The position numbers and the translations under genes are program-made. A DNA stretch of 64,000 nucleotides from an uncultured Desulfospira sp. (lineage in GTDB: Bacteria > Desulfobacterota > Desulfobacteria > Desulfobacterales > Desulfobacteraceae): positions 1,856,001 through 1,920,000 of the forward strand of contig OY760175.1 of the NCBI GenBank assembly GCA_963663165.1, given 5' to 3'. Positions 1 to 64,000 of the stretch are shown here, one piece after another. The number at the start of each line of letters is the position of its first letter. Position 1 is the first letter of the stretch. The notes below the pieces were generated by a model. It did no database searches. It worked only from the letters and a program-made list of their open reading frames with translations, and was not told where the DNA came from.

Positions 1-1494
1 AACGGTAACCTGCCCGTCAGCTTTAACCGCTTTGGCTTCAGCCGCATCATCCTGGCTGATATAAATTTCGGCACCGCTGGTGGTGACCTCAAGTGTGGGG
101 GAGGTCTCCTCGGTGCCGATGGTAAGGGCCCCGTCCACGGAAATCCCCCTGCCGCCATCGCCGTCGTGGGCCAGGCTTATGGTGCCGCCGGCAATATCAA
201 AATTTCCATCCGCTTTGATGCATACGCCATGGTAGGCGTCTGCCTCTCCGTCTTCATTAGTGTATGTACCCCCGCCACCGGAGGATGTAATGGTCAGTTC
301 TCCGGAGGATATCACCACGTCTCCGTCACTGGAAATCCCCCGGCTGGCCTCACCGTCTGTGGTGATGGTGACAACGGCACCGTCAAGCAAAAACTCATCT
401 TCAGGCTTTATGGCCGTGCAATAGGACGGGTCATAATACCCCATGTCTTCGTCTACCGCCTCGAGAACCGCATCCCCATGGGTTTCAATGGTGATGGACC
501 CGCCGCTGAGCAGCATGGTTTCGGCTTTCAATCCCTTGGACTGGTCACCGTTCACGAGCAGGTCAACGGTGCCGCCGGAAATGGTGAGGTCGCCGTCACA
601 TTTAACAGCGTCCCGGTCGTCATCATCTATTTCTACTGCCAGATCGCCCCCTGATATCCGGACCGGCCCGTCCCCGGCATCAACACCGTCGCTGCCGGCA
701 ATCACATCGACCATTCCGCCGGACTGGTAATACCCGTCATTGGTGTGGATGCCGTCCTTAGCAGAACCGGTGACATAAATGGTGCCGCCAATAACTTCAA
801 TATAATCGTCACTGGCAAGCCCGTGTTGGTCGTCTCCCTGGCCGTTGATGGTCAGACTGCCGTCCCCGGAAAAAATCAATTCCGCTTCGCTGAAAAAGGC
901 GGCTTTTTGATCCTCATCATCGGGCGCTTCTGCGTATTCTTCCCCGTCGGTTAACACGGATTCCGTATCCTGGCCAAGTTCCACTGAAATGGTTTTACCG
1001 GACTGGATATTGATGGCCGGCCCCTGGGTGCTGGTGATGGTGACACCATTGAGCTGAAGGGTCACATCATCCTCTGAATAAAGTTTAAACGTTCCGTCGC
1101 CGGTTGCGCCGGACAGGGCAAATATAATTCCCGGAACCCCGGCAACAGATGTCACGGTGACATAAGCGCCGCTGGCCGATATATCCACACCGGCATCTTC
1201 CCAGGGGTTGCCTATGGTCACGGTTGAATCGCCGTAAATGATGGTAACCGGGGTTTGAGCGCAATCCGGACAGGACTGACGGCCAAAGTGCGCGGCAAGC
1301 AGTTCAAGCCGGTCTGCCTGTCCGTCAAAATCCTCCAGAAAAGTGGTCAGATCCAGGCCGTCCACATCCCCGTCCATAGTCAAATCTCCGTAGCAGGCCA
1401 AATTCTCAGCCGCCTGCAACGGACAGGACAAAATGCATACAACGCAGCAGATGGCTGCAAATGGCAATATCATATACGGTCTTAAATTTTTCAT
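1..1494 (-). CDS. Secreted carbohydrate-binding domain protein (DUF4353/Cthe_2159-like beta-helix), runs off the left edge
   Basis: Manual translation from ATG 1494: MKNLRPYMILPFAAICCVVC signal-like N-terminus, dockerin-like GDLTMDGDVDGLDL, then repeated GG-x-I/DG motifs (HGLASDDYIEVIGG, KDGIHTNDG). Not in the ORF track because the stop lies outside the window. Confidence 0.8.
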   Translation of the reverse strand, partial: MKNLRPYMILPFAAICCVVCILSCPLQAAENLACYGDLTMDGDVDGLDLTTFLEDFDGQADRLELLAAHFGRQSCPDCAQTPVTIIYGDSTVTIGNPWEDAGVDISASGAYVTVTSVAGVPGIIFALSGATGDGTFKLYSEDDVTLQLNGVTITSTQGPAINIQSGKTISVELGQDTESVLTDGEEYAEAPDDEDQKAAFFSEAELIFSGDGSLTINGQGDDQHGLASDDYIEVIGGTIYVTGSAKDGIHTNDGYYQSGGMVDVIAGSDGVDAGDGPVRISGGDLAVEIDDDDRDAVKCDGDLTISGGTVDLLVNGDQSKGLKAETMLLSGGSITIETHGDAVLEAVDEDMGYYDPSYCTAIKPEDEFLLDGAVVTITTDGEASRGISSDGDVVISSGELTITSSGGGGTYTNEDGEADAYHGVCIKADGNFDIAGGTISLAHDGDGGRGISVDGALTIGTEETSPTLEVTTSGAEIYISQDDAAEAKAVKADGQVTV

Positions 1495-1948
1495 GGTACT
1501 CCCCTGTGTCTGCTTATGTTTTTTCTATTTTTTCAACCCCTTGCCTTTTATAATAAAACCACCTGATGAAATGGCGCAGGCCCGGCGACCTTAAGACAGA
1601 ACTCTATCTTTTAACCTGTAAAAACACAACTCTAACCGTTTTCTACCCACTTTCAAACATGAGCCCTAAATGAAACTATTCGGCCCGGATATTCACCAAT
1701 TTTTTGTCCTCTTATATTAAAGCACTGGCCGGGAAGCTGCCGTGACTTTACCGCGACCGGACAGCGACGCAGGTGACGGGGAAAAAAAGCTTCGATAAAG
1801 AGCAATAAATTTTTTTAATTTTTAAAAATTTACACAACAAACCATCTAACCGGTTGTAATGATGTTTTTTTCTTCATAATCATACAAGAAACCATAAAAC
1901 ATCCGGATTAGAGATAATGGCTGACAATCCTCTGTACAATATGGTATG

Positions 1949-2072
1949 CAATGCCATTAACTTAAGAAATTTTGCATAGCGCGCAGGGGTTATAAAATGG
2001 GCGCCAACGGCGCTTCACCCTCTTGTCTCTTGTTTCCAGTTTCTTGTATTAACGCTTAAGTTAATGACATTG
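1949..2072. mobile_element. 124-bp MITE with IS4-type ends (copy 1)
   Basis: TIR CAATG(C/T)CATTAACTTAAG; 10-bp target duplication ATATGGTATG. Confidence 0.9.
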
Positions 2073-2294
2073 ATATGGTATGGATGATCCGGGAGGGGGA
2101 TTTTTCTCATTCGTCGGGTTAAGAGAATTATATCCTGCCCGTTTATCAAAAAATTGTTCTAAAAGCGGTATTGCCCCGGCAATTTTATATGAAAGTCTCA
2201 CTAACAGCGTGACAAGACTTTCATTATTCGTTGTGGGCGATACTTGGTTGGATAACCAAGGCGGCCCGTGGCCGTTATAAAAAGGAACTGACCT

Positions 2295-3245
2295 ATGGAA
2301 ATGAATAGTGTAAAGCACATTGGAATCATCGGCACCGGTATGATGGCCTCCAGCATAGCGGTGTTAACCACCGGCCACGGCTATCGGACAACCCTGCTGG
2401 CCAGATCACCCCAGAGGGCAGACAGCTGCAAGGCTCAGATTGACAACTTTTACACCGAAATTGCCCGGCAGAACCTTATCACTGAAAATCAGGTGGATAT
2501 CTGCAAGGGTTACCTGAACTTTGCTTTGGGCTATGATGGGCTTTCGGATGTTGACGTCTTTTATGAATGTGTTGCCGAGGTCATAGAGACAAAACACGAG
2601 GTCTACAGGCAGATAGAAGAACACTGCCCGGCCGTTAAAGCGATCTGTTCCGTCAGTTCTTCCATCGTTGTTGACGATCTGGTCAAAGGCATTGATAAGT
2701 ACAAAGACCGGGTGGTGGTCGCCCACCCCTTTAATCCCCCCCACATGGTCCCCTTTTTCGAGCTGGCAAAGGGAACAGATACGGCCGCCGGTGTTATCGA
2801 GTTCGCGGCCGAATTGCTTAAGGCCCTGGACCGCAAACCAGTGATATTGAAAAAAGGGATTCCCGGGTTTATCGGGAACCGGCTCCAGTTCGCTTTGTGG
2901 AGAGAATGCCTCCATCTGGTGGAAAATGGTATTGCTGACCCGGAAGACATTGATACCTGCCTTCAGTACAGTTTCTGCCCGAGATATACGTCCATTGGAA
3001 TTTTTGAACACTTTGACAACGGCGGCATGCAGCTCAACTACAACGTGGTCAAGACATTGTTCCCGCTGTTAAGCGACCAGAAGGAGGTCCCCAAAGCCAT
3101 TACCGACAAGATTGCCACCGGCGACATGGGGCAAAAAACCGGAAAGGGGTTTTATGACTGGCGAAATGTTGATATGGACGCCTACAATGAGCGGGTCAAC
3201 GCGCCCTATTGGAAATTTTTCAACTGGGATTATCCCAAAAAATAG
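2295..3245 (+). CDS. 3-hydroxyacyl-CoA dehydrogenase family protein
   Basis: GIIGTGMM Rossmann motif, HPFNPPHM, PGFIGNRLQ, GQKTGKGFY. Confidence 0.93.
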   Translation: MEMNSVKHIGIIGTGMMASSIAVLTTGHGYRTTLLARSPQRADSCKAQIDNFYTEIARQNLITENQVDICKGYLNFALGYDGLSDVDVFYECVAEVIETKHEVYRQIEEHCPAVKAICSVSSSIVVDDLVKGIDKYKDRVVVAHPFNPPHMVPFFELAKGTDTAAGVIEFAAELLKALDRKPVILKKGIPGFIGNRLQFALWRECLHLVENGIADPEDIDTCLQYSFCPRYTSIGIFEHFDNGGMQLNYNVVKTLFPLLSDQKEVPKAITDKIATGDMGQKTGKGFYDWRNVDMDAYNERVNAPYWKFFNWDYPKK

Positions 3246-3281
3246 CTTTATATTTTGCTAAGTTTTCAGCATTAGCTGAAT

Positions 3282-3405
3282 CAATGCCATTAACTTAAGA
3301 AATTTGGCATAACGCGCAGGGGTTATAAAATGGGCGCCAACGGCGCTTCACCCTCTTGTCTCTTGTTTCCAGTTTCTTGTATTAACGCTTAAGTTAATGA
3401 CATTG
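3282..3405. mobile_element. 124-bp MITE with IS4-type ends (copy 2)
   Basis: Near-identical to copy 1; own 10-bp target duplication TTAGCTGAAT. Confidence 0.9.
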
Positions 3406-3455
3406 TTAGCTGAATAGTTACTATATGTTAAGGAAAATCAAAAAAGGAAACTACA

Positions 3456-3890
3456 ATGGATACCAGTAAATTGATTGTTCAGGATCTCAAAGACCCCAAT
3501 ATGGGAAGCCCCGAATTTCAGGCCATGTACAAAAAATTCTCCAACCGGATCCTCTGGATTGACGATAATGTGGTGGAAGGTGCGTTTCAAATGAACACCG
3601 CATGGTACTTTGATGTCCCCGAAAAAGACCCGGTTTTCGAAGAGCATGCCCATGACCATGGTGAATTGATCGGTTTTTTCGGCAGCAATCCTGATGACCC
3701 ATATGATCTGGGCGCCCGGATGGAAGCCACCCTCAACGGCGATAAGTATGAACTCACCCGGACGTCCATGATTTTTGTTCCGGCCAACATGCCCCATATG
3801 CCCTTGAGAATTTTACAGGTTGACCGGCCGGTGTTTCACTTTTCCATCGTAATGAACGGTGAGTACTCCGGCGGGAGCGCTTATAAATGA
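3456..3890 (+). CDS. Cupin-like hypothetical protein
   Basis: EHAHDHGELIGF and FVPANMPHMP cupin-type motifs; RBS AGGA. Confidence 0.75.
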   Translation: MDTSKLIVQDLKDPNMGSPEFQAMYKKFSNRILWIDDNVVEGAFQMNTAWYFDVPEKDPVFEEHAHDHGELIGFFGSNPDDPYDLGARMEATLNGDKYELTRTSMIFVPANMPHMPLRILQVDRPVFHFSIVMNGEYSGGSAYK

Positions 3891-4002
3891 ATAGGCCCTG
3901 TTTTTCCGGCTCTTATTTGGGTTGACAAAAAGTAAGCTCATATCTTATAAAATAATTTCTTATACTAGTAAAGAATGCCAACAGGGAATAGGAGGAAGTC
4001 GC

Positions 4003-4464
4003 ATGAGTTGTTCTTTCAGTTATGGCCCGCAAAGAGACGCATATGAAATGAAAAATTCTTTCAGAACCCGGCGACCGCCGCAAAGCAACAGCCAGTTTCC
4101 AACTTATATCCGGGTCAACCGAGTAAGTTCCTCATTCTATTTATGTGGTGACGGTGAAAACCACCTTCTTGATCTTTTGCTAAGGAAATCCAGTGCAATC
4201 ATTGAGGCAAAATTGCCCATCGACCTGTTGGTCGTCCGAAACGGCCCTCTTGTTATCGCACAGGTGATGGAATCCTCTTACAGAATTCAAGGTGCCCGTG
4301 GTGTTGGCATTTTCCACCCAATGGGCAGGGAAAGCATCACAGGGGCATCCCTGTATTTCGCACTTCAAAAAGATATTTTTCCCGAGCTCCGGCACATCAA
4401 TCCGCCGCCGGTCCCGCCCCGGTTGGTCAGTTTATTGGGCCATAACAAAAGCTTTTTTAGTTGA
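4003..4464 (+). CDS. Hypothetical protein
   Basis: GGAGG RBS before ATG 4003, followed by a hairpin; no recognisable motif. Confidence 0.45.
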   Translation: MSCSFSYGPQRDAYEMKNSFRTRRPPQSNSQFPTYIRVNRVSSSFYLCGDGENHLLDLLLRKSSAIIEAKLPIDLLVVRNGPLVIAQVMESSYRIQGARGVGIFHPMGRESITGASLYFALQKDIFPELRHINPPPVPPRLVSLLGHNKSFFS

Positions 4465-4481
4465 ACCTCAGCGAATCGTTC

Positions 4482-4508
4482 AGCCTCCGGCACATCATGC
4501 CGGAGGCT
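4482..4508. terminator. Stem-loop between convergent genes
   Basis: AGCCTCCGGCA-CATCA-TGCCGGAGGCT, 11-bp stem. Confidence 0.55.
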
Positions 4509-4596
4509 TCGGACCGGGGTCTGCCCAACTAACGGATTAAAATTATAAGCAATGGGCTAAAAACAATGCTGATTCTTTGCCATAATCAGCCCATTT

Positions 4597-5226
4597 TCAT
4601 TTATTGCTGACCGCAAGCCCGACACCAGCCCCGATAAAAGTGCCGCCCATAATTCTTTTCAAATATTTCCCTGCCCCTGCTTTGGAAAACAGCAGAACCA
4701 TTTTTTGACCGCTAACGGCGTAAATCATAAAACAACTGAAGGCTATGACAGCGCACAGTCCCAATAGAATGCAAGATTGGAATAAGTATGCCGAATCGGG
4801 ATCAATAAACTGCGGAAATATGGCCGTAAAAAAGACAATGGCTTTAGGGTTTCCTGCAGTTACCAGCGCGGCCTGTAAAAACATTTTTCTCAATGTATTC
4901 AGTTCTTTCACCTTATGGGAGTTCTGCTGATATCCCGGCATATCAGGCGAAAAGAAAATGGTAAGGCCAATATAAATAAGGTATGCCGCCCCGGCCCATT
5001 TGATCGTATAAAAGACCGTCTCGGAGGCAATCAAGACAGTTCCCAGCCCGGCAATGGAAACAGATGCCTGAAGTAAGGTAACGGTCACATTTCCCAGGGC
5101 AGATGCGATTGTTTTTTTTGCCCCGTACTGCATCCCATGGGTCAGGGCCAGCAACATGCTTGGACCCGGGAGGATAGAAGCGATAAACACGGTGATTGAA
5201 TACAAGAATAAAAAATTAAACGTCAT
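4597..5226 (-). CDS. LysE/RhtB family translocator
   Basis: ILPGPSMLL, KWAGAAYLIYIG, GNPKAIVFF motifs. Confidence 0.93.
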   Translation of the reverse strand: MTFNFLFLYSITVFIASILPGPSMLLALTHGMQYGAKKTIASALGNVTVTLLQASVSIAGLGTVLIASETVFYTIKWAGAAYLIYIGLTIFFSPDMPGYQQNSHKVKELNTLRKMFLQAALVTAGNPKAIVFFTAIFPQFIDPDSAYLFQSCILLGLCAVIAFSCFMIYAVSGQKMVLLFSKAGAGKYLKRIMGGTFIGAGVGLAVSNK

Positions 5227-5331
5227 TTGCCAAAAACCTTATAAAGATTCCAATTGATTTTTTTGTACAGGCTCACTTCATATCTTCAACGAATAATTGT
5301 GCGTTACCCGAAGTCGTCAGTACGCTCGGCG

Positions 5332-7201
5332 ATCGGGTAGGTCGGGGGCTTTACAGCCCCTTTCCCCCCTCAGAACCGTACGTGACAGTTTCCCGTCATA
5401 CGGCTCAAGCATTTCTAAGGCTGAGCCTTGCGGGGCCGCCCGGCTGTTTTCTCTTGCCAATGCTGAAATTTACAGTTATTTCATTACATATTTTCTCGGC
5501 CGCTGTGACAGGGATCACCTTTGGTTTCACCCGTCTTGCCCAGTGGATTTTATCCATGAAGGCCTGCACATTTTTCCTGGATGGTTTAATGAGCAGTTTG
5601 CCGTCATACTTACGAACGTTTTGGCCCAGAAAATCGAATCCCCGGTCAATTCGGGTAATCAGGGTCTTTTCTTCAGACAGGGATAGATCCCGTTCCGAGA
5701 GAAATCTGATTATGGCCGGTTTGACCTTGTCTTCAAGAAGTTCCCGGGTTGCACCGGTAATAATGAAATCATCAGCATACCGAATGACGTTGATTTTGGA
5801 ACTGATGTCCTTACCGTTGCGTCTGTCCCTGACAGGGGCAACAGATCCGGCAGTCCCTTCAATGCCGTCCAGAACCATGTTGGCCAGTGTGGGAGAGGCA
5901 ATGCCGCCTTGCGGCGTTCCCCGGAGGGATATGGTCGATCATCCAGTCATGGATAGTTTCATCAAATCAGGCTTTAATATCCGCTTCAAGTATCCAGACC
6001 GGCGAGGTTTTCTTGGCCAGTGTATTAAAGCATTGGGATATGGCGTCCGCACATCGCCTGTATGACCTGAATCCGTATGAATTGTGGTCGGCCAGTGTTT
6101 CTGCTATCGGCTCCACTGCCAGTTTATACAATGCCTGAACAGCCCTGTCGATCATTGTGGGAATACTTAACGAACGTTTCTTGCCGTTCTTTTTGGGAAT
6201 ATAGATCCGCCTGAGCGGTGATGGCTGGTATCCTCTCCGTTTGAGGTTGCCTGCTGCCTGGAATTTCTGCCTGGCGGTTTTCCAGGTGACGTTGTCGACA
6301 CCCGGAGTGCGTTTCCCTTTATTGGAGGTCACGCGTTTTACAGCTAACAGCTTTGCCTGGTAAGAGTGGGTCAGAAGCCACTGGAGGGCCTTGGCCCGTC
6401 CGTATCTTCCTTCTTTCACAGCCTTTGCGATACGCATTTGCAGTCTTTTAACAGCTTCATAAATGGCTTTCCAATGAATGGACTTCCAATTCCTGAAACT
6501 GCCGATGGGCGCACCAGCTGTTGCCGTCATTTGCCTTCCCATCTTCAAAGATTCTCCAGACTATCTCGCAAAGAAACACCTGCCCGGGTGTGCCTGTAGC
6601 CACACCCGCCGGACGTCAGCTCCCTTTCGGGCCGGATAATGTTGAAGGTCAGTAGATCCATCTCAATCCGTATCCACCTCATTACAAGACGGCATTCGCT
6701 TCTTCCTGCATCTTATTCCCGCACCCCCATCAGTGTGCCTTGCGGTTTCACCTGCCGAATGTTCCCGGCGAAGATACGGGGTTTCCACGTTCCGCATTAT
6801 TGCCAATTAGTGGATGACTTAGGCCTGCCCTCTGCACCGGCGGCGCAACATCTCCGTGCAGGCAGTTGAGAAACCTGCATCCTGACCGCTCACCTTTTGG
6901 TCCAAGCTTACCAGCCTCTTTAGCTTGTTCTCCCTGACGGTACTTACGGAACATTCAACTACTTTGACCATATCATCCAAACCCTTGCCCTCACCCGGAT
7001 TGAGGCTTCCAGGAGGGTATCTGCCTCACGGCTTCCACCCCTTCCACAGTTGCGGAATTCGGTACGTTGTCGGTTGGGCTTTACACCGTTGCCGGATGCA
7101 CCGACCACCGCATGCCATCTAGGGTACCGGCAGGAGAATGCCGGGTTTGGTCAGGACCGACTGGCCCGCCAAACAGCCAATAATGCGACTTCGTGTCGCA
7201 C
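5332..7201 (-). mobile_element. Group II intron I1 (chloroplast-like class) in attC R', RT pseudogene
   Basis: 5' GTGCGAC; domain V GAGCCGTATGACGGGAAACTGTCACGTACGGTTC; 3' ACCCGAT; 5' exon GTTGTCG. Confidence 0.92.
5405..6530 (-). pseudogene. ltrA: Group II intron RT/maturase, disrupted (stop plus ~71-bp deletion versus I5)
   Basis: RVT_N-type N-terminus, YADD; split into ORFs 5967-6548 and 5405-5878. Confidence 0.88.
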
Positions 7202-7334
7202 CGACAACGGGGAGCTGAGGGGCCAGGCTTTTAAACCCCAAAAAACTCCGATAAAAAGTTTAATTTTCCTGAACCAGGGACTCCCGAAAAGGCCGCGCCA
7301 GTAAGCCTGGTCCCTCTCCGGCGTTTTGTTGGCC
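7202..7334 (-). other. attC site 1 (last in array)
   Basis: R'' GGCCAAC ... CAGCTCCCC-GTTGTCG R'; arms CCAGGCTT/AAGCCTGG. Confidence 0.88.
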
Positions 7335-7720
7335 TAATTTTTGGAATAGACCGCTTTTAAATTTTCAATCATCGGGTAATGTTTGATATTTAGCGTTTTA
7401 AGCTGAGCATTTTTTGAATGACACGTTGCAGCAATGATGGCATCAGCCAATCCTACGCCATGAGATTTGCCGAAATCACGTTTATATAGTCCACCAATCT
7501 TAGCAATTTCAGAGGTAATTGGAATGACGTCAAAAAGGGAAACAAAATTATTCAAAATCGTTAATTCTTGTTTCCCCCTTACCCCTGCATAAAGTTCAGC
7601 GATCACTATCGTGGATAATATTATTTGAGATGCATTGTCATTTATAAAATCAACAGCTTGCTGATAGCCTCGTAAAAAATCAATAAGAACATCAGTATCA
7701 GGAAGGAATAATTGCGCCAT
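7334..7720 (-). CDS. vapC: VapC/PIN toxin (cassette)
   Basis: DTDVLIDFLRG, ELYAG, LADAIIAAT, TLNIKHY PIN motifs. Confidence 0.92.
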   Translation of the reverse strand: MAQLFLPDTDVLIDFLRGYQQAVDFINDNASQIILSTIVIAELYAGVRGKQELTILNNFVSLFDVIPITSEIAKIGGLYKRDFGKSHGVGLADAIIAATCHSKNAQLKTLNIKHYPMIENLKAVYSKN

Positions 7721-7722
7721 TT

Positions 7723-7956
7723 TTATTCCCTGTCCCATTCAGAACGCATTGTTTTAAAATCGGGGATATCTGACCGATCTTTCCAGAGGCCAGCGGTTTC
7801 ACATAATATTTTTTTTCGTCTTTCCTGACTTGCCTGTTCAATTAAAATATCAATTGCTTCTCGGATCAGTTCGCTTTGTTTTTTCCCTTGGATTTCTGAA
7901 AGAATGGCCAATTCAGTTCGTTGCTGATCAGTCAAATATATTTGAGTTCGTATCAT
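7723..7956 (-). CDS. RHH/CopG antitoxin (VapB-like)
   Basis: MIRTQIYLT...SELIREAID ribbon-helix-helix, directly upstream of vapC. Confidence 0.88.
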   Translation of the reverse strand: MIRTQIYLTDQQRTELAILSEIQGKKQSELIREAIDILIEQASQERRKKILCETAGLWKDRSDIPDFKTMRSEWDRE

Positions 7957-8014
7957 TGTGAATCTCCCTTTTTGATGTATACATTATAGTTGTACATCAC
8001 GAGGGTTTTGTCAA

Positions 8015-8077
8015 GGCCAACGGTAAGCTCACCGGACCGGCGTTTTATGCCGGGTCCGGTGAAGCGTTTGGTTATAC
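8015..8077 (-). other. attC site 2 (63 bp)
   Basis: R'' GTATAAC, R' GTTGGCC (matches R'' of site 1); ACCGGACC/GGTCCGGT arms. Confidence 0.9.
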
Positions 8078-8082
8078 CAATT

Positions 8083-8907
8083 TTATGATTTCCCCGTTAT
8101 TGACTCACTGAAGTCTGTGATAAAATGACCAAATTCAATGCCATAAATTTTCTTAAAAATTTTATCATGGTCACTGATAGTTGTGAGTTCTTTCATATAT
8201 GATAAAAATTTTTCCTTTCCAAATTTTTCAATTAGATAATCAACTATGCACGCAAACTCGGAATACATGAATGTAATTCTGTACTGAACATCAAGCTTGA
8301 TCCGGTCCTCGTTCTTAGTCTTGAAATATTCAGGAGGCATAAAATTGCCTTTTTGAATATAATCATAGGTTTCCTTTTTTGAAGGATACCATGATGTTCC
8401 CATTTGATTGGCACTATAAACAGCGATCCCCTCAAGCAACCATTCCGGGTAATTATAAGCTCTTGAAATACCGGAATGCTGATGAAGCAAACAATGGGAT
8501 AACTCATGTGTAAGATAAATTTCTAATGAAATTTCGCCATTTTCAGCTTCTTTTAATGCCCATGGAGAAATAATTAAATCTCCATTATAAAAAGCACAAA
8601 ACCGCGCTTTTGATATTGAACGTTTATAGTAACTGTTTTTGTCCTTAAAAATGAATATTCTTGGTTTCTTTAAAAACTTCCATTCATGAAACTTTTCAAC
8701 GTTAGGGATTAAAGAATCAATTATTTTTAAATCAGGGCATTCTGCACCTTTTTGAACATAAACAATTGTGTTTGTTAATTCCTTTTTAGAAAACCCGATT
8801 ATGAGAGGGGAATAAGGGAATAGCTTACCAAATAGAAAACTATAGACAACTAGTCCCAAGATAAGAATGAAGCCAATTGCGATTGAATATTTCAGTTTAT
8901 TCTTCAT
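8083..8907 (-). CDS. Peptidase MA-like metalloprotease with N-terminal anchor (cassette)
   Basis: THELSH and PEWLLEGIA motifs. Confidence 0.8.
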   Translation of the reverse strand: MKNKLKYSIAIGFILILGLVVYSFLFGKLFPYSPLIIGFSKKELTNTIVYVQKGAECPDLKIIDSLIPNVEKFHEWKFLKKPRIFIFKDKNSYYKRSISKARFCAFYNGDLIISPWALKEAENGEISLEIYLTHELSHCLLHQHSGISRAYNYPEWLLEGIAVYSANQMGTSWYPSKKETYDYIQKGNFMPPEYFKTKNEDRIKLDVQYRITFMYSEFACIVDYLIEKFGKEKFLSYMKELTTISDHDKIFKKIYGIEFGHFITDFSESITGKS

Positions 8908-8937
8908 TTCAAAAACATCAGTTTTTTATTCTGGTAT

Positions 8938-9472
8938 CTCGCGGTAGGAACGCCGGTTACCCGACGCCCCCCGCACAGACCCGGACGTGCGGTTTTCCCG
9001 CATCCGGTTCCTCGGTTATACTCGCTTTCGTGTAAGACATCCGTTTATGTAAACGCTCGATGTCGCCTGTTAACCACTCGCATCCTTGGTTTGGCAATAC
9101 CCAAAAGAGCCACTGCTCTGGTAAAGACTTCCCAGGTGAAGCTTTTCCGCTTCCCACCTCGACGATTCAACCACTTGAATGCACACTCTTCGGCCCAGCT
9201 GTAAAAATGCCATAATGCCGACAGGTTACCTGGTACATTATAATAGTTGTAATAGCCGCGCAACCGTCTATTCAACCCTTTTATAAAGGTGATTCCTTTT
9301 AAATGACGGTTATCCTTTATCCATTCCTTGATTCGCCGGCAGGCTCCTTGCAATTTCTTTGGCGCAGTCCGTTGTTTAACTTTCACGGTACCGGTTCTGT
9401 CTTTTTCCCAGAAGAGTTCAAAGCCTAAAAAGCTTATCCGTACTTTCATACCGGGATGGAAACGATTAAACC
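8938..9472 (-). mobile_element. 3' remnant of class-E-like group II intron (E1), truncated by IS66
   Basis: Domain V/VI GAACCGGATGCGGGAAAACCGCACGTCCGG...CCTACCGCGAG; maturase C-terminus FLGF...LNRRLRGYYNYY...WLNRRG. Confidence 0.85.
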
Positions 9473-9551
9473 GTGTCCCTTCGGTAAGCCTGCATGAATT
9501 AAGTTTTCGCAGCTGATATAACGGTCCCATCAACATTTTAAGGAAGGACCC

Positions 9552-9965
9552 ATGAATAAAACAAAGCTGACAGGCAAACAGTATTCAGCACTTGAAAAAG
9601 TGGCACAACAGTTTGCAGCCTGGAGAGAAACGCGGACAAAAATCGGATGTATTCCGGATTCATTATGGTCTGCGGCTGTAAATCTTTTTTATTCTTATAA
9701 CCTGAGTATAAACAAGATTGCCCGGACTTTAAGGCTCAATTATACAGACCTGAAATTACACATCACAGCAAGCCCGCCGGTTGCCATACAACCCATTGAG
9801 GATGAGCCAGCCACATTTGTTGAACTGGAACCGCCATTTGCCGCCACGGATTGCATCATAGAGATGGAAAAACCATCCGGAGTAAAGCTGCGCATGTGCT
9901 TCCGGGGGCGGGCAGATCCCGCGGCCATTGATCTTGGCAGATATTTTCTTGAGGGACTGCCATGA
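9552..9965 (+). CDS. IS66 accessory protein TnpA-like
   Basis: IPDSLWSAAV, FVEL motif, position upstream of tnpB. Confidence 0.8.
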   Translation: MNKTKLTGKQYSALEKVAQQFAAWRETRTKIGCIPDSLWSAAVNLFYSYNLSINKIARTLRLNYTDLKLHITASPPVAIQPIEDEPATFVELEPPFAATDCIIEMEKPSGVKLRMCFRGRADPAAIDLGRYFLEGLP

Positions 9966-10315
9966 TCCAGATCACACCTCATATGAAGATCTTACTGGCT
10001 GTTGATCCGGTAGATTTCAGGAAAGGCATTGACGGCCTGGCCGGGTTATGCCGGAAGATACTCCATTCCGATCCTTTTTCCGGATACCTGTTTGTATTTA
10101 TCAACCGGAGACGAACAGCCATAAAGGTATTATGCTATGACTTTCAAGGTTTCTGGTTATGCCAGAAGCGGTTATCCCAAGGCCGTTTTAAATGGTGGCC
10201 GGTAAACGCAACCGGATGCAAAACCCTTGATGCGCATGAACTTCAAATGCTGCTATGGAACGGTGATCCGTTTAATACCAGGGCAGCCCCGGCATGGAAA
10301 AAGCTGTCTGCATAA
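9962..10315 (+). CDS. tnpB: IS66 TnpB accessory protein
   Basis: PVDFRKGIDGL, LFVFINRRR, GFWLCQKRL. Confidence 0.93.
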   Translation: MIQITPHMKILLAVDPVDFRKGIDGLAGLCRKILHSDPFSGYLFVFINRRRTAIKVLCYDFQGFWLCQKRLSQGRFKWWPVNATGCKTLDAHELQMLLWNGDPFNTRAAPAWKKLSA

Positions 10316-10360
10316 TTTTTTTCGTACGTTCGAACCCAAAATCTATTATAAGACGTTGCC

Positions 10361-11257
10361 ATGACAGATGACATCGTACTTACATATAGAGGCAGGACGG
10401 CAACCCGTGATGATATTGCCTTCATCAACCGGTTAATAAAGGATAACCCCCAAGCCAGCCGTTTGGCATTGTCAAAAATGCTGTGCACGGAATGGAATTG
10501 GGTTCAGCCCAACGGTAATCTTCGTGACATGATTGCCAGAGGATACATGCTGGCACTTCACAGGCAGGGGCATATCACCCTTCCAGCCAGAAAGCAGACT
10601 CCCAATAATCCATTTTTGAACCGAAAAAAACCGGCAAAAATACAGATAGATCAAACCCGGGTGACGGCCGGTCTTAATGAGCTCACACCCCTTGATATTG
10701 AACTGGTTAAAAATACCCCCAATGAGGCATTGTTCAATAGCCTGATCGAGCACCATCATTATCTGGGATATTGCCATCCAGTTGGAGAGCAGCTCAAGTA
10801 CATGGTTTTTTATCAAAAAAGGCCTGTGGCATGTTTTTCATGGTCATCGGCACCACTGCATATTGGTGCCAGGGACCGGTACATCGGATGGGAGAAAAAA
10901 CACAGGGATCACAATCTTTGTTACATTGCATATAACAGCCGCTTTTTGATTTTACCTTGGTTCCGGGTGCCTCACCTGGCCTCCTGTCTTTTGGGTTACA
11001 TGGCCAGAAACCTGTCAAAAGACTGGGAGCGTATCTATTGCCATCCTGTTTATTACCTTGAGACATTCGTCGATACCGAATTATTTTCAGGAACCTGTTA
11101 CAAGGCCTCGAACTGGCAATATCTTGGAGAGACAACCGGGCGAGGCAAGCATGAACGCCGGCATATCAAGACCAGATCAATCAAAGCGGTCTGGGGATAT
11201 CCCTTGGTGAAAAATTTTAGAACCCTCATGACAAAGCTGCCCGATGAAATCATTTAG
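10361..11257 (+). CDS. DUF4338 (DruA-like) protein
   Basis: HHYLGY, RDRYIGW, NSRFLILPW, LETFVD, GTCYKASNW. Confidence 0.88.
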   Translation: MTDDIVLTYRGRTATRDDIAFINRLIKDNPQASRLALSKMLCTEWNWVQPNGNLRDMIARGYMLALHRQGHITLPARKQTPNNPFLNRKKPAKIQIDQTRVTAGLNELTPLDIELVKNTPNEALFNSLIEHHHYLGYCHPVGEQLKYMVFYQKRPVACFSWSSAPLHIGARDRYIGWEKKHRDHNLCYIAYNSRFLILPWFRVPHLASCLLGYMARNLSKDWERIYCHPVYYLETFVDTELFSGTCYKASNWQYLGETTGRGKHERRHIKTRSIKAVWGYPLVKNFRTLMTKLPDEII

Positions 11258-12791
11258 CCTGAAGGAGGAAGAGCTTGACGCGCTCATAAATCGAGTGGAG
11301 TCAGGCTGTCTTAAAGCGGGGGATGCCGACATTATCAAAGCCATGGTAGATGCTGTAAAATCTTTGAGTCAGGCAGTCAATGATAAGGCAACATCCATTA
11401 AAAAACTTTTAAAAATGATTTTCGGTTCCAAGACTGAGAAAAAGAAAAGCCCTTCTAAAAACAAAAAATCAGGTTCCACCACCCAAAAGGAAAAGAAGAA
11501 AGGCCATGGCAACCGTTGCGCCGATGAATTTACAGGTGCTGACAAGGTTGCTATTGCCCATGAAACCCTGTCTCATAAAGACCCGTGCCCTTTATGCCCA
11601 AATGGGATTCTTTACCTTCAGAAAAAACCGGGTCTTGTGATCCACTTTACAGGGCATGCACCGATCAATGCCACAATCTATGAAACTGAAAAACTTCGGT
11701 GTAATCTGTTCGGCGAAGTTTTTACTGCCCAGGCACCGGAAAACAAAACCGGCAGGCACTATGACCCAAGTGCCATGGCAATGATGGCCATTTTAAGATA
11801 TGGATGCGGATTACCCTGGAACCGTTTGGCAAATCTCCAGGAAAGTATGGGAGTCCCGCTTCCGGCTTCGACTCAGTGGGAGAAGACAGAAGCGGCAGCC
11901 GACCTCATTTATCCGGTTTTTAATGAACTCGTTTTCCAGGCAGCCCAGGGAGACACCCTTCATAACGATGACACCACCATGAAAATCCTTTCGTTGATGA
12001 AGGAGAATCAAGACAAAACAACAAATGAACGAACCGGGATGTTTACAACGGGCATTATCTCCCAAATCGGTGATGACCGGAAAATAGCCCTGTTTTACAC
12101 AGGCCGGAACCATGCCGGTGAAAACATCGCCCGGCTCTACGGAATGCGGGACAAAGACTGTCCCACGCCGGTTCAGATGTGTGATGCTTTGTCGCGCAAC
12201 TTTTCTGATGAATTTAAAAGGATTCTTTGTAACTGTCTCACCCATGCCCGCCGAAATTTTGTGGATGTAGAAGAGCATTTCCCAGATGAATGCGGGCATG
12301 TCATAGATGTCCTGGCTGATGTTTATCATAATGATGCCCATACAAAAAAACAGGCGATGACACCGGAACAACGGTTGGCTTATCATAAGGAACACAGCAG
12401 ACCTTTGATGGCAGCTCTTCGATCCTGGCTGGACAAACAACTTAATGAACATCTGGCGGAACCGAATTCTGGCCTGGGCAAAGCCATCGCCTATATGATT
12501 AAACATTGGCCTGAGTTAACCCGTTTTTTGAAAACGCCTGGTGCCCCCCTGGATAACAACATTTGCGAACGTAGCCTGAAACAGAGTATCCTGCATCGAA
12601 AAAACGCACTATTTTATAAAACGGAACATGGTGCCTTTGTTGGTGATATGTTCATGAGCCTGATTCAGACCTGCAATCTGATGAAGGTCAATCCATTTGA
12701 TTATCTGATCACATTGCTGAATAACGCAACTGAGCTGAGAACCGATCCTTCCCGGTGGATGCCTTGGAATTATAAAACCGTATCAGCGTAA
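11244..12791 (+). CDS. tnpC: IS66 transposase TnpC
   Basis: HNDDTT, CLTHARRNF, LDNNICERSLK. Confidence 0.93.
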   Translation: MKSFSLKEEELDALINRVESGCLKAGDADIIKAMVDAVKSLSQAVNDKATSIKKLLKMIFGSKTEKKKSPSKNKKSGSTTQKEKKKGHGNRCADEFTGADKVAIAHETLSHKDPCPLCPNGILYLQKKPGLVIHFTGHAPINATIYETEKLRCNLFGEVFTAQAPENKTGRHYDPSAMAMMAILRYGCGLPWNRLANLQESMGVPLPASTQWEKTEAAADLIYPVFNELVFQAAQGDTLHNDDTTMKILSLMKENQDKTTNERTGMFTTGIISQIGDDRKIALFYTGRNHAGENIARLYGMRDKDCPTPVQMCDALSRNFSDEFKRILCNCLTHARRNFVDVEEHFPDECGHVIDVLADVYHNDAHTKKQAMTPEQRLAYHKEHSRPLMAALRSWLDKQLNEHLAEPNSGLGKAIAYMIKHWPELTRFLKTPGAPLDNNICERSLKQSILHRKNALFYKTEHGAFVGDMFMSLIQTCNLMKVNPFDYLITLLNNATELRTDPSRWMPWNYKTVSA

Positions 12792-12959
12792 TGCAATCCC
12801 AGCATGCCCGTCCCCCTTTTTTTTTGTGACGAATTCAACTGGTTTATCCCCGAAAAAAAGCTTGTGCATGTTTACCGAAGGGACACAAAATAACTAATAA
12901 AATAGTTGGGGTTAATTGAATTGGCGTTTTTAATATTGTCCAAATGTTCATAATATTTT

Positions 12960-13090
12960 TCCGAACGGGGAGCTGATGGGGCAGGCTTTTGAACCCCAAA
13001 ACTCTCGATAAAAAGTTGAATTTTCCTGAACCAGGGACTCCCGAAAAGGCCGCGCAGTAAGCCTGGTCCCTCTCCACCGTTTTGTTCGGC
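12960..13090 (-). other. attC site 3
   Basis: R'' GCCGAAC, R' GTTCGGA; downstream cassette truncated by IS66. Confidence 0.88.
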
Positions 13091-13251
13091 ATTTATGGAT
13101 TGTCAGGTACGGTACTTCCAATAACCAGGCTTACGGTGCTCATGGGCAACAGCCGCTATGATGATCTTTTCACCCCGTATGAAAAATGGAATATAATACG
13201 GAAATACCGGGCAATTCACTCTTCTATAACCACCAGAACGTTCTCTCCAAA

Positions 13252-15152
13252 CTTACTTTCCGCACCCATAAATAAAAAATAAGTGTGAATTTATTATTCT
13301 ATAAATTCAGGTAGATAGAGTTTACTGAATTCTATTCAGTAAATAAATTTTGTTCAGACTAGATTTTTTTCCTTCTAGGTGATATCGATTTCCCAGTAAA
13401 GCAAATCAACAGACACCTTGGAGGTTAAATGGAAATCAAAGACTTCGGCAGTCTGACAATAACCGATGTGCAGTTCCTACCCATAGTCAAAGAATATGCC
13501 CGCCGGATAAATCTGGTAGAAACAATCAACCAGATGGTGAATACCCAGATGGATCTTCAGCCGGGCCCTGTTGTTCTCGGCATGGTTTTGGATACCCTGT
13601 CCGGGAGATCACCCCTTTACCGGTTAAAAGATTTTCTCGACGAAAAAGACATCGAACTGCTGCTTGGCAAGGCAGTATCCCTGGAACAGTTTACAGACCA
13701 TAATATTGGCCGTGCATTGGATAAAATTTTTGAAACAGGAACCCAAAAGATATTCGGCCAATTGAGCCAGAACGCTGTCAATGGTTTCCAAATCAAGCCG
13801 ACCGGAGCCCACTATGACACAACATCTGTCAGTGTTTACGGTGATTACGCCATGACAGATGAGCCGTTTGAAATCACTTACGGCCACAGCAAAGATAAGC
13901 GTCCGGATCTAAAGCAGTTCCTTGTTGAAATGCTGTGTGTTGACAGAAACATTCCCTTATTTGGAGGGACTCGGGATGGCAATGCATCCGACAAGACCTT
14001 GAACAATGAAGTGCTGACTACGATCTCCAAACACATGGCCAACCATGGACTTAAAGAAAATGCGTTCGTGTATGTTGCAGATTCTGCCTTTGTAACGGAA
14101 GATAACCTTGGGAAAGCTGGAAAAACAAAATTTGTCAGTCGGCTGCCGGCCACTTATAATGAATGCAGCCGCGCTATCAAAGAAGCGGTTCAGGCCGATA
14201 ATTGGGTTGATATCGGTGTCCTTGCTGAAACAGAGGATACACAGAAACGACCGGCAGCACACTACAAAGCCTTTGAGACCACCGTGACCTTGTATGGGAC
14301 CACTTATCGGGCGGTGGTCGTACATTCCAGCGCTCACGATAAGCGCCGACACAAAAAAATCGATCGTCAATTAGGCAAGAACAAAAAAGAGCTTGAACAG
14401 CAGGTCCAGAAACTACTCACAGAACCGTATTACTGCAACGATGATGCCCAGGCTGCGGTTGAAAAAATATCCCGGTTGCCGAAAAAATCGGATCTTTTCA
14501 CCGTATCGGCAACCATTGATAAGGCGCCCAAATATTCGAGGGGCCGCCCGAAAAAGGGAGAGACGCGCGTTCCGGATAGATTTGAATATCGCATAACCCT
14601 TTTCGTTGATGAGGATGAAGAAAAGGTCCAATTTCTTCGGGAAGAAGCTGGATGTTTTGTACTTCTTTCCAACTTAACTTCTCATCAGGAAGAATCTGAA
14701 TGGTCTGCTAAAGATCTTCTAAAATTGTATAAGAACCAGAGCGGCATTGAACAAAACTTCGGCTTCCTAAAAGATCCCGTTATCATCAACAGCGTTTTTC
14801 TGAAAAAAAACTCAAGGATTGAAGTCCTCGGGATGATTTTGCTGATTTCATTGCTGATATGGCGCCTTATTGAAAGGGCTATGCGTTTGTATATCAAAGA
14901 TAATCAGACAACAATGACAGGTTGGGTAAGAAGAAGGACCAAACGGCCCACTTCATTCATGATGTCAACCAAGTTCCATACGGTTCTTGTGGTTAAAAGC
15001 GGAAACCAAAGACAGCTTGCCAAACCCTTGAAATCTGTTCATCTGGAATATCTCAAAGCACTTGATGTCAAGCCGGAGGTTTTCATTACACCTTGACCTC
15101 TATAACCCTTAAAATTACTCACATCTTATCGGAGTGGGGTGCGGAAAGTAAG
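13252..15152 (+). mobile_element. IS1634-family element
   Basis: TIR CTTACTTTCCGCACCC; 6-bp target duplication TCCAAA. Confidence 0.92.
13429..15096 (+). CDS. IS1634-family transposase
   Basis: HYDTTS, GHSKDKRPDLKQF, YVADSA, IEQNFGFLK. Confidence 0.92.
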   Translation: MEIKDFGSLTITDVQFLPIVKEYARRINLVETINQMVNTQMDLQPGPVVLGMVLDTLSGRSPLYRLKDFLDEKDIELLLGKAVSLEQFTDHNIGRALDKIFETGTQKIFGQLSQNAVNGFQIKPTGAHYDTTSVSVYGDYAMTDEPFEITYGHSKDKRPDLKQFLVEMLCVDRNIPLFGGTRDGNASDKTLNNEVLTTISKHMANHGLKENAFVYVADSAFVTEDNLGKAGKTKFVSRLPATYNECSRAIKEAVQADNWVDIGVLAETEDTQKRPAAHYKAFETTVTLYGTTYRAVVVHSSAHDKRRHKKIDRQLGKNKKELEQQVQKLLTEPYYCNDDAQAAVEKISRLPKKSDLFTVSATIDKAPKYSRGRPKKGETRVPDRFEYRITLFVDEDEEKVQFLREEAGCFVLLSNLTSHQEESEWSAKDLLKLYKNQSGIEQNFGFLKDPVIINSVFLKKNSRIEVLGMILLISLLIWRLIERAMRLYIKDNQTTMTGWVRRRTKRPTSFMMSTKFHTVLVVKSGNQRQLAKPLKSVHLEYLKALDVKPEVFITP

Positions 15153-15296
15153 TCCAAAGCATTGGGTCTTCGAGGATTTTATCAAGAACATGGCCAACCT
15201 CTTTGCGGAAACGTTTTCCTAACCCAGGTTCTTTAGATTCATACCAAGTGGCTGCTTCAAATAGCTCTAATTCAGCCTCATCCAGAAATTCAATTA

Positions 15297-15527
15297 TCAT
15301 TGATTAAGTCGACGGTCTAAATCGGCAAAAACGCTGCAGGCAGGTCGAGAGCTAATTTCGCCCCTGTCATAACGAGCAATACGCTCCTTAATGGTCGTAT
15401 CCCAGGCGGAACTTACATCTTCTGATGCATTAGGCTCGTTTAACATCAAAATTCGGTTGGCAAGGGTAAGCCTTTGATCTTCAGGTAAGAGAATAGCGTC
15501 TTGTAATATTTGATTTATCGAGTTCAT
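15297..15527 (-). CDS. Addiction module antitoxin component
   Basis: LPEDQRLTLANRIL...AWDTTIKERI; overlaps toxin start. Confidence 0.85.
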   Translation of the reverse strand: MNSINQILQDAILLPEDQRLTLANRILMLNEPNASEDVSSAWDTTIKERIARYDRGEISSRPACSVFADLDRRLNQ

Positions 15528-15960
15528 ATCTGTAATATATCAACCTTCACTTTATTTGTCATGGTCTATTTCTTTAGAGATCGGGTAGCCGGGGGTAGTT
15601 GTCTACCCCAGGCCCCCTCAGAACCGTACGTGACAGTTTCCCGTCATACGGCTCAAGCATTTCTAAGGCTAAGCCTGGCGGGGCCGCCCGGTTGTTTAAG
15701 CAATAATGAAATTTACAGTTATTCCATAGCATGCTTCTTTGAGCATCCGCCAGGGAAGTACAGTTCTTTTTTCCCTGTTCAAAAAACCAGTGCTGACGCA
15801 TGAAAATTTATAGTCAATGATATCAATGACGCAGCTCGATATCCAAAATTATTTTGTCGCAAAATTTAAATAGACAAAATTTCGGCCTTTTGATAATGTA
15901 GCATAGGGTACGAATGAGCGCCCCCCCAATCGAGACACTACATTTGAAGAGGAGGATGTC

Positions 15961-16836
15961 GTGATTGTCCAATGTGGCCGGAAAATTAAAGACGAAGAGC
16001 TTATACAGATTTGCGAGACAGTAGAGACCTTTTCGAATTTGAGTCAGACTGAACTGGCTCATACAATATGCGAACATTTGGGCTGGTATACCGCTTCTGG
16101 TAGGAACAAGGTGGATGCCTGCCGGAAATTGCTTCTGCGACTGGAGTCCCAAGGTCTCATACGGTTGCCTGAAAAAGAGAAACTCGGTCCCATAAAGGGC
16201 TCTCAACAGAAACTGCCGGTAGCGGACGACAGGACCCAGCCCCAAGATAAGGTAGCGGGCACGCTTTCGGATATCGGGCCGATCGTTGTCAGGGTCGCAC
16301 AAGACACGGAAGAACGCTCACTGGTTAATGAATACCTGCACCGTTACCATTATCTTGGCTACAAGCGGCCGTTCGGATGTCATCTGCGTTATTTGATACA
16401 AGCTCAAGAGCGCATATTGGGATGTATGCTGTTCTCAGGGGCGGCCAAGGCGCTGACCCCGAGGGATCGATGGATCGGCTGGAGCACCAACGAACGCTTA
16501 AGAAACTTGGGATTTGTTGTAAACAATGGACGCTTCCTGATTTTTCCGTGGGTCAAGGTCCGGTATCTGGCAAGTCACGTATTGGGTAAAATTGTCAGAG
16601 ATCTGGTGCAAGACTGGGAGCGGAGCTGGGGGTATCGGCCGGCTTTGCTGGAGACCTTTGTCGACCCACAACACTTCGATGGGACGTGCTATCGGGCGGC
16701 CAATTTTAGACACCTTGGCATGACCAGCGGAAAGGGGCTTGTCCGGCAGGGTAGAAGTTACAGGACCAGTCCCAAAAAAATCTTCGTTTATCCGCTGGTG
16801 AATAATTTCCGTCAGGTTTTGAGGCAGATCGGATGA
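15961..16836 (+). CDS. DUF4338 (DruA-like) protein
   Basis: YHYLGY, RDRWIGW, NNGRFLIFPW, LETFVDP, GTCYRAANF. Confidence 0.88.
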   Translation: MIVQCGRKIKDEELIQICETVETFSNLSQTELAHTICEHLGWYTASGRNKVDACRKLLLRLESQGLIRLPEKEKLGPIKGSQQKLPVADDRTQPQDKVAGTLSDIGPIVVRVAQDTEERSLVNEYLHRYHYLGYKRPFGCHLRYLIQAQERILGCMLFSGAAKALTPRDRWIGWSTNERLRNLGFVVNNGRFLIFPWVKVRYLASHVLGKIVRDLVQDWERSWGYRPALLETFVDPQHFDGTCYRAANFRHLGMTSGKGLVRQGRSYRTSPKKIFVYPLVNNFRQVLRQIG

Positions 16837-18461
16837 GCAAGCCTATCCGACGCCCCAATCGTGAGGAGATAAAGGCCAAAAGAAAGCAGTTTAAAAAGGA
16901 GCAGAGAAAATTACGTCGGGATGAAGAGGCCAGGGGATTTCAGCCGCCCTCTCATGGCACAATTTCTAACTGCAAATGCCGATATGAAAGTGTAGAACAG
17001 GAGGGGCGCATCCGCAATGAGGCCGTGGCTGAGAAAATGAGTATTTTTCGCGCTAAGCTGCCCATTCTGCTCAAACGTATGGCCAAGATTGAAGACCCTC
17101 GAAACCCTAAGAAGATAAAACACCAAATATCCACACTCATGATCTATGGGATACTGACCTTTGTGTTTCAGATGGCTTCTTGCCGTGAGGCCAACAAAGA
17201 AATGAGCCGGCCGATGTTCTGGAAGAATCTTCAATATTTTTTCCCGGAGCTTGAAACGCTTCCCCATCATGATACGTTAAAACGCCTATTGTCTAAGATT
17301 GATATCAATCAAATCAAGAAGCTTCATCTCGATCTGGTCAGAGATCTGATCCGGAAAAAGAAATTTCGACGGTACCTGGTCAATGGCTGTTATCCGATTG
17401 CCATAGATGGTACAGGTAAATTCAAACGCGACTGGCTTTGGGATGAAGAGTGCCTGGAACGTAACATCAAGAAAGAGGATGGCACCAGGAAACAGTATCA
17501 TGTCTATGTTCTGGAAGCTAATCTTGCGTTTTCCGATGGCATGAGCATTCCGCTGATAAGCGAAATCCTGAGCTACACCGAAGGAGATACCGCTAATGAT
17601 AAGCAGGACTGCGAACTCAAGGCGTTTTACCGGTTAGCCTCTTGCCTGAAGGCGGCATTTCCCGCCCTAAAAATTATGGTGCTTTTGGATGGGCTTTATG
17701 CCAAGGGCCCCGTGGCAGAAATTTGCCGAACAAACAAATGGCAGTTCATGATTGTACTGAAAGATGACGCTCTACCCAGCGTAATGAATGAATTTGAAAC
17801 GCTTGCCGCACTCGATACAGAAAACTGCCACCAACACACATGGGGCAATAGGAAACAGGTTTTTCGGTGGATCAACGCCATTGACTACCGGTTTGGTCCG
17901 AACGGCAAGAAAAGTCAAATCCTGCACGTTGTTGAATGCAAAGAGAGCTGGAAAGAGGTTAGCCGGGAAAGCGGTCAACCGGAAAAGAAAAATAGTCGTC
18001 ATGTGTGGTTGTCCAGCGAACCTTTGGACAGATTTAATCTTCACGAACGATGCAACATAGCCGCCCGTTCCCGTTGGTGTATTGAAACCGGTATTCTCGT
18101 TGAGAAACATCATGGATATGAGTACGAGCACTGTTTTTCGTATGATTGGATGCTAAGATTCAAAAAATGTAACGCGGATACGCCAAATCAGCTACAAAAT
18201 AATATAACGGGAAGATATCCCGCCGCTTTACCCCGCCAATAAAATATATAAACCTTACCTCGCTTACCCCGCAGTTATCCCGCCGCGAATTTTTTCGAAA
18301 AAAGCTTTGCCAATCTATTTGGAAGAAGTCAATACTTCCTTGATAAAAAAGGCTCGAAGCTGCAACTTCGAGCCTTCAATGTAGACATCCGAGTAGGTTA
18401 CGGAAGCCACACCACCGTTTTTATCTAACCACGGCTTCCGTAATTTAGCAAGAGCGGAAGC

Positions 18462-18851
18462 ATGGAAATCGTTTTATTAAAACGTATCGAGTGTAAGCGA
18501 TGTTTCCAAATTTTCTATGTGTGCCGCAGTTGCTGGCGGGGGCAGGCATATTGCTGTCAAGAATGCCGCCAGGAGGCCCGCAAAGAAGCGCACTGCAAAG
18601 CTCAAAAAAAATATCGACAAACGCCAAAAGGTAAAGAGGCCCACCGTCGTCAAGAAAAAAACAAAAGATTACGTCAAGCTGAAAAAACCATGGATGATAC
18701 ATCTACTATACCCGGTGTAACCCATGATAGTGTCTCTCCCAAGCCATTATGTTCCGGCCCCTGTTGCCATTTTTGTGGGAAAATTGGTTGGGTTGTAGAG
18801 CATTTTCCCTGGCGCGGATATGCAAAACGACCTGTAAGGGCCAATCAATGA
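18462..18851 (+). CDS. Cys-rich zinc-binding protein (T1)
   Basis: CKRC...CRSCWRGQAYCCQEC, basic helix. Confidence 0.75.
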   Translation: MEIVLLKRIECKRCFQIFYVCRSCWRGQAYCCQECRQEARKEAHCKAQKKYRQTPKGKEAHRRQEKNKRLRQAEKTMDDTSTIPGVTHDSVSPKPLCSGPCCHFCGKIGWVVEHFPWRGYAKRPVRANQ

Positions 18852-18860
18852 AACATCTTA

Positions 18861-19265
18861 ATGGAGGATAAGACAATGAAAAAAGAAATATTGACAGGCC
18901 ATTGCAACAAAATGAAAAACAGATTTTCATCCCGGGAGCTATTTAAACTGAGAAACGATATCCCTGTGGATATGCTGATCCGTGACCATTTACAGATTCC
19001 ATCCAAAATCAGGGATGGTGTTTTCCGGTTTTTATGTCCTTTGTGCAATGAGTTTCAAACCGCTGTAAATCCAGCCACCAATCTGGCCAGGTGTTTTCGG
19101 TGTGAGAAGAATTTCAACACCATTGATCTGGTCATGGAAGTCAAGGGATATGGATTCAGGGACAGTGTATTTTTTTTGAAAGAACTGGATGCGGTCTCCT
19201 ATGTCCCGGCAAATGTGTTGACGTCTCTTGCCACCGGTATCGGTCAACCCTGGCCTGGGAAGTAA
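18861..19265 (+). CDS. CHC2-type (primase zinc-binding) domain protein (T1)
   Basis: FLCPLC...RCFRCEKNFNTIDLVMEVKGYGFRDSV resembles the DnaG zinc-binding domain. Confidence 0.75.
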   Translation: MEDKTMKKEILTGHCNKMKNRFSSRELFKLRNDIPVDMLIRDHLQIPSKIRDGVFRFLCPLCNEFQTAVNPATNLARCFRCEKNFNTIDLVMEVKGYGFRDSVFFLKELDAVSYVPANVLTSLATGIGQPWPGK

Positions 19266-19267
19266 AG

Positions 19268-19822
19268 ATGAAACGGCTGCTTCAACTGGAGACCCTTATT
19301 GCCCGTAATCAGGAGAGTTTCTATAAGATCGGTCAGGCGTTAAAAGAAATCCGTGACAGCCGCCTGTACAAACTGGCCCTGTTTGAGACATTTGAAGCAT
19401 ATACCAGGGAACGGTGGGATATGGGCAAGTCCCATGCATACCGCCTGATCAAATCTTATGAAGTGATCTATAATTTGTCCCCAATTGGGGACAAAACACC
19501 TGCCAATGAATCCCAGGTCCGGCCTCTTGCTCAATTGGACCCCCTGGACCAGCGCAACACCTGGAAGGCAATCATAGACAACGGTATTGAGTTAACCGCA
19601 CGGAACATCAAAAAATTTGTAGAGGCCCAAAAAATACCCCCGGAGAACAAACCGGATTTGGCGGAACGGATTTCGGCTGAATACATGGCAGCCGTACATG
19701 CAATGATTGAACAGGTGCGGGTGGCCCAGCATGATCATTGGCAGCAAACGTCCCGGCAGGCTGCATTGTTGTGGCACAGGGTGATCCGCGAAAAAATTTT
19801 ATCAAAAGGGGCAAGACAATGA
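19268..19822 (+). CDS. Putative DNA-binding protein, DUF3102-like (T1)
   Basis: IGQALKEIRDSRLY...TFEAY...AYRLI...NESQVRPL. Confidence 0.7.
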   Translation: MKRLLQLETLIARNQESFYKIGQALKEIRDSRLYKLALFETFEAYTRERWDMGKSHAYRLIKSYEVIYNLSPIGDKTPANESQVRPLAQLDPLDQRNTWKAIIDNGIELTARNIKKFVEAQKIPPENKPDLAERISAEYMAAVHAMIEQVRVAQHDHWQQTSRQAALLWHRVIREKILSKGARQ

Positions 19823-21486
19823 AGAACCTGAGCCTTGATGACCGTTTTTATTTGCTGCTCCATAAAAAAATCATGAATAAAACCGGATCAGCCAAAAGAA
19901 GGTCCAAAAAATATTACAAAGACCAGTACAGGAAAACCGGCATTATCCCGACGCCCCTTCTACTGGTTGAAAAAGGGATTATGGACGGCCGCAAATGCAG
20001 CGGCCGGCCCCGGTCCATAGATGAACAAACCAAAAGGCGGTTTATCGAAATGGTCAAGGCCTCCTGTGACCCGTCATCCCAGGGGTTTATTTTTATTACC
20101 CGAAAAGCCAGAACCATTAAAAATTACCACTATTGGCTTGAAAGAGAATTGGGAAAAACCATCAGCCTTCCGGCACTCAGGCGATGTGCCCAAAGGGAAG
20201 GCCTTAAATTTTACCTGGAAAAAGAAGATTTTGAAGAAAATGCCCCGGTGAAAAACGCATTCAAGCCTGTTCCGGTGTTTGGCCTGATACAGGTAGACGG
20301 TTGCAACTTTCGATATTTAAAAATCAAAAATGAGGCTGGCCACTGGCAAAAACCCCAAGTCATTGAAACGTTTGATACCGGTTCCCGGTACATGTTTGAA
20401 CTTGATGCCTATTTCGATGAAAGCAGCTTAAGCTCAGTGGATTTGTTTAACCGGTTTTTGCTTTCCACCCCATTTCCCCAGAAGAAAGTCCGGTTCAGGC
20501 CGGATAACGCCACAGGATTTGTAAATCTCAAAAGAGTCATCAACGCCTTGAATATAAAACATTCCGTTCCCGGAGGATTTTATCTGGCGCCGGATTTTTC
20601 AAGGGTAAGTGCCCCCAGGGACAAGGCCCATCTTGAGTCCTCCCATCGCAGTCTTCATAATTTTGAAATCCGAATCATCAAGGCGTTTGAAGACAGGATT
20701 GTAAAGACCGTTCCAGGGGTTATCTTCAATAATAAGAAAAAAGAAAAAATCACTGTGACACTCCTTGATATTACACTCCGGGATTTAAGACACAGCCCCC
20801 TGATAAAAGAATACCGCCACGAACATAACCACACCAAACATTATTTTAGCGAAAATGGAAAGATCAGTGCATGGGTTCCGGCACAAAAGCTGGAAGAATT
20901 TTTATCAAGGCAAGCCGATATCCTTACCTTTTCACCGGATGAGGTGCAGGAATATATGAAGTATGGCTACAGGAAAATAAAAGCCACTGTATCTAACAAA
21001 AGAACCATTCGCCATGACAACCGGATCTATTGTGTAACCAGTGGTACAGACCGGTTCAGCAGGCATAAAAGTACACCGGTGCAAATATCAGTATATAAGG
21101 GCAAGCTGTTTATTTTTGAACGGGGGGAAGACGGCATACTATTGGGCGAAGCCCTTGCCACAAAGCCGTTTGACAAACCACCTGACCCAAAATCTGTACC
21201 AGTGGCCCCGGATGAACTCGACATGATGATCATTTTTCTGGAAAAGCACAACATGGCCGTCGACCGGCGAGTCTTAATTGAAGCTTATCATAGCGGCCTC
21301 ACTCTGGCCCGGGCTCAACAAGTGCTTCATCATAATCAATCCAGGTACAAGAATTATATGAAAAAGATGCGGCAACCTGAAACACAGAAAAAGCAGGCGG
21401 TATTCAATGCCTTTATGCTTGACTGCCGGAAATTGATCAATACAAACCATGTGGCCACGTATGCATCCTGCGGAGATTTAACATGA
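19819..21486 (+). CDS. Mu/Tn552-like DDE transposase (T1)
   Basis: GRPR, IQVDG, RPDNATGF, KAHLESSH catalytic-like motifs. Confidence 0.8.
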   Translation: MKNLSLDDRFYLLLHKKIMNKTGSAKRRSKKYYKDQYRKTGIIPTPLLLVEKGIMDGRKCSGRPRSIDEQTKRRFIEMVKASCDPSSQGFIFITRKARTIKNYHYWLERELGKTISLPALRRCAQREGLKFYLEKEDFEENAPVKNAFKPVPVFGLIQVDGCNFRYLKIKNEAGHWQKPQVIETFDTGSRYMFELDAYFDESSLSSVDLFNRFLLSTPFPQKKVRFRPDNATGFVNLKRVINALNIKHSVPGGFYLAPDFSRVSAPRDKAHLESSHRSLHNFEIRIIKAFEDRIVKTVPGVIFNNKKKEKITVTLLDITLRDLRHSPLIKEYRHEHNHTKHYFSENGKISAWVPAQKLEEFLSRQADILTFSPDEVQEYMKYGYRKIKATVSNKRTIRHDNRIYCVTSGTDRFSRHKSTPVQISVYKGKLFIFERGEDGILLGEALATKPFDKPPDPKSVPVAPDELDMMIIFLEKHNMAVDRRVLIEAYHSGLTLARAQQVLHHNQSRYKNYMKKMRQPETQKKQAVFNAFMLDCRKLINTNHVATYASCGDLT

Positions 21487-22145
21487 AGGCAGATTTTATC
21501 AGTGACAAACGAAGGGTATCATACCTGAGCGCCACTTATAGCCGGATCTACCGGGGCCGGAGCGTACTCATTGAGGGAGATTTTGGAGCGGGAAAAACCA
21601 GGTTTTTAAAACTGCTTCGTCCCAAAAAACTTCATGCCGTATGGGTAGAGTCCCTGTTCAACATACACGAAACCCTGGCATCCATACTCAAAGAATTGAA
21701 CTATGACACCACAGCCACATATCGCAGAACTCCCCAGTACCTGAAAATGATCTGCAACCTGTCCAACTGCTTTATTATTATTGATGAGGCCAATGATCTG
21801 GATACCAGGGTCTGGCCATATCTTAAGCGGATCATTGATGCCGGTGTTCCTATTGTTTTTGCAGGGCTTCCAAAGGTCAGGACCTATTTGATTCGCAATC
21901 ACCCTGATATCCTCAGCCGGTTGAAAACCCTGATTTTATATCCCATAGAGGTTGAGGGCTTTATCGAACAATATAAAGATATCCAGCAGGAAGCCGTTGA
22001 GCAAATTTATATGGCGGTCAAAGGCGACATGCGTAAATTTAAAGAAATCTGTACTGACTGCCGGGACAAGGCAAAGGAATTGAACCACCAATTTGTTGAC
22101 ATTAATCTTGCCCTGGAGTTTATATCTGACCTTCCTCCCCAGTAA
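21483..22145 (+). CDS. AAA+ ATPase, transposition helper (T1)
   Basis: Walker A GDFGAGKT, Walker B IIIDEA, SRL arginine finger. Confidence 0.88.
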   Translation: MKADFISDKRRVSYLSATYSRIYRGRSVLIEGDFGAGKTRFLKLLRPKKLHAVWVESLFNIHETLASILKELNYDTTATYRRTPQYLKMICNLSNCFIIIDEANDLDTRVWPYLKRIIDAGVPIVFAGLPKVRTYLIRNHPDILSRLKTLILYPIEVEGFIEQYKDIQQEAVEQIYMAVKGDMRKFKEICTDCRDKAKELNHQFVDINLALEFISDLPPQ

Positions 22146-23647
22146 TCCCTGAAAAGTAGATCCGTAAAAACAGGCCACTTCTGATTTAACCGGAAGATGG
22201 CCTGTTTATATTTTGACCTTAATTGATTAACGCAATTTTTCGCCTGGATATACCTGTGAAAATCAGGGAACCACAGATTGTTTTTGAATCTTTTTTGAAC
22301 CGTTACATTAATTTGCAACTTTCAATATTTTTGACTGCCAACCTAACCTACTAAATTTATATGAAAAACCATTTCTTTTTTGAAATAATGAACGAAAAAA
22401 AATCCGTTACATTATTTGAATGTGAGCAATTGGAACGTCATGAAAGGGTATCATGCCTTGATGCGCCTGGGCCATATGTTTAACGTTTTGGCCAGATACT
22501 CGCAGCGGCTTGCCAGGATTATTGAAGATACCGGCGCACGGGGCCTGATTCGTTTAGTCCGGGATACCATGTCCGGCCCGTGGCTGGATTACATGTGGCT
22601 GGAAGATCGTCTGTCCACTCCCTTTCAACTCCGATTAGTATGACGGCAACGACGGACGGGTAATCGAAAACACTCTCCCAAGCAGAGAGGTGGGAACGCT
22701 ATGTTCGGACCGAAGGACCGTCTTTCGTTTCGGCCATAGTCAGTGTCTGAAGGACTGCCTTTTTGAATTAAAAAAGGCTGGATCTCCCCCCAAAGGGAGT
22801 GGTTAGATCGACTAAAGCCAACCTTTTTTTATTCATGCGTCAGCACTGTCAAAAAACATACGTCCTTTGAAAATGCCTCTGGATGTGCATGCCGTGTGCT
22901 TCTCTAACAACCTTTGCGATACTCATCTACAGTCTTTTAACAGTATAAACTGCTGATGGGCGCACCAGCTATTGCCGTCATTTGCTTTCCCATCCTCAAA
23001 GATTCTCCAGACTCTCTCGCAAAGAAACACCTGCCCGGGTGTGCCTGTAGCCACACCCGCCGGACGTCAGCTCCCTTTCGGGCCGGGTGATGTTGGGATG
23101 TTCTCCTCAACCCGTATCCACCTTATTACAAGATTGGCCTTCGCTTTTTCCTGCATCTTACTCCCGCACCCCCATCTGTGTGCCTTACGGTTTCACCTGC
23201 CGAATGTCCCCGGCGAGGATACGGGGTTTCCACGTTCCACATTATTGCCAATTAATGGATGACTTAGGCCTGCCCACTGCACCGGCGGCGCAACATCTCC
23301 GTGCAGGCAGTTGAGAAACCTGCATCCTGACCGCTAACCTTTTGGTCCAAGCTTATCAGCCTCTTTAGCTTGTTCTCCCTGACGACGCTTGAAGAACATT
23401 CAATTAATTTGACCATATCATCCAAACCCTTGCCCTCACCCGGAATGAGGCTTCCAGGAGGGTATCCGCCTCACGGCTTCCACCCCTTCCGCAATTGCGG
23501 AATTCGGTACGTTGTCGGTTGGGCTTCACACCGTTGCCGGATGCACCGGGAACCGCATGCCACCTAGGGTACCGGCAGGAGAATGCCCGGGTTTGGTCAG
23601 GACCGACAGGCCCGCCAAACAGCCAATAATGCGACCTCGTGTCGCAC

Positions 23648-23774
23648 CCGAACGGGGAGCTCAGCCGACCGGGGCATACAGCCGAGCAGATTGTCGAAGC
23701 CAAGTTTTTTCGAAAACCAAGGACTTTCGAAAAGCCGCTATCCCCCCCGGGTCGGCTGCAGCGTTTTGTTCTCT
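23648..23774 (-). other. attC site 4
   Basis: R'' AGAGAAC; CAGCCGACC/GGTCGGCTG arms; R' GTTCGG^intron. Confidence 0.88.
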
Positions 23775-23805
23775 TTATATTCTTGAATGGTTACCCCGGC
23801 CCCTT

Positions 23806-24105
23806 TTAAGCAGTGACCGCTTGCAGGGGGATAATTTCATTCTCGATTTTTGCCACATTTTGTTTGGCCATTTTAAGATCATAACTGACTTGCAGGTTCA
23901 TCCAAAATTGGGGGGTGGTGTTGAAGTATCGAGCCAGCCTGAGGGCAGTATCAATGCTGATTCCTCTCTTTTGTCTTATCACATCGTTGATCCGAGGGGC
24001 TGGCACACGCAAGGCAATAGCCAGAGCATTAGCACTCATATTTAATGGTTCTAAATATTCTTCTTTGATTATTTCTCCAGGATGAATTGGTCGCATATTA
24101 TTCAT
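23806..24105 (-). CDS. higA: HigA antitoxin
   Basis: HPGEII...TALRLARYF...FWMNLQ. Confidence 0.93.
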   Translation of the reverse strand: MNNMRPIHPGEIIKEEYLEPLNMSANALAIALRVPAPRINDVIRQKRGISIDTALRLARYFNTTPQFWMNLQVSYDLKMAKQNVAKIENEIIPLQAVTA

Positions 24106-24117
24106 AATCGGTTCCTC

Positions 24118-24393
24118 CTAATGGTAGTCTGTTATTTCTACATCGTATGGTTCATCAGACCACGAAAAGCACACACGCCATTGCTTATTTATTCTTATGC
24201 TGTACTGTCCCTGTCTATCGCCTCCCAATTTTTCAAATCGATTACCGGGAGGGGACCGTAAATCAAGCAACTCGACCGCGCTATCAAGTATTTGGAGTTT
24301 ACGTTCTGCTTGCGCTTGAAAAGATCTAAATGGCTTGGGGCTGTTTCCTTCATAAAGTGCTTGTGTATGCTTGCATTTAAAATTTTTTATCAT
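24118..24393 (-). CDS. higB: HigB toxin
   Basis: DLRSPPGNRFEKLGGDRQGQYSIRINKQWR. Confidence 0.93.
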   Translation of the reverse strand: MIKNFKCKHTQALYEGNSPKPFRSFQAQAERKLQILDSAVELLDLRSPPGNRFEKLGGDRQGQYSIRINKQWRVCFSWSDEPYDVEITDYH

Positions 24394-24843
24394 AGTTAAA
24401 ACTATAACGCCATGTGTTAAATGTCAAGCGTGTGTTTTTAAGAAATCGGGTAGCCGGGGGTAGTTATCTACCCCAGGCCCCCTCAGAACCGTACGTGACA
24501 GTTTCCCGTCATACGGCTCAAGCATTTCTAAGGCTAAGCCTTGCGGGGCCGCCCGGTTGTTTGAGCAATAATGAAATTTACAGTCATTTCATAGCATGCG
24601 TCCTTGGGCATCGGCCAGGAAGTACTGTTTTTTTCTATAACCGCAAATGACAGTTGGATTTTTTCAACCAACTGATTTTTAATTCAATTAATACAACTTG
24701 TTTCAATTTGCAAAGTATATGTTTTAGTCGTTGAATCGAAAAACTCTAAGATTCTGGGCGAAATGGATTATTTTTCCTGTTATTGCTTCGTAGTATATGA
24801 TATTATTTGGCACAAATATCATATACTACGAAGAGAGGTTGTC

Positions 24844-25509
24844 ATGCCTATTATCGACGTTCAAAAAATTGAATCGGCCAGATCAACGCTTAAAAAACAA
24901 AAAATTTTTACCCTCAAAAAGCTTGTTTCAATTCTGGATTGTTCCTCCAGAACTGCCCAAACAAAACTTAAACAGTGGAAGACCTACACAAGTTACAATC
25001 AAAACGGGAAGTATTATACTTTGCCTGAAATCCCTCAATTTGACGTTTATGGTATATGGCAATTTAAAAATGCCGCGTTCTCTAAGTATGGTAATCTAAA
25101 AAAAACCATTATCCATTTAGTGAACTCCTCATCTGAAGGGCTTACCGGCAGACAACTTGGTGAACTTCTTGGGTTATCACCACAATCCTTTGTGCATCAT
25201 TTCCGTAGTTGTCCGGGTATCTGTCGAGAAAAGCACGCTGGTGTCTATGTCTACTTCTCTGACAACATTTCAATATTTAAAAATCAAGTAAAACAAAGGA
25301 GTTCCCTTGTCCTCCGTCAAGCGGCTATTTCCATTTCTGACCAGGAAGCAGTCATGATTCTGGTTGCTATTATCAGGCATCATGGCATATCCGCAGAAGA
25401 CATTTTGGGCTTGCCGGAGATCAAAAAGAGCAAACTAAAGCCGGCTAATATCCAAGGATTTATGGAGTCTCATGAGTTGTTAAAAAAAATTCCGGATTCC
25501 AAGCATTAA
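24844..25509 (+). CDS. IS ORF1, HTH-like protein
   Basis: RBS GAGAGG; SYNQNGKYYTL; winged-HTH-like segments. Confidence 0.75.
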   Translation: MPIIDVQKIESARSTLKKQKIFTLKKLVSILDCSSRTAQTKLKQWKTYTSYNQNGKYYTLPEIPQFDVYGIWQFKNAAFSKYGNLKKTIIHLVNSSSEGLTGRQLGELLGLSPQSFVHHFRSCPGICREKHAGVYVYFSDNISIFKNQVKQRSSLVLRQAAISISDQEAVMILVAIIRHHGISAEDILGLPEIKKSKLKPANIQGFMESHELLKKIPDSKH

Positions 25510-25559
25510 AACTGCTCAAAAGCTTTATCTCCAAGCTGACTGGGTCCGTCCAAACTAGT

Positions 25560-27314
25560 GTGCTATTCTCAGCAAAGCCGACTTTGCATTTTTACCCGGA
25601 AATTTTAAAATGCCCTGATTGTAATTCTACACTCCATGTTCAGAAAACCGATACGAAGACCAGGGTCACCATGGACATCGGTGCCTATTTTGCCAAGGAA
25701 ACGGTATTGTATTGCCCCCACGGTCACGGAACGTTCAGGTCCGAACAGCTTCGAAACCTTGTACCCAGGGGCGGCACTTTCGGGTTTGATGTCATTGTGG
25801 AGGTGGGGTTTGCACTTTTTGTCCGTTGTCTCAGCAATCAGGAGGTCATGGCTGAATTGGCGATCAAGAATGTATTCATCTCTGAACGGGAGATCAGCTT
25901 TCTGGGCCGTAAGTTTATCATTTATCTTGCCCTGGCTCACCGACAGAGCCGGCCGGCTCTGCGAAAGTTCTTCACAAGCAGGGGAGGATATATCCTTCAT
26001 GTGGATGGAACTTGTGAAGATGATAGCCCCAATCTATTTTGCGGCCTTGACGGACTCTCAGAACTGGTCCTTGATACGGTAAAAATTTCTTCAGAGAAAA
26101 AAGATGAGCTCATCCCATTTTTCCGTAGCATCAAAGAGCAGTATGGTGAACCAAGGGCACTCGTACACGATATGGGTAAAGGGATTGTCAGTGCGGTGGA
26201 GGAAGTTTTCCCAGGGACACCCGATTTTATATGTCATTTTCATTTCCTGCGTGACATTGGCAAAGACCTGCTAGCTGATGAATATAGTTTTTTGCAGAAA
26301 CGGTTAAAGAAACTCAAGGTTCGACCTGCATTGAGGAGGCAGGCCAAGTATCTTGAGAAAAAAATTGATCCGGTCGGCAAGGATATTGATGAAATTATTG
26401 AGAGCCTTCAAAGTGGGAATTGGCAGGCAACTGATTTCGATCATATCCCCACGATTATGGCATATGCTTTAATCCATTGGATATTTGACTATCCAAATCA
26501 ATCCAACGGATATGGTTTCCCTTTTGACCGTCCATACCTTGATTTTTATCGACGTCTTCAAGATGTTCTCCGGTTGCTGGAACAAATCATGACCGTGAAC
26601 CTCAGTGAGGCAGCAAATTTAAACAGAGCCTTTTCCCAATTATATAAAGTAGTCATAAAAGTCGTAGAAGATAAGCGTCTTAATGATCTTGCCAAAAACA
26701 TGGAATCAAAGGCAGCCGTATTTGACAAGCTGCGTTGTGCTATGCGAATTGCCCTTCCTGATGGCAAAAATGGCATTAATGATAATGGCGATTCCATGAA
26801 CATGAAAAGTATTGAAGAAAAAGTGACTGAATTCAGGAACTGGCTCCTTGAGAATAAACACAGACAAAAAACCTATGCTAACATGGTGGCACAGATTGAC
26901 AAATACTGGGAAAAGCTCTTTGCCGACCCGATACCAGTCGTCACATCGGACGGAATTTTTACGGTCCAACCACAGAGGACGAATAACCTTCTGGAGAGAT
27001 TTTTCCGGGATGAAAAACGACGAGGTCGGAAAAAAACCGGCATGGGATCGCTGAACAAAATGCTAAAAGCGGTCCTTGCCGACACGCCGCTGGTGCAAAA
27101 TTTAAAAAACGACAAGTATATGGAGATTATTCTCAATGGATGTTCCAACCTGGCAGAAAGGTTTTCACAAATTGATGCTGATCTGGTACAAAAAGAGCTG
27201 ACCAAGGCGGCTGAAAACAATTGCAAAATATTCCCGGGGATCAAAAAAATGATAAGGGATACTGAATTAACGGTAAAAATCTCAACGCTGTTTTGTCCAG
27301 CAGATGCAAAATAA
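25560..27314 (+). CDS. MULE-like DDE transposase
   Basis: LHVDGT, LVHDMGKG, CHFH (CxxH), RTNNLLERFF. Confidence 0.85.
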   Translation: MLFSAKPTLHFYPEILKCPDCNSTLHVQKTDTKTRVTMDIGAYFAKETVLYCPHGHGTFRSEQLRNLVPRGGTFGFDVIVEVGFALFVRCLSNQEVMAELAIKNVFISEREISFLGRKFIIYLALAHRQSRPALRKFFTSRGGYILHVDGTCEDDSPNLFCGLDGLSELVLDTVKISSEKKDELIPFFRSIKEQYGEPRALVHDMGKGIVSAVEEVFPGTPDFICHFHFLRDIGKDLLADEYSFLQKRLKKLKVRPALRRQAKYLEKKIDPVGKDIDEIIESLQSGNWQATDFDHIPTIMAYALIHWIFDYPNQSNGYGFPFDRPYLDFYRRLQDVLRLLEQIMTVNLSEAANLNRAFSQLYKVVIKVVEDKRLNDLAKNMESKAAVFDKLRCAMRIALPDGKNGINDNGDSMNMKSIEEKVTEFRNWLLENKHRQKTYANMVAQIDKYWEKLFADPIPVVTSDGIFTVQPQRTNNLLERFFRDEKRRGRKKTGMGSLNKMLKAVLADTPLVQNLKNDKYMEIILNGCSNLAERFSQIDADLVQKELTKAAENNCKIFPGIKKMIRDTELTVKISTLFCPADAK

Positions 27315-28151
27315 ATACCAACCGTCATTTGCGGTCATAGGTTTTTTTTCCTGGTCAAAGACATACGTCCTTTGAAAATGCCTTGGATGTAAATGCCGTA
27401 CGCTCCTTTAACAACCTTTGCGATACGCATCTACAGTCTTTTAGCAGCATAAAGCTGCTGATGGGCGCACCAGCTAATGCCGTCATTTGCTTTCCCATCT
27501 TAAAAGATTCTCTAAACTCTCTCGCAAAGAAACACCTGCCCGGGTGTGTCTGTAGTCACACCCACCGGACGTCAGCTTCCTTTCGGACCGGGTAATATCG
27601 GGGTTTTCTCCTCAACCCGTATCCACCTCATTACGAGATGGCCTTCGCTTTTTTCCTGCATCTTACGCCCGCACCCCCATCAGTGTGCCTTGCGGTTTCA
27701 CCTGCCGAATGTTCCCGGCGAAGATACGGGGTTTCCACGTTCCACATTATTGCCGATTAATGGATGACTTAGGCCTGCCCACTGCACCGGCGGCGCAACA
27801 TCTCCGTGCAGGCAGTTCCGACACCTGCATCCTGACCGCTCACCTTTTGGTCCAAGCTTACCAGCCTCTTTAGCTTGTTCTCCCTGACGACGCTTAAGGA
27901 ACATTCAATTAATTTGACCATATCATCCAAACCCTCGCCCTCACCCGGATTGAGGCTTCCAGGAGGGTATCCGCCTCACGGCTTCCACCCCTTCCGCAAC
28001 TGCGGAATTCGGTACTTTGTCGGTTGGGCTTCACACCGTTGCCGGATGCACCGACCACCGCATGCCACCTAGGGTACCGGCAGGAGAATGCCGGGTTTGG
28101 TCAGGACCGACAGGCCTGCCAAACAGTCAATAATGCGACCTCGTGTCGCAC

Positions 28152-28280
28152 CACAACGGGGAGCTGAGGGGCCAGGCTTTTAAACCCAAAAAGCGCCAAT
28201 AAAAGTTTAAATTTCCCTGAACCAGGCACTCCCAAAAGGCCGCTCTGTAAGCCTGGTAACTCTCCAACGTTTTGTTCAAG
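28152..28280 (-). other. attC site 5
   Basis: R'' CTTGAAC; R' GTTGTG^intron. Confidence 0.88.
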
Positions 28281-28481
28281 TAAGCCGCTCCGCGGCAGGC
28301 GGCAGAATGAAAGCTTGACCCATAAGCACGGTTGCCATACTATTTGTGTATGAATCAATTCGCAATTTCTCTAACATTCAAAGCGTTTTCATTTTATCGA
28401 AAACCACAAGATATTGTAGTTTTGAACCCTTCCCCTTAACCTACATATTGTGTTTTATCACTCTTTTTCCAACCGCGGCTT
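28281..28481. promoter_or_regulatory. ORF-less cassette with overlapping sigma70-like promoters and two NrdR-box-like sites
   Basis: + TTGACC-N17-TACTAT (28315-28343); - TTGCGA-N17-TAGTAT; boxes at 28404-28419 and 28438-28453. Confidence 0.65.
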
Positions 28482-28548
28482 CTTGAACTAAAGGATTAGT
28501 ACCGAGCCTCGTTCCTCGGCACGGTTACTAATCCTTTATTTGTTCTCC
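28482..28548 (-). other. attC site 6 (67 bp)
   Basis: R'' GGAGAAC, R' GTTCAAG (matches site 5 R''); TAAAGGATTAGTA/TACTAATCCTTTA arms. Confidence 0.88.
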
Positions 28549-28831
28549 TTTTATTTTGATTTAAGATAACTTTTAAATCCCTATAATAATTCTCATGCGG
28601 TCCTATCATGATTAATTCAAGGTCATCGCCTACAAAACGATAAGAAAGCAGGTACTGAATAGTTTGTATTTTGAATTTATGAACAAAAACACCTCTTAAA
28701 TCTCCCTTTTTTTCTGTACCAATAGTTGGATTTTCAGCAATGTTTTTTACTTCGCTATCAAGTATCTCTTTTTCCTGCTTGGAAAATTTTTTAACCTTTC
28801 GTTCAAAAGATCGGGACTGAAAAATTTTCAT
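28496..28831 (-). CDS. RelE/ParE family toxin
   Basis: GTEKKGDLRGVFVHKF, GPHENYYRDLK; stop lies inside attC. Confidence 0.88.
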   Translation of the reverse strand: MKIFQSRSFERKVKKFSKQEKEILDSEVKNIAENPTIGTEKKGDLRGVFVHKFKIQTIQYLLSYRFVGDDLELIMIGPHENYYRDLKVILNQNKRRTNKGLVTVPRNEARY

Positions 28832-28837
28832 TTTTTG

Positions 28838-29056
28838 TTACTCAAATTTATATTCGGTTGTTTCTCCGTAGTCCAATTCAGCTATACCAATGAGAATTTC
28901 TTTTATAAGATCATAGGTTAAATCGGGATTTTCTTCAGCACATTTTCCAATCCGAGCCCAATGTTCAATTTGCCCAGTTAAAGATCGCTTATCGATTTTG
29001 CTGAATATTTTAGCTTCCCTAACTAATTCGTCAGTGATTCTTACTGCAGTTGTCAT
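28838..29056 (-). CDS. ParD-like antitoxin
   Basis: RSLTGQIEHWARIGKCAEENPDL. Confidence 0.88.
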   Translation of the reverse strand: MTTAVRITDELVREAKIFSKIDKRSLTGQIEHWARIGKCAEENPDLTYDLIKEILIGIAELDYGETTEYKFE

Positions 29057-29150
29057 GATATAATCCCCCATTTATTTTTCTTTTAAATATAATGGTTCGA
29101 ATTGCACTTTGCAACTTAAAATTGCACTTTGCGACATTGTGGGTTTTGAG

Positions 29151-30142
29151 ATCGGGTAGCCGGGGGTAGTTATCTACCCCAGGCCCCCTCAGAACCGTAC
29201 GTGACAGTTTCCCGTCATACGGCTCAAGCATTTCTAAGGCTAAGCCTTGCGGGGCCGCCCGGTTGTTTGAGCAATAATGAAATTTACAGTCATTTCATAG
29301 CATGCGTCCTTGGGCATCGGCCAGGAAGTACTGTTTTTTTTCCTGGTCAAAGACATACGTCCTTTGAAAATGCCTTGGATGTAAATGCCGTACGCTCCTT
29401 TAACAACCTTTGCGATACGCATCTACAGTCTTTTAGCAGCATAAAGCTGCTGATGGGCGCACCAGCTAATGCCGTCATTTGCTTTCCCATCTTAAAAGAT
29501 TCTCTAAACTCTCTCGCAAAGAAACACCTGCCCGGGTGTGTCTGTAGTCACACCCACCGGACGTCAGCTTCCTTTCGGACCGGGTAATATCGGGGTTTTC
29601 TCCTCAACCCGTATCCACCTCATTACGAGATGGCCTTCGCTTTTTTCCTGCATCTTACGCCCGCACCCCCATCAGTGTGCCTTGCGGTTTCACCTGCCGA
29701 ATGTTCCCGGCGAAGATACGGGGTTTCCACGTTCCACATTATTGCCGATTAATGGATGACTTAGGCCTGCCCACTGCACCGGCGGCGCAACATCTCCGTG
29801 CAGGCAGTTCCGACACCTGCATCCTGACCGCTCACCTTTTGGTCCAAGCTTACCAGCCTCTTTAGCTTGTTCTCCCTGACGACGCTTAAGGAACATTCAA
29901 TTAATTTGACCATATCATCCAAACCCTCGCCCTCACCCGGATTGAGGCTTCCAGGAGGGTATCCGCCTCACGGCTTCCACCCCTTCCGCAACTGCGGAAT
30001 TCGGTACTTTGTCGGTTGGGCTTCACACCGTTGCCGGATGCACCGACCACCGCATGCCACCTGGGTACCGGCAGGAGAATGCCGGGTTTGGTCAGGACCG
30101 ACAGGCCTGCCAAACAGCCAATAATGCGACCTCGTGTCGCAC
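29151..30142 (-). mobile_element. ORF-less group II intron I4 (992 bp, uninterrupted)
   Basis: GTGCGAC...ACCCGAT; only a short RT remnant in domain IV; 5' exon GTTCTCG matches R'' GGAGAAC. Confidence 0.92.
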
Positions 30143-30269
30143 CGAGAACGGGGAGCTGAGCCGACCGGGGCATACAGCCGAGCAGGTTGTCGAAGCCAAG
30201 TTTTTTCGAAAACCAGGAGCTTCCGAAAAGCCGCGAGCCCCCCGGGTCGGCTGCAGCGTTTTTTTGTGC
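30143..30269 (-). other. attC site 7 (R'' mutated to GCACAAA)
   Basis: Same family as site 4; AAC changed to AAA. Confidence 0.83.
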
Positions 30270-30274
30270 CAATA

Positions 30275-30604
30275 TTATTGACTGAGACGAGAACTGACGA
30301 GCCTATTTATACTTACCCCTGATTCTGCTGCTTGGATCGCCAAACTTCTATGAACTTCCGGTGGAACACGAACCATAAATTTACCACTATAATTTTTTGA
30401 AACGATTGGCTGTGGAATTCTTTCATCATTGTCTTTCATATCTTGAATGACCGATTCCACCGTTTTACGAATACCTTTTAATGCTGATTCAGGAGATTTG
30501 GCCAGCCAGCTTAAGCTTGGGAATTCCGCACATAAGCCGATATATTCTTCGTCTTCAGGAGACCAAGTAACCCTATATGTATAATGATCATTTAGTAGTG
30601 TCAC
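30275..30604 (-). CDS. hicB: HicB antitoxin
   Basis: YTYRVTWSPED...YSGKFMVRVPPEVHRSL. Confidence 0.9.
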   Translation of the reverse strand: MTLLNDHYTYRVTWSPEDEEYIGLCAEFPSLSWLAKSPESALKGIRKTVESVIQDMKDNDERIPQPIVSKNYSGKFMVRVPPEVHRSLAIQAAESGVSINRLVSSRLSQ

Positions 30605-30848
30605 TTTCTTCCTCCAATCTTTCAATAGCCTTGATCACTTGCTTAACTTGATAGGCTTTTGCTTTTCCTTTACTGTTTTGAATATTTACCCGAGGGTCAC
30701 CTTGCCATGGTGTTTTATATATTCGATGACTGCTACCAGATTGGCGAGCCTTTCCAAAATAATGTTCACAGACCCTGCATAAATCTGTAAATTTTACATT
30801 GGTTGGATTTTTATAAATCTCATTTAATAGCTTTTCAATTTGGCCCAT
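30588..30848 (-). CDS. hicA: HicA toxin
   Basis: GSSHRIYKTPWQGDPRVNIQ...AKAYQVKQ. Confidence 0.9.
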   Translation of the reverse strand: MGQIEKLLNEIYKNPTNVKFTDLCRVCEHYFGKARQSGSSHRIYKTPWQGDPRVNIQNSKGKAKAYQVKQVIKAIERLEEESDTTK

Positions 30849-30895
30849 GTTTATATGATACTAATATTGATACTATTGTCAACGGTGTTTTTAGG

Positions 30896-32829
30896 ATCGG
30901 GTAGGTCGGGGGCTTTACAGCCCCTTTCCCCCCTCAGAACCGTACGTGACAGTTTCCCGTCATACGGCTCAAGCATTTCTAAGGCTGAGCCTTGCGGGGC
31001 CGCCCGGCTGTTTTCTCTTGCCAATGCTGAAATTTACAGTTATTTCATTACATATTTTCTCGGCCGCTGTGACAGGGATCACCTTTGGTTTCACCCGTCT
31101 TGCCCAGTGGATTTTATCCATGAAGGCCTGCACATTTTTCCTGGATGGTTTAATGAGCAGTTTGCCGTCATACTTACGAACGTTTTGGCCCAGAAAATCG
31201 AATCCCCGGTCAATTCGGGTAATCAGGGTCTTTTCTTCAGACAGGGATAGATCCCGTTCCGAGAGAAATCTGATTATGGCCGGTTTGACCTTGTCTTCAA
31301 GAAGTTCCCGGGTTGCACCGGTAATAATGAAATCATCAGCATACCGGATGACGTTGATTTTGGAACTGATGTCCTTACCGTTGCGTCTGTCCCTGACAGG
31401 GGCAACAGATCCGGCAGTCCCTTCAATGCCGTCCAGAACCATGTTGGCCAGTGTGGGAGAGGCAATGCCGCCTTGCGGCGTTCCCCGGCCTGTTGGAAAG
31501 AATTTACCGTCCTCCATAAACCCGGAAGCCAGCCATTTGGTAAGGATCATCTTATCCATAGGGATATGGTCGATCATCCAGTCATGGCTGATTTCATCAA
31601 AGCAGGCTTTAATATCCGCTTCAAGTATCCAGACCGGCGAGGTTTTCTTGGCCAGTGTATTAAAGCATTGGGATATGGCGTCCGCACATCGCCTGTATGA
31701 CCTGAATCCGTATGAATTGTGGTCGGCCAGTGTTTCTGCTATCGGCTCCAATGCCAGTTTATACAATGCCTGAACAGCCCTGTCGATCATTGTGGGAATA
31801 CTTAACGGACGTTTCTTGCCGTTCTTTTTGGGAATATAGATCCGCCTGAGCGGTGATGGCTGGTATCCTCTCCGTTTGAGGTTGCCTGCTGCCTGGAATT
31901 TCTGCCTGGCGGTTTTCCAGGTGACGTTGTCGACACCCGGAGTGCGTTTCCCTTTATTGGAGGTCACGCGTTTTACAGCTAACAGCTTTGCCTGGTAAGA
32001 GTGGGTCAGAAGCCACTGGAGGGCCTTGGCCCGTCCGTATCTTCCTTCTTTCACAGCCTTTGCGATACGCATTTGCAGTCTTTTAACAGCTTCATAAATG
32101 GCTTTCCAATGAATGGACTTCCAATTCCTGAAACTGCCGATGGGCGCACCAGCTGTTGCCGTCATTTGCCTTCCCATCTTCAAAGATTCTCCAGACTCTC
32201 TCGCAAAGAAACACCTGCCCGGGTGTGCCTGTAGCCACACCCGCCGGACGTCAGCTCCCTTTCGGGCCGGATAATGTTGGGATGTTCTCCTCAATCCGTA
32301 TCCACCTCATTACAAGATGGCCTTCGCTTTTTCCTGCATCTTACTCCAGCACCTCCATCAGTGTGCCTTACGGTTTCACCTGCCGAATACTCCCGGCGAA
32401 GATACGGGGTTTCCACGTTCCACACTATTGCCAATTAGTGGATGACTTAGGCCTGCCCTCTGCACCGGCGGCGCAACATCTCCGTGCAGGCAGTTAGGAA
32501 ACCGGCAGCCTGACCGCTCACCTTTTGGTCCAAGCTTACCAGCCTCTTTAGCTTGTTCTCCCTGACGGTACTTACGGAACATTCAACTACTTTGACCATA
32601 TCATCCAAACCCTTGCCCTCACCCGGATTGAGGCTTCCAGGAGGGTATCTGCCTCACGGCTTCCACCCCTTCCGCAGTTGCGGAATTCGGTACGTTGTCG
32701 GTTGGGCTTCACACCGTTGCCGGATGCACCGACCACCGCATGCCACCTAGGGTACCGGCAGGAGAATGCCGGGTTTGGTCAGGACCGACTGGCCCGCCAA
32801 ACAGCCAATAATGCGACTTCGTGTCGCAC
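30896..32829 (-). mobile_element. Group II intron I5 (chloroplast-like class) with RT ORF
   Basis: GTGCGAC/ACCCGAT ends; inserted at GTTGTG^C. Confidence 0.93.
30969..32177 (-). CDS. ltrA: Group II intron reverse transcriptase; X domain apparently truncated, no endonuclease
   Basis: RVT_N-type N-terminus, GTPQGG, RYADD, FDFLG; lacks the usual RGWxNY segment. Confidence 0.88.
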   Translation of the reverse strand: MGRQMTATAGAPIGSFRNWKSIHWKAIYEAVKRLQMRIAKAVKEGRYGRAKALQWLLTHSYQAKLLAVKRVTSNKGKRTPGVDNVTWKTARQKFQAAGNLKRRGYQPSPLRRIYIPKKNGKKRPLSIPTMIDRAVQALYKLALEPIAETLADHNSYGFRSYRRCADAISQCFNTLAKKTSPVWILEADIKACFDEISHDWMIDHIPMDKMILTKWLASGFMEDGKFFPTGRGTPQGGIASPTLANMVLDGIEGTAGSVAPVRDRRNGKDISSKINVIRYADDFIITGATRELLEDKVKPAIIRFLSERDLSLSEEKTLITRIDRGFDFLGQNVRKYDGKLLIKPSRKNVQAFMDKIHWARRVKPKVIPVTAAEKICNEITVNFSIGKRKQPGGPARLSLRNA

Positions 32830-32937
32830 CACAACGGGGAGCTCAGCCGAGCAGATTGTCGAAGCCAAGTTTTTTCGAAAACCAGGAGCTTCCGAAAAGC
32901 CGCTATCCCCCGGGTCGGCTGCAGCGTTTTGTTGGCT
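32830..32937 (-). other. attC site 8 (internal deletion)
   Basis: R'' AGCCAAC; lacks the segment between two CAGCCGA repeats seen in site 4. Confidence 0.83.
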
Positions 32938-32947
32938 TGTTATTTGA

Positions 32948-33172
32948 TTAAATCTTCCGTGAGCGTGAATCCCGAATAGCATCGAGAATATCATCAGTAG
33001 AGGCTTTAGTCTTTATTCCAGGGACATCAAATGGAGAGGATTTTTTCTCCTTTTTAAAAAGCACAGTATACATTTCTCCTCCTCGACGCTTTATGACCAC
33101 TTCTTCAGAACGTGCCATATCTAAAACCGTTGAAAGCTTTTGTCGAGCTTCTGAGTATGTGAATACTTTCAT
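32948..33172 (-). CDS. Phd/YefM antitoxin
   Basis: MKVFTYSEARQKLSTVLD...EVVIKRR. Confidence 0.9.
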   Translation of the reverse strand: MKVFTYSEARQKLSTVLDMARSEEVVIKRRGGEMYTVLFKKEKKSSPFDVPGIKTKASTDDILDAIRDSRSRKI

Positions 33173-33176
33173 TTTT

Positions 33177-33569
33177 TTATACCTCCAGAGTCTGGATACC
33201 TAAATCATTTGCGACTTCAAACATTCTGCGATCAAGGGTAAGCAATGGGCTATGCAGAGAAAGGGCGCATGTTAGAAAATAGGCATCATATGCATAGATG
33301 TTAAATTTAGAGGCAATCTCAAGTGCTTGGGGGATATCAATCATACGCAAATCTACAGGTATCTTTTGAGTTGCATACCAAATATCGGGGAGTTCCTCTT
33401 TGGTTATTCTTTGTCTTTTGAGCATGGCAGATAAAGCATTGCCAATTTCAAACGGTAACACTTCAGGCGCGATCAGTTCATGCCCAATGGAAAGGTCGAT
33501 TATGCGGTCTCTTTCCGGTTCGTACAAAGTGACGGCCAAAAATGTATTTGTATCTGCTGTTATTTTCAT
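33177..33569 (-). CDS. vapC: VapC/PIN toxin
   Basis: ADTN, FEIGNAL, YAYDAYFL, LLTLD. Confidence 0.9.
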   Translation of the reverse strand: MKITADTNTFLAVTLYEPERDRIIDLSIGHELIAPEVLPFEIGNALSAMLKRQRITKEELPDIWYATQKIPVDLRMIDIPQALEIASKFNIYAYDAYFLTCALSLHSPLLTLDRRMFEVANDLGIQTLEV

Positions 33570-33570
33570 A

Positions 33571-33605
33571 TGTACAATTGTACGTTTATTTCGCATTCTG
33601 TCAAG
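33571..33605 (-). promoter_or_regulatory. TA cassette promoter with palindromic operator
   Basis: TTGACA-N16-TACAAT overlapping the palindrome GTACAATTGTAC. Confidence 0.65.
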
Positions 33606-33656
33606 AAGTTAAAGCAAAAAAATGATTCATGATTCTATGCCGGATTTTTGAACGCT

Positions 33657-33794
33657 CTCGCGGTAGGAACGCCGGTTACCCGACGCCCGCCCGCACAGAC
33701 CCGGACGTGCGGTTTTCCCGCATCCGGTTCCTCGGTTATACTCGCTTTCGTGTAAGACATCCGTTTATGTAAACGCTCGATGTCGCCTGTTAAC
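33657..33794 (-). mobile_element. 3' remnant of class-E-like intron (E2), truncated by IS1380
   Basis: Nearly identical to the domain V/VI end of E1. Confidence 0.85.
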
Positions 33795-35640
33795 CCCAAA
33801 ACAAGCGCGTTTTCAAAAAAGATATACTCATGAGCAACCCGCCGTTTGAGGTATTATTTTGGCCACCAACTTGCCATCCAGTAGAAACACGAGTCCCCAG
33901 TTTTTTTGAGTATTGCCAGTTGTCTTGTGTTTCATGTTTTTGTCATTCCTTTTTTGAGACTGCAGGGTTTGGACTCGCCATTGCAACCCGTTTGCAATAA
34001 CTATCCGGAGAGCAATGGCATCATGTAACCCGGACGGTCCTTATAAAATCAAAATATTTGAACATGCTTTGGAGCCGGTTGTTATAGCCAATAATTCGAT
34101 ATTTTATAGCCCTGCCAGATTTCAAAATTAAACAGGGGATGTTTATAAATGTCTGGATAAAACGCTTGAATTCCATGCGGATGATGGAAAGCCCTAATGC
34201 ACGATATGGCATCAGCAGCCCATACCAGGCTTTCAGATCCCATGCCATGGAGGTAATAACCATATAGGCCCAGTTGGCATTCAAAGAGTCTGAAGGATTA
34301 TCCATAGCACGTACGCCATGTTTCAACTGTTCAATATCATTTTCGTGGTCAGCCCGTTTCCGGTAAAAGGCTACCAGTTGTTTGGCCGGTTTTTTCCAAT
34401 CATTGGTAATATAAAAAAAGTAGCGGATATCATCGAACAGTAGTAATTCTCCCTTGAACTCGTTTATTGTTTTACGCAAAACGATCATTCTGTATGGTTT
34501 TTGACATTTTCCCGGTTTGTATTCAAACTCGGCTATATGTTCATACGCAGTCTCTATGCGTTTGAATTTGCGCTTTTTCACCACTTGAAGTTTGATATTC
34601 TCAGGACGTTTCCGGGGCTGAGTTTTAATTTTCGCAGACAGTTTTTCAAGCCTGACCCAGTCGGTTTCAGGAAGAGCATTTGCACGTTTTGTTAGATTTG
34701 ATCTGGCATCCATGCCAAAAATAAAGGAACAACGTTGATCCCATTTGTCAAAGTGCGTGGTAAGGCTGAAATCCGTATCTCCCCGAACGTATAATTTTTT
34801 AAAAGTGCCTTCCGTCAGATCAAGAGCCTTATCCACCCACCGGGCAGAGTCAAGGTGGGACGGGGCATTGCCCGAGCGGTTGATGACATAAAGAGGTTCC
34901 CTTGTTCTCTCCAGTGAAACAACCAGCGGGGCATACCCCCACTTACCATTGTAGGAGATGTCCATACCCTGTTTGCACTTGCCGCTTGTCTCACTGATAG
35001 TTCCGTCAATATTGATGATGGCTGATTCTTTGAAATTTTGAGGCTGCTTTTCCCATATTTTTTTCCGTATGGTATTTTTCACATCCATCAGGGTAATGAT
35101 ATTTTCCTGGGAAAACCGGCGCAAAAAATCCCCTGCCGTTGTCGGATCAGGGATCATTTTTGCGTCCAGAGCATTAAGCCAAGCATCATTGTTTCTTTGC
35201 AATTCAATGTCCTGAAGACAGGTTCCGCCTGCAAGAATATTGTATGCCATATTGGCGACATGATCAGATTCATGATATGGCAAATGGCGCTTGAGCAGCT
35301 CAAGTTCTTTATCGATTTCTTTCAAAAGGCCGGTCTTTTTGGCCAACATATGGATCAGGCCAATGCCTCCATGTGATATTCCCTGAAGGCGACCGTCGAT
35401 CTCATACTGGATATTGGATGCCTTTAGCATGGGAGTTGGCTGCTCAGTCCAATCTCTTTTGTTCAGTTTTTTGCTTATTTTTTTCTTGCGTTTTGCCAAT
35501 TTTTTGATGATATTCTTATTCACTCGAAACGCCCTTTCAATTTGGTATAGTTCGTTTTGCCAAACTCATTATACTCTTTATTGATAGGCGTTTCGAGACT
35601 TTTTTCTCATTTTTATTACTTATTTCACACTTATTTTGGG
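33795..35640 (-). mobile_element. IS1380-family element
   Basis: CCCAAAA/TTTTGGG ends; flanked by GTTAAC on both sides. Confidence 0.9.
34021..35523 (-). CDS. IS1380-family transposase
   Basis: PDPTTAGDFLRRF, IDGT, RGDTDF, RADHENDIEQLK. Confidence 0.92.
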   Translation of the reverse strand: MNKNIIKKLAKRKKKISKKLNKRDWTEQPTPMLKASNIQYEIDGRLQGISHGGIGLIHMLAKKTGLLKEIDKELELLKRHLPYHESDHVANMAYNILAGGTCLQDIELQRNNDAWLNALDAKMIPDPTTAGDFLRRFSQENIITLMDVKNTIRKKIWEKQPQNFKESAIINIDGTISETSGKCKQGMDISYNGKWGYAPLVVSLERTREPLYVINRSGNAPSHLDSARWVDKALDLTEGTFKKLYVRGDTDFSLTTHFDKWDQRCSFIFGMDARSNLTKRANALPETDWVRLEKLSAKIKTQPRKRPENIKLQVVKKRKFKRIETAYEHIAEFEYKPGKCQKPYRMIVLRKTINEFKGELLLFDDIRYFFYITNDWKKPAKQLVAFYRKRADHENDIEQLKHGVRAMDNPSDSLNANWAYMVITSMAWDLKAWYGLLMPYRALGLSIIRMEFKRFIQTFINIPCLILKSGRAIKYRIIGYNNRLQSMFKYFDFIRTVRVT

Positions 35641-35646
35641 GTTAAC

Positions 35647-36266
35647 CCCAAAACAAGCGCGTTTTCAAAAAAGATATACTCATGAGCAACCCGCCGTTTG
35701 AGGTATTATTTTGGCCACCAACTTGCCATCCAGTAGAAACACGAGTCCCCAGTTTTTTTGAGTATTGCCAGTTGTCTTGTGTTTCATGTTTTTGTCATTC
35801 CTTTTTTGAGACTGCAGGGTTTGGACTCGCCATTGCAACCCGTTTGCAATAACTATCCGGAGAGCAATGGCATCATGTAACCCGGACGGTCCTTATAAAA
35901 TCAAAATATTTGAACATGCTTTGGAGCCGGTTGTTATAGCCAATAATTCGATATTTTATAGCCCTGCCAGATTTCAAAATTAAACAGGGGATGTTTATAA
36001 ATGTCTGGATAAAACGCTTGAATTCCATGCGGATGATGGAAAGCCCTAATGCACGATATGGCATCAGCAGCCCATACCAGGCTTTCAGATCCCATGCCAT
36101 GGAGGTAATAACCATATAGGCCCAGTTGGCATTCAAAGAGTCTGAAGGATTATCCATAGCACGTACGCCATGTTTCAACTGTTCAATATCATTTTCGTGG
36201 TCAGCCCGTTTCCGGTAAAAGGCTACCAGTTGTTTGGCCGGTTTTTTCCAATCATTGGTAATATAA
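35647..36266 (-). mobile_element. Tandem partial IS1380 copy truncated by ISAzo13
   Basis: Repeats 33795 onward, separated by GTTAAC. Confidence 0.88.
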
Positions 36267-37434
36267 GGGATGTGGTAAAATTAAAACCCACAATTCATTC
36301 CTCATAGCATGGAATATCAACAGCCCATTTTTCAATCCCTGGAATCCGAATAATTTTGTTTTCTATATTATTCACGGCGGACTTGACCAAACGTACCCCT
36401 GTCGGGTAAACACCTTTGATTAATTTGACGACAGGATTTTCTCCTTTCCATGTCATTGTTCGACATAGACCGAGAACCTTTTCAATTTTGTTCAGCAATT
36501 CGCCTTTCCAATGATTTTCCAAAACACCCCAAACTCGCTCTATTGGGTTGTATTTACTGTGGTACGGGGGATAGTACACCAAACTAATATTTACAAATGC
36601 TGATTTGGCAAAGTCCACGAGGCGACTAATGAATTGGCTCCTTCGGCTACTATTTTCCGGCCCATTATCAAGATTGATCACCAGTGTATGTGGGGCGAAT
36701 CTTGCGTTCAAAGAAGGCCAGAGTGATTCCAGCGCATCAATCATGAAATCAGAGGTGATGTTGCTTTCAGTGAAGTACATATAATTTTCATCCAGAGCAG
36801 GTATGTTGATACCGAAAAGTTTCAAAAGGGAATCGGGTTTAAAATCATGGTCCGCCGCTTTAAGATTGCAACGACTATATCCGCCTCGGGAATAAGGCCC
36901 TATTTTAATAGTGGCTTTTGCGTCCATTGAGATACGTAAAACGCCATCTGTTTCATCGGCTAGTTGGTTTGTCCTATGCACATATTCAAAAATGATGTCT
37001 GTTTCAGGAATTTTTTTTTACCTTGGCTTTGGCGACCTTCTTCAGTTTAAAACCCAATTTATTCATTATGGTGGATAGAGTCCGTACTGTTGGCATATTC
37101 TCAGGGTCATATCCCATGTCGTCTGCTAAGATTCAAAAAATGTAACGCGGATACGCCAAATCAGCTACAAAATAATATAACGGGAAGATATCCCGCCGCT
37201 TTACCCCGCCAATAAAATATATAAACCTTACCTCGCTTACCCCGCAGTTATCCCGCCGCGAATTTTTTCGAAAAAAGCTTTGCCAATCTATTTGGAAGAA
37301 GTCAATACTTCCTTGATAAAAAAGGCTCGAAGCTGCAACTTCGAGCCTTCAATGTAGACATCCGAGTAGGTTACGGAAGCCACACCACCGTTTTTATCTA
37401 ACCACGGCTTCCGTAATTTAGCAAGAGCGGAAGC

Positions 37435-37824
37435 ATGGAAATCGTTTTATTAAAACGTATCGAGTGTAAGCGATGTTTCCAAATTTTCTATGTGTGCCGC
37501 AGTTGCTGGCGGGGGCAGGCATATTGCTGTCAAGAATGCCGCCAGGAGGCCCGCAAAGAAGCGCACTGCAAAGCTCAAAAAAAATATCGACAAACGCCAA
37601 AAGGTAAAGAGGCCCACCGTCGTCAAGAAAAAAACAAAAGATTACGTCAAGCTGAAAAAACCATGGATGATACATCTACTATACCCGGTGTAACCCATGA
37701 TAGTGTCTCTCCCAAGCCATTATGTTCCGGCCCCTGTTGCCATTTTTGTGGGAAAATTGGTTGGGTTGTAGAGCATTTTCCCTGGCGCGGATATGCAAAA
37801 CGACCTGTAAGGGCCAATCAATGA
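37435..37824 (+). CDS. Cys-rich zinc-binding protein (T1 copy 2)
   Basis: Identical protein to 18462-18851. Confidence 0.75.
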   Translation: MEIVLLKRIECKRCFQIFYVCRSCWRGQAYCCQECRQEARKEAHCKAQKKYRQTPKGKEAHRRQEKNKRLRQAEKTMDDTSTIPGVTHDSVSPKPLCSGPCCHFCGKIGWVVEHFPWRGYAKRPVRANQ

Positions 37825-37833
37825 AACATCTTA

Positions 37834-38238
37834 ATGGAGGATAAGACAATGAAAAAAGAAATATTGACAGGCCATTGCAACAAAATGAAAAACAGATTTT
37901 CATCCCGGGAGCTATTTAAACTGAGAAACGATATCCCTGTGGATATGCTGATCCGTGACCATTTACAGATTCCATCCAAAATCAGGGATGGTGTTTTCCG
38001 GTTTTTATGTCCTTTGTGCAATGAGTTTCAAACCGCTGTAAATCCAGCCACCAATCTGGCCAGGTGTTTTCGGTGTGAGAAGAATTTCAACACCATTGAT
38101 CTGGTCATGGAAGTCAAGGGATATGGATTCAGGGACAGTGTATTTTTTTTGAAAGAACTGGATGCGGTCTCCTATGTCCCGGCAAATGTGTTGACGTCTC
38201 TTGCCACCGGTATCGGTCAACCCTGGCCTGGGAAGTAA
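37834..38238 (+). CDS. CHC2-type zinc finger protein (T1 copy 2)
   Basis: Identical protein to 18861-19265. Confidence 0.75.
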   Translation: MEDKTMKKEILTGHCNKMKNRFSSRELFKLRNDIPVDMLIRDHLQIPSKIRDGVFRFLCPLCNEFQTAVNPATNLARCFRCEKNFNTIDLVMEVKGYGFRDSVFFLKELDAVSYVPANVLTSLATGIGQPWPGK

Positions 38239-38240
38239 AG

Positions 38241-38795
38241 ATGAAACGGCTGCTTCAACTGGAGACCCTTATTGCCCGTAATCAGGAGAGTTTCTATAAG
38301 ATCGGTCAGGCGTTAAAAGAAATCCGTGACAGCCGCCTGTACAAACTGGCCCTGTTTGAGACATTTGAAGCATATACCAGGGAACGGTGGGATATGGGCA
38401 AGTCCCATGCATACCGCCTGATCAAATCTTATGAAGTGATCTATAATTTGTCCCCAATTGGGGACAAAACACCTGCCAATGAATCCCAGGTCCGGCCTCT
38501 TGCTCAATTGGACCCCCTGGACCAGCGCAACACCTGGAAGGCAATCATAGACAACGGTATTGAGTTAACCGCACGGAACATCAAAAAATTTGTAGAGGCC
38601 CAAAAAATACCCCCGGAGAACAAACCGGATTTGGCGGAACGGATTTCGGCTGAATACATGGCAGCCGTACATGCAATGATTGAACAGGTGCGGGTGGCCC
38701 AGCATGATCATTGGCAGCAAACGTCCCGGCAGGCTGCATTGTTGTGGCACAGGGTGATCCGCGAAAAAATTTTATCAAAAGGGGCAAGACAATGA
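38241..38795 (+). CDS. Putative DNA-binding protein (T1 copy 2)
   Basis: Identical protein to 19268-19822. Confidence 0.7.
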   Translation: MKRLLQLETLIARNQESFYKIGQALKEIRDSRLYKLALFETFEAYTRERWDMGKSHAYRLIKSYEVIYNLSPIGDKTPANESQVRPLAQLDPLDQRNTWKAIIDNGIELTARNIKKFVEAQKIPPENKPDLAERISAEYMAAVHAMIEQVRVAQHDHWQQTSRQAALLWHRVIREKILSKGARQ

Positions 38796-40459
38796 AGAAC
38801 CTGAGCCTTGATGACCGTTTTTATTTGCTGCTCCATAAAAAAATCATGAATAAAACCGGATCAGCCAAAAGAAGGTCCAAAAAATATTACAAAGACCAGT
38901 ACAGGAAAACCGGCATTATCCCGACGCCCCTTCTACTGGTTGAAAAAGGGATTATGGACGGCCGCAAATGCAGCGGCCGGCCCCGGTCCATAGATGAACA
39001 AACCAAAAGGCGGTTTATCGAAATGGTCAAGGCCTCCTGTGACCCGTCATCCCAGGGGTTTATTTTTATTACCCGAAAAGCCAGAACCATTAAAAATTAC
39101 CACTATTGGCTTGAAAGAGAATTGGGAAAAACCATCAGCCTTCCGGCACTCAGGCGATGTGCCCAAAGGGAAGGCCTTAAATTTTACCTGGAAAAAGAAG
39201 ATTTTGAAGAAAATGCCCCGGTGAAAAACGCATTCAAGCCTGTTCCGGTGTTTGGCCTGATACAGGTAGACGGTTGCAACTTTCGATATTTAAAAATCAA
39301 AAATGAGGCTGGCCACTGGCAAAAACCCCAAGTCATTGAAACGTTTGATACCGGTTCCCGGTACATGTTTGAACTTGATGCCTATTTCGATGAAAGCAGC
39401 TTAAGCTCAGTGGATTTGTTTAACCGGTTTTTGCTTTCCACCCCATTTCCCCAGAAGAAAGTCCGGTTCAGGCCGGATAACGCCACAGGATTTGTAAATC
39501 TCAAAAGAGTCATCAACGCCTTGAATATAAAACATTCCGTTCCCGGAGGATTTTATCTGGCGCCGGATTTTTCAAGGGTAAGTGCCCCCAGGGACAAGGC
39601 CCATCTTGAGTCCTCCCATCGCAGTCTTCATAATTTTGAAATCCGAATCATCAAGGCGTTTGAAGACAGGATTGTAAAGACCGTTCCAGGGGTTATCTTC
39701 AATAATAAGAAAAAAGAAAAAATCACTGTGACACTCCTTGATATTACACTCCGGGATTTAAGACACAGCCCCCTGATAAAAGAATACCGCCACGAACATA
39801 ACCACACCAAACATTATTTTAGCGAAAATGGAAAGATCAGTGCATGGGTTCCGGCACAAAAGCTGGAAGAATTTTTATCAAGGCAAGCCGATATCCTTAC
39901 CTTTTCACCGGATGAGGTGCAGGAATATATGAAGTATGGCTACAGGAAAATAAAAGCCACTGTATCTAACAAAAGAACCATTCGCCATGACAACCGGATC
40001 TATTGTGTAACCAGTGGTACAGACCGGTTCAGCAGGCATAAAAGTACACCGGTGCAAATATCAGTATATAAGGGCAAGCTGTTTATTTTTGAACGGGGGG
40101 AAGACGGCATACTATTGGGCGAAGCCCTTGCCACAAAGCCGTTTGACAAACCACCTGACCCAAAATCTGTACCAGTGGCCCCGGATGAACTCGACATGAT
40201 GATCATTTTTCTGGAAAAGCACAACATGGCCGTCGACCGGCGAGTCTTAATTGAAGCTTATCATAGCGGCCTCACTCTGGCCCGGGCTCAACAAGTGCTT
40301 CATCATAATCAATCCAGGTACAAGAATTATATGAAAAAGATGCGGCAACCTGAAACACAGAAAAAGCAGGCGGTATTCAATGCCTTTATGCTTGACTGCC
40401 GGAAATTGATCAATACAAACCATGTGGCCACGTATGCATCCTGCGGAGATTTAACATGA
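38792..40459 (+). CDS. DDE transposase (T1 copy 2)
   Basis: Identical protein to copy 1. Confidence 0.8.
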   Translation: MKNLSLDDRFYLLLHKKIMNKTGSAKRRSKKYYKDQYRKTGIIPTPLLLVEKGIMDGRKCSGRPRSIDEQTKRRFIEMVKASCDPSSQGFIFITRKARTIKNYHYWLERELGKTISLPALRRCAQREGLKFYLEKEDFEENAPVKNAFKPVPVFGLIQVDGCNFRYLKIKNEAGHWQKPQVIETFDTGSRYMFELDAYFDESSLSSVDLFNRFLLSTPFPQKKVRFRPDNATGFVNLKRVINALNIKHSVPGGFYLAPDFSRVSAPRDKAHLESSHRSLHNFEIRIIKAFEDRIVKTVPGVIFNNKKKEKITVTLLDITLRDLRHSPLIKEYRHEHNHTKHYFSENGKISAWVPAQKLEEFLSRQADILTFSPDEVQEYMKYGYRKIKATVSNKRTIRHDNRIYCVTSGTDRFSRHKSTPVQISVYKGKLFIFERGEDGILLGEALATKPFDKPPDPKSVPVAPDELDMMIIFLEKHNMAVDRRVLIEAYHSGLTLARAQQVLHHNQSRYKNYMKKMRQPETQKKQAVFNAFMLDCRKLINTNHVATYASCGDLT

Positions 40460-41118
40460 AGGCAGATTTTATCAGTGACAAACGAAGGGTATCATACCTG
40501 AGCGCCACTTATAGCCGGATCTACCGGGGCCGGAGCGTACTCATTGAGGGAGATTTTGGAGCGGGAAAAACCAGGTTTTTAAAACTGCTTCGTCCCAAAA
40601 AACTTCATGCCGTATGGGTAGAGTCCCTGTTCAACATACACGAAACCCTGGCATCCATACTCAAAGAATTGAACTATGACACCACAGCCACATATCGCAG
40701 AACTCCCCAGTACCTGAAAATGATCTGCAACCTGTCCAACTGCTTTATTATTATTGATGAGGCCAATGATCTGGATACCAGGGTCTGGCCATATCTTAAG
40801 CGGATCATTGATGCCGGTGTTCCTATTGTTTTTGCAGGGCTTCCAAAGGTCAGGACCTATTTGATTCGCAATCACCCTGATATCCTCAGCCGGTTGAAAA
40901 CCCTGATTTTATATCCCATAGAGGTTGAGGGCTTTATCGAACAATATAAAGATATCCAGCAGGAAGCCGTTGAGCAAATTTATATGGCGGTCAAAGGCGA
41001 CATGCGTAAATTTAAAGAAATCTGTACTGACTGCCGGGACAAGGCAAAGGAATTGAACCACCAATTTGTTGACATTAATCTTGCCCTGGAGTTTATATCT
41101 GACCTTCCTCCCCAGTAA
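40456..41118 (+). CDS. AAA+ ATPase (T1 copy 2)
   Basis: Identical protein to copy 1. Confidence 0.88.
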   Translation: MKADFISDKRRVSYLSATYSRIYRGRSVLIEGDFGAGKTRFLKLLRPKKLHAVWVESLFNIHETLASILKELNYDTTATYRRTPQYLKMICNLSNCFIIIDEANDLDTRVWPYLKRIIDAGVPIVFAGLPKVRTYLIRNHPDILSRLKTLILYPIEVEGFIEQYKDIQQEAVEQIYMAVKGDMRKFKEICTDCRDKAKELNHQFVDINLALEFISDLPPQ

Positions 41119-41930
41119 TCCCTGAAAAGTAGATCCGTAAAAACAGGCCACTTCTGATTTAACCGGAAGATGGCCTGTTTATATTTTGACCTTAATTGAT
41201 TAACGCAATTTTTCGCCTGGATATACCTGTGAAAATCAGGGAACCACAGATTGTTTTTGAATCTTTTTTGAACCGTTACATTAATTTGCAACTTTCAATA
41301 TTTTTGACTGCCAACCTAACCTACTAAATTTATATGAAAAACCATTTCTTTTTTGAAATAATGAACGAAAAAAAATCCGTTACATTATTTGAATGTGAGC
41401 AGTCGTCAACTAATCGACGGAATACTTCATTCGCAGATATTGGGGAATATAAATTCTGGGTACGGAATGTAGGATCAGTCTGACATATAGGGTTTACAAT
41501 ACGAGTTATGTCCTCTTTTAAATTCGGAAAATGTTCTAAACACGATTTCCGGCCTCGTCCGGAAAAATTATCAACACAGGTAACTCCGCTTTCTATTTCC
41601 CGTCGCCCTTTGATTATTGTTTTCCGATCCCAACCCAGTTCTCTTTCAGCCTTTAGTTGTCCGCCGTGCCCCATAAGGGAGACAACGCGTGCCATGAATT
41701 GGCGCCGTTCATGGCCTTTTAATTTGCTTCGAGTGGTATTCAGAAAATCCTTTAGTGGTGGCGTTAATTCCGATATAGTTTTGGGTAAATTGTGCTTAGA
41801 ATGATCAAACATGGTCCTCCTGTATTTTTTATGTAATCTTCCATGTTGACCATAAACTATCGATTCCATGTTGTCTATAGAAATCAGAATTCAGACTATG
41901 GAATTGTGGATATTAATTTTTCTGAGGCCC

Positions 41931-42528
41931 TTATTCGTTCCAGAGAGTTGAGATATGCCTCTGGGTCGGTAGATGGAAAATAAGCAAATAGCGTATCTTT
42001 ATAAACTAGATCACCTGTGAAAAGAAAACCATTTTCTTTTTCCCATAAACACATATGCCCTGGAGAATGACCTGGGGTATGCAGTACTTGAAGACTACGT
42101 TCTCCTATATTAATACTTTCGTTCCCTTTTAATAGTTTTTTTGGCGTACCTTGAAAGAACTCATACTCCTCAACGTTGTAGCCTTTTGGCAAGCCACAGC
42201 GATCAACAACCATTTCTTTTATTTGTTCAATCGTTAATGGGAATTCTCCTTTGAGCCAGTTGAGTTCTGCTTTATGAGCATAAAAATTTGGGAAATGCTT
42301 ATGTCCGCCAATGTGATCCCAATGGATATGAGTGGCTATAGCGATTATTGGTTTGTCTGTTAGTTTAATGACCTCATTATAGATATTGCATATTCCAAGG
42401 CCTGTATCAATTAGTAAACTGCATTCAGTGCCATTCAAAAGATAGCAATGTGTTTCTTCCCAGTGTCGATATTCACTAATAATATATGTGTTTTTATTGA
42501 TTTGATCTATTGTAAACCAGTCGTTCAT
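41931..42528 (-). pseudogene. MBL-fold metallo-hydrolase cassette truncated by ISAzo13
   Basis: THIHWDHIGG, HTPGHSPG, FTGD. Confidence 0.88.
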
Positions 42529-42584
42529 CCCAATGGCCTTTCTGATTCTTAAGCGAAGTACTTTTTTGCTGTGGCGTTTTGTAC

Positions 42585-42713
42585 ACCCAACGGGGAGCTA
42601 ACCCGCCGGGAAAGTAACGGCGACAAACCTTAAAAAAACCAAGGGTTTTGGTTAAAATCACACCGTTTCAAAGCGGCTCAGTTTTCCCGGTCGGGTTCAG
42701 CGTTTGGTTAGTG
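42585..42713 (-). other. attC site 9
   Basis: R'' CACTAAC, R' GTTGGGT. Confidence 0.87.
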
Positions 42714-42716
42714 GCT

Positions 42717-43166
42717 TTATAATCCCCAAACCTCTTCCATATCGTCTATTGATAAATCATCATATCTGTTCATTGTTGCAAGCCATTCAGGCATATCCTC
42801 TTTGACACGTATTTTGAGATCATCGAGATCTTCTTTATCAATTTCACCGAGTTCGAAAAGAAACTGATAAAATTTTTTCAAGCTAGTAGCATTGCTTTTG
42901 ATTTGAGCAGGGCTTGACCATGATGCTTTTTTGATAAACCAGTACCCTAAAAACATCCCAATGTCTGATGAACCATCTTTTGCTTCAACCGCATCTTCAT
43001 AAAGAAGAAAGTCATTTATATAAAAATCGACATTTTCAATATGCTTTCTTATCGTCTGAACTTTAAGTCCTGAACTTTCCAGCCAATTTTCAAAATCTTT
43101 CAGCAGCTTTTTATTTTTTTTCCGAATTTCATTACATTCGGTTTCATATTTTTCATAATTATCCAT
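42717..43166 (-). CDS. Stand-alone tyrosine-recombinase N-terminal (SAM-like) domain protein, copy 1
   Basis: FENWL...GLKVQTIRKH...SLKKFYQFL pattern; no catalytic domain. Confidence 0.7.
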   Translation of the reverse strand: MDNYEKYETECNEIRKKNKKLLKDFENWLESSGLKVQTIRKHIENVDFYINDFLLYEDAVEAKDGSSDIGMFLGYWFIKKASWSSPAQIKSNATSLKKFYQFLFELGEIDKEDLDDLKIRVKEDMPEWLATMNRYDDLSIDDMEEVWGL

Positions 43167-43195
43167 TTCATATTCCTATTCGGTGGTGGTTTCAC

Positions 43196-43324
43196 CCCTA
43201 ACGGGGAGCTCAGCCGCCCGGAGACTATAACCGAGGACTTCCCTAAAATTAAATTCTTTTCAAAAACCAAGAGCTTTCAAAAAGCCGCTAGCTCTCCGGG
43301 TCGGCCTGCAGCGTTTTGTTATAT
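43196..43324 (-). other. attC site 10
   Basis: R'' ATATAAC, R' GTTAGGG. Confidence 0.88.
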
Positions 43325-43575
43325 GTATAATTGTTGAATTCACCTTGTCTTTCTTGCCAGCGGACTTCAGAGTAACACATATGCCCAGTTTTCCTTAAAC
43401 TTAAGAAATCCATCATTAAGAGTCATAGAAATTCGTTGAGAATAAATTACACTGGGAGTTCATAATTAAATTCTTCAAGTTTTATCATTGTCTCTCTAAC
43501 ACTCATGGTCACTTTACGCAAATCTTCTTTATCTATTTGGGCTTTTGACGCCACCTGCAAATATTTTAAAAAAAT

Positions 43576-43941
43576 TCAACTCTTGGTCTTTATTTTGTCC
43601 TTTGCATATAATCCAATATACAAGCCCATAGCGAACAAGATCACCGAAAAACTCTTTAACGCAATTGATAATCCAAATTTTAAATAAAAAAAGTAAATCA
43701 ATGTCGAAAAGATAAGCCCGCCTATTATCGATACTAAAATCTTAAACGCCAAATCAGAAAATGAACTGTAATTAGAAAGCATCTTTTCAGATATGACTAT
43801 TACTATTAGTGAAATAATAGCGAATACAATACAACCAATCAGGTTGGCTATAGATTGTTCCGCCATAAAAAAAACTATTCCATTCAAGACCATGAACAAA
43901 AAAGATAGAATAAACGCCAAGTAAAGCAATTTTCGTTTCAT
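43576..43941 (-). CDS. Four-TM membrane protein (cassette)
   Basis: Four hydrophobic segments; starts just after R'. Confidence 0.75.
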   Translation of the reverse strand: MKRKLLYLAFILSFLFMVLNGIVFFMAEQSIANLIGCIVFAIISLIVIVISEKMLSNYSSFSDLAFKILVSIIGGLIFSTLIYFFYLKFGLSIALKSFSVILFAMGLYIGLYAKDKIKTKS

Positions 43942-43956
43942 GGGATTCTCTCTAAA

Positions 43957-44085
43957 ATATAACGGGGAGCTAACCCGCCGGGAAAGTAACGGCGACAAAC
44001 CTTAAAAAAACCAAGGGTTTTGGTTAAAATCACACCGTTTCAAAGCGGCTCAGTTTTCCCGGTCGGGTTCAGCGTTTGGTTAGTG
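43957..44085 (-). other. attC site 11
   Basis: Near-identical to site 9; R' GTTATAT. Confidence 0.88.
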
Positions 44086-44088
44086 GCT

Positions 44089-44538
44089 TTATAATCCCCA
44101 AACCTCTTCCATATCGTCTATTGATAAATCATCATATCTGTTCATTGTTGCAAGCCATTCAGGCATATCCTCTTTGACACGTATTTTGAGATCATCGAGA
44201 TCTTCTTTATCAATTTCACCGAGTTCGAAAAGAAACTGATAAAATTTTTTCAAGCTAGTAGCATTGCTTTTGATTTGAGCAGGGCTTGACCATGATGCTT
44301 TTTTGATAAACCAGTACCCTAAAAACATCCCAATGTCTGATGAACCATCTTTTGCTTCAACCGCATCTTCATAAAGAAGAAAGTCATTTATATAAAAATC
44401 GACATTTTCAATATGTTTTCTTATCGTCTGAACTTTAAGTCCTGAACTTTCCAGCCAATTTTCAAAATCTTTCAGCAGCTTTTTATTTTTTTTCCGAATT
44501 TCATTACATTCGGTTTCATATTTTTCATAATTATCCAT
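44089..44538 (-). CDS. Recombinase N-domain protein, copy 2
   Basis: Identical protein to 42717-43166. Confidence 0.7.
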   Translation of the reverse strand: MDNYEKYETECNEIRKKNKKLLKDFENWLESSGLKVQTIRKHIENVDFYINDFLLYEDAVEAKDGSSDIGMFLGYWFIKKASWSSPAQIKSNATSLKKFYQFLFELGEIDKEDLDDLKIRVKEDMPEWLATMNRYDDLSIDDMEEVWGL

Positions 44539-44565
44539 TTCATTCCTATTCGGTGGTGGTTTCAC

Positions 44566-44625
44566 CCCTAACGTCGCTAATCAGCCGCGCGGCTTTTTGC
44601 GTCGGCTGAATTAGCATTGTTATAT
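44566..44625 (-). other. attC site 12 (60 bp)
   Basis: R'' ATATAAC, R' GTTAGGG; GCTAATTCAGCCG arms. Confidence 0.88.
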
Positions 44626-45276
44626 CATTTCTATTTGTATTGCATCCTTGTTTGCCCTAACAAATTCAAAAATTTTACGTATATCAGGGAATGGATCATC
44701 ATAAAAAGCAGTATCATGCTTATCAAAATGTTCCCACATTTGATCTTCGTTGATATTTTCGATTTCTTGCAGCTGTTTCCAGCGTTCGCCTCTATCAGTC
44801 GAGGGGCCTTCTTTTCCAAAAATACTAATCACGGACTTAAACCTTTCCTCAGCTACCGAATCACCACTCAAGGCGATTATATCATACAGGTCTTTCCAGT
44901 GATCACTTGCTGAATTGAAAAAGTATTGATGAAAACCACCATTATAGATTTCTGGTTCGAAAGCAAATAGGCCAGTAATAGCACTTTCTAATTTGGTGAT
45001 GGGTTTACCATTTAGAATTTTCCATGAAATGATTGTATTGAAAGCATCAAGAACAATATCCTCGCCTTCATCAAGGTCGACATCAAAGAAAGCATCTATA
45101 TCTGAACCAAATTTAAATCGTATTTCTGAAAAGGCCTTTTTGTATTCTTTCCGTGCTTCTTCCGAAATAGGTTCAATACCCTCTCCATAGGGAGATGTCT
45201 TTTCCATCATCTCGTGAATTAAATCTTTGTAAGACCCGACCTTATATTCCATTTCAGTGATTTGTTCCTTATACAT
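44620..45276 (-). CDS. DUF4375/DMP19-like acidic protein (cassette)
   Basis: EIYNGGFHQYFFNS motif. Confidence 0.78.
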   Translation of the reverse strand: MYKEQITEMEYKVGSYKDLIHEMMEKTSPYGEGIEPISEEARKEYKKAFSEIRFKFGSDIDAFFDVDLDEGEDIVLDAFNTIISWKILNGKPITKLESAITGLFAFEPEIYNGGFHQYFFNSASDHWKDLYDIIALSGDSVAEERFKSVISIFGKEGPSTDRGERWKQLQEIENINEDQMWEHFDKHDTAFYDDPFPDIRKIFEFVRANKDAIQIEMI

Positions 45277-45282
45277 ATTGAG

Positions 45283-45412
45283 ATATAACGGGGAGCTGAG
45301 GGGCCAGGCTTTTAAACCACAAAAGCTCCGATAAAAGTTTTAATTTTCCTAAACCAGGGACTCCCAAAAGGCCGCTCTGTAAGCCTGGTCCCTCTCCAGC
45401 GTTTTGTTCTTT
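45283..45412 (-). other. attC site 13
   Basis: R'' AAAGAAC, R' GTTATAT. Confidence 0.88.
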
Positions 45413-45468
45413 TCTATTTTTATAGTGCCTTTCAATTTGACTACCGTTTTCATCTAAAGGATATTATC

Positions 45469-46966
45469 CAATGTCATTAACTTAAGAAGATTTTGTGTTT
45501 AACTTGCTGATATTAATGATAAAATCATTGAAAAAATGAAATCGACATGATATACTCAATTCTAATAATAACAGCCAATTATCATAAAAAAAGGAGCATA
45601 TCATGTCGAAATTTGATAACAATTTTACACCGGTTGGCACGGAACCTGCTTTCCAATATATGTGCCAAACTAATTGATTTTCTTAAAAAAAATATCAATT
45701 CTTCAAATTTTATCAATCAACACCGCCAAAGTCCAAAAAATTTCACCCGTAACAGAAAACTGTCCTTTTCAATACTTATATTTTTCCTGATGAATTTGGT
45801 CAAGGGTTCATATCAGGATGAACTCGACCATTTCTTTAAAGCCATATTCGGGTTTGATGTTATAAGGCGATTTATCTCCAAGCCAGCCTTGACCAAAGCC
45901 AGGATGAAATTAAAATACGAGGCATTCTCCGAGCTTAATGATCAGCAGATAGATTTTTTCTATCAGAATTTTGCCCCCTTGAGATGGGAGGGTTTTAATC
46001 TGCTTGCTATAGACGGGTCGACAGCTCAACTGCCCCGGATTGAATCAATATTAAAACATTTTGGAGCATGGAATCCACGCCAGGGAGAAAAATGCCCCAT
46101 GGCCCGCATTTCTCAGATGTTCGATCCACTCAACAAAATAACTGTTGACGCTCAAATTGTCCCCAAAGAAACTGGAGAACGTGAACTGGCCGCCTTCCAT
46201 TGTTTAAAAATGGTACCAGGTGACCTTATACTTCTGGACAGGGGCTATCCAGCATATTGGCTGTTTAATCTCATTCTCAATCAAGGTGCCGATTTTTGCG
46301 CCCGGATTCAGCTAAAAAGATGGAAAATAGTCCGGCAATTTTATAATTCAGGCAAGAAGGAAAAAATCATATCTTTGACGCCATTCCCCAGTTCAATAAA
46401 ACAATGCAAAGAAATGGGGCTTGATTTAAAGCCATTAAAACTACGATTGATTCGGATTGAGTTAGAGACAGGCGAAGCTGAAATCCTCATTACATCCATC
46501 ATTGACAAACAAACCTTTACGCATAATCAGTTTTCTGAACTTTATCATTTGAGGTGGCCTGTAGAAGAAGACTACAAGACTATGAAACAATGGATAGAAA
46601 TAGAAAATTTCACCGGAAAATCAGTCCTGTCCGTTTACCAGGATTTCCATGCGAGAGTGTTCTCAAAGAATCTGACATCAATATTAGCTTTTCCCACTCA
46701 GACCATTATTGACAAAAATACTGAGGATCGGATGTATAAATATAAGCCGAATTTTGCACAGGCTTTATCAAAAATGAAGGACGTTCTTCCGCTATTGTTC
46801 GTTCGCTCAGGTGAAAAGGTTGTTGAGTTGATATCAGCTATACAAGACATTATTGTCAGGACTATAGAACCGGTAAGACCGGGCAGAAAATTTCCAAGGA
46901 ATTTCAATAATCGAAGCGGTCGTTTCCATTGCTGTTATAAACCACTTCGTTAAGTTAATGACATTG
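45469..46966 (+). mobile_element. IS4-family element
   Basis: TIR CAATGTCATTAACTTAA; 10-bp target duplication GGATATTATC. Confidence 0.93.
45547..46953 (+). CDS. IS4-family transposase (start uncertain)
   Basis: LLAIDGS, LDRGYP, YHLRWPVEEDYK. Confidence 0.92.
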   Translation: MIYSILIITANYHKKRSISCRNLITILHRLARNLLSNICAKLIDFLKKNINSSNFINQHRQSPKNFTRNRKLSFSILIFFLMNLVKGSYQDELDHFFKAIFGFDVIRRFISKPALTKARMKLKYEAFSELNDQQIDFFYQNFAPLRWEGFNLLAIDGSTAQLPRIESILKHFGAWNPRQGEKCPMARISQMFDPLNKITVDAQIVPKETGERELAAFHCLKMVPGDLILLDRGYPAYWLFNLILNQGADFCARIQLKRWKIVRQFYNSGKKEKIISLTPFPSSIKQCKEMGLDLKPLKLRLIRIELETGEAEILITSIIDKQTFTHNQFSELYHLRWPVEEDYKTMKQWIEIENFTGKSVLSVYQDFHARVFSKNLTSILAFPTQTIIDKNTEDRMYKYKPNFAQALSKMKDVLPLLFVRSGEKVVELISAIQDIIVRTIEPVRPGRKFPRNFNNRSGRFHCCYKPLR

Positions 46967-48104
46967 GGATATTATCCAAAACTATGGCAGCCAGCAAACA
47001 TACCCTTCTACAAGTTAAATCAATACATTGTTATAAGTCGGATAGTTTTTTCAACATTGTTTACCTGGAAAGAAATAAGGTATTTTTTAGCTCGACCTCT
47101 CGCTTCACTGAACAAATCAACAACCGTATTAAACTTAATACATTCATAATCTTTATTGTAATCCATATTGAATATATAATTGGTGTTTATAGTATTTCGA
47201 ATGATGTCCCTAAACTGATTAAAACTTAAACTATCAAGTCCAATTATTTGCAAAGCTCCAAGTTTGTTTTCCAATAAATATAAATATTTTTTTTCATCAA
47301 TTTGTACATCAAAATCTTTAATAAGGGCTGGTTGCCTTGTAACTGTGTTAAGAGAAAATATCTGGTCATCGTTATCAAACTCAGAATACCTTCTTTGAAT
47401 TTTAAAAGTTAGAAAGCTGTGATATGCGAACTCCTTTATGTTTCTAATTTTGTATCCATATTTTTCATAATCAATGAAAGAATAGTTAATTGGACTTGAA
47501 TCGTCTATTTCTTCATCTTCGTTGACCGGTAAAATAGCAATTTTTTTATAAAATAAGCATTTCTGTGCTATTGATGAAGCAACTATATCCTTGAGATGGC
47601 AACTATAAGTTATATCGGTATATCCTACGTAGAAAGGCATTTTTTTTAAGCCGCTATCTATATCGGCAAGTTTCGTAGAAGAAATATTATTTATAACTAT
47701 AACGAAATATTGAGAACTGTTTCTATAGTTCAGAGGGGCATTGAAATTTATACTTCGTAGCATTATTTCTTTTACAGCTCTCTGTCCATCTCGATCTTTG
47801 GGGCCGATGAGATCCCCATAAAACATCGCCGTTTTTTCTATACCAACAAGAAGTGGTATAAATCCTCTAAGGGATGTGGTAAAATTAAAACCCACAATTC
47901 ATTCCTCATAGCATGGAATATCAACAGCCCATTTTTCAATCCCTGGAATCCGAATAATTTTGTTTTCTATATTATTCACGGCGGACTTGACCAAACGTAC
48001 CCCTGTCGGGTAAACACCTTTGATTAATGAGAGCAATCACGATAATTCATGGACAACGTTTCATGGTAAATAAGGGCTTTCCCGGAGGCCAAGAGAGCCC
48101 GATT

Positions 48105-48893
48105 TTAACTGATAATTTTTTCAGCTTTTTGTAATGTCCTGATCAGATACTGTGTTTTTTTTCGTTCATCCGCATGATTAATCCAATCCTGCCTTTCATT
48201 GATAATGCGATTGTAAATTTCCATTCGTGAAAAACCTCTTCTATAGAGGGCCAGAGCATATGCAAAATCAGTGGCAGATTCGTCACCCTTATCATAGAGG
48301 GAGCGGGAAATATTACCGTTATGGCACACTCCCCCCCGGGGTTGATGGGAAAAGACTTCTTGAGGTCGGGAGGATAATTCTATTTCAGGGACAATAGCCT
48401 GGCATTTCCAGTCCACCCATAATAGCTTTGCCAAAGGGTATTGTCCTGAAGGCGTTCTATGTTTTGCTTTTCTGTTCCTGAACCCGGGGCATCTGCCCCA
48501 CCTGTTTTTCGGGTCGGCGCCGGGATCACTGTGCATGTTTTCCAACCAATACTTTTTTTCGGGAAGGCTTAACGGACGGTCACTGTGAATCCAAATTTGA
48601 TAATTGCCGGGAGATGTTTCCATAACCATCCTGCCTGGTTTAAAGCGGTTTGATATGGATTGATGATGCCGGATAAGCAGGTCAATGTTTAAATCGTCGG
48701 CAAGAAAATAATAAGGCTCAATAACAGGATCAGGTCTGATCAGGATGTGCCTTCCTCCGGCATTTTCAGCTTTAAGATAAGGGATGTTTTTACAAGAGGG
48801 GAGAACGGGCCACCGGCCCTTAATTTCATCAAGAACTGCCAGGCTGAAGCGGTGCTTAAAATAATTGCCGATTTTCCATAGTATTTTTTCCAT
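48105..48893 (-). CDS. RepB-like DNA primase (RSF1010 RepB' type)
   Basis: LADDL, METSPGNYQIW, DPGA, RCPGFRNRK, C-terminal DESATDF. Confidence 0.82.
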   Translation of the reverse strand: MEKILWKIGNYFKHRFSLAVLDEIKGRWPVLPSCKNIPYLKAENAGGRHILIRPDPVIEPYYFLADDLNIDLLIRHHQSISNRFKPGRMVMETSPGNYQIWIHSDRPLSLPEKKYWLENMHSDPGADPKNRWGRCPGFRNRKAKHRTPSGQYPLAKLLWVDWKCQAIVPEIELSSRPQEVFSHQPRGGVCHNGNISRSLYDKGDESATDFAYALALYRRGFSRMEIYNRIINERQDWINHADERKKTQYLIRTLQKAEKIIS

Positions 48894-48930
48894 TGAGGCA
48901 GGCCCGGACCTTTAGAGTCCGGGCGTACGT

Positions 48931-49113
48931 TTAAAACGGCTCGTGTTCTTTATGACGGTTCTTTTCCGTGAGCCTTTGTTTCTGGAATTGCCTGAAGGCC
49001 CGATATTCCATATTCAAGTTTTCAAGTCCGGCAAGGACCATATCCAGGATAAAATGTTCCAATTCCTGTGTAATTTCTTCCAGTTTCATGTCCGGATCAT
49101 CATAAATACCCAT
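48931..49113 (-). CDS. Small hypothetical protein (T2)
   Basis: RBS AGGAG; operonic position. Confidence 0.65.
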   Translation of the reverse strand: MGIYDDPDMKLEEITQELEHFILDMVLAGLENLNMEYRAFRQFQKQRLTEKNRHKEHEPF

Positions 49114-49122
49114 ATTGTTCTC

Positions 49123-49950
49123 CTATGATTTTTTATTGGGCGGCTGTCTGGAATAGACTTCCATAAAAAGTTTTTCGTCCAATTGATTGAGTTCTTTCTC
49201 AATCCCCGCAGCCAGCAGGTCTGCGGCCATACTGTTAAGAACCCGCAGGTTGCCGGCGCAATGGTCTGCAAGGGTCCTGATCAGAGTTTTCGTCATTAAG
49301 TGCGGGGCGCCGGCCTGGTTCAGGCTGTGATCCATGTAATCCAGCAGGTCATCCCGGACATAGGGAAGCAGCGTCAACCGGAACTGCATCCGGCTTCCCA
49401 GCGATACCAGGGATCTTGATCTGAACCGTTCCGGGAGCCGGTCATCGCCGCAAATCACGGTGGTCAACAGGTTTTGGGAGTCAAAGTCCGCGCTGTTCAA
49501 CAAACGCAGTTCATTTAAGCATCCGGTCAGCATCTCCTGGGCTTCATCTATGAGCAGGATGGGCCGGAACAAGGTGGTTTTTACATGATGCCTCCAGCGC
49601 TCCCGAAGATCCTTGAACCCGCCATACCGGTTGGCAGGGCTTAAATTGACACCAAACAAAACTCCCATTTCCCGGTAAAAGTCTCCGACACTGCTTTGGG
49701 GACGTTCCATTACCCCGACAACTACCTCGTCAAGTTTACCGAACTTTTGGGCAATCATCTGCAACGCCTTGGATTTGCCAAGGCCAGGGTCCCCGCTGAT
49801 CAAAGCAAAGCCCCCGTTCAGGGTCATATTCTCAAGACGAAAAATAAAACTGTTCATCAATGGCGGATGCCATAAAGCCTCCACGGGGATATTGGACAAA
49901 AAAGGATTCCATTTAAGGCCGTAATAAGCCAGAAGCTGTTTGTTGTTCAT
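49123..49950 (-). CDS. ExeA-type AAA ATPase (T2)
   Basis: YGLKWNPF, GDPGLGKS, LLIDEAQ. Confidence 0.9.
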   Translation of the reverse strand: MNNKQLLAYYGLKWNPFLSNIPVEALWHPPLMNSFIFRLENMTLNGGFALISGDPGLGKSKALQMIAQKFGKLDEVVVGVMERPQSSVGDFYREMGVLFGVNLSPANRYGGFKDLRERWRHHVKTTLFRPILLIDEAQEMLTGCLNELRLLNSADFDSQNLLTTVICGDDRLPERFRSRSLVSLGSRMQFRLTLLPYVRDDLLDYMDHSLNQAGAPHLMTKTLIRTLADHCAGNLRVLNSMAADLLAAGIEKELNQLDEKLFMEVYSRQPPNKKS

Positions 49951-51392
49951 GATTCTCCTTTGGGCAGATAGGCTGGGGGCATGCCGCTTTGGGCATACTC
50001 GGCCATCAGTTTTCTTAATAATGCAGGCTCGGATTCTTTCAATGTTTCATCCGGTAGAATGGTATGTTCAGGTCTCGACTTGATCTTTCGTTTTCCTGAA
50101 GCATTTTTGATTTTGTCTTGGGGGTAGATCGGCGCAATCTGTTTGCCGGTTCTCTGGTCCATGAGCCAGGCCATGGATTTATCCCAATTGGCAAAGCAGA
50201 CATGTAACCGAGGGATATGGTGAAACCGGGAAGGGATCTCAAATCTTACCCCGTTGATGGACACGGTACCGTCAGACTTGCGCTGATTTCTGACTTCGCA
50301 AACTGTAAAGGCGAAACGTAATTGTTCTTCATCCGGTGCCGGCCGGGAAACATCTTTGCCTTCAAGCATGCGTTGAACAGGAGATGTGCCGATGTCACTA
50401 TGCCTGGTTTTGTTATATTCCATCTCGACCCAAGCCTGACTGCGGTGATTGAGATATTCCAGTGTCAGAGGGTCCACCCGGGTCAGCATGGCCATCAATC
50501 TGCCTTCAAGGGTGCCCCAAAAGGCTTCCTGCTTACCGTTTTGATAAGGGCTGTAGGGCAATGTCGTTTCATGAAGTATCCCTGTTTTCTTAAGCCCGTT
50601 GCAAAACTCATGGGAGGTCATGGCAGATCCGTTGTCCGTCATCAGTGCCCTGGGAAGCCCCCTTTTGAAAAAGGCCTGGGTCAATCCATGAATCAAATCC
50701 TGGGTGGTTTCTCCTGAATACCATTGGATGTGGCAGCACAGGCGGGAGTGGTCGTCAAGAATACATAAGGCTTTGGGCGTATACCAGTTACCGTTGTTAT
50801 CCACCACCCGCAGACTGCCTTCATGAAAATCCAGATGCCACAGGCTGTGAACACATTCTGCTTCATATCCACGGATCTCATGGCTTTCGAACCGCGTTGC
50901 GGCAGTTTTCATGCCCGCTGTCTGTTTTTTCTTGGCTGAGGGTTTCCTGGTCCACCCTCTTTCGACCATCCGCCGCCGGACACTGGCATAGGATGGTATC
51001 GATACTGAATTGGCTTTTTCTTGAAGTTCTGCTGCGAAATTATCTGCGTGCAGTTTGTAGCTCCAGTTCGGATAGGTCCGGTATTGTCTGCCCAGCATCC
51101 GGATCAGTTCAGGCGTGAATACAATTGAACCGCCATAGTCTGAACGAACTTTCCGTCCTAAAGCAATGATGGGGTCCTGGGCATTTTTTGCCTTGTAATA
51201 CCAGCTTTCAATAGTTGAAAAATGAAATACCGTCGATTCGTTCGTGATGGGATGGGTGTAAATCTGATTGGAAAGCTTTTCCAGTTCCTTACGCAGCTCA
51301 CCCTTGGCCGGCGGATTTGCCAGCAAACCACCAACGACTGAGAAGCGAAACAAAGCCCATTTATCAACCGGACTTTGGTTTTTACTGTTCAT
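49947..51392 (-). CDS. IS481/Mu-like DDE transposase (T2)
   Basis: WHLDFH, LDDHSR, TDNGSA, NGKQE; Mu-like C-terminal DGTVSINGVRFEIP. Confidence 0.9.
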   Translation of the reverse strand: MNSKNQSPVDKWALFRFSVVGGLLANPPAKGELRKELEKLSNQIYTHPITNESTVFHFSTIESWYYKAKNAQDPIIALGRKVRSDYGGSIVFTPELIRMLGRQYRTYPNWSYKLHADNFAAELQEKANSVSIPSYASVRRRMVERGWTRKPSAKKKQTAGMKTAATRFESHEIRGYEAECVHSLWHLDFHEGSLRVVDNNGNWYTPKALCILDDHSRLCCHIQWYSGETTQDLIHGLTQAFFKRGLPRALMTDNGSAMTSHEFCNGLKKTGILHETTLPYSPYQNGKQEAFWGTLEGRLMAMLTRVDPLTLEYLNHRSQAWVEMEYNKTRHSDIGTSPVQRMLEGKDVSRPAPDEEQLRFAFTVCEVRNQRKSDGTVSINGVRFEIPSRFHHIPRLHVCFANWDKSMAWLMDQRTGKQIAPIYPQDKIKNASGKRKIKSRPEHTILPDETLKESEPALLRKLMAEYAQSGMPPAYLPKGES

Positions 51393-51507
51393 AGGCCGGG
51401 GTCCTTTCAATTTTAAGTTAAAATTTTCAGCGGAATGCTGATAAAAATCCCGGCCCCTTTGATAGAACAGTTGATCGCCCAAGGCCACGCCCATCTTCTG
51501 CGTGAGA

Positions 51508-52095
51508 TTACCCGGCCCTTATTTTTTGTGATATTTCATTGCCTTGAGACAAGAATGACAAACAGGAGATCAACGTTTCTTTGATGGATGCCTGTTGATG
51601 CAGATAGAAGTTGACCAAACTTGCCGGAAGACTGTCATTTTTCACGCTTGCAGGCACTCGGCCCCGGATTTTCTTCCATTGAGCGCTTGTTGGAAATATT
51701 TCTTTAAACAAACCGACCCAGCGTCTAAGGGTGTTGCGGGAGATACCGATTGTTTCAGCAAACCTGGACATCGTGATACCTACAGATTGGTTCTGCCAGT
51801 CGGACACAATCGTCAGAATGGCCGCATACCAGTAAATGTTTTTACCAAGGAAACGGCAGGTTGGCGGGATCAAACGCCGTCGGCAGCCTTCCCTTCCGCA
51901 GCATAAACTGAATTGTAAAAAACATTCTTCAGACAACCCTTCAGGCTCCCCCCTGGGTTTGCGCAGATAATTGGCATAATACAACGGTCCCTGGCAGTGG
52001 GGGCACTTCATCTGTCTATAACGTTCGGCTGTTGCCAGATCTATTTTGTATAGATTCCAAAAAAGACTTTCGCTTTTTAGAACTTCTGATAGCAT
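51508..52095 (-). CDS. Zinc-ribbon/HTH protein (T2)
   Basis: CPHC...CCGREGCRRR; HTH ISRNTLRRW. Confidence 0.75.
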   Translation of the reverse strand: MLSEVLKSESLFWNLYKIDLATAERYRQMKCPHCQGPLYYANYLRKPRGEPEGLSEECFLQFSLCCGREGCRRRLIPPTCRFLGKNIYWYAAILTIVSDWQNQSVGITMSRFAETIGISRNTLRRWVGLFKEIFPTSAQWKKIRGRVPASVKNDSLPASLVNFYLHQQASIKETLISCLSFLSQGNEISQKIRAG

Positions 52096-53843
52096 ATCTC
52101 CTGCCCTGTTATTGGGTGGGGAGGCAGGAGTTTCACGATTATTTGCGAGATAAACAAGGGAACTTCTGCCTCAAACCTGACATATCTTGCAAATTATCTT
52201 CAATTTTTCCATGATTTTCTGTGACCATTCTCAATTAATTTGACGACAGGATTTTCTCCTTTCCATGTCATTGTTCGACATAGACCGAGAACCTTTTCAA
52301 TTTTGTTCAGCAATTCGCCTTTCCAATGATTTTCCAAAACACCCCAAACTCGCTCTATTGGGTTGTATTTACTGTGGTACGGGGGATAGTACACCAAACT
52401 AATATTTACAAATGCTGATTTGGCAAAGTCCACGAGGCGACTAATGAATTGGCTCCTTCGGCTACTATTTTCCGGCCCATTATCAAGATTGATCACCAGT
52501 GTATGTGGGGCGAATCTTGCGTTCAAAGAAGGCCAGAGTGATTCCAGCGCATCAATCATGAAATCAGAGGTGATGTTGCTTTCAGTGAAGTACATATAAT
52601 TTTCATCCAGAGCAGGTATGTTGATACCGAAAAGTTTCAAAAGGGAATCGGGTTTAAAATCATGGTCCGCCGCTTTAAGATTGCAACGACTATATCCGCC
52701 TCGGGAATAAGGCCCTATTTTAATAGTGGCTTTTGCGTCCATTGAGATACGTAAAACGCCATCTGTTTCATCGGCTAGTTGGTTTGTCCTATGCACATAT
52801 TCAAAAATGATGTCTGTTTCAGGAATTTTTTTTTTACCTTGGCTTTGGCGACCTTCTTCAGTTTAAAACCCAATTTATTCATTATGGTGGATAGAGTCCG
52901 TACTGTTGGCATATTCTCAGGGTCATATCCCATGTCGTCAACTAATCGACGGAATACTTCATTCGCAGATATTGGGGAATATAAATTCTGGGTACGGAAT
53001 GTAGGATCAGTCTGACATATAGGGTTTACAATACGAGTTATGTCCTCTTTTAAATTCGGAAAATGTTCTAAACACGATTTCCGGCCTCGTCCGGAAAAAT
53101 TATCAACACAGGTAACTCCGCTTTCTATTTCCCGTCGCCCTTTGATTATTGTTTTCCGATCCCAACCCAGTTCTCTTTCAGCCTTTAGTTGTCCGCCGTG
53201 CCCCATAAGGGAGACAACGCGTGCCATGAATTGGCGCCGTTCATGGCCTTTTAATTTGCTTCGAGTGGTATTCAGAAAATCCTTTAGTGGTGGCGTTAAT
53301 TCCGATATAGTTTTGGGTAAATTGTGCTTAGAATGATCAAACATGGTCCTCCTGTATTTTTTATGTAATCTTCCATGTTGACCATAAACTATCGATTCCA
53401 TGTTGTCTATAGAAATTAGAATTCAGACTATGGAATTGTGGATATTAATTTTTCTGAGGCCCTAAATATTGCAGAACCATAAATAGTATTTTCAATCCTC
53501 ATCGAATCGAAAATAAAACAAACTTCCATTTTGTCTGTTTGTGGGGTAAGTACATTCTTCAGTTTTTCATATGGCACACCAATTTCTTTTAGCCTTTCAA
53601 CCATTGGCCTAAAAACACCCTTTATTTCATTTGAAATCTGGTCATTATCAAGTTTCAAATGATTCTTTAGCATATCCCAAATTATCAAGTTGCGTGTATC
53701 GAATGTGTATACTTTCATTCAACCTCATATAGTCGAATAGGTGATTTTATTCATATTTATAATAAAAACTTGATTGTTATCCAACAGTTATTCTATTGGA
53801 GAACGCCAATATTTTATATTTCGATTTCTTCGGGTCATTCAAA

Positions 53844-53971
53844 AAAGAACGACAAGCTCAGCCGACCGGGGGTAAATCGCCGAGTACGTTGTAAAAGCAA
53901 AATCCTTTCATAAATCAAGGCCTTTTAAAAGTCGCTAAGCCCCCCGGGTCGGCTGGAGCGGCTTGTTCGAC
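53844..53971 (-). other. attC site 14
   Basis: R'' GTCGAAC, R' GTTCTTT (matches site 13 R''). Confidence 0.88.
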
Positions 53972-55540
53972 GCTTTCCAAAACATCCTTTGTAAGAATAA
54001 TGCGCCGAATACTTCTCTTATCATCAAAGGGGACAATCATATCTCTACCTTGCTCTTCATTTATAAATTTGAGGTCTATATCTGGTTCTTTTGATGTCCC
54101 CATAAGATCAACGTATGTTCCATAATCTAAATTATAAATATTATATCTTACACCTGGATTATCTTTATCTGCGTATCCTCTTTGCATATGATGAATGACT
54201 CTCGCATCAAAAAGTTTTAAAATCATAAAATGTTTTTCAAGATCTCGTGGAAGAAGAAAAGAACGAGAGTTTTTATTTCCAATAACTTCTTCAATTATTT
54301 TTCTTAATGATGTTTGCATCGACTCATCAAGGTGTTGGGCTTTGTCTTGTTCGAACCATTGTCTTGATGATTCAAGAATTGATTTTTTGTCAATAGTTGA
54401 TCGTGACCGTTTTTGTGCATAAAAAAAAGAAATGGTGAAAATATTTATCAAATCTCGAATTACACCTTCGGCTGCTCTGCTTAATTCAAAAAATGTCTTT
54501 TTTTCTGTGAACATTTTTGACATAAAGTGAGAGCCCCCATTTATTTTGTAATTGTCATGAAGATAATTTTCTGGAAGCTCAATTTCCAAATGTCGCAGAA
54601 TGATATCACCATAAAAGTTTGAAATAACTTCAGGATTTCTATCATAGACATATATATCATCAAGATCTTGAGTCATTGATATATCTGCCCCTAACTCAAA
54701 ACCAATGATGTCATGTTCCCCAGTCAATGAAAATAATGATCTTTGTTCAAGAGCTGCAATTTTTAAGGTCGCATTTGTTACAGGAAGAAAGCCTCTTTTC
54801 AAAAATTCGGCGAGATATGGTTGTATATCCCTTGGCAAAGAAGACCACTCATCAAGAAGCACGACCAATTTAAAGCCTGAAAATTTTAGGGCTTCCGTTA
54901 GAAAATGATGAATAGCTGGAAATATAATTTTATCCTCTGTAGTCACAGAGATTTTTTTATTTTGTTGTATTGCCGACTTTGAACTTCCACTGAGATCAAA
55001 ACCACTTCTGAAGGAAGCTTTTGATAAATCAGAGAAAACGTTAACTCCAACATTGCCTTCTGATTCTTCTGACTTTGAGATTTCAAACTCTTTAGTCTCA
55101 AATACTTGAAATGGTTCAGTTATTGCCTTCATCAGTTCGTCAATTGCTTCAAGAGCTTTTTCACCGTCTTCGGGATAATATTCAATAATATCTTCCAGCA
55201 AGCGATTATAAATAGGCGACAAAATGTCACGAAACAAAGCAAGACAGCGACGGTTTATTGGCTGTTCCCTGTCTGTAAATTGAGAAGAACTCCCTAAAGT
55301 TCTGCAATCTATATAAATAACGCAATAATTTTCTTGTTCAAAATTGTTACGTAATACTTGAAATACGTGTGTTTTACCCGTTCCCCTTCTTCCGTATAAG
55401 ACTTGATGATTCTCATTATGTAATTGTGGAACAATTCCGGAATCAACATAAGATTCCAATAATTTTTGAAAATCAGATTGTCTTTCAGCACGCTGTCTAA
55501 TTCTTGAAACCGCTTTTGCAATTTCTCTATCTTGAATCAT
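53915..55540 (-). CDS. Large P-loop ATPase (ORC/CDC6/STAND-like) cassette
   Basis: Walker A GRRGTGKT, Walker B VVLLDEW; stop inside attC. Confidence 0.85.
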   Translation of the reverse strand: MIQDREIAKAVSRIRQRAERQSDFQKLLESYVDSGIVPQLHNENHQVLYGRRGTGKTHVFQVLRNNFEQENYCVIYIDCRTLGSSSQFTDREQPINRRCLALFRDILSPIYNRLLEDIIEYYPEDGEKALEAIDELMKAITEPFQVFETKEFEISKSEESEGNVGVNVFSDLSKASFRSGFDLSGSSKSAIQQNKKISVTTEDKIIFPAIHHFLTEALKFSGFKLVVLLDEWSSLPRDIQPYLAEFLKRGFLPVTNATLKIAALEQRSLFSLTGEHDIIGFELGADISMTQDLDDIYVYDRNPEVISNFYGDIILRHLEIELPENYLHDNYKINGGSHFMSKMFTEKKTFFELSRAAEGVIRDLINIFTISFFYAQKRSRSTIDKKSILESSRQWFEQDKAQHLDESMQTSLRKIIEEVIGNKNSRSFLLPRDLEKHFMILKLFDARVIHHMQRGYADKDNPGVRYNIYNLDYGTYVDLMGTSKEPDIDLKFINEEQGRDMIVPFDDKRSIRRIILTKDVLESVEQAAPADPGGLATFKRP

Positions 55541-55553
55541 ATTTTCCTTTGTT

Positions 55554-55685
55554 GTCGAACGGGGAGCTAACCGGCCGGGCGTTAACACCACAAAAGCTCC
55601 GGTAAAAGTTTAAAATTTCATTGACCAAGCACCTTCAAAAAAACCGCGCAGATAAGCCCGGTCGGGTTCAGCGGCTTTGTTATGC
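55554..55685 (-). other. attC site 15
   Basis: R'' GCATAAC, R' GTTCGAC. Confidence 0.88.
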
Positions 55686-55688
55686 TGT

Positions 55689-56072
55689 TTATTTAAATTG
55701 GTTGTCGTAGTTTTCACTATGATGAGGAAACGCCTCCTCATAAAAAGGGTATGGAATGCCAAAAACATCGATTTCAAACCCCTCTGCATCAAACCCTCTG
55801 ACACAGACCCCTAAACCTTTTATTATATTACCATCTTCACTTTCAACTGAGATTTTTTCTATGTTTTGAGTATCTAAGAACCTGTGTTCTTTGTCATCTG
55901 TGTTAATGGGAGTGCCGCTTCTTTGGCAATAGGTTCTAAAGAACTCATATCCAGATTCGATTTCCTTGAAATGAATATCTCCCATCACTACACCCATTGG
56001 AGCGTCAGCCCTTTCAAAATAGGTGTATCCGATAACCTTTCCTTCTAGCTTGATGATATATTTTTTTTGCAT
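55689..56072 (-). CDS. Hypothetical protein (cassette)
   Basis: ATG within R' GTTATGC; fills the cassette. Confidence 0.75.
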   Translation of the reverse strand: MQKKYIIKLEGKVIGYTYFERADAPMGVVMGDIHFKEIESGYEFFRTYCQRSGTPINTDDKEHRFLDTQNIEKISVESEDGNIIKGLGVCVRGFDAEGFEIDVFGIPYPFYEEAFPHHSENYDNQFK

Positions 56073-56197
56073 AACGATAAGCTCAGCCGACCGGGGGTGA
56101 GTTGCCGAGCGCGTTGTAAAAGTCAAATCCTTTCATTAATCAAGGACTTTCGAAAAGTCGCTAAGCCCCCCGGGTCGGCTGGAGCGGCTTGTTCTTT
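56069..56197 (-). other. attC site 16
   Basis: R'' AAAGAAC, R' GTTATGC. Confidence 0.88.
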
Positions 56198-56420
56198 TCC
56201 ATTACGTTGGGGAACATAGGAGCCTTGCCCCTTTTTCTCCGACATTGCCCAATGAGGTCTTAGGGATGTGGTAAAATTAAAACCCACAATTCATTCCTCA
56301 TAGCATGGAATATCAACAGCCCATTTTTCAATCCCTGGAATCCGAATAATTTTGTTTTCTATATTATTCACAGCGGACTTGACCAAACGTACCCCTGTCG
56401 GGTAAACACCTTTGATTAAT

Positions 56421-58266
56421 CCCAAAATAAGTGTGAAATAAGTAATAAAAATGAGAAAAAAGTCTCGAAACGCCTATCAATAAAGAGTATAATGAGTTTG
56501 GCAAAACGAACTATACCAAATTGAAAGGGCGTTTCGAGTGAATAAGAATATCATCAAAAAATTGGCAAAACGCAAGAAAAAAATAAGCAAAAAACTGAAC
56601 AAAAGAGATTGGACTGAGCAGCCAACTCCCATGCTAAAGGCATCCAATATCCAGTATGAGATCGACGGTCGCCTTCAGGGAATATCACATGGAGGCATTG
56701 GCCTGATCCATATGTTGGCCAAAAAGACCGGCCTTTTGAAAGAAATCGATAAAGAACTTGAGCTGCTCAAGCGCCATTTGCCATATCATGAATCTGATCA
56801 TGTCGCCAATATGGCATACAATATTCTTGCAGGCGGAACCTGTCTTCAGGACATTGAATTGCAAAGAAACAATGATGCTTGGCTTAATGCTCTGGACGCA
56901 AAAATGATCCCTGATCCGACAACGGCAGGGGATTTTTTGCGCCGGTTTTCCCAGGAAAATATCATTACCCTGATGGATGTGAAAAATACCATACGGAAAA
57001 AAATATGGGAAAAGCAGCCTCAAAATTTCAAAGAATCAGCCATCATCAATATTGACGGAACTATCAGTGAGACAAGCGGCAAGTGCAAACAGGGTATGGA
57101 CATCTCCTACAATGGTAAGTGGGGGTATGCCCCGCTGGTTGTTTCACTGGAGAGAACAAGGGAACCTCTTTATGTCATCAACCGCTCGGGCAATGCCCCG
57201 TCCCACCTTGACTCTGCCCGGTGGGTGGATAAGGCTCTTGATCTGACGGAAGGCACTTTTAAAAAATTATACGTTCGGGGAGATACGGATTTCAGCCTTA
57301 CCACGCACTTTGACAAATGGGATCAACGTTGTTCCTTTATTTTTGGCATGGATGCCAGATCAAATCTAACAAAACGTGCAAATGCTCTTCCTGAAACCGA
57401 CTGGGTCAGGCTTGAAAAACTGTCTGCGAAAATTAAAACTCAGCCCCGGAAACGTCCTGAGAATATCAAACTTCAAGTGGTGAAAAAGCGCAAATTCAAA
57501 CGCATAGAGACTGCGTATGAACATATAGCCGAGTTTGAATACAAACCGGGAAAATGTCAAAAACCATACAGAATGATCGTTTTGCGTAAAACAATAAACG
57601 AGTTCAAGGGAGAATTACTACTGTTCGATGATATCCGCTACTTTTTTTATATTACCAATGATTGGAAAAAACCGGCCAAACAACTGGTAGCCTTTTACCG
57701 GAAACGGGCTGACCACGAAAATGATATTGAACAGTTGAAACATGGCGTACGTGCTATGGATAATCCTTCAGACTCTTTGAATGCCAACTGGGCCTATATG
57801 GTTATTACCTCCATGGCATGGGATCTGAAAGCCTGGTATGGGCTGCTGATGCCATATCGTGCATTAGGGCTTTCCATCATCCGCATGGAATTCAAGCGTT
57901 TTATCCAGACATTTATAAACATCCCCTGTTTAATTTTGAAATCTGGCAGGGCTATAAAATATCGAATTATTGGCTATAACAACCGGCTCCAAAGCATGTT
58001 CAAATATTTTGATTTTATAAGGACCGTCCGGGTTACATGATGCCATTGCTCTCCGGATAGTTATTGCAAACGGGTTGCAATGGCGAGTCCAAACCCTGCA
58101 GTCTCAAAAAAGGAATGACAAAAACATGAAACACAAGACAACTGGCAATACTCAAAAAAACTGGGGACTCGTGTTTCTACTGGATGGCAAGTTGGTGGCC
58201 AAAATAATACCTCAAACGGCGGGTTGCTCATGAGTATATCTTTTTTGAAAACGCGCTTGTTTTGGG
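56421..58266 (+). mobile_element. IS1380-family element
   Basis: 1846 bp like 33795-35640; flanked by ATTAAT. Confidence 0.92.
56538..58040 (+). CDS. IS1380-family transposase
   Basis: Identical protein to 34021-35523. Confidence 0.92.
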   Translation: MNKNIIKKLAKRKKKISKKLNKRDWTEQPTPMLKASNIQYEIDGRLQGISHGGIGLIHMLAKKTGLLKEIDKELELLKRHLPYHESDHVANMAYNILAGGTCLQDIELQRNNDAWLNALDAKMIPDPTTAGDFLRRFSQENIITLMDVKNTIRKKIWEKQPQNFKESAIINIDGTISETSGKCKQGMDISYNGKWGYAPLVVSLERTREPLYVINRSGNAPSHLDSARWVDKALDLTEGTFKKLYVRGDTDFSLTTHFDKWDQRCSFIFGMDARSNLTKRANALPETDWVRLEKLSAKIKTQPRKRPENIKLQVVKKRKFKRIETAYEHIAEFEYKPGKCQKPYRMIVLRKTINEFKGELLLFDDIRYFFYITNDWKKPAKQLVAFYRKRADHENDIEQLKHGVRAMDNPSDSLNANWAYMVITSMAWDLKAWYGLLMPYRALGLSIIRMEFKRFIQTFINIPCLILKSGRAIKYRIIGYNNRLQSMFKYFDFIRTVRVT

Positions 58267-59579
58267 ATTAATTTGACGACAGGATTTTCTCCTTTCCATG
58301 TCATTGTTCGACATAGACCGAGAACCTTTTCAATTTTGTTCAGCAATTCGCCTTTCCAATGATTTTCCAAAACACCCCAAACTCGCTCTATTGGGTTGTA
58401 TTTACTGTGGTACGGGGGATAGTACACCAAACTAATATTTACAAATGCTGATTTGGCAAAGTCCACGAGGCGACTAATGAATTGGCTCCTTCGGCTACTA
58501 TTTTCCGGCCCATTATCAAGATTGATCACCAGTGTATGTGGGGCGAATCTTGCGTTCAAAGAAGGCCAGAGTGATTCCAGCGCATCAATCATGAAATCAG
58601 AGGTGATGTTGCTTTCAGTGAAGTACATATAATTTTCATCCAGAGCAGGTATGTTGATACCGAAAAGTTTCAAAAGGGAATCGGGTTTAAAATCATGGTC
58701 CGCCGCTTTAAGATTGCAACGACTATATCCGCCTCGGGAATAAGGCCCTATTTTAATAGTGGCTTTTGCGTCCATTGAGATACGTAAAACGCCATCTGTT
58801 TCATCGGCTAGTTGGTTTGTCCTATGCACATATTCAAAAATGATGTCTGTTTCAGGAATTTTTTTTTACCTTGGCTTTGGCGACCTTCTTCAGTTTAAAA
58901 CCCAATTTATTCATTATGGTGGATAGAGTCCGTACTGTTGGCATATTCTCAGGGTCATATCCCATGTCGTCAACTAATCGACGGAATACTTCATTCGCAG
59001 ATATTGGGGAATATAAATTCTGGGTACGGAATGTAGGATCAGTCTGACATATAGGGTTTACAATACGAGTTATGTCCTCTTTTAAATTCGGAAAATGTTC
59101 TAAACACGATTTCCGGCCTCGTCCGGAAAAATTATCAACACAGGTAACTCCGCTTTCTATTTCCCGTCGCCCTTTGATTATTGTTTTCCGATCCCAACCC
59201 AGTTCTCTTTCAGCCTTTAGTTGTCCGCCGTGCCCCATAAGGGAGACAACGCGTGCCATGAATTGGCGCCGTTCATGGCCTTTTAATTTGCTTCGAGTGG
59301 TATTCAGAAAATCCTTTAGTGGTGGCGTTAATTCCGATATAGTTTTGGGTAAATTGTGCTTAGAATGATCAAACATGGTCCTCCTGTATTTTTATGTAAT
59401 CTTCCATGTTGACCATAAACTATCGATTCCATGTTGTCTATAGAAATCAGAATTCAGACTATGGAATTGTGGATATTAATTTTTCTGAGGCCCTTATCGT
59501 TTAATTTGACATCAATAAAAGCTAATGAGCAATTATAATATTGGGTATTTAAAAGTATATCCATGTGTTTTGTTTATTC

Positions 59580-59707
59580 AGCGAACGACAAGCTCAGCCG
59601 ACCGGGGGCAAATTGCCGAGCGTGTTGTAAAAGCTAAATCCTTTCATAAACCAAGGTCTTTCAAAAGTCGCTAGGCCCCCCGGGTCGGCTGGAGCGGCTT
59701 GTTAGGT
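59580..59707 (-). other. attC site 17
   Basis: R'' ACCTAAC, R' GTTCGCT. Confidence 0.88.
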
Positions 59708-59909
59708 TTTTGTAAACGATGTTTCCTCCAATTCCTCCTATTACAACGGATACACATAATACGAATAGGAACACTAAGTAGATAATACTGATATCTTCAT
59801 CACTATGAATATATCGTTCCCCGTACCAATTAGCGAAAAAAATCAGGAAAAAATATGCAACAATTCCAAAAACAGCAGAACCACTCAGCATAAAAATCAA
59901 TCTTTTCAT
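59661..59909 (-). CDS. Small two-TM protein coupled to the amidase
   Basis: ATGA overlap with the amidase stop; two hydrophobic helices. Confidence 0.7.
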   Translation of the reverse strand: MKRLIFMLSGSAVFGIVAYFFLIFFANWYGERYIHSDEDISIIYLVFLFVLCVSVVIGGIGGNIVYKNLTSRSSRPGGPSDF

Positions 59910-60143
59910 AGCAGCTTCCAAAACCAAACTTGTTCAGATTTTCTATAGTCAGACCACACACCTTCCCATGAAAGAAATAGATGAATACGCACCCACGATT
60001 TCCAGTCAGTTAACCGACTTCCATTCCACAAGTCGATATGGTCTCCCTGATGCCCTGGCCCCCAATAATTCTGAAAAAATATAATACCTCTCCTGCCATT
60101 TATTTCCTCAAACACCTCATTTCCGCTGAATTTTTCTACTTTA

Positions 60144-61524
60144 GGGATGTGGTAAAATTAAAACCCACAATTCATTCCTCATAGCATGGAATATCAACAG
60201 CCCATTTTTCAATCCCTGGAATCCGAATAATTTTGTTTTCTATATTATTCACGGCGGACTTGACCAAACGTACCCCTGTCGGGTAAACACCTTTGATTAA
60301 TTTGACGACAGGATTTTCTCCTTTCCATGTCATTGTTCGACATAGACCGAGAACCTTTTCAATTTTGTTCAGCAATTCGCCTTTCCAATGATTTTCCAAA
60401 ACACCCCAAACTCGCTCTATTGGGTTGTATTTACTGTGGTACGGGGGATAGTACACCAAACTAATATTTACAAATGCTGATTTGGCAAAGTCCACGAGGC
60501 GACTAATGAATTGGCTCCTTCGGCTACTATTTTCCGGCCCATTATCAAGATTGATCACCAGTGTATGTGGGGCGAATCTTGCGTTCAAAGAAGGCCAGAG
60601 TGATTCCAGCGCATCAATCATGAAATCAGAGGTGATGTTGCTTTCAGTGAAGTACATATAATTTTCATCCAGAGCAGGTATGTTGATACCGAAAAGTTTC
60701 AAAAGGGAATCGGGTTTAAAATCATGGTCCGCCGCTTTAAGATTGCAACGACTATATCCGCCTCGGGAATAAGGCCCTATTTTAATAGTGGCTTTTGCGT
60801 CCATTGAGATACGTAAAACGCCATCTGTTTCATCGGCTAGTTGGTTTGTCCTATGCACATATTCAAAAATGATGTCTGTTTCAGGAATTTTTTTTTTACC
60901 TTGGCTTTGGCGACCTTCTTCAGTTTAAAACCCAATTTATTCATTATGGTGGATAGAGTCCGTACTGTTGGCATATTCTCAGGGTCATATCCCATGTCGT
61001 CAACTAATCGACGGAATACTTCATTCGCAGATATTGGGGAATATAAATTCTGGGTACGGAATGTAGGATCAGTCTGACATATAGGGTTTACAATACGAGT
61101 TATGTCCTCTTTTAAATTCGGAAAATGTTCTAAACACGATTTCCGGCCTCGTCCGGAAAAATTATCAACACAGGTAACTCCGCTTTCTATTTCCCGTCGC
61201 CCTTTGATTATTGTTTTCCGATCCCAACCCAGTTCTCTTTCAGCCTTTAGTTGTCCGCCGTGCCCCATAAGGGAGACAACGCGTGCCATGAATTGGCGCC
61301 GTTCATGGCCTTTTAATTTGCTTCGAGTGGTATTCAGAAAATCCTTTAGTGGTGGCGTTAATTCCGATATAGTTTTGGGTAAATTGTGCTTAGAATGATC
61401 AAACATGGTCCTCCTGTATTTTTTATGTAATCTTCCATGTTGACCATAAACTATCGATTCCATGTTGTCTATAGAAATCAGAATTCAGACTATGGAATTG
61501 TGGATATTAATTTTTCTGAGGCCC
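60144..61524 (-). mobile_element. ISAzo13-family copy D (uninterrupted, 1381 bp)
   Basis: 3-bp target duplication TTA. Confidence 0.92.
60172..61406 (-). CDS. ISAzo13 transposase split at an A10 tract
   Basis: ERRQFMA...KLKKVAK / ISMDAK...PPYHSKYNPIER. Confidence 0.85.
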
Positions 61525-61795
61525 TTAGCTCCCGTAAGTGTGCCTGGACGAGCAAGCCAGTTCGCAAGTTCCTGCGCACGGATCGCATACTTTGGTTTGT
61601 TTTTCTGCCAAGATACCACTCCGTGAAATGTAGTGACATCCAATCCAGACCGTTGGAGTGCAGCATAAAGGTTAATGGCGCATTGGTTAGGATAGGCGTT
61701 GTGATCCAGTAAAGGGGCATCACCTTTTATTGTTGGATGATTTTCCCAAAGCTGAAAAAATGATTGCATTTAAAACTCCTTATCAATCTTGAATA

Positions 61796-61922
61796 CCCTA
61801 ACGGGGAGCTCAGCCGACCGGGGCATATAACCGAGCAGGTTGTCGAAGCCAAGTTCTTTCGAAAACCAAGAGTTTTCGAAAAGCCGCTAGCCCCCCGGGT
61901 CGGCTGCAGCGTTTTGTTATCA
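61796..61922 (-). other. attC site 18
   Basis: R'' TGATAAC, R' GTTAGGG. Confidence 0.9.
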
Positions 61923-61932
61923 TAATTTTTGA

Positions 61933-62223
61933 TCAAGCATGAAGGGCTTCAAGTACCGCTTTAGGGTTTTTGGAGGCGATACGTAACAAGGCTTTTGCAG
62001 GGCCTTCTGGTTTCCTCCTCCCTTGTTCCCAATTTTGAAGAGTTCTTACGCTTACTCCTATCATCATGGCAAATTCAGACTGTGAAACGCTTAAAGTCTT
62101 CCGAACCATTTTAATTTCAGGAGCTTCAATCTCAAAAACTCGGCTTGGTTTCTTTTTTCCGGTTTTTATATCGCCAGCTTCTTTTATGCTTGAAAGCAAC
62201 ATATCAAAAGCTTCTTTTTTCAT
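61933..62223 (-). CDS. HTH (HigA/NadS-like) antitoxin
   Basis: SQSEFA...VRTLQNWEQGRRKPEGPA. Confidence 0.9.
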   Translation of the reverse strand: MKKEAFDMLLSSIKEAGDIKTGKKKPSRVFEIEAPEIKMVRKTLSVSQSEFAMMIGVSVRTLQNWEQGRRKPEGPAKALLRIASKNPKAVLEALHA

Positions 62224-62534
62224 AATAAATTCTCCTTTAATGCTTTTTTCAAGATTTTGACTTGTTCGAGGGTTAAATCTTCTTGTTCGTTTTTCTTGTA
62301 CATGAACAGCATGTAGATCGTTTCGGGTTGATCAAAATAGTAAATAACCCGTAAAGCCCCTCTTTTGCCTGCACCAGGTAATTTCCAACGAATTTTACGA
62401 ATTCCTCCACTTCCTTTAATAATTGCCCCTGCACCTGGATTTAACATTAAAGCAGATTGCAATACTCGATAACTCGAGTCGGGTAGAAGCTTCAGAACTT
62501 GCTTGGTAAATATTGATGTTTCAATGAATTCCAT
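62220..62534 (-). CDS. RelE/HigB2-type toxin
   Basis: FIETSIF, GSGGIRKIRW, GKRGALRVIYY. Confidence 0.9.
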   Translation of the reverse strand: MEFIETSIFTKQVLKLLPDSSYRVLQSALMLNPGAGAIIKGSGGIRKIRWKLPGAGKRGALRVIYYFDQPETIYMLFMYKKNEQEDLTLEQVKILKKALKENLL

Positions 62535-62539
62535 AACAC

Positions 62540-62569
62540 AACAATACGCCATTGACGTATTTAAGTCAA
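62540..62569 (-). promoter_or_regulatory. TA cassette promoter/operator
   Basis: TTGACT-N17-TATTGT with ATACG/CGTAT inverted repeat. Confidence 0.6.
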
Positions 62570-62587
62570 GATGGAGATGGTTTTAAA

Positions 62588-62717
62588 TGATAACGGGGAG
62601 CTGAGGGGCCAGGCTTTTAAAACCCTAAAAGCTCCGATAAAAGTTAAAATTTCATGAACCAGGGACGTCCGAAAGGCCGCGCAGTAAGCCTGGTCCCTCT
62701 CCAGCGTTTTGTTCTGC
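62588..62717 (-). other. attC site 19
   Basis: R'' GCAGAAC, R' GTTATCA. Confidence 0.9.
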
Positions 62718-62721
62718 AATA

Positions 62722-62952
62722 TCATTTACATTTCTTGTAAACAAACTCTGGATCTAAGTCAGCTCCTGACTCCCATTCAATGGTATCAAAAACTACCCGA
62801 ACACGATTGAATGCACTTTGATTTTTAAGGCTTTGAAAAATTCCAAAATCCAAAAGTGGCTTCATATCCAGAATTCCATGCTCTCCGTTATCAAAAATGA
62901 TTGAAAGTATATAATTTTCTTTCGGAGTTACTTCTTTGACGGCCGGATACAT
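62722..62952 (-). CDS. DUF2442 protein (TA-like partner)
   Basis: FDNGE...TIEWESGADLDPE. Confidence 0.88.
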   Translation of the reverse strand: MYPAVKEVTPKENYILSIIFDNGEHGILDMKPLLDFGIFQSLKNQSAFNRVRVVFDTIEWESGADLDPEFVYKKCK

Positions 62953-62962
62953 ATTTTGCCTC

Positions 62963-63229
62963 CTATTGAAGAGGTTGGATGTTAAACGGCTTTTCACCAT
63001 TCATAAGTAGTGTCCAATTAGCCATTAGTTCTTCTTGATGAAGTTCTGCCCACGCAATGACAAGCCTTGATTGCTTTTTGGGCAATTGACCTTGGGTTAT
63101 TTCGCAAGTTTGAATATCGACTGTAGCCCTATGTTTCCCATAGTATACATGAAAATGCGGGGGTGGATGTTCACTTGGGGCATAATACATTCGTATGATG
63201 ATGCCGTAGAACATTGAAATTGTGGGCAT
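62963..63229 (-). CDS. DUF4160 protein
   Basis: MPTISMFYGIIIRMY...HPPPHFH. Confidence 0.9.
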   Translation of the reverse strand: MPTISMFYGIIIRMYYAPSEHPPPHFHVYYGKHRATVDIQTCEITQGQLPKKQSRLVIAWAELHQEELMANWTLLMNGEKPFNIQPLQ

Positions 63230-63347
63230 AAATTCTCCTCGGTAATCAGGGGTATTTCATGTTTTTGGCGCTTTCATTTTTTCAGCATAGCCATAATATA
63301 TGTATATCATCATTGTACCCGTTTACCAATTCGGTTTTGTTTTGAAA

Positions 63348-63420
63348 GCAGAACGTCAGCATCACCAGCCGGTGTGGAGCGGCAGCGTAACACCGGTCTG
63401 AGTGAATGCAGTTGTTCTAT
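63348..63420 (-). other. attC site 20 (73 bp)
   Basis: R'' ATAGAAC, R' GTTCTGC; CCGGTGT/ACACCGG arms. Confidence 0.87.
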
Positions 63421-63421
63421 T

Positions 63422-63691
63422 TTATTTCTCTTCAGACAATCCTATACTGTCCATAAAGTTTAAGAAAAATTGAATCCGATCTTGTTGTTCAAATGTTCTT
63501 TCATCGCCACTTTCAACAATTTCCTGACGGATAGCTGATTTCAAGTATTCTATCTCCCCAGATGATGCTTCATTTAAATCAGAAGCTAACTGTTCCAAGG
63601 CATTAACAGCAGAATCAGGGTCAATCACTTCATCTGATGAAAGTTCAATAAATGCTGCCAAGTTTAATATAGCTCTTGCTAATGCTTTCAT
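63422..63691 (-). CDS. Small acidic hypothetical protein (immunity-like)
   Basis: Stop adjacent to R''; IDPDSAVNALE. Confidence 0.7.
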   Translation of the reverse strand: MKALARAILNLAAFIELSSDEVIDPDSAVNALEQLASDLNEASSGEIEYLKSAIRQEIVESGDERTFEQQDRIQFFLNFMDSIGLSEEK

Positions 63692-63886
63692 ATATTTCTC
63701 AACAGTGAAATAGGCAGAATGGGCCAATAGTATAATAGGCAGATTCTGTCTATTGTTTAAAAATATTCCATTTTAATTTTAATTTACCTGTATATACATC
63801 CTATGGAACCTTAATATACAGATTTCAGATTAAAAATACTCAATTTTTATCCCAATAAATCATGTGAAGTCGGTTAAGTGATCATT

Positions 63887-64000
63887 CAATGTCATTAACT
63901 TAACGAAGTGGTTTATAACAGCAATGGAAACGACCGCTTCGATTATTGAAATTCCTTGGAAATTTTCTGCCCGGTCTTACCGGTTCTATAGTCCTGACAA
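63887..64000 (-). mobile_element. Right end of a second IS4 copy (runs off window)
   Basis: Reverse complement of 46853-46966. Confidence 0.9.

Follow-up and report, generated by a model that had tools for sequence, protein, structure and literature searches.

The window analysed here, 64,000 nucleotides of the genome of an uncultured Desulfospira sp. (GCA_963663165.1, contig OY760175.1, positions 1,856,001 to 1,920,000), carries five related group II introns that all begin at nearly the same point of an attC-like repeat. The locus raises the question of which class of intron has settled in this cassette array and how the insertion point is recognised. We propose, with a probability of roughly 0.85, that the five are copies of one chloroplast-like (CL) intron family with IIB1-like RNA, which would retrohome into the top strand of attC by IIB-type base pairing.

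On the minus strand of the window, the Rfam model RF02012 (D1) matches five times at 86-95 bits (gathering score 34) and RF00029 (D5-D6) six times, with 69-72 bits for the five introns (gathering score 40). All five qualify as group II ribozymes, with a D1 core, D5-D6, a GTGCGAC start and a 3' terminus in ...CCCGAT. The 5' ends of introns A to E lie at 32829, 30142, 28151, 23647 and 7201, following the 5' exons GAGCTCCCCGTTGTG, CAGCTCCCCGTTCTCG, CAGCTCCCCGTTGTG, GAGCTCCCCGTTCGG and CAGCTCCCCGTTGTCG, respectively; the paired 3' ends are 30896, 29151, 24445, 15580 and 5332. With the junctions so located, the span 5332-32829 given in the first-pass annotation runs from the 3' end of intron E to the 5' end of intron A. 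Its 5' exons were reproduced exactly, as was the placement of all five introns 6-7 nt past the G of the R' GTT. The intron features are as follows.

30896..32829, minus strand: intron A, 1934 nt; ribozyme domains complete, RT ORF damaged
30969..32177, minus strand: RT ORF of intron A, 402 aa from MGRQM; RVT_N and RVT_1, no GIIM
32493..32498, minus strand: EBS1 loop CCUAAC of intron A (intron nt 332-337), predicted to pair with GTTNNN of R'
32558..32562, minus strand: EBS2 candidate GGGAG of intron A, predicted to pair with CTCCC in the attC L'-R' spacer
29151..30142, minus strand: intron B, 992 nt; ORF-less derivative
24445..28151, minus strand: intron C, ORF-less type, split by an insertion with a Mutator-type transposase ORF (25560-27314, plus strand)
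15580..23647, minus strand: intron D, ORF-less type, split by ~7 kb of insertion sequences with transposase and AAA ORFs (15961-22145, plus strand)
5332..7201, minus strand: intron E, 1870 nt, after the last attC of the window array; X/D-deleted type, RT frame broken once more

Compared with P0001, a 526-aa protein that is 99% identical, the RT ORF of intron A has an in-frame deletion of 124 aa that removes X/thumb and D. All five window introns are defective, and a complete RT is encoded by none of them; an active element is thus not seen within the window. An intact RT copy of 526 aa, with 5 differences from P0001, lies elsewhere in the genome (C1:5575411-5573101). The family in this genome comprises this one intact copy, one full-length frameshifted copy, in-frame X/D-deleted copies and ORF-less copies of ~1 kb.

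By an iterated nhmmer profile, attC-like repeats number 16 in the window and 55 in the whole genome of 6.74 Mb, and an intron follows five of the former and 13 of the latter. Of the motif AGCTCCCCGTT, the window has 13 occurrences on its minus strand and none on its plus strand. The sites in the window, located by profile and alignment, are listed below.

32833..32934, minus strand: attC upstream of intron A; R' GTTGTG, then intron
30147..30266, minus strand: attC upstream of intron B; R' GTTCTCG, then intron
28155..28277, minus strand: attC upstream of intron C; R' GTTGTG, then intron
23651..23771, minus strand: attC upstream of intron D; R' GTTCGG, then intron
7206..7331, minus strand: attC upstream of intron E; R' GTTGTCG, then intron
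12964..13087, minus strand: unoccupied attC; R'' CCGAAC complementary to the GTTCGG preceding intron D
42589..62714, minus strand: ten more unoccupied attC sites of the same array, namely
42589-42710, 43200-43321, 43961-44082, 45287-45409, 53848-53968, minus strand: the first five of these
55558-55682, 56073-56194, 59584-59704, 61800-61919, 62592-62714, minus strand: the other five

Aligned with one another, the 16 sites show an invariant AAC, a spacer, L''...L', a TCCCC spacer and GTT, which is the imperfect palindrome R''-L''...L'-R' ending in GTT. Their L'' (5') arm has 1-3 bulged bases more than L'. The extrahelical bases of attC sites lie on the double-prime arm. An alternative is that the repeats are not attC, or that the strand is mis-assigned, so that the introns are ordinary bottom-strand insertions or home into an unrelated repeat. 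It could appeal to the lack of an intI in the window array, which makes this array a CALIN-type cluster. However, the genome has an intI at C1:4194663-4195604 on the plus strand (TIGR02249, 456 bits against a curated cut-off of 265), and an array of the same repeats lies directly to its left on the minus strand, starting with the attC at 4193282-4193163, in the canonical divergent layout. The R'' of a site is perfectly complementary to the R' of the preceding site in 27/40 neighbour pairs, compared with 4/43 for its own R' and a background of 8.7%. This complementarity looks alike on both strands and thus does not orient the sites. The orientation comes from the layout at intI, from the bulges on the 5' arm and from a cassette present twice in the genome, whose copies are 99.6% identical over the stretch that opens with the TT of the upstream R' and closes with the downstream attC. 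Its boundaries are exactly TT...G and the upstream attCs of the two copies are unlike, so that on the minus strand each attC follows its cassette on the 3' side. Between 41 and 63 kb of the window, 19 ORFs of 120 aa or more run on the minus strand and 3 on the plus strand. The cassettes have the minus strand as their top strand, and all five introns are in cassette orientation, as the first-pass annotation had it; the contrary reading is very improbable, the least likely of those we weighed.

The same position recurs throughout the genome. Among 15 true 5' junctions, 13 fall on the attC top strand, 6-7 nt past the G of the attC GTT, and no junction at an attC has the opposite orientation. With attC repeats making up ~0.1% of the genome, chance does not come near to explaining 13/15 junctions at a single point of the repeat. 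In 5/15 junctions the distance from the G is 7 nt, and a bulged base is needed to keep the register. The two non-attC junctions are those of a divergent copy at 2945506 and of a copy at 903578, which comes after a small hairpin (ctgcgg-ataaa-ccgcag) and GACGTTCTGG, with a spacer and GTTCTGG behind the hairpin.

Could these copies have spread by cassette shuffling or by segmental duplication of attC-intron units, instead of by independent retrohoming? The arrays at 1.86, 4.18 and 5.5 Mb do have duplicated cassettes in common, mismatches between R'' and R' next to introns B and C point to rearrangement at a later time, and the intron sits inside the cassette boundary, so that IntI-mediated movement would carry it along. 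Against this, the 3' exons are distinct in 15/15 cases, which indicates separate insertions, and the 13 attC junctions combine varied R' triplets. EBS1 also varies between copies, two copies lie at non-attC sites, and the same insertion habit is seen in many unrelated genomes. We regard such spread as an improbable account of the copies.

The RT assigns the family to its class. Its best solved relative is the TeI4h RT (6me0_C; E 6.2e-129, 434 bits, residues 47-399), followed at a distance by the mitochondrial-like (ML) LtrA (E 2e-36) and the class C RTs 6ar1, 7uim, 5hhl and 5hhj (E 3e-28 to 6e-27, ~100 bits). RVT_N is matched with 110 bits and RVT_1 with 130 bits, which bears out the chloroplast-like RT with an RVT_N-type N-terminus proposed at first pass; a grouping with class C was not found. 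By match scores, as distinct from a tree of reference classes, the RT is of the CL class and not of class C. In the precomputed Pfam table P0001 has PF00078, PF13655 and PF08388 (RVT_1, RVT_N and GIIM) and no HNH/En domain, whereas some relatives have PF01844 in the same table. With an intact genomic ORF of 526 aa and a P0001 that lacks HNH, the family is of the En-minus type. The D5 of 34 nt with an AGC triad, GAGCCGUAUGACGGGAAACUGUCACGUACGGUUC, aligns to the model, with a full RF00029 match. The D5 of IIC introns differs. Membership among the IIC-attC introns was considered and is ruled out by the RT (class C ~100 bits against 434 bits for CL) and by the strand, as 13/13 attC-associated copies are on the top strand.

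The covariation of EBS1 and EBS2 with the 5' exons is that of IIB-type recognition. Among copies that are 92-100% identical over D1, the EBS1 hexamer is the variable spot, with CCUAAC, CUCAAC, CGGAAC and CCGAAC as variants, and AAC is always kept. In relatives, EBS1 and exon are exact complements: GCGAAC/GTTCGC in L041, CTAACG/CGTTAG in L042 and L045, CATAAC/GTTATG in L044 and L072, TTAACG/CGTTAA in L052, TAACGG/CCGTTA in L043 and TAACGT/ACGTTA in L096. Over 42 intron-exon pairs the mean EBS1 pairing is 5.17 of 6 positions, compared with 4.72 (sd 0.09) for permuted exons and reached by 0/2000 permutations; near-identical copies are counted as independent in these figures, so that they overstate, as do the tree statistics given below. 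Pairing is perfect in 13/42, and for the copies of this genome with their own exons it is 5/6 at best and perfect in 0/15. EBS2 covaries as well, with GGGAG/CTCCC here, ACGAG/CTTGT in L041 and GGGCA/TGCCT in L073. The register follows the position of AAC in the EBS1 loop, with insertion 4, 5 or 6 nt past the G.

It should be mentioned that the intron may instead recognise the folded attC hairpin in the manner of class C introns, with the GTTNNN pairing secondary. Insertion is always just 3' of the hairpin, a small hairpin also precedes the ectopic copy at 903578, and a role of the top-strand hairpin has been speculated on (PMC7923331). Yet across lineages the exon covaries with both EBS1 and EBS2, the register moves along with EBS1, IBS2 falls within the L'-R' spacer, and there is a full IIB-type EBS2, a feature that class C introns are described as missing (PMC7923331). 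Hairpin recognition is unlikely, if less so than the two alternatives above. The sequences support targeting by EBS/IBS base pairing, for which hairpin recognition would not need to be invoked.

The positions, the strand, the RT class and the EBS1/EBS2-exon covariation are observed; the base-pairing mechanism proposed from them runs as follows. The EBS1 terminal loop 5'-NNNAAC would pair with the R' core 5'-GTTNNN, and EBS2 (GGGAG here) with CTCCC in the L'-R' spacer. The intron would thus land 6 nt past the crossover G in G^TT, and 7 nt past it when an exon base bulges, within the first bases of the next cassette and in its orientation. The intact RT of 526 aa comprises RVT_N, RT and X/maturase domains and lacks an endonuclease domain, so that priming most likely depends on host replication. 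The replication-strand bias expected for endonuclease-less introns is unsupported by the arrays of this genome and their GC skew: with the skew minimum at 4.0 Mb and maximum at 0.76 Mb, the top strand is the lagging-strand template for the window array only, and dnaA, at 2.12 Mb, lies away from these extremes. Retrohoming is presumably the process by which the family spreads. By analogy with TeI3/TeI4 of Thermosynechococcus, the defective copies would need to be mobilised in trans by the intact RT. The introns are probably transcribed by read-through from cassette promoters, and from the geometry it is plausible that attC continues to function after insertion.

The window RT falls in a clade of 17 rows (SH-aLRT 99), in which the 5' exon ends in CGTTN1-3 in 11/11 rows with a known exon. 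This label requires 3 changes on the RT tree, a quick LG+G4 search whose rows comprise no reference set of intron classes, and 16 when shuffled. In the sister species (G001), 4/4 junctions follow ...GAGCT(C/A)(C/T)CCGTTNNN. Relatives elsewhere share this insertion point in attC-like sites and group into clades on the RT tree, as a separate attC-parasitising lineage, claimed at first pass, would; within the clade of the window RT, it is not the case that most copies lie at non-attC sites. A strict test of AAC-hairpin-GTT geometry is passed by 8/16 relatives, and the others are attC-like by eye or unjudged. More distant CL introns occupy ordinary homing sites. The sublineage is seen in genomes of Thermodesulfobacteriota, Acidobacteriota, Bacteroidota and Chlorobiota.

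On balance, we lean toward a widespread CL sublineage specialised on integrons, with which group II introns would have come to parasitise integrons a second time, by an independent mechanism. In such a sublineage, the invariant AAC of EBS1 would read the one invariant attC triplet, the GTT of R', and the other EBS1 bases and EBS2 would drift after the attC family of the host, following its variable R' bases and its spacer. With entry on the sense strand, 4-7 nt beyond the crossover, the intron could share the transcription of the cassettes and be spliced from their transcript. The hairpin would be left intact, making the intron the 5' passenger of a cassette moved by IntI.

According to a 2015 review, insertion into attC is found only in class C introns, and other lineages use ordinary homing sites (PMC4424553). 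Against that description, the present family is a CL/IIB lineage at attC, on the other strand, with a different recognition principle and in many genomes. It is not wholly unprecedented, as one CL1/IIB1 intron following attC in cassette orientation has been reported (PMC7923331), the only description of a IIB/CL intron at attC in the open-access literature searched. Antisense IIC-attC introns are reported to block Pc transcription (PMC3001079), whereas sense-oriented introns within an array can be part of the cassette transcript and splice along with it; their effects on cassette expression should therefore differ. The family also shows how a retroelement that relies on base pairing can target sites that are alike only in structure and in three invariant bases, with EBS1 variants tracking the variable ones. 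Targetron-type tools against integron arrays could be developed from such an intron, which is by nature programmed for the attC core.

We have compared the family with three known systems. The group IIC-attC introns, such as S.ma.I2 of Serratia marcescens, are likewise En-less, prefer attC and insert just 3' of the hairpin, in the GTT-containing box of the strand entered. That strand is the bottom strand, which sets them opposite to the cassettes (PMC3001079), and the site is R'', with the consensus TTGT/T, recognised through an IBS1 of 3-4 bp and a stem-loop, with no EBS2 (PMC7923331). The window family, in contrast, has a CL RT and a 34-nt AGC D5 instead of a class C RT and a IIC ribozyme, and combines a 6-bp EBS1 with EBS2, the top strand, the R' box and cassette orientation.

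Closest in habit is UHB.I2, a CL1/IIB1 intron from a soda-lake metagenome contig (Sonbol and Siam 2021, PMC7923331), which is an En-less IIB1 intron directly after attC in cassette orientation. Its 5' end is an unusual UUGCG, which matches the TTGCGAC starts of L063-L068, L130 and L139. It differs as a single copy on one contig, compared here by its published description, and its authors report no conservation of flanking exons among its homologues. As far as the account in PMC7923331 goes, neither EBS1 pairing with the R' core nor a lineage of such introns is described for it.

TeI3/TeI4 of Thermosynechococcus elongatus proliferated in the genome from one ancestor (Mohr et al. 2010, PMC2882425). 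According to the same paper, their ORF-less derivatives outnumber the ORF-bearing copies and are mobilised in trans, the families are distinguished by their EBS sequences, and the introns are IIB1-like and most closely related to the CL/IIB1 intron EcI5. Their likeness to the window family extends to the RT, as TeI4h provides the closest solved one (434 bits). The T. elongatus introns, as described there, have an En domain and unrelated sites, whereas the window family has an RT lacking En and nearly all of its copies in the attC R' box.

Rfam matches in the window comprise five D1 domains (RF02012, 86–95 bits) and six D5–D6 regions (RF00029), on the minus strand throughout. The heptamer GTGCGAC marks an intron 5′ end at window positions 32829, 30142, 28151, 23647 and 7201. 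When these 5′ ends are paired with the 3′ ends found by BLAST, five related group II introns are delimited:

Intron A, 32829–30896, minus strand, 1934 nt
Intron B, 30142–29151, minus strand, 992 nt
Intron C, 28151–24445, minus strand, split by an insertion sequence
Intron D, 23647–15580, minus strand, split by insertion sequences
Intron E, 7201–5332, minus strand, 1870 nt

The 5′ exons read ...AGCTCCCCGTT followed by GTG, CTCG, GTG, CGG or GTCG. The insertion sequences that split introns C and D carry ORFs matching transposase families. This part of the window is rich in such elements (IS66, DDE_Tnp_1 and Mutator-type transposases). A three-ORF unit (184, 582 and 220 aa) is present twice, at 19268–22145 (+), inside intron D, and at 38241–41118 (+); its 220-aa ORF has an AAA_22 domain and is IS21-helper-like. 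Two further ORFs, at 15961–16836 (+) and 10361–11257 (+), match the Druantia DruA family with E values of 3e-40 and 4e-34. Each directly precedes a transposase ORF and overlaps with it (DDE_Tnp_1-associated in one case, IS66 in the other), and the DruA-like genes look as if they were insertion-sequence accessory genes in this window. At 8938–9536 (−), inside the array, a weak D5–D6 match (RF00029, 41 bits; 8938–9012) is located directly downstream of a 163-aa GIIM-maturase ORF; it represents part of another group II intron, not of the A–E family. It is noted that the cassette ORFs beside intron A (30700–30850 and 32950–33080, both minus) are small and by eye resemble toxin–antitoxin components, the downstream one reading like a HicA-type toxin.

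The window lies within a single 6.74-Mb contig (C1), in which an iterated nhmmer profile detects 55 attC-like repeats, clustered at 1.86–1.92 Mb (the window), 4.18–4.19 Mb and 5.54–5.61 Mb. The profile was used instead of a motif search allowing two mismatches, which gave 1810 matches, mostly spurious. The 16 repeats of the window, ~125 nt each, align as NNNAAC-AAAAC-L″...L′-TCCCC-GTT, with one to three extra bases in the 5′ arm, L″, compared to L′. RNAalifold recovers only 4 pairs from these 16 sites because the bulge positions differ between attC subfamilies. In 27 of 40 neighbour pairs, the variable R″ triplet of a site is a perfect complement of the R′ triplet one site earlier, versus 4 of 43 for the R′ of its own site and a background of 8.7%; this complementarity between neighbours shows that these are true cassettes. 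It was rejected as a proof of strand, being symmetric between strands and leaving the cassettes unoriented.

The minus strand is the attC top strand on three other grounds. An integron integrase is encoded at C1:4194663–4195604 on the plus strand (TIGR02249, 456 bits; cut-off 265), and the first attC begins 1.4 kb away on the left, on the minus strand, so that the two have the divergent layout that is canonical for integrons. In attC sites, extrahelical bases are a feature of the double-prime arm, and the extra bases here are on the 5′ arm. Lastly, one cassette occurs twice in the genome (1918592–1917800 and 5594610–5593818), the copies being 99.6% identical from the upstream R′ TT through the downstream attC, with different upstream attCs. 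Since the duplicate is bounded in this way, each cassette has its attC on the 3′ side when read along the minus strand. A count of ORFs of 120 aa or more in the 41–63 kb part of the window gives 19 on the minus strand versus 3 on the plus strand.

Some further features of the arrays should be mentioned. The first 15 nt after each attC GTT contain a loose motif, GTTNNN-Y-N2-4-AAAAC, at the starts of cassettes of both occupied and unoccupied sites (e.g. 42575–42588 and 45272–45286); AAAAC likewise occurs in the R″–L″ spacer. A degenerate second integron-integrase-like gene (C1:5540264–5541065, plus strand; 81 and 52 bits, internal TAA) is located at the low-coordinate end of the 5.54–5.61 Mb array, convergent with the cassettes and not divergent, which suggests rearrangement. 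The cumulative GC skew is lowest near 4.0 Mb and highest near 0.76 Mb, two points separated by roughly half of the genome, although dnaA is at 2.12 Mb; the skew is locally reversed around the 5.4–5.7 Mb array. These data give no support to a replication-strand bias of the insertions.

A 34-nt probe of the intron 5′ end locates 16 places in the genome, one being an intron-to-intron junction. Thirteen of the 15 remaining 5′ junctions come directly after attC, all on the attC top strand. The spacing and cassette orientation proposed by the first-pass annotation hold across these sites, with eight junctions at 6 nt and five at 7 nt from the G, and the 5′ exons that it quoted do immediately precede all five window introns. 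The 3′ exons of the 15 copies are all different, and the copies are therefore separate insertions. Based on the geometry, an intron 6 nt past the crossover would preserve six of the seven R-box pairs. The two exceptions are C1:903578–904577 (+), an ORF-less copy following a short hairpin (ctgcgg-ataaa-ccgcag), a T-run and GACGTTCTGG, and a junction at 2945506, where the copy is only 83% identical and is preceded by CCGTTCTT. Head-to-tail junctions, in which the 5′ end of an intron directly abuts the 3′ end of the intron before it, are found at C1:4188780 and at the relatives' loci L040 and L060; that of the window genome reads ...CCCGAT/CGACACG, without the first three bases. Such tandems would arise if an occupied site, its 5′ exon being unchanged, were entered once more. 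Logan contigs from public runs are short and broken at repeats, and none of them joins the two exons or shows an empty site, which speaks neither for nor against splicing or empty sites; joints skipping ~992–996 nt inside the intron fit ORF-less forms of related strains.

The near-identical D1 domains of all genomic copies have one variable spot, a hexamer ending in AAC throughout (CCTAAC, CTCAAC, CGGAAC or CCGAAC). This hexamer, EBS1, lies in a terminal loop closed by 5 bp of stem (GCAGG...CCTGC), and the stem covaries in relatives. A different candidate, GACAACG at intron nt 132, complementary to CGTTGTC, was rejected as a conserved position of the Rfam D1 model. In relatives retrieved from public genomes, the corresponding loop is an exact complement of the six bases that end the exon, and the spacing between the G and the intron (4, 5 or 6 nt) tracks the position of AAC in the loop.

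Pairing of intron and 5′ exon at relatives' loci
L041: EBS1 loop GCGAAC, 5′ exon end GTTCGC; EBS2 ACGAG, pairs CTTGT
L042, L045: EBS1 loop CTAACG, 5′ exon end CGTTAG
L044, L072: EBS1 loop CATAAC, 5′ exon end GTTATG
L052: EBS1 loop TTAACG, 5′ exon end CGTTAA
L043: EBS1 loop TAACGG, 5′ exon end CCGTTA
L096: EBS1 loop TAACGT, 5′ exon end ACGTTA
L073: EBS2 GGGCA, pairs TGCCT

Over 42 intron–exon pairs, the mean EBS1/exon pairing is 5.17 of 6, compared to 4.72 (sd 0.09) with exons permuted. None of 2000 permutations reached the observed mean, a significance that is overstated because related copies are taken as independent. In the window genome, EBS1 matches its own exon perfectly in none of 15 copies (best 5/6), as expected if insertions spread to many similar, non-identical R′ boxes. 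A single bulged exon base fits four of the five 7-nt junctions, e.g. CGGAAC/GTTC[T]CG and CCGAAC/GTTC[T]GG; at the fifth, intron E (CTCAAC/GTTGTCG), one mismatch remains. The EBS1 of the copy at 903578, CCGAAC, fits GTTC[T]GG with one bulge. EBS2 also covaries with the exon; in the window genome, GGGAG at intron nt 268 pairs with CTCCC of the L′–R′ spacer. Covariation at both EBS1 and EBS2 indicates that recognition is by conventional IIB base pairing, directed at the spacer and the R′ core of attC. The structure of attC may contribute to recognition as well; with base pairing of this kind, hairpin recognition would not need to be invoked.

Relationships of the reverse transcriptase (RT) were evaluated in a quick maximum-likelihood tree (LG+G4, SH-aLRT) of 84 RTs, comprising 79 loci, the database relatives P0001–P0003 and two distant RTs of the window genome as outgroup. 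The window RT falls in a 17-row clade with support 99, in which the 5′ exon is known for 11 rows and ends in CGTTN1-3 in every one of them; contig ends, tandem junctions and the query group make up the remaining six rows. Two further clades share this insertion habit, one from Acidobacteriota (L096, L099) and one formed by the five copies of a Bacteroidales MAG (L063–L068). The GTT-exon label requires 3 changes on the tree, versus 16 when shuffled; the name pattern used for labelling wrongly counted one row, L069, in the GTT group. More distant chloroplast-like (CL) introns occupy ordinary sites, e.g. within a conserved gene of Lachnospiraceae.

Flanks of 8 of 16 relatives passed a strict attC geometry test (AAC, 2–8 nt spacer, enclosed hairpin, 2–8 nt spacer, GTT); for each of these flanks, no more than 0.7% of 723 random GTT anchors attain its energy. 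Two relaxed hairpin tests did not separate junctions from random GTT anchors; in one of them the forced closing pair was evidently not enforced, and the strict test alone is relied on here. By eye, the R″-L″...L′-R′ layout is also present in several relatives outside the strict-test passes (L044, L045, L052, L099), with L043, L048, L073 and L074 being ambiguous. BLAST of the 5′ flanks against their own locus found repeats in 4 of 16 loci; it is noted that attC sites need not share sequence. In a survey of 40 relatives of the window's genome, all four junctions of the sister species G001 follow GAGCT(C/A)(C/T)CCGTTNNN, and attC-like flanks precede one junction in G004, two in G033 and one in G005. 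The G013 junction is preceded by ...TGTTGTG, with attC not evident.

Intron A carries a 402-aa ORF in which RVT_N and RVT_1 are present and the maturase domain is absent. Among RTs of solved structure, its closest relative is that of Thermosynechococcus TeI4h (E = 6e-129), compared to 2e-36 for LtrA and ~1e-27 for class C RTs (GsI-IIC, Eubacterium/Roseburia). D5 is 34 nt long with an AGC triad. The CL-type RT claimed in the first-pass annotation is thus supported by these E values and by the presence of RVT_N, and its separate attC-associated lineage by the support-99 clade, whose known 5′ exons all end in CGTTN1-3. P0001, 99% identical, is 526 aa long with RVT_1, RVT_N and GIIM, and the HNH domain is absent. 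Relative to it, the intron A RT lacks 124 residues, deleted in frame between ...FMDKIH and WARRVKP..., and with them the X/thumb and D domains. When all long copies were translated, C1:5575411–5573101 (2311 nt) yielded a 526-aa RT without interruption that differs from P0001 at five positions; another full-length copy, 4191082–4188778, is frameshifted. Judged from the ORFs, the family in this genome consists of a single putatively autonomous member, members with deletions, and ORF-less members of ~1 kb, of which there are at least six. The same pattern of ORF-less copies beside ORF-bearing ones is described for the TeI3/TeI4 family of T. elongatus, where ORF-less copies are mobilised in trans; the T. 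elongatus introns are classed there as IIB1-like and as most closely related to the CL/IIB1 intron EcI5 (PMC2882425).

Insertion at attC was assigned to class C only in a 2015 review (PMC4424553). Group IIC-attC introns are reported to enter the attC bottom strand, antiparallel to the cassettes (PMC3001079), at R″ with the consensus TTGT/T (PMC7923331). In the open-access literature, no report of a IIB/CL intron at attC was found beyond that of Sonbol and Siam in 2021, who describe one case, the CL1/IIB1 intron UHB.I2 of a soda-lake metagenome, directly after attC and in cassette orientation, besides two class E fragments (PMC7923331). In their account of it, exon conservation among homologues was not seen and a structural role is speculative (PMC7923331). 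The family described here differs from the group IIC-attC introns in class, strand, box and recognition mode, and represents a second intron lineage that targets attC, for which copies from many sites and genomes provide support.

Follow-up and report, generated by a model that had tools for sequence, protein, structure and literature searches.

Group II introns assigned to subgroup IIB1 adjoin integron attC sites and carry guides complementary to them in an uncultured Desulfospira sp.

Introns and attC sites at the locus

The window analysed here, 64,000 nucleotides of contig OY760175.1, contains five group II introns (A to E), all on the minus strand and each adjoining the bottom-strand R'' end of an attC. 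Their first bases lie at 7201 (A), 23647 (B), 28151 (C), 30142 (D) and 32829 (E). All five begin with GUGCG and the 3' ends read ...CCCGAU, as expected of subgroup IIB1 (5' GUGYG, 3' AY). Intron A (5332..7201, 1870 nt; Rfam RF02012 at 6987-7145 and RF00029 at 5332-5408) has its reverse transcriptase (RT) frame split into two ORFs, 5967-6548 and 5405-5878, with no maturase domain. Intron E (30896..32829, 1934 nt, with an Rfam match) encodes a protein of 402 aa (30972-32177) with RVT_N and RVT_1 and without GIIM; the intron proteins encoded in the window lack domain X. Intron D (29151..30142, 992 nt) is an uninterrupted ORF-less derivative. Parts of it are included in 22 sequencing runs; the four examined are short assembled contigs, none joining across the intron and none carrying strand or splice information.

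The other two introns are ORF-less as well. Intron B (15580..23647), delimited by Rfam matches and by blastn against intron D, has its domain IV interrupted by an insert of ~7.07 kb (15784-22851), with query positions 1-794 of intron D aligning to 23647-22852 and 792-994 to 15783-15578. Intron C (24445..28151) is 99.75-100% identical to intron D and contains a 2.7-kb insert (24635-27340); query positions 1-810 align to 28151-27341 and 803-992 to 24634-24445. The presence of positions 803-810 on both flanks can be read as an 8-bp duplication, and the insert has a weak Mutator-transposase match at 25560-27314.

The 5' exon of each intron is the bottom strand of an attC, likewise on the minus strand. 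The site at intron A (7202..7334) extends from GGCCAAC to GCTCCCCGTTGTCG and carries IBS2a-IBS2-IBS1 at the 3' end; those at B (23648..23775; hairpin z -2.87), C (28152..28280), D (30143..30264; hairpin z -2.82) and E (32830..32937) end in GCTCCCCGTTCGG, GCTCCCCGTTGTG, GCTCCCCGTTCTCG and again GCTCCCCGTTGTG, respectively. The exon ends thus consist of GCTCCCCGTT plus three to four bases, giving GTTGTCG (A), GTTCGG (B), GTTGTG (C), GTTCTCG (D) and GTTGTG (E). In DNA folds, AACG/CGTT pairs form the hairpin base at intron A, with the L-box arms further on, and the site at intron B is closed by GAAC/GTTC with AAAAC and TCCCC unpaired. The R box, AAAAC/TCCCC spacer and L box are visible in the folds of all five sites, only two of which fold better than shuffled sequences. 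As in integron attC sites, there is an imperfect palindrome closed by AAC...GTT, an unpaired spacer, an L box, repetition at cassette spacing and an integrase in the genome (one above-cut-off match to TIGR02249, at genome positions 4194663-4195604). About 33 related attC sites occur in the genome, in three clusters.

The introns are antisense to the cassettes, the larger ORFs of the region being mostly on the plus strand, and each sits inside a cassette, with the ORF on one side and R'' on the other. The target sequence is G-CUCCC-C-GUUNNG|C, that is, the attC central spacer, six R'' bases and the seventh R'' base as IBS3. Junctions have the form GTTNN(N)G|C, and the 3' exon begins with C in eight junctions of this genome and with T in two. 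By manual count, 11 of the 33 genomic sites of the form AGCTCCC(C/T)GT(T/C) are occupied, a third of them, as are four consecutive cassettes. No consistent replication-strand rule emerged: with the origin near 3.95 Mb and the terminus near 0.70 Mb by GC skew, the introns of the window are on the lagging-strand template and those of the two remaining clusters on the leading-strand one.

Intron class

The domain V triad of class IIC introns is CGC. In the present introns domain V starts with GAGC and reads GAGCCGUAU..., with an AGC triad, which a figure legend in PMC7923331 gives as a mark of IIB. The best PDB match of the RT is 6me0_C (E 5.5e-129; 8.1e-156 for the full-length relative L009), in contrast with 1e-27 to 1e-36 for the IIC enzymes 6ar1, 7uim, 5hhj and 5hhl. 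The entries 6ME0 and 6MEC represent Th.e.I3 (T.el4h), described in PMC8643678 as a IIB1 intron with a chloroplast-like-1 (CL1) RT. From these match scores, the AGC triad and the presence of EBS2 and EBS2a (see below), we assign the introns to subgroup IIB1 with a CL1-type RT.

Guide sequences

A sequence-only reading of this locus had located on the plus strand the hexamers GTTGAG (6865, 23310), GTTCCG (27815, 29807) and GTTAGG (32493), all at correct coordinates, and had taken the corresponding CNNAAC loop of the RNA as EBS1. On the minus strand these are CUCAAC in introns A (6865-6870) and B (23310-23315), CGGAAC in C (27815-27820) and D (29807-29812) and CCUAAC in E (32493-32498), all within intron nucleotides 331-338. 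The placement is supported by structure and by covariation. In an RNAalifold consensus of 52 sequences, with compensatory changes in 34 of 41 pairs, EBS1 occupies the terminal loop of a helix that itself shows such changes, in keeping with the 5-6 nt EBS1 of IIB1 introns in a terminal loop of subdomain ID. Covariation was scored in relatives found in other genomes, about 48 of them (49 junction rows), whose domain I was located by an nhmmer profile; blastn against 79 loci was patchy. Three of the 49 fixed-register rows, gapped throughout the scored columns, counted as unpaired, and the L012 junctions, whose 5' flank is the 3' end of another intron, were left out. In the fixed register 211 of 294 EBS1 pairs are formed (shuffled mean 110, maximum 139), and all six positions pair in 20/49 junctions versus 1.04 after shuffling.

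The bare hexamer GTTGAG is at chance level (24 matches, 25.15 expected). As had been counted from the sequence, introns B, C and E give five of six in-register pairs including G-U, the tails of A and D being 7 nt long; five of six is, however, near the 4.75 expected given the fixed GUU and last G. The significance of EBS1 therefore comes from its structural position and its covariation in relatives rather than from counts of the motif within the window. Five tails in the genome are 7 nt long, and at these an exon base must bulge for AAC to meet GUU.

The motif GGGAG lies 64 nt upstream of EBS1 (intron nucleotides 267-273), and in each of the five introns AACAAGCU...AAGCUUGG comes after it. Its positions are 6930-6934 (A), 23375-23379 (B), 27880-27884 (C), 29872-29876 (D) and 32558-32562 (E). 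Its earlier identification as EBS2 is borne out by its position in an unpaired junction of the consensus fold and by covariation. Most of the complementary CUCCC is in the unpaired central spacer when the bottom strand is folded, as had been claimed of CTCCC, and covariation in the relatives puts the guides where the sequence-only reading had them. In relatives, EBS2 forms 168 of 245 pairs with exon positions -9 to -13 (90.9 after shuffling, maximum 117), and 19 of the 49 junctions are paired at all five positions, versus 1.05. In an Acidobacteria subclade, CCUCC, CUUCC, CUGCC, UCCCC and CGGCC stand opposite GGAGG, GGAAG, GGCAG, GGGGG and GGCUG. Duplex energies favour cognate exons (-5.78 vs -3.27 kcal/mol; none of 20000 permutations as good); since a reversed-EBS2 control also prefers them (-4.71 vs -3.45), part of this energy signal is base composition.

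The GGGAG of the window aligns column for column with the EBS2 that covaries in the relatives, and the closest of these, L009 and L013, use the register -8 to -12 found in this genome. Considered by itself, its match to its own exons comes only 4th when set against 43 foreign exons. There are exceptions to EBS2 pairing: two genome copies stand at attCs with CUUAUC in place of CUCCC, and the copy at 903578 has a different EBS2 region. EBS2a (C at 6936 in intron A), two nucleotides upstream of EBS2, faces a G in the window; in the relatives it is Watson-Crick paired with exon position -14 in 30 of 47 cases (shuffled mean 15.3, maximum 26). The EBS3 column forms Watson-Crick pairs with the first 3'-exon base in 28 of 38 junctions, the second-best column reaching 16. 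EBS3, which in IIB1 introns lies in an internal loop of domain I, is the bracketed G of GGUGCA[G]AGGGC, at 6832, 23277, 27782, 29774 and 32460 in introns A to E, and the introns' own 3' exons begin with C or U.

Variability of EBS1

The proposal that the guides diversify stands only in part. The NN bases of EBS1 (positions 333 and 334) are unusually polymorphic, ranking 5th and 2nd in entropy among 638 alignment columns and both belonging to the only nine triallelic columns; their identity does not follow that of the local R'' bases. In its strong form the proposal holds that this dinucleotide is under diversifying selection, with each copy retargeted to one R'' variant. Besides the polymorphism, the genome contains a cognate R'' for every allele once G-U is counted (GTTAGG, GTTGGG, GTTCTG, GTTCGG); if a single exon base is bulged in the AAC/GUU register, four of the five 7-nt tails are paired throughout CNN; and CGGAAC is found twice at GTTCTCG in different attC bodies. 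However, full six-position in-register pairing occurs at none of 13 junctions of this genome, as opposed to usually six of six in relatives, so the genome-wide covariation that had been suggested as a check is absent for EBS1-IBS1. In the eight 6-nt tails, 9 of the 16 variable positions pair versus 6 by chance, and alleles are also found at the cognate sites of others: a CUCAAC intron at GTTAGG, and CUCAAC and CCUAAC introns at GTTCGG. Moreover, the copies are recombinant mosaics, with 71 informative sites arranged in blocks and each of the three main EBS1 alleles associated with both flanking stem types, and recombination or relaxed constraint could yield the same pattern. For the same reason, homoplasy of EBS1 alleles was set aside as a sign of recurrent mutation. 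We therefore hold the strong form to be rather unlikely; relaxed constraint accounts for the variability as well as adaptive retargeting does.

Homing into attC sites

Group II introns as a rule choose their targets by RNA guidance, as textbooks describe. The earlier suggestion that attC sites are recognised in this way, the intron RNA pairing with their conserved parts, has the support of structure and covariation. Since the mechanism is general and attC homing was already known from IIC-attC introns, what is unusual here is a IIB1 rather than a IIC intron at attC. Beyond the class, guide placement, insertion geometry and occupancy observed, it is very likely that a IIB1/CL1 family related to Th.e.I3/T.el4h and EcI5 homes into the attC bottom strand by RNA-DNA pairing at four places. 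EBS2a (C) would pair with the G 5' of CUCCC, EBS2 (GGGAG) with CUCCC, made up of the last L'' base and the unpaired spacer in the centre, EBS1 (CNNAAC) with bases one to six of bottom-strand R'' (GUUNNG), and EBS3 (G) with R'' base seven, a C or sometimes a U, the first of the 3' exon. As 11 of roughly 13 recognised bases are invariant in the attC family, any member site could serve as a target; mismatches at the two variable bases would be tolerated, leaving the NN of EBS1 free to vary. The present copies probably arrived by retrohoming. With the maturase lost in A and E and no ORF in B, C and D, they may depend on a protein supplied in trans, for which the intron copy at genome positions 5573100-5575411 is a candidate source.

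Identity with ordinary IIC-attC introns of the S.ma.I2 type, which would recognise the attC hairpin and an IBS1 of 3-4 bp, the apparent EBS2 being coincidental, was the first expectation. IIC-attC introns (S.ma.I2, E.c.I7, G.s.I1, N.e.I1) are described in PMC7923331 and PMC3001079 as lying at the R'' end of the attC bottom strand, against the direction of cassette transcription, both in integrons and in integrase-less attC clusters, and introns A to E agree with these descriptions in strand, position and orientation. Four tests nevertheless contradict this identity: the RT is far nearer to IIB1/CL1 than to IIC enzymes; EBS2 and EBS2a covary with the exon, whereas the accounts of IIC introns in PMC8643678 and PMC7923331 give them no EBS2; EBS1 comprises 6 bp; and insertion at GTTNNG|C lies four bases further 3' than the published TTGT|T. 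The expectation was dropped on the RT match scores and the EBS2/EBS2a covariation, to which the AGC triad of domain V adds, and we regard it as extremely improbable. Passive spread, by duplication or by IntI movement of intron-bearing cassettes, with the complementarity inherited from one ancestral insertion, would be favoured by the location of the introns inside cassettes, with which they would move along, in a region rich in IS elements and recombination. Yet the occupied attCs comprise at least two body types with differing R'' tails and 3' exons, one tandem copy is inserted 3 nt inside another intron, where the next base is a C, and relatives from other genomes show site-specific EBS-IBS matches. 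Passive spread thus seems unlikely, and homing by pairing with attC is the reading we retain.

Going further, we propose tentatively, as a possibility that may or may not hold, that a clade of chloroplast-like IIB1 introns, found mainly in sulfate-reducer-type genomes (Thermodesulfobacteriota) and sporadically in other phyla, acquired attC homing separately from the IIC-attC introns and through a different mechanism. It would read the attC sequence (the spacer by EBS2/EBS2a, R'' by EBS1, the last R'' base by EBS3) and not the hairpin shape, with AAC anchored on the universal GTT while the next two bases drift or diversify, letting the family saturate arrays. Until now, attC homing by group II introns has been regarded as peculiar to a single class C lineage, in which a hairpin takes the place of IBS2. 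If the proposal is true, a IIB1 family would have arrived at attC homing a second time and independently, with about 13 bases of programmable pairing. This bears on the convergence of mobile elements upon integron sites, on the role of introns in joining genes to attC (the idea of cassette genesis, which PMC7923331 and PMC3001079 cite) and on the aiming of IIB1 targetron-type tools at attC families. It would also be a natural case of a guide tied to a conserved core by one of its halves and variable in the other.

Comparison with known elements

According to the descriptions in the literature on IIC-attC introns, these belong to class C, have no EBS2, pair through an EBS1 of 3-4 bp, use a hairpin in place of IBS2 and insert at TTGT|T; introns A to E differ in being IIB1/CL1, in combining a 6-bp EBS1 with EBS2, EBS2a and EBS3, and in the junction GTTNNG|C. 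Th.e.I3 (T.el4h) and EcI5 are IIB1 introns with CL1 RTs, the type to which the RT matches quoted above (E 5.5e-129 to 8.1e-156) point. Introns of this type are reported in PMC8643678 to have IBS2 at -13 to -9, with one-base shifts in some, and the same was recovered in the relatives of the present family. The T. elongatus family includes many ORF-less copies mobilised in trans, as described in that paper, and ORF-less copies are found here too. Unlike Th.e.I3 and EcI5, which home to unrelated sites, the present family has EBS1, EBS2 and EBS3 that fit conserved parts of the integron recombination site.

In the literature searched, UHB.I2 was the only other IIB intron found with integrons. PMC7923331 presents it as a IIB1/CL1 intron beside an attC of a cassette array in a soda-lake metagenome, so that it shares with introns A to E the subgroup and the setting within an array. 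It lies in the orientation of the cassettes, just downstream of the attC, and its description there reports neither exon conservation nor EBS-attC complementarity; introns A to E, in contrast, are antisense, occupy a fixed R'' base and are present in many copies. Another group of specialists, the IS1111-attC insertion sequences (ISPa21, ISPst6), is described in PMC3001079 as targeting the attC 5' end, antisense to the cassettes. These are DNA transposons with a transposase, whereas the present elements are ribozymes with RNA guides.

Intron class and copies in the window

In the window, Rfam models gave five matches for domains I-IV (RF02012) and six for domains V/VI (RF00029), all on the minus strand. 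The five group II introns, named A to E, start with GUGCGAC and end with ...CCCGAU. Intron A (5332-7201, minus strand, starting at 7201 and ending at 5332) and intron E (30896-32829, minus) are about 1.9 kb long and carry a reverse-transcriptase ORF. Introns B (15580-23647, minus), C (24445-28151, minus) and D (29151-30142, minus) are ORF-less, D being uninterrupted, 992 nt long and near-identical to C. Intron C has a 2.7-kb insertion in domain IV flanked on both sides by the same eight query bases. In intron B the inserted DNA amounts to about 7 kb and lies at nearly the same position, the two interruptions being within about 15 nt of one another in domain IV. The insert in C (24635-27340, with query positions 803-810 at both ends) contains a 584-aa ORF with a weak match to Mutator transposases, and the insert in B (15784-22851) contains a DruA-like gene, a DDE_Tnp_1_assoc gene, a 582-aa ORF and an AAA_22 gene.

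Membership of the IIC-attC lineage was initially expected. In the accessible text of the reports on this lineage, the introns insert into R'' on the bottom strand, with TTGT|T as the junction, and lack EBS2 (PMC7923331, PMC3001079, PMC4424553). This assignment is opposed by the GAGC at the start of domain V and by the intron-encoded protein (IEP): the protein of intron E matched PDB chain 6me0_C with an E value of 5.5e-129, far better than the three IIC enzymes in the PDB (only about 1e-27). A full-length relative from another genome, the L009 protein (74% identity over query residues 2-356), matched the same chain over residues 7-420 (8.1e-156). According to the part of PMC8643678 available, 6ME0/6MEC is the Thermosynechococcus intron Th.e.I3 (T.el4h), which belongs to IIB1 and encodes a chloroplast-like 1 protein. 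The best plasmid relatives showed about 60% identity, with proteins of about 568 aa.

The maturase domain is absent from the intron proteins of the window, which contain RVT_N and RVT_1 only, and is present in L009. All the ORF-bearing window copies are without about 373 nt encoding this domain, which are found in the copy at genome positions 5573100-5575411. In that copy a single frame can be aligned with the L009 protein as far as residue 417, and the copy is the candidate helper for the maturase-less ones. Relative to intron A, a 72-nt insertion at query position 1277/1278 was observed in intron E and in the copies at 4185668, 4191082 and 5575411.

Placement of the guide sequences

The sequence-only reading had proposed CNNAAC as an EBS1-like loop and a match between GGGAG and CTCCC, and every coordinate and sequence in it was correct. 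Since the hexamer GTTGAG occurs at chance level in the window (24 matches against 25.15 expected) and, once GUU and the final G are taken as given, 4.75 pairs are expected, little below the 5/6 observed, the window alone cannot decide the guide question. For 79 loci encoding IEP relatives, domain I was aligned by profile and the junctions were extracted. The RNAalifold consensus of 52 sequences contained 41 pairs, 34 of them with compensatory changes, and it placed GGGAG in an unpaired stretch between one helix and the CAAGCY...RGCUUG hairpin.

Pairing was counted in a fixed register at 49 distinct junctions, omitting two tandem junctions of the L012 locus; three rows were gap-only in the scored columns. 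In the consensus CNNAAC forms part of a helix's terminal loop, and 211/294 EBS1 pairs were formed (shuffled exons: mean 110, maximum 139), which favours the location given by the sequence-only reading over a placement of EBS1 elsewhere. All six EBS1 positions were paired at 20/49 junctions, as opposed to a mean of 1.04 with shuffled exons. For EBS2 and exon positions -9 to -13, 168/245 pairs were formed (shuffled mean 90.9, maximum 117), with all five paired at 19 of the 49 junctions (shuffled mean 1.05). The EBS2 duplex energy in free register was -5.78 versus -3.27 kcal/mol, with 0/20000 permutations as extreme, although this signal is partly due to base composition because the reversed-EBS2 control keeps a difference (-4.71 versus -3.45).

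Two single-base contacts complete these assignments, which are supported as a whole. The middle of the three bases just 5' of EBS2, EBS2a, formed Watson-Crick pairs with exon position -14 in 30/47 cases (shuffled mean 15.3, maximum 26); this is the EBS2a-IBS2a pair that the accessible part of PMC8643678 reports for introns of subgroups IIB1 and IIB2. With 3' ends taken from RF00029 matches in 40 loci, the EBS3 column was Watson-Crick complementary to the first 3'-exon base in 28/38 cases, the next best column reaching 16; the covarying base is the bracketed G in GGUGCA[G]AGGGC.

The attC target

All five introns lie directly 3' of a sequence ending in GCTCCCCGTT plus 3-4 bases. Folded as single-stranded DNA, the flanks are predicted to form two stems, the first of them AAC/GTT, separated by an unpaired AAAAC/TCCCC spacer and capped by a variable top; this modelled anatomy is that of an attC bottom strand, with only two of the five flanks folding better than shuffled sequence. 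Placing the guides on the flanks gives the target G-CUCCC-C-GUUNNG|C, whose elements are, in order, IBS2a, IBS2, a single spacer base, IBS1, the junction and IBS3. In this target CUCCC comprises the final L'' base and the unpaired central spacer, and the R'' box, seven bases long, reads GUUNNG|C on the bottom strand and is cut between its sixth and seventh bases. The junction is four bases 3' of the IIC-attC junction, as given in the available text on that lineage. The IBS2 register is shifted by one base (-12 to -8), as in the closest relatives, L009 and L013; one-base shifts are also noted in the part of PMC8643678 available. The mechanism is the textbook IIB1 one, acting on a target that had so far been associated with class C alone. 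In the literature searched, which included few subscription papers, the sole report of IIB introns in integrons was UHB.I2, which differs in its cassette orientation and for which the accessible text of PMC7923331 reports no attC complementarity.

Sites of the form AGCTCCC(C/T)GT(T/C) with attC-like context number 33 in the genome, in three clusters, and 11 of them contain an intron, including four consecutive window cassettes. Because the genome's only integron integrase above the curated cut-off is at 4.19 Mb, and the window at 1.86-1.92 Mb, the latter is an attC cluster without its own integrase. That integrase (4194663-4195604, plus strand) is to the right of an intron-rich attC cluster with bottom strands on the minus strand (genome C1, 4179355-4195604), so that the cassettes there appear to point towards intI, not away from it.

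Variation of EBS1 among genome copies

The sequence-only reading had also proposed that the guides diversify. Among 14 genome copies, which share 90-99.8% identity in their first 640 nt, the variable NN positions of EBS1 rank second and fifth of 638 columns by entropy, and both are among only nine triallelic columns. This part of the proposal holds, but the copies do not track their own exons: none of the 13 informative junctions in the genome is paired at all six positions, the NN positions of the eight 6-nt tails are paired in 9/16 cases against 6 expected, and sites perfect for one EBS1 allele are occupied by another. Adaptive retargeting of the NN bases is unproven. In its favour, four of the five 7-nt tails have the three CNN positions all paired if one exon base is bulged, in the AAC/GUU register, which is suggestive, with room for chance. 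Since the copies are recombinant mosaics, allele sharing says little on recurrent mutation. The preferred reading is that the eleven invariant recognised bases are enough for family-level homing, with the NN bases under relaxed constraint; adaptive retargeting is the less likely explanation.

Relatives and other elements of the region

In a quick maximum-likelihood tree of 75 proteins, with the exon tail crudely labelled as GTT anywhere within the last eight bases, GTT was near the junction in 12/22 informative rows of the clade with the window's intron (SH-aLRT 97; mostly Thermodesulfobacteriota), as opposed to 1/24 in the other clade. For several GTT-tailed flanks, the predicted fold is an AAC...GTT hairpin of 54-80 nt. 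Tandem introns were also observed. At 4188776-4191082 of genome C1 (minus strand) one copy interrupts another just behind its third base, the downstream copy beginning with CGACACG, and in L012, a Desulfatiglandales record, introns begin immediately after the 3' end of the one before (1814-1891 and 4039-4117).

In the window, a weak domain V/VI match at 8938-9012 (minus; 41.1 bits, cut-off 40) adjoins an ORF of 163 aa at 9045-9536 (minus) that encodes a maturase (GIIM) domain, and together they resemble a 3' remnant of another group II intron. A DruA-like gene (PF14236) occurs twice, at 10361-12791 and 15961-18242 (plus), each time with a transposase-type gene immediately after it (IS66 DDE and DDE_Tnp_1_assoc, respectively), an unusual pairing for this Druantia-family domain. 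Finally, the region 36266-61528 contains several repeat families (D2-D9, D16 and D18) with 4-5 copies of 97-100% identity, 2-16 kb apart, which are probably insertion sequences in the attC cluster.

Follow-up and report, generated by a model that had tools for sequence, protein, structure and literature searches.

Transposons pairing a DDE transposase with a separate ATPase are exemplified by Tn552 of Staphylococcus, which encodes transposase p480 and ATP-binding protein p271, and by Mu, Tn7 and Tn5053, where a DDE transposase is combined with an AAA+ regulator. Mu relies on the restart primosome of its host, and to our knowledge the recruitment of DNA synthesis by self-copying DDE transposons is known in detail only for this phage, which employs host restart proteins. 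For the IS21 family a copy-out/paste-in mechanism has been proposed, and IS481 and IS3 are single-enzyme insertion sequences of ~1-1.5 kb without ATPase or primase. Among enzymes that start DNA synthesis, RepB′ is a plasmid replication primase working at hairpin sites, in which D77, D78, D134 and R145 are needed for primer synthesis and a helix-bundle arginine for primer extension, according to the sections available to us (PMC8567376). The accessible part of a 2018 survey of archaeo-eukaryotic superfamily primases counts only 11 RepB′ members, in plasmid and relaxase-fusion forms, and treats the role of Gln instead of His in RepB′ motif II (PMC5862659). Casposons and Polintons, as portrayed in the excerpts at hand, carry protein-primed family B polymerases together with Cas1 or retroviral-type integrases and measure 8-20 kb. 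A DDE integrase is named beside an ExeA family protein in the available portion of PMC9679502, which classifies neither. Our literature search returned no description of a DDE transposon carrying its own primase. Here, we describe such an element, T2, found in a genomic window of an uncultured Desulfospira sp. (the whole stretch of 64,000 nucleotides from contig OY760175.1 that was analysed).

T2 occupies positions 48028-52233 of the window (4206 bp), inside an IS of the ISAzo13 type, beginning with TG at 48028 and ending with CA at 52233. It is bordered by the target-site duplication ATTAA at 48023..48027, repeated identically at 52234..52238, where the right copy is supported by empty sites and contigs. 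The terminal inverted repeats, one primase-proximal and opening with TG (48028..48055, plus strand), the other transposase-proximal with CA at its end (52206..52233, minus strand), span 28 bp, and in an alignment of the left one with the reverse-complemented right end 19/28 positions are identical: TGAGAnnnnTCACnnnAAnTCATGGAnAA. Being imperfect, they were missed by the automated repeat search of the window and revealed by direct comparison of the ends. Ends of this kind also occur in relatives lacking the primase (L124, L128 and L132). The genome holds 11 copies of T2, all with TG/CA termini: nine are full, one spans contig ends and one is broken by other insertions. Match limits of the full copies fall exactly at bases 1-4206, the five ORFs are open in 9/9, and three copies are identical, five are identical in a second variant and one is recombinant; duplications comprise 5 bp in four of the nine, 6 bp in two and just 3-4 matching bases in three. 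The matching flanking repeats of all nine full copies, together with the lack of a resolvase, are consistent with a copy-and-insert mode. The exact 80 nt of the ISAzo13-type target, uninterrupted and with a single ATTAA, is met at 20 other places of the genome, and Logan contigs from 4/4 public runs pass from 48022 straight to 52234 and so omit 4211 bases, that is 4206 + 5. T2 is a real, recently active transposon with exact ends, and the precise termini and ATTAA duplication initially read from the window alone are borne out by the 28-bp repeats, the 11 copies and the 20 empty sites. A non-autonomous element of 373 bp, present three times in the same genome, has ends resembling those of T2 and is flanked by duplications of 5 bp in 3/3 copies; the ends alone thus appear sufficient for mobilisation in cis.

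All T2 genes lie on the minus strand in the order Zn-ribbon/HTH protein, transposase, ATPase, 60-aa ORF and primase, and this five-gene operon content agrees with the sequence-only reading. The first gene (51508..52095) encodes a protein of 195 aa with a Zn-ribbon and a helix-turn-helix, whose CxxC...CC...C cysteines are conserved among A-type relatives and align with cysteines of B-type relatives; Pfam gave marginal HTH matches and nothing else, and the AlphaFold model is good (mean pLDDT 83.6) and finds no match among PDB folds at E <= 0.001. The PDB sequence search returned nothing for this protein or for the ATPase. The DDE transposase (49947..51494) has an rve core (Pfam E 3.2e-13) and a longest ORF of 515 aa, with the true start likely at the ATG at 51392 (481 aa), since the alignable part of the relatives begins only at about residue 25-35. 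Across 14 diverse relatives D287 and E323 do not vary, and D222 is part of a conserved LWxxD motif; the PDB sequence search retrieved retroviral integrase cores only, and the best NCBIfam models stay under threshold, IS481 with 106 bits against 224 and IS3 with 73 bits against 160. The ATPase gene (49123..49950), whose first 4 bases coincide with the last 4 of the transposase gene, encodes an AAA+ protein of 275 aa of the AAA_22/ExeA-like kind (Pfam AAA_22 E 1.1e-16) with motifs GDPGLGKS and LLIDEAQE; its best NCBIfam model, ExeA-like TIGR03015, scores 75 bits, far under the 324.5 cut-off, and the profile search gave no IstB_IS21 and no TniB match. The 60-aa ORF (48931..49113), open in all nine full copies, has no match in Pfam, NCBIfam or PADLOC; tblastn places its relatives (32-96% identity) between ATPase and primase genes at 12 loci, including L013-L020, L022, L025 and L123, and it is absent from L021, L023 and L024. 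Resolvase, helicase, initiator, relaxase and transfer genes are missing from T2, and scanning for promoters and terminators gave counts equal to those of shuffles. As judged by sequence comparison, the three-gene core of Zn-ribbon/HTH protein, rve DDE transposase and AAA_22 ATPase belongs to a very large TG..CA family, met here mostly in sulfate-reducer genomes and metagenome contigs. Source annotations of the transposase relatives are generic, just "transposase", and no specific name for the family was found among them.

The last gene (48105..48893) encodes a RepB′-type primase of the archaeo-eukaryotic superfamily, 262 aa long, comprising a catalytic domain and a C-terminal helix bundle. Both Pfam domains exceed their curated cut-offs, RepB_primase (PF16793) with 56.7 bits against 24.3 (E 3.8e-15) and RepB_primase_C (PF22448) with 32 bits against 26.1 (E 1.1e-07), and the ETSPGNYQ motif noted in the sequence-only reading is present. 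RSF1010 RepB′ structures 3H20/3H25 are matched at E 1e-11 and about 25% identity, and 3H20 is the sole PDB fold match at E <= 0.001, obtained with a poor AlphaFold model built from a 26-row alignment (mean pLDDT 62, pTM 0.34). Residues D66, D67, D123 and R134, aligned with RepB′ D77, D78, D134 and R145, are invariant in 62/62 distinct relatives, so that the loss of catalytic residues, which would have spoken against the initial assignment, is not observed. The motif II glutamine Q99 is kept in 61 of the 62, the W50 hairpin wedge position is aromatic in 61, and the helix-bundle R252, aligned with R285, is kept in 58. Thus the T2 primase is predicted to be catalytically intact, with every RepB′ residue needed for primer synthesis retained.

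The hairpin reported just upstream of the primase is read directly from the sequence: an 8-bp stem (48902-48909/48917-48924) with a 7-nt loop occupies 48902..48924 on the minus strand and ends 8 nt before the primase ATG. The 45 nt preceding the primase start fold with z < -2 relative to dinucleotide shuffles in 29/57 distinct relatives, each of the 29 forming a single hairpin from one of many different stem sequences at a fixed distance of 5-15 nt between hairpin end and start codon. The folds were computed per sequence, since in the MAFFT alignment stems of different sequence are misaligned and the consensus fold gave only 4 pairs. The sole difference between genome variants in the T2 hairpin stretch, at 48914, falls within the loop. 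What is conserved is the structure of this hairpin; a role in priming is putative. Loci in which the primase and ATPase genes directly adjoin each other lack it, and G-T wobbles maintain its pairing in the sense strand only, so that the hairpin may act in the mRNA and not in priming; an mRNA role suits these features at least as well as the priming one. Between the T2 hairpin and the ATG, no obvious ribosome-binding sequence is seen. An intrinsic terminator was considered and rejected for T2 because no T run stands behind the hairpin. In L053, L055 and L061 a T run does follow it.

The gene-neighbourhood survey proposed with the sequence-only reading was carried out from both sides. Starting from the transposase, the RepB-type primase is found in 4/21 evaluable relatives, which makes it an accessory rather than a core gene; the family transposes without it, as follows from the 17 relatives in which it is absent, 15 of them lacking any primase-type gene. 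Absence from most homologues, named beforehand as an argument against the initial reading, therefore holds in part, offset by two relatives of the same sample, L132 and L134, with an ORF of Zn_ribbon_DnaG and Toprim domains after the ATPase. Starting from the primase, at 56/80 genome loci tblastn finds it immediately preceded by an rve transposase, an AAA_22 ATPase or both, and Pfam adds the transposon-linked loci L029, L041 and the IS21-like L043 and L059. Primases remain 50-57% identical where transposase and ATPase are just 22-35% identical, and in the primase tree the A-type-transposase loci L053 and L061 nest within a B-type primase clade with 99% support, indicating that transposon primases have been exchanged between two or more transposase lineages. 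The DnaG-like variant is widespread in metagenomes: among 56 such loci with at least 1 kb upstream the ATPase is found in 52 and the transposase too in 50, and an AAA_25 helicase-like gene is added in 28/80 metagenome DnaG-like loci. Side findings concern recombinases. A serine resolvase lies upstream in L035, and the recombinase trio of L055 proves to be an insertion within a B-type element's transposase gene. A link of the primase with three-recombinase elements, considered from L039, was dropped, since with the L055 trio explained by insertion one clean case is left, which is not enough.

We assign a probability of about 0.55 to the following reading: T2 is an active member of its family whose acquired RepB′-type primase starts the DNA synthesis that transposition requires. 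Between the ATPase gene and the left end, T2 would have gained a fourth module from plasmid-type replication systems, namely the primase preceded by the 60-aa ORF and the stem-loop. The transposase would cleave and join 3′ ends and the AAA_22 ATPase would control target capture; the synthesis to be started would be that on a one-strand circle, if the route is copy-out/paste-in, or that of the lagging strand at a Mu-type strand-transfer fork, and the element's own primase would start it, replacing or supplementing the host primosome. Its presence would increase or free transposition in a family able to do without it. The proposal that T2 primes its own replicative or copy-out step has partial support. 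In favour of it are the intact primase and the unrelated primase-type gene in the same slot; on the other side stand the accessory status (4/21), the 373-bp element with its apparently sufficient ends, the lack of a helicase or initiator in T2, the hairpin features that suit an mRNA element and, as weak evidence, the contigs of the 4 runs, in which neither a circle nor a tandem junction was found. That unrelated priming modules were captured repeatedly speaks for self-priming in replicative or copy-out transposition and suggests that the elements would initiate DNA copying themselves when they move. The broader generalisation, that DDE/AAA+ transposons have repeatedly captured primosome parts (RepB′, DnaG-like, AAA_25) and, where these act on the element itself, constitute self-priming replicative transposons, is put forward tentatively, at slightly less than even odds.

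The primase might instead be cargo aiding horizontal transfer: in the manner of plasmid primases, which act on DNA arriving in the cell single-stranded, it would assist the establishment of a plasmid or integrative conjugative element on which the transposon rides, with the transposon just spreading the gene. The nearest non-transposon primases (~45% identity) do reside in conjugative-element contexts of Desulfosarcina (L072-L077, L085, L088), immediately behind an SSB gene and in the vicinity of RadC, DUF932, ParA/ParB and a type IV coupling protein, and the more distant relative L091 adjoins RepC. Against this, the transposon-borne primases form their own clade apart from those of conjugative elements (98% support), the 11 T2 copies are chromosomal and bring no relaxase or transfer genes, minimal 4-kb transposons of three different scaffold types have the primase gene as their sole addition, and sister elements fill the slot with an unrelated primase-type gene; we consider the transfer role unlikely, and yet the least improbable of the alternatives.

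Still less probable is persistence or amplification of excised T2 as a small extrachromosomal circle, a transposon-plasmid hybrid with the primase as replication starter. Such a function would accord with the action of RepB′ in plasmid replication at hairpin sites (PMC8567376, as far as available), with the conserved hairpin adjoining the gene and with the sister pair of DnaG-like and AAA_25 helicase-like proteins, which would form a minimal primosome, but T2 itself has neither helicase nor initiator. Furthermore, no right-end-to-left-end (circle) or tandem junction was found in the contigs of the 4 runs, bearing in mind that assembled contigs drop rare forms, and contig depth in run X1, a rough measure, is ~100 for T2 versus 12.5 for the single-copy flank, i.e., ~8 times against 11 genome copies, giving no sign of extra episomal ones. 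Equally improbable, in our estimation, is a non-priming role of the primase-like protein, which would then regulate by binding DNA, assist in target or end binding, or counteract defence, the hairpin being its operator or an mRNA translation element. The fixed spacing of the hairpin, its sense-strand wobble pairing as in mRNA elements and the lack of an obvious ribosome-binding sequence would suit such a role; the invariance of three catalytic aspartates and the nucleotide-binding arginine in 62/62 relatives and the retained helix-bundle arginine argue for an active primase, for a function other than priming the presence of another, unrelated primase-type protein in the slot would be difficult to attribute to chance, and PADLOC gave no defence model above noise for the five T2 proteins.

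If the priming reading is true, self-priming elements start copying independently of the host restart machinery, parallel the self-synthesizing transposons within bacteria and naturally connect transposons with small strand-displacement plasmids. The occurrence of RepB′ in transposons would widen the known roles of this small family and suggest how transposons and plasmid replication genes swap parts. The natural variants, with no primase, with the archaeo-eukaryotic type, with the DnaG-like type or with primase plus helicase, already form a series for comparison, by which one could test in what way transposition is limited by priming, and T2-type elements could serve as compact modules for transposition, possibly independent of the host, in anaerobes that are difficult to manipulate.

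Compared with the described systems, T2 shares with Tn552, Mu, Tn7 and Tn5053 the TG..CA ends, the short duplications (mostly 5 bp in T2, 3-6 overall) and a transposase of the rve fold with a separate P-loop/AAA+ protein encoded after it, whose target-choice function in T2 is presumed. It differs from this group in the lack of resolvase, TnsA-like nuclease and TniQ match, in the AAA_22/ExeA-like ATPase in place of TniB, in the small Zn-ribbon/HTH first gene and in carrying its own primase, where Mu uses the host restart primosome. The Mu-transpos_C domain, found by Pfam in many B-type and in IS21-like relatives, has no match in the T2 transposase. With IS21 (IstA + IstB), T2 has in common the DDE and ATPase pair, TG..CA ends and variable short duplications, but the ATPase is AAA_22 instead of IstB_IS21 (PF01695), the Zn/HTH gene and primase are extra, and the IS21 model of NCBIfam scores 38 bits with a cut-off of 160. 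True IS21-like units with a primase relative are represented by L059 (IstA + IstB_IS21) and L043, where the IstA-like gene is cut by the contig end. IS481 and IS3 provide the best NCBIfam matches of the transposase core and share its DD(35)E rve fold, whereas T2 scores far under the family cut-offs and is a five-ORF element. The earlier statement that no standard IS family is known with this layout is in line with the IS481, IS3 and IS21 models all remaining under cut-off and with the generic source names. Like RepB′ of RSF1010 (IncQ), the T2 primase combines two domains, catalytic D/D/D/R, the motif II Gln, the aromatic wedge residue, the helix-bundle Arg and a similar-sized hairpin beside the gene; in contrast to RSF1010, it resides inside a DDE transposon that has no RepA helicase, RepC initiator or oriV with paired ssiA/ssiB, and Pfam and NCBIfam searches with the five ORFs gave no match to RepA or RepC, which accompany the primase in an IncQ-type replicon. 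In common with casposons and Polintons, T2 is a transposon supplying its own DNA-synthesis enzyme, but it does so with a primase only and within 4.2 kb.

T2, the primase-bearing transposon of this window, is demonstrably a mobile DDE/AAA+ element. It comprises 4206 bp (window 48028-52233), begins with TG, ends with CA, is flanked on either side by ATTAA and has an imperfect terminal inverted repeat (TGAGAnnnnTCACnnnAAnTCATGGAnAA; 19 of 28 positions identical between the left end and the reverse complement of the right end). DNA search of the genome containing the window, a single contig of 6.74 Mb, returned nine full copies (base 1 to 4206), besides one copy straddling the contig ends and another split into three pieces by other insertions. 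Among the full copies three have the window sequence, five are mutually identical and differ from the window copy at 112 positions, and one, different at 74 positions, appears to have arisen by recombination between the other two variants; the five ORFs are open in all nine. Flanking duplications span 5 bp in four copies and 6 bp in two, with only 3-4 matching bases in three. T2 resides within the transposase gene of an ISAzo13-type insertion sequence (Pfam DDE_Tnp_ISAZ013), the 80-nt target of which (both flanks with a single ATTAA) was found exactly at 20 other places of the genome, and contigs of all four public runs join 48022 to 52234, omitting 4211 bases (4206 + 5). The insertion is exact, this empty-site evidence being much stronger than a chance direct repeat. 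The interrupted insertion sequence (52239-53401 and 47899-48022) has about 21 genomic copies, and the site at which T2 inserted is found uninterrupted twice more in the window, near 36384 and 60261. The transposase of this insertion sequence consists of two ORFs that overlap (52775-53401, and 52200-52796 with its continuation at 47899-48036), perhaps a sign of a programmed frameshift.

All genes of T2 are encoded by the minus strand and are read from the right end. The first product, of 195 aa, has a conserved set of CxxC...CC...C cysteines and gives a weak HTH signal; it is followed by an rve DDE transposase, an AAA_22 ATPase of 275 aa, the start of which overlaps the stop of the transposase gene, a 60-aa ORF matching no family and a 262-aa primase, where both domains of RepB', the primase of IncQ plasmid RSF1010, score above Pfam cut-offs. 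Since relatives of the transposase align only from about residue 25-35, its real start is probably the ATG at 51392. The best models for this protein (IS481 and IS3) and for the ATPase (ExeA-like) score far below their cut-offs; in a comparison of 14 diverse transposase relatives D287 and E323 never vary, and D222 falls within a conserved LWxxD motif. No resolvase is encoded in T2. The leader of the first gene (52098-52130) contains an 8-bp stem, CTCCTGCC / GGCAGGAG, which includes GGAG just before the ATG and might mask the ribosome-binding site in transcripts reading through into the element, a device known from other insertion sequences.

By alignment, the T2 primase is intact and conserved. 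It aligns with RSF1010 RepB' (PDB 3H20/3H25) at E 1e-11, and its D66, D67, D123 and R134 fall opposite RepB' D77, D78, D134 and R145. As described for RepB', the three aspartates catalyze nucleotidyl transfer, R145A nearly abolishes primer synthesis, W50 assists opening of the ssiA hairpin and R285 of the helix bundle is needed for extending the first dinucleotide (PMC8567376). Among 62 distinct full-length relatives from the loci considered below, the three catalytic Asp and the Arg are invariant, the position of W50 is occupied by Tyr in 61, and R252, opposite R285, is kept in 58. The motif II Gln, given as typical of RepB'-like enzymes in a description that then counted 11 members of the family in plasmid and relaxase-fusion forms (PMC5862659), is likewise kept in 61 of 62. 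The AlphaFold model of the primase is poor, and RepB' (3H20) is its sole PDB fold match at E <= 0.001.

Protein search yielded 563 clusters of primase relatives at E <= 0.001 among 760 candidates; the 120 matches listed are 53-100% identical and mostly located on contigs of about 1-5 kb. When each species was represented by a single genome, a relative was encoded in 81 stretches; 80 loci, chiefly from Desulfobacterales and Syntrophobacterales, were retained. The transposase and/or the ATPase is found by tblastn directly upstream on the same strand in 56 of these 80. Pfam scans, covering 149 of 180 upstream ORFs (duplicates and ORFs already scanned were dropped) and 28 ORFs of other loci, revealed a dominant layout: an ORF of 147-196 aa, an rve transposase of 409-523 aa, an AAA_22 ATPase of 268-282 aa and then the primase. 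The transposases form two lineages, the window-like A-type (46-97% identity) and the B-type, which is 24-35% identical to the window's protein and frequently has HTH_32 and Mu-transpos_C. A context of conjugative-element type is seen at eight Desulfosarcina loci, which encode a primase of about 45% identity with an SSB just upstream, and at L091 a distant primase relative adjoins RepC.

Some of these neighborhoods are composed otherwise. In two IS21-like units (L059:327-4238 and L043:861-4161) the primase and a ParB_N protein precede an IstA-like gene in a tight operon; IstB_IS21 comes next in L059, and L043 ends at the contig end. A tyrosine recombinase trio lies directly upstream of the primase in L039:112-3807, and a similar trio is inserted in the transposase gene of a B-type primase transposon in L055:1670-4496. 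Another B-type primase transposon has a serine resolvase gene, the only one among the loci scanned, just upstream of the small ORF (L035:2379-2969). Near-identical or closely related elements at seven loci (L066, L068, L069, L016, L017, L039 and L075) come from assemblies assigned to Anaerolineae, Methanosarcinaceae, Herpetosiphon, Bacteroidales and Flavobacteriaceae, and the L066 primase is almost identical to that of L137 from the window's order; such occurrences stem either from misbinning of short repeat contigs or from broad horizontal transfer.

The primase stays 50-57% identical where transposase and ATPase are only 22-35% identical to those of the window. In a quick maximum-likelihood tree of 57 distinct primases (SH-aLRT support; midpoint rooting for drawing only) all transposon-borne sequences fall in one clade (98%), separate from the conjugative-element primases (99%), and most A-type primases form one clade (99%). 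Two elements with A-type transposases, L053 and L061, have primases nested in a B-type primase clade (99%), and at least one exchange between the lineages is therefore indicated. The position directly after the ATPase gene also receives a different kind of protein. In L132, an A-type element lacking the RepB-type primase, it holds a 310-aa ORF with a DnaG-type CHC2 zinc ribbon and Toprim, and L134 encodes a 53% identical relative. Scanning metagenomes with a four-protein DnaG-like alignment gave 259 relatives, of which 80 loci (L167-L246) were kept. Among the 56 having at least 1 kb upstream an AAA_22-type ATPase is present in 52, accompanied by the transposase in 50, and none contains a RepB-type primase; most of the transposases are A-type (43-65% identity to the window's), with a single B-type and four more divergent ones. 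An AAA_25 gene separates the ATPase gene from the DnaG-like gene at 28 of the 80 loci (L189:3253-4299 followed by L189:4321-5319, and 27 others). AAA_25 is a RecA-fold family to which plasmid RepA-type helicases belong, and the AAA_25 and DnaG-like genes together resemble a minimal helicase-primase pair within a transposon of 5 kb. As judged from comparison of sequences, priming modules have been repeatedly captured and exchanged at this one position.

The sequence-only reading had accepted that absence of the primase from most homologous elements would speak against it, and this is in part what was found, since only 4 of 21 evaluable relatives contain a RepB-type primase. These came from a transposase-first sample of 301 genomes of the same order, with matches in 47 (the window's own genome included); forty regions were examined, a region being evaluable if it extended 1 kb or more past the ATPase gene or if a primase was seen, and the four positives comprise 2 of 8 A-type and 2 of 13 B-type or more distant regions. 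Three primase-less A-type elements (L124, L128 and L132) belong to the same family as T2 because their terminal repeats resemble those of T2. In terms of gene content the primase is accessory, and the family can dispense with it. The transposase family is very large, with at least 7983 protein clusters at E <= 1e-30 among no more than 8000 candidates, named at source only "transposase", "putative transposase" or "InsO family". The window's genome contig also encodes, at G000:C1:5653317-5655379, one distant pair of transposase and ATPase genes of broadly similar type, whose products share about 33% and 27% identity, respectively, with the B-type proteins and which gave no primase hit. Outside the window the same contig carries three identical copies of a 373-bp element (4409221-4409593 on the plus strand, and minus-strand copies ending at 5266944 and 2727359) with near-perfect 26-bp terminal repeats very like the T2 ends (TGAGAGCAATCACGATATTTGATGGA) and duplications TCAGA, ATCTG and ACAAG. 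An A-type transposase probably mobilizes this small element in trans.

The hairpin preceding the primase had been noted alongside the hairpin ssi sites at which RSF1010 RepB' primes. Its stem of 8 bp (48902-48909 with 48917-48924) stops 8 nt short of the ATG, and in 29 of 57 distinct relatives the 45 nt preceding the primase start fold with z < -2 relative to dinucleotide shuffles, each time as a single hairpin of 8-14 pairs ending a few bases before the ATG. The stems represent about ten unrelated sequences, and in L022, L023, L026 and L057 pairing is kept only via sense-strand G-T or G-U wobble. From this conservation of folding together with the wobble pairs the hairpin is therefore judged real and strand-specific. 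Most relatives lacking it have a primase start that immediately adjoins the ATPase stop. The ssiA site of RSF1010 is described as a 6-nt tail and a 21-nt hairpin, with synthesis starting 5 nt beyond it (PMC8567376). The T2 hairpin appears to fit an mRNA element at least as well as such an initiation site, because it is missing in many elements and keeps a fixed distance from the start codon.

In rve/AAA+ transposon families, nicking and joining of the 3' ends falls to the transposase, and target capture is governed by the ATPase; the T2 proteins would, by extension, share these roles. The lack of a resolvase and the matching flanking repeats of all nine full copies imply that new copies are simple insertions, as would be expected from copy-out/paste-in or from resolved replicative events. 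Either route would require new DNA synthesis on the strand without a 3' end, and T2's own primase would supply the primer. That it does so, conferring independence from the host primosome and higher efficiency of transposition, we consider slightly favored, with a probability of about 0.55. Against self-priming stand transposition of the family without a primase, the 373-bp non-autonomous element, whose T2-like ends appear to have sufficed in cis for three copies with 5-bp duplications, and the absence of any helicase gene from T2. Assembled contigs of the public runs displayed no transposition intermediates.

No account of a DDE transposon bearing a primase of its own emerged from full-text searches of the literature, the ISfinder and TnCentral catalogues lying outside this search. 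T2 may be likened to the Tn552, Mu and IS21 transposons, from which it differs by the added primosome module.
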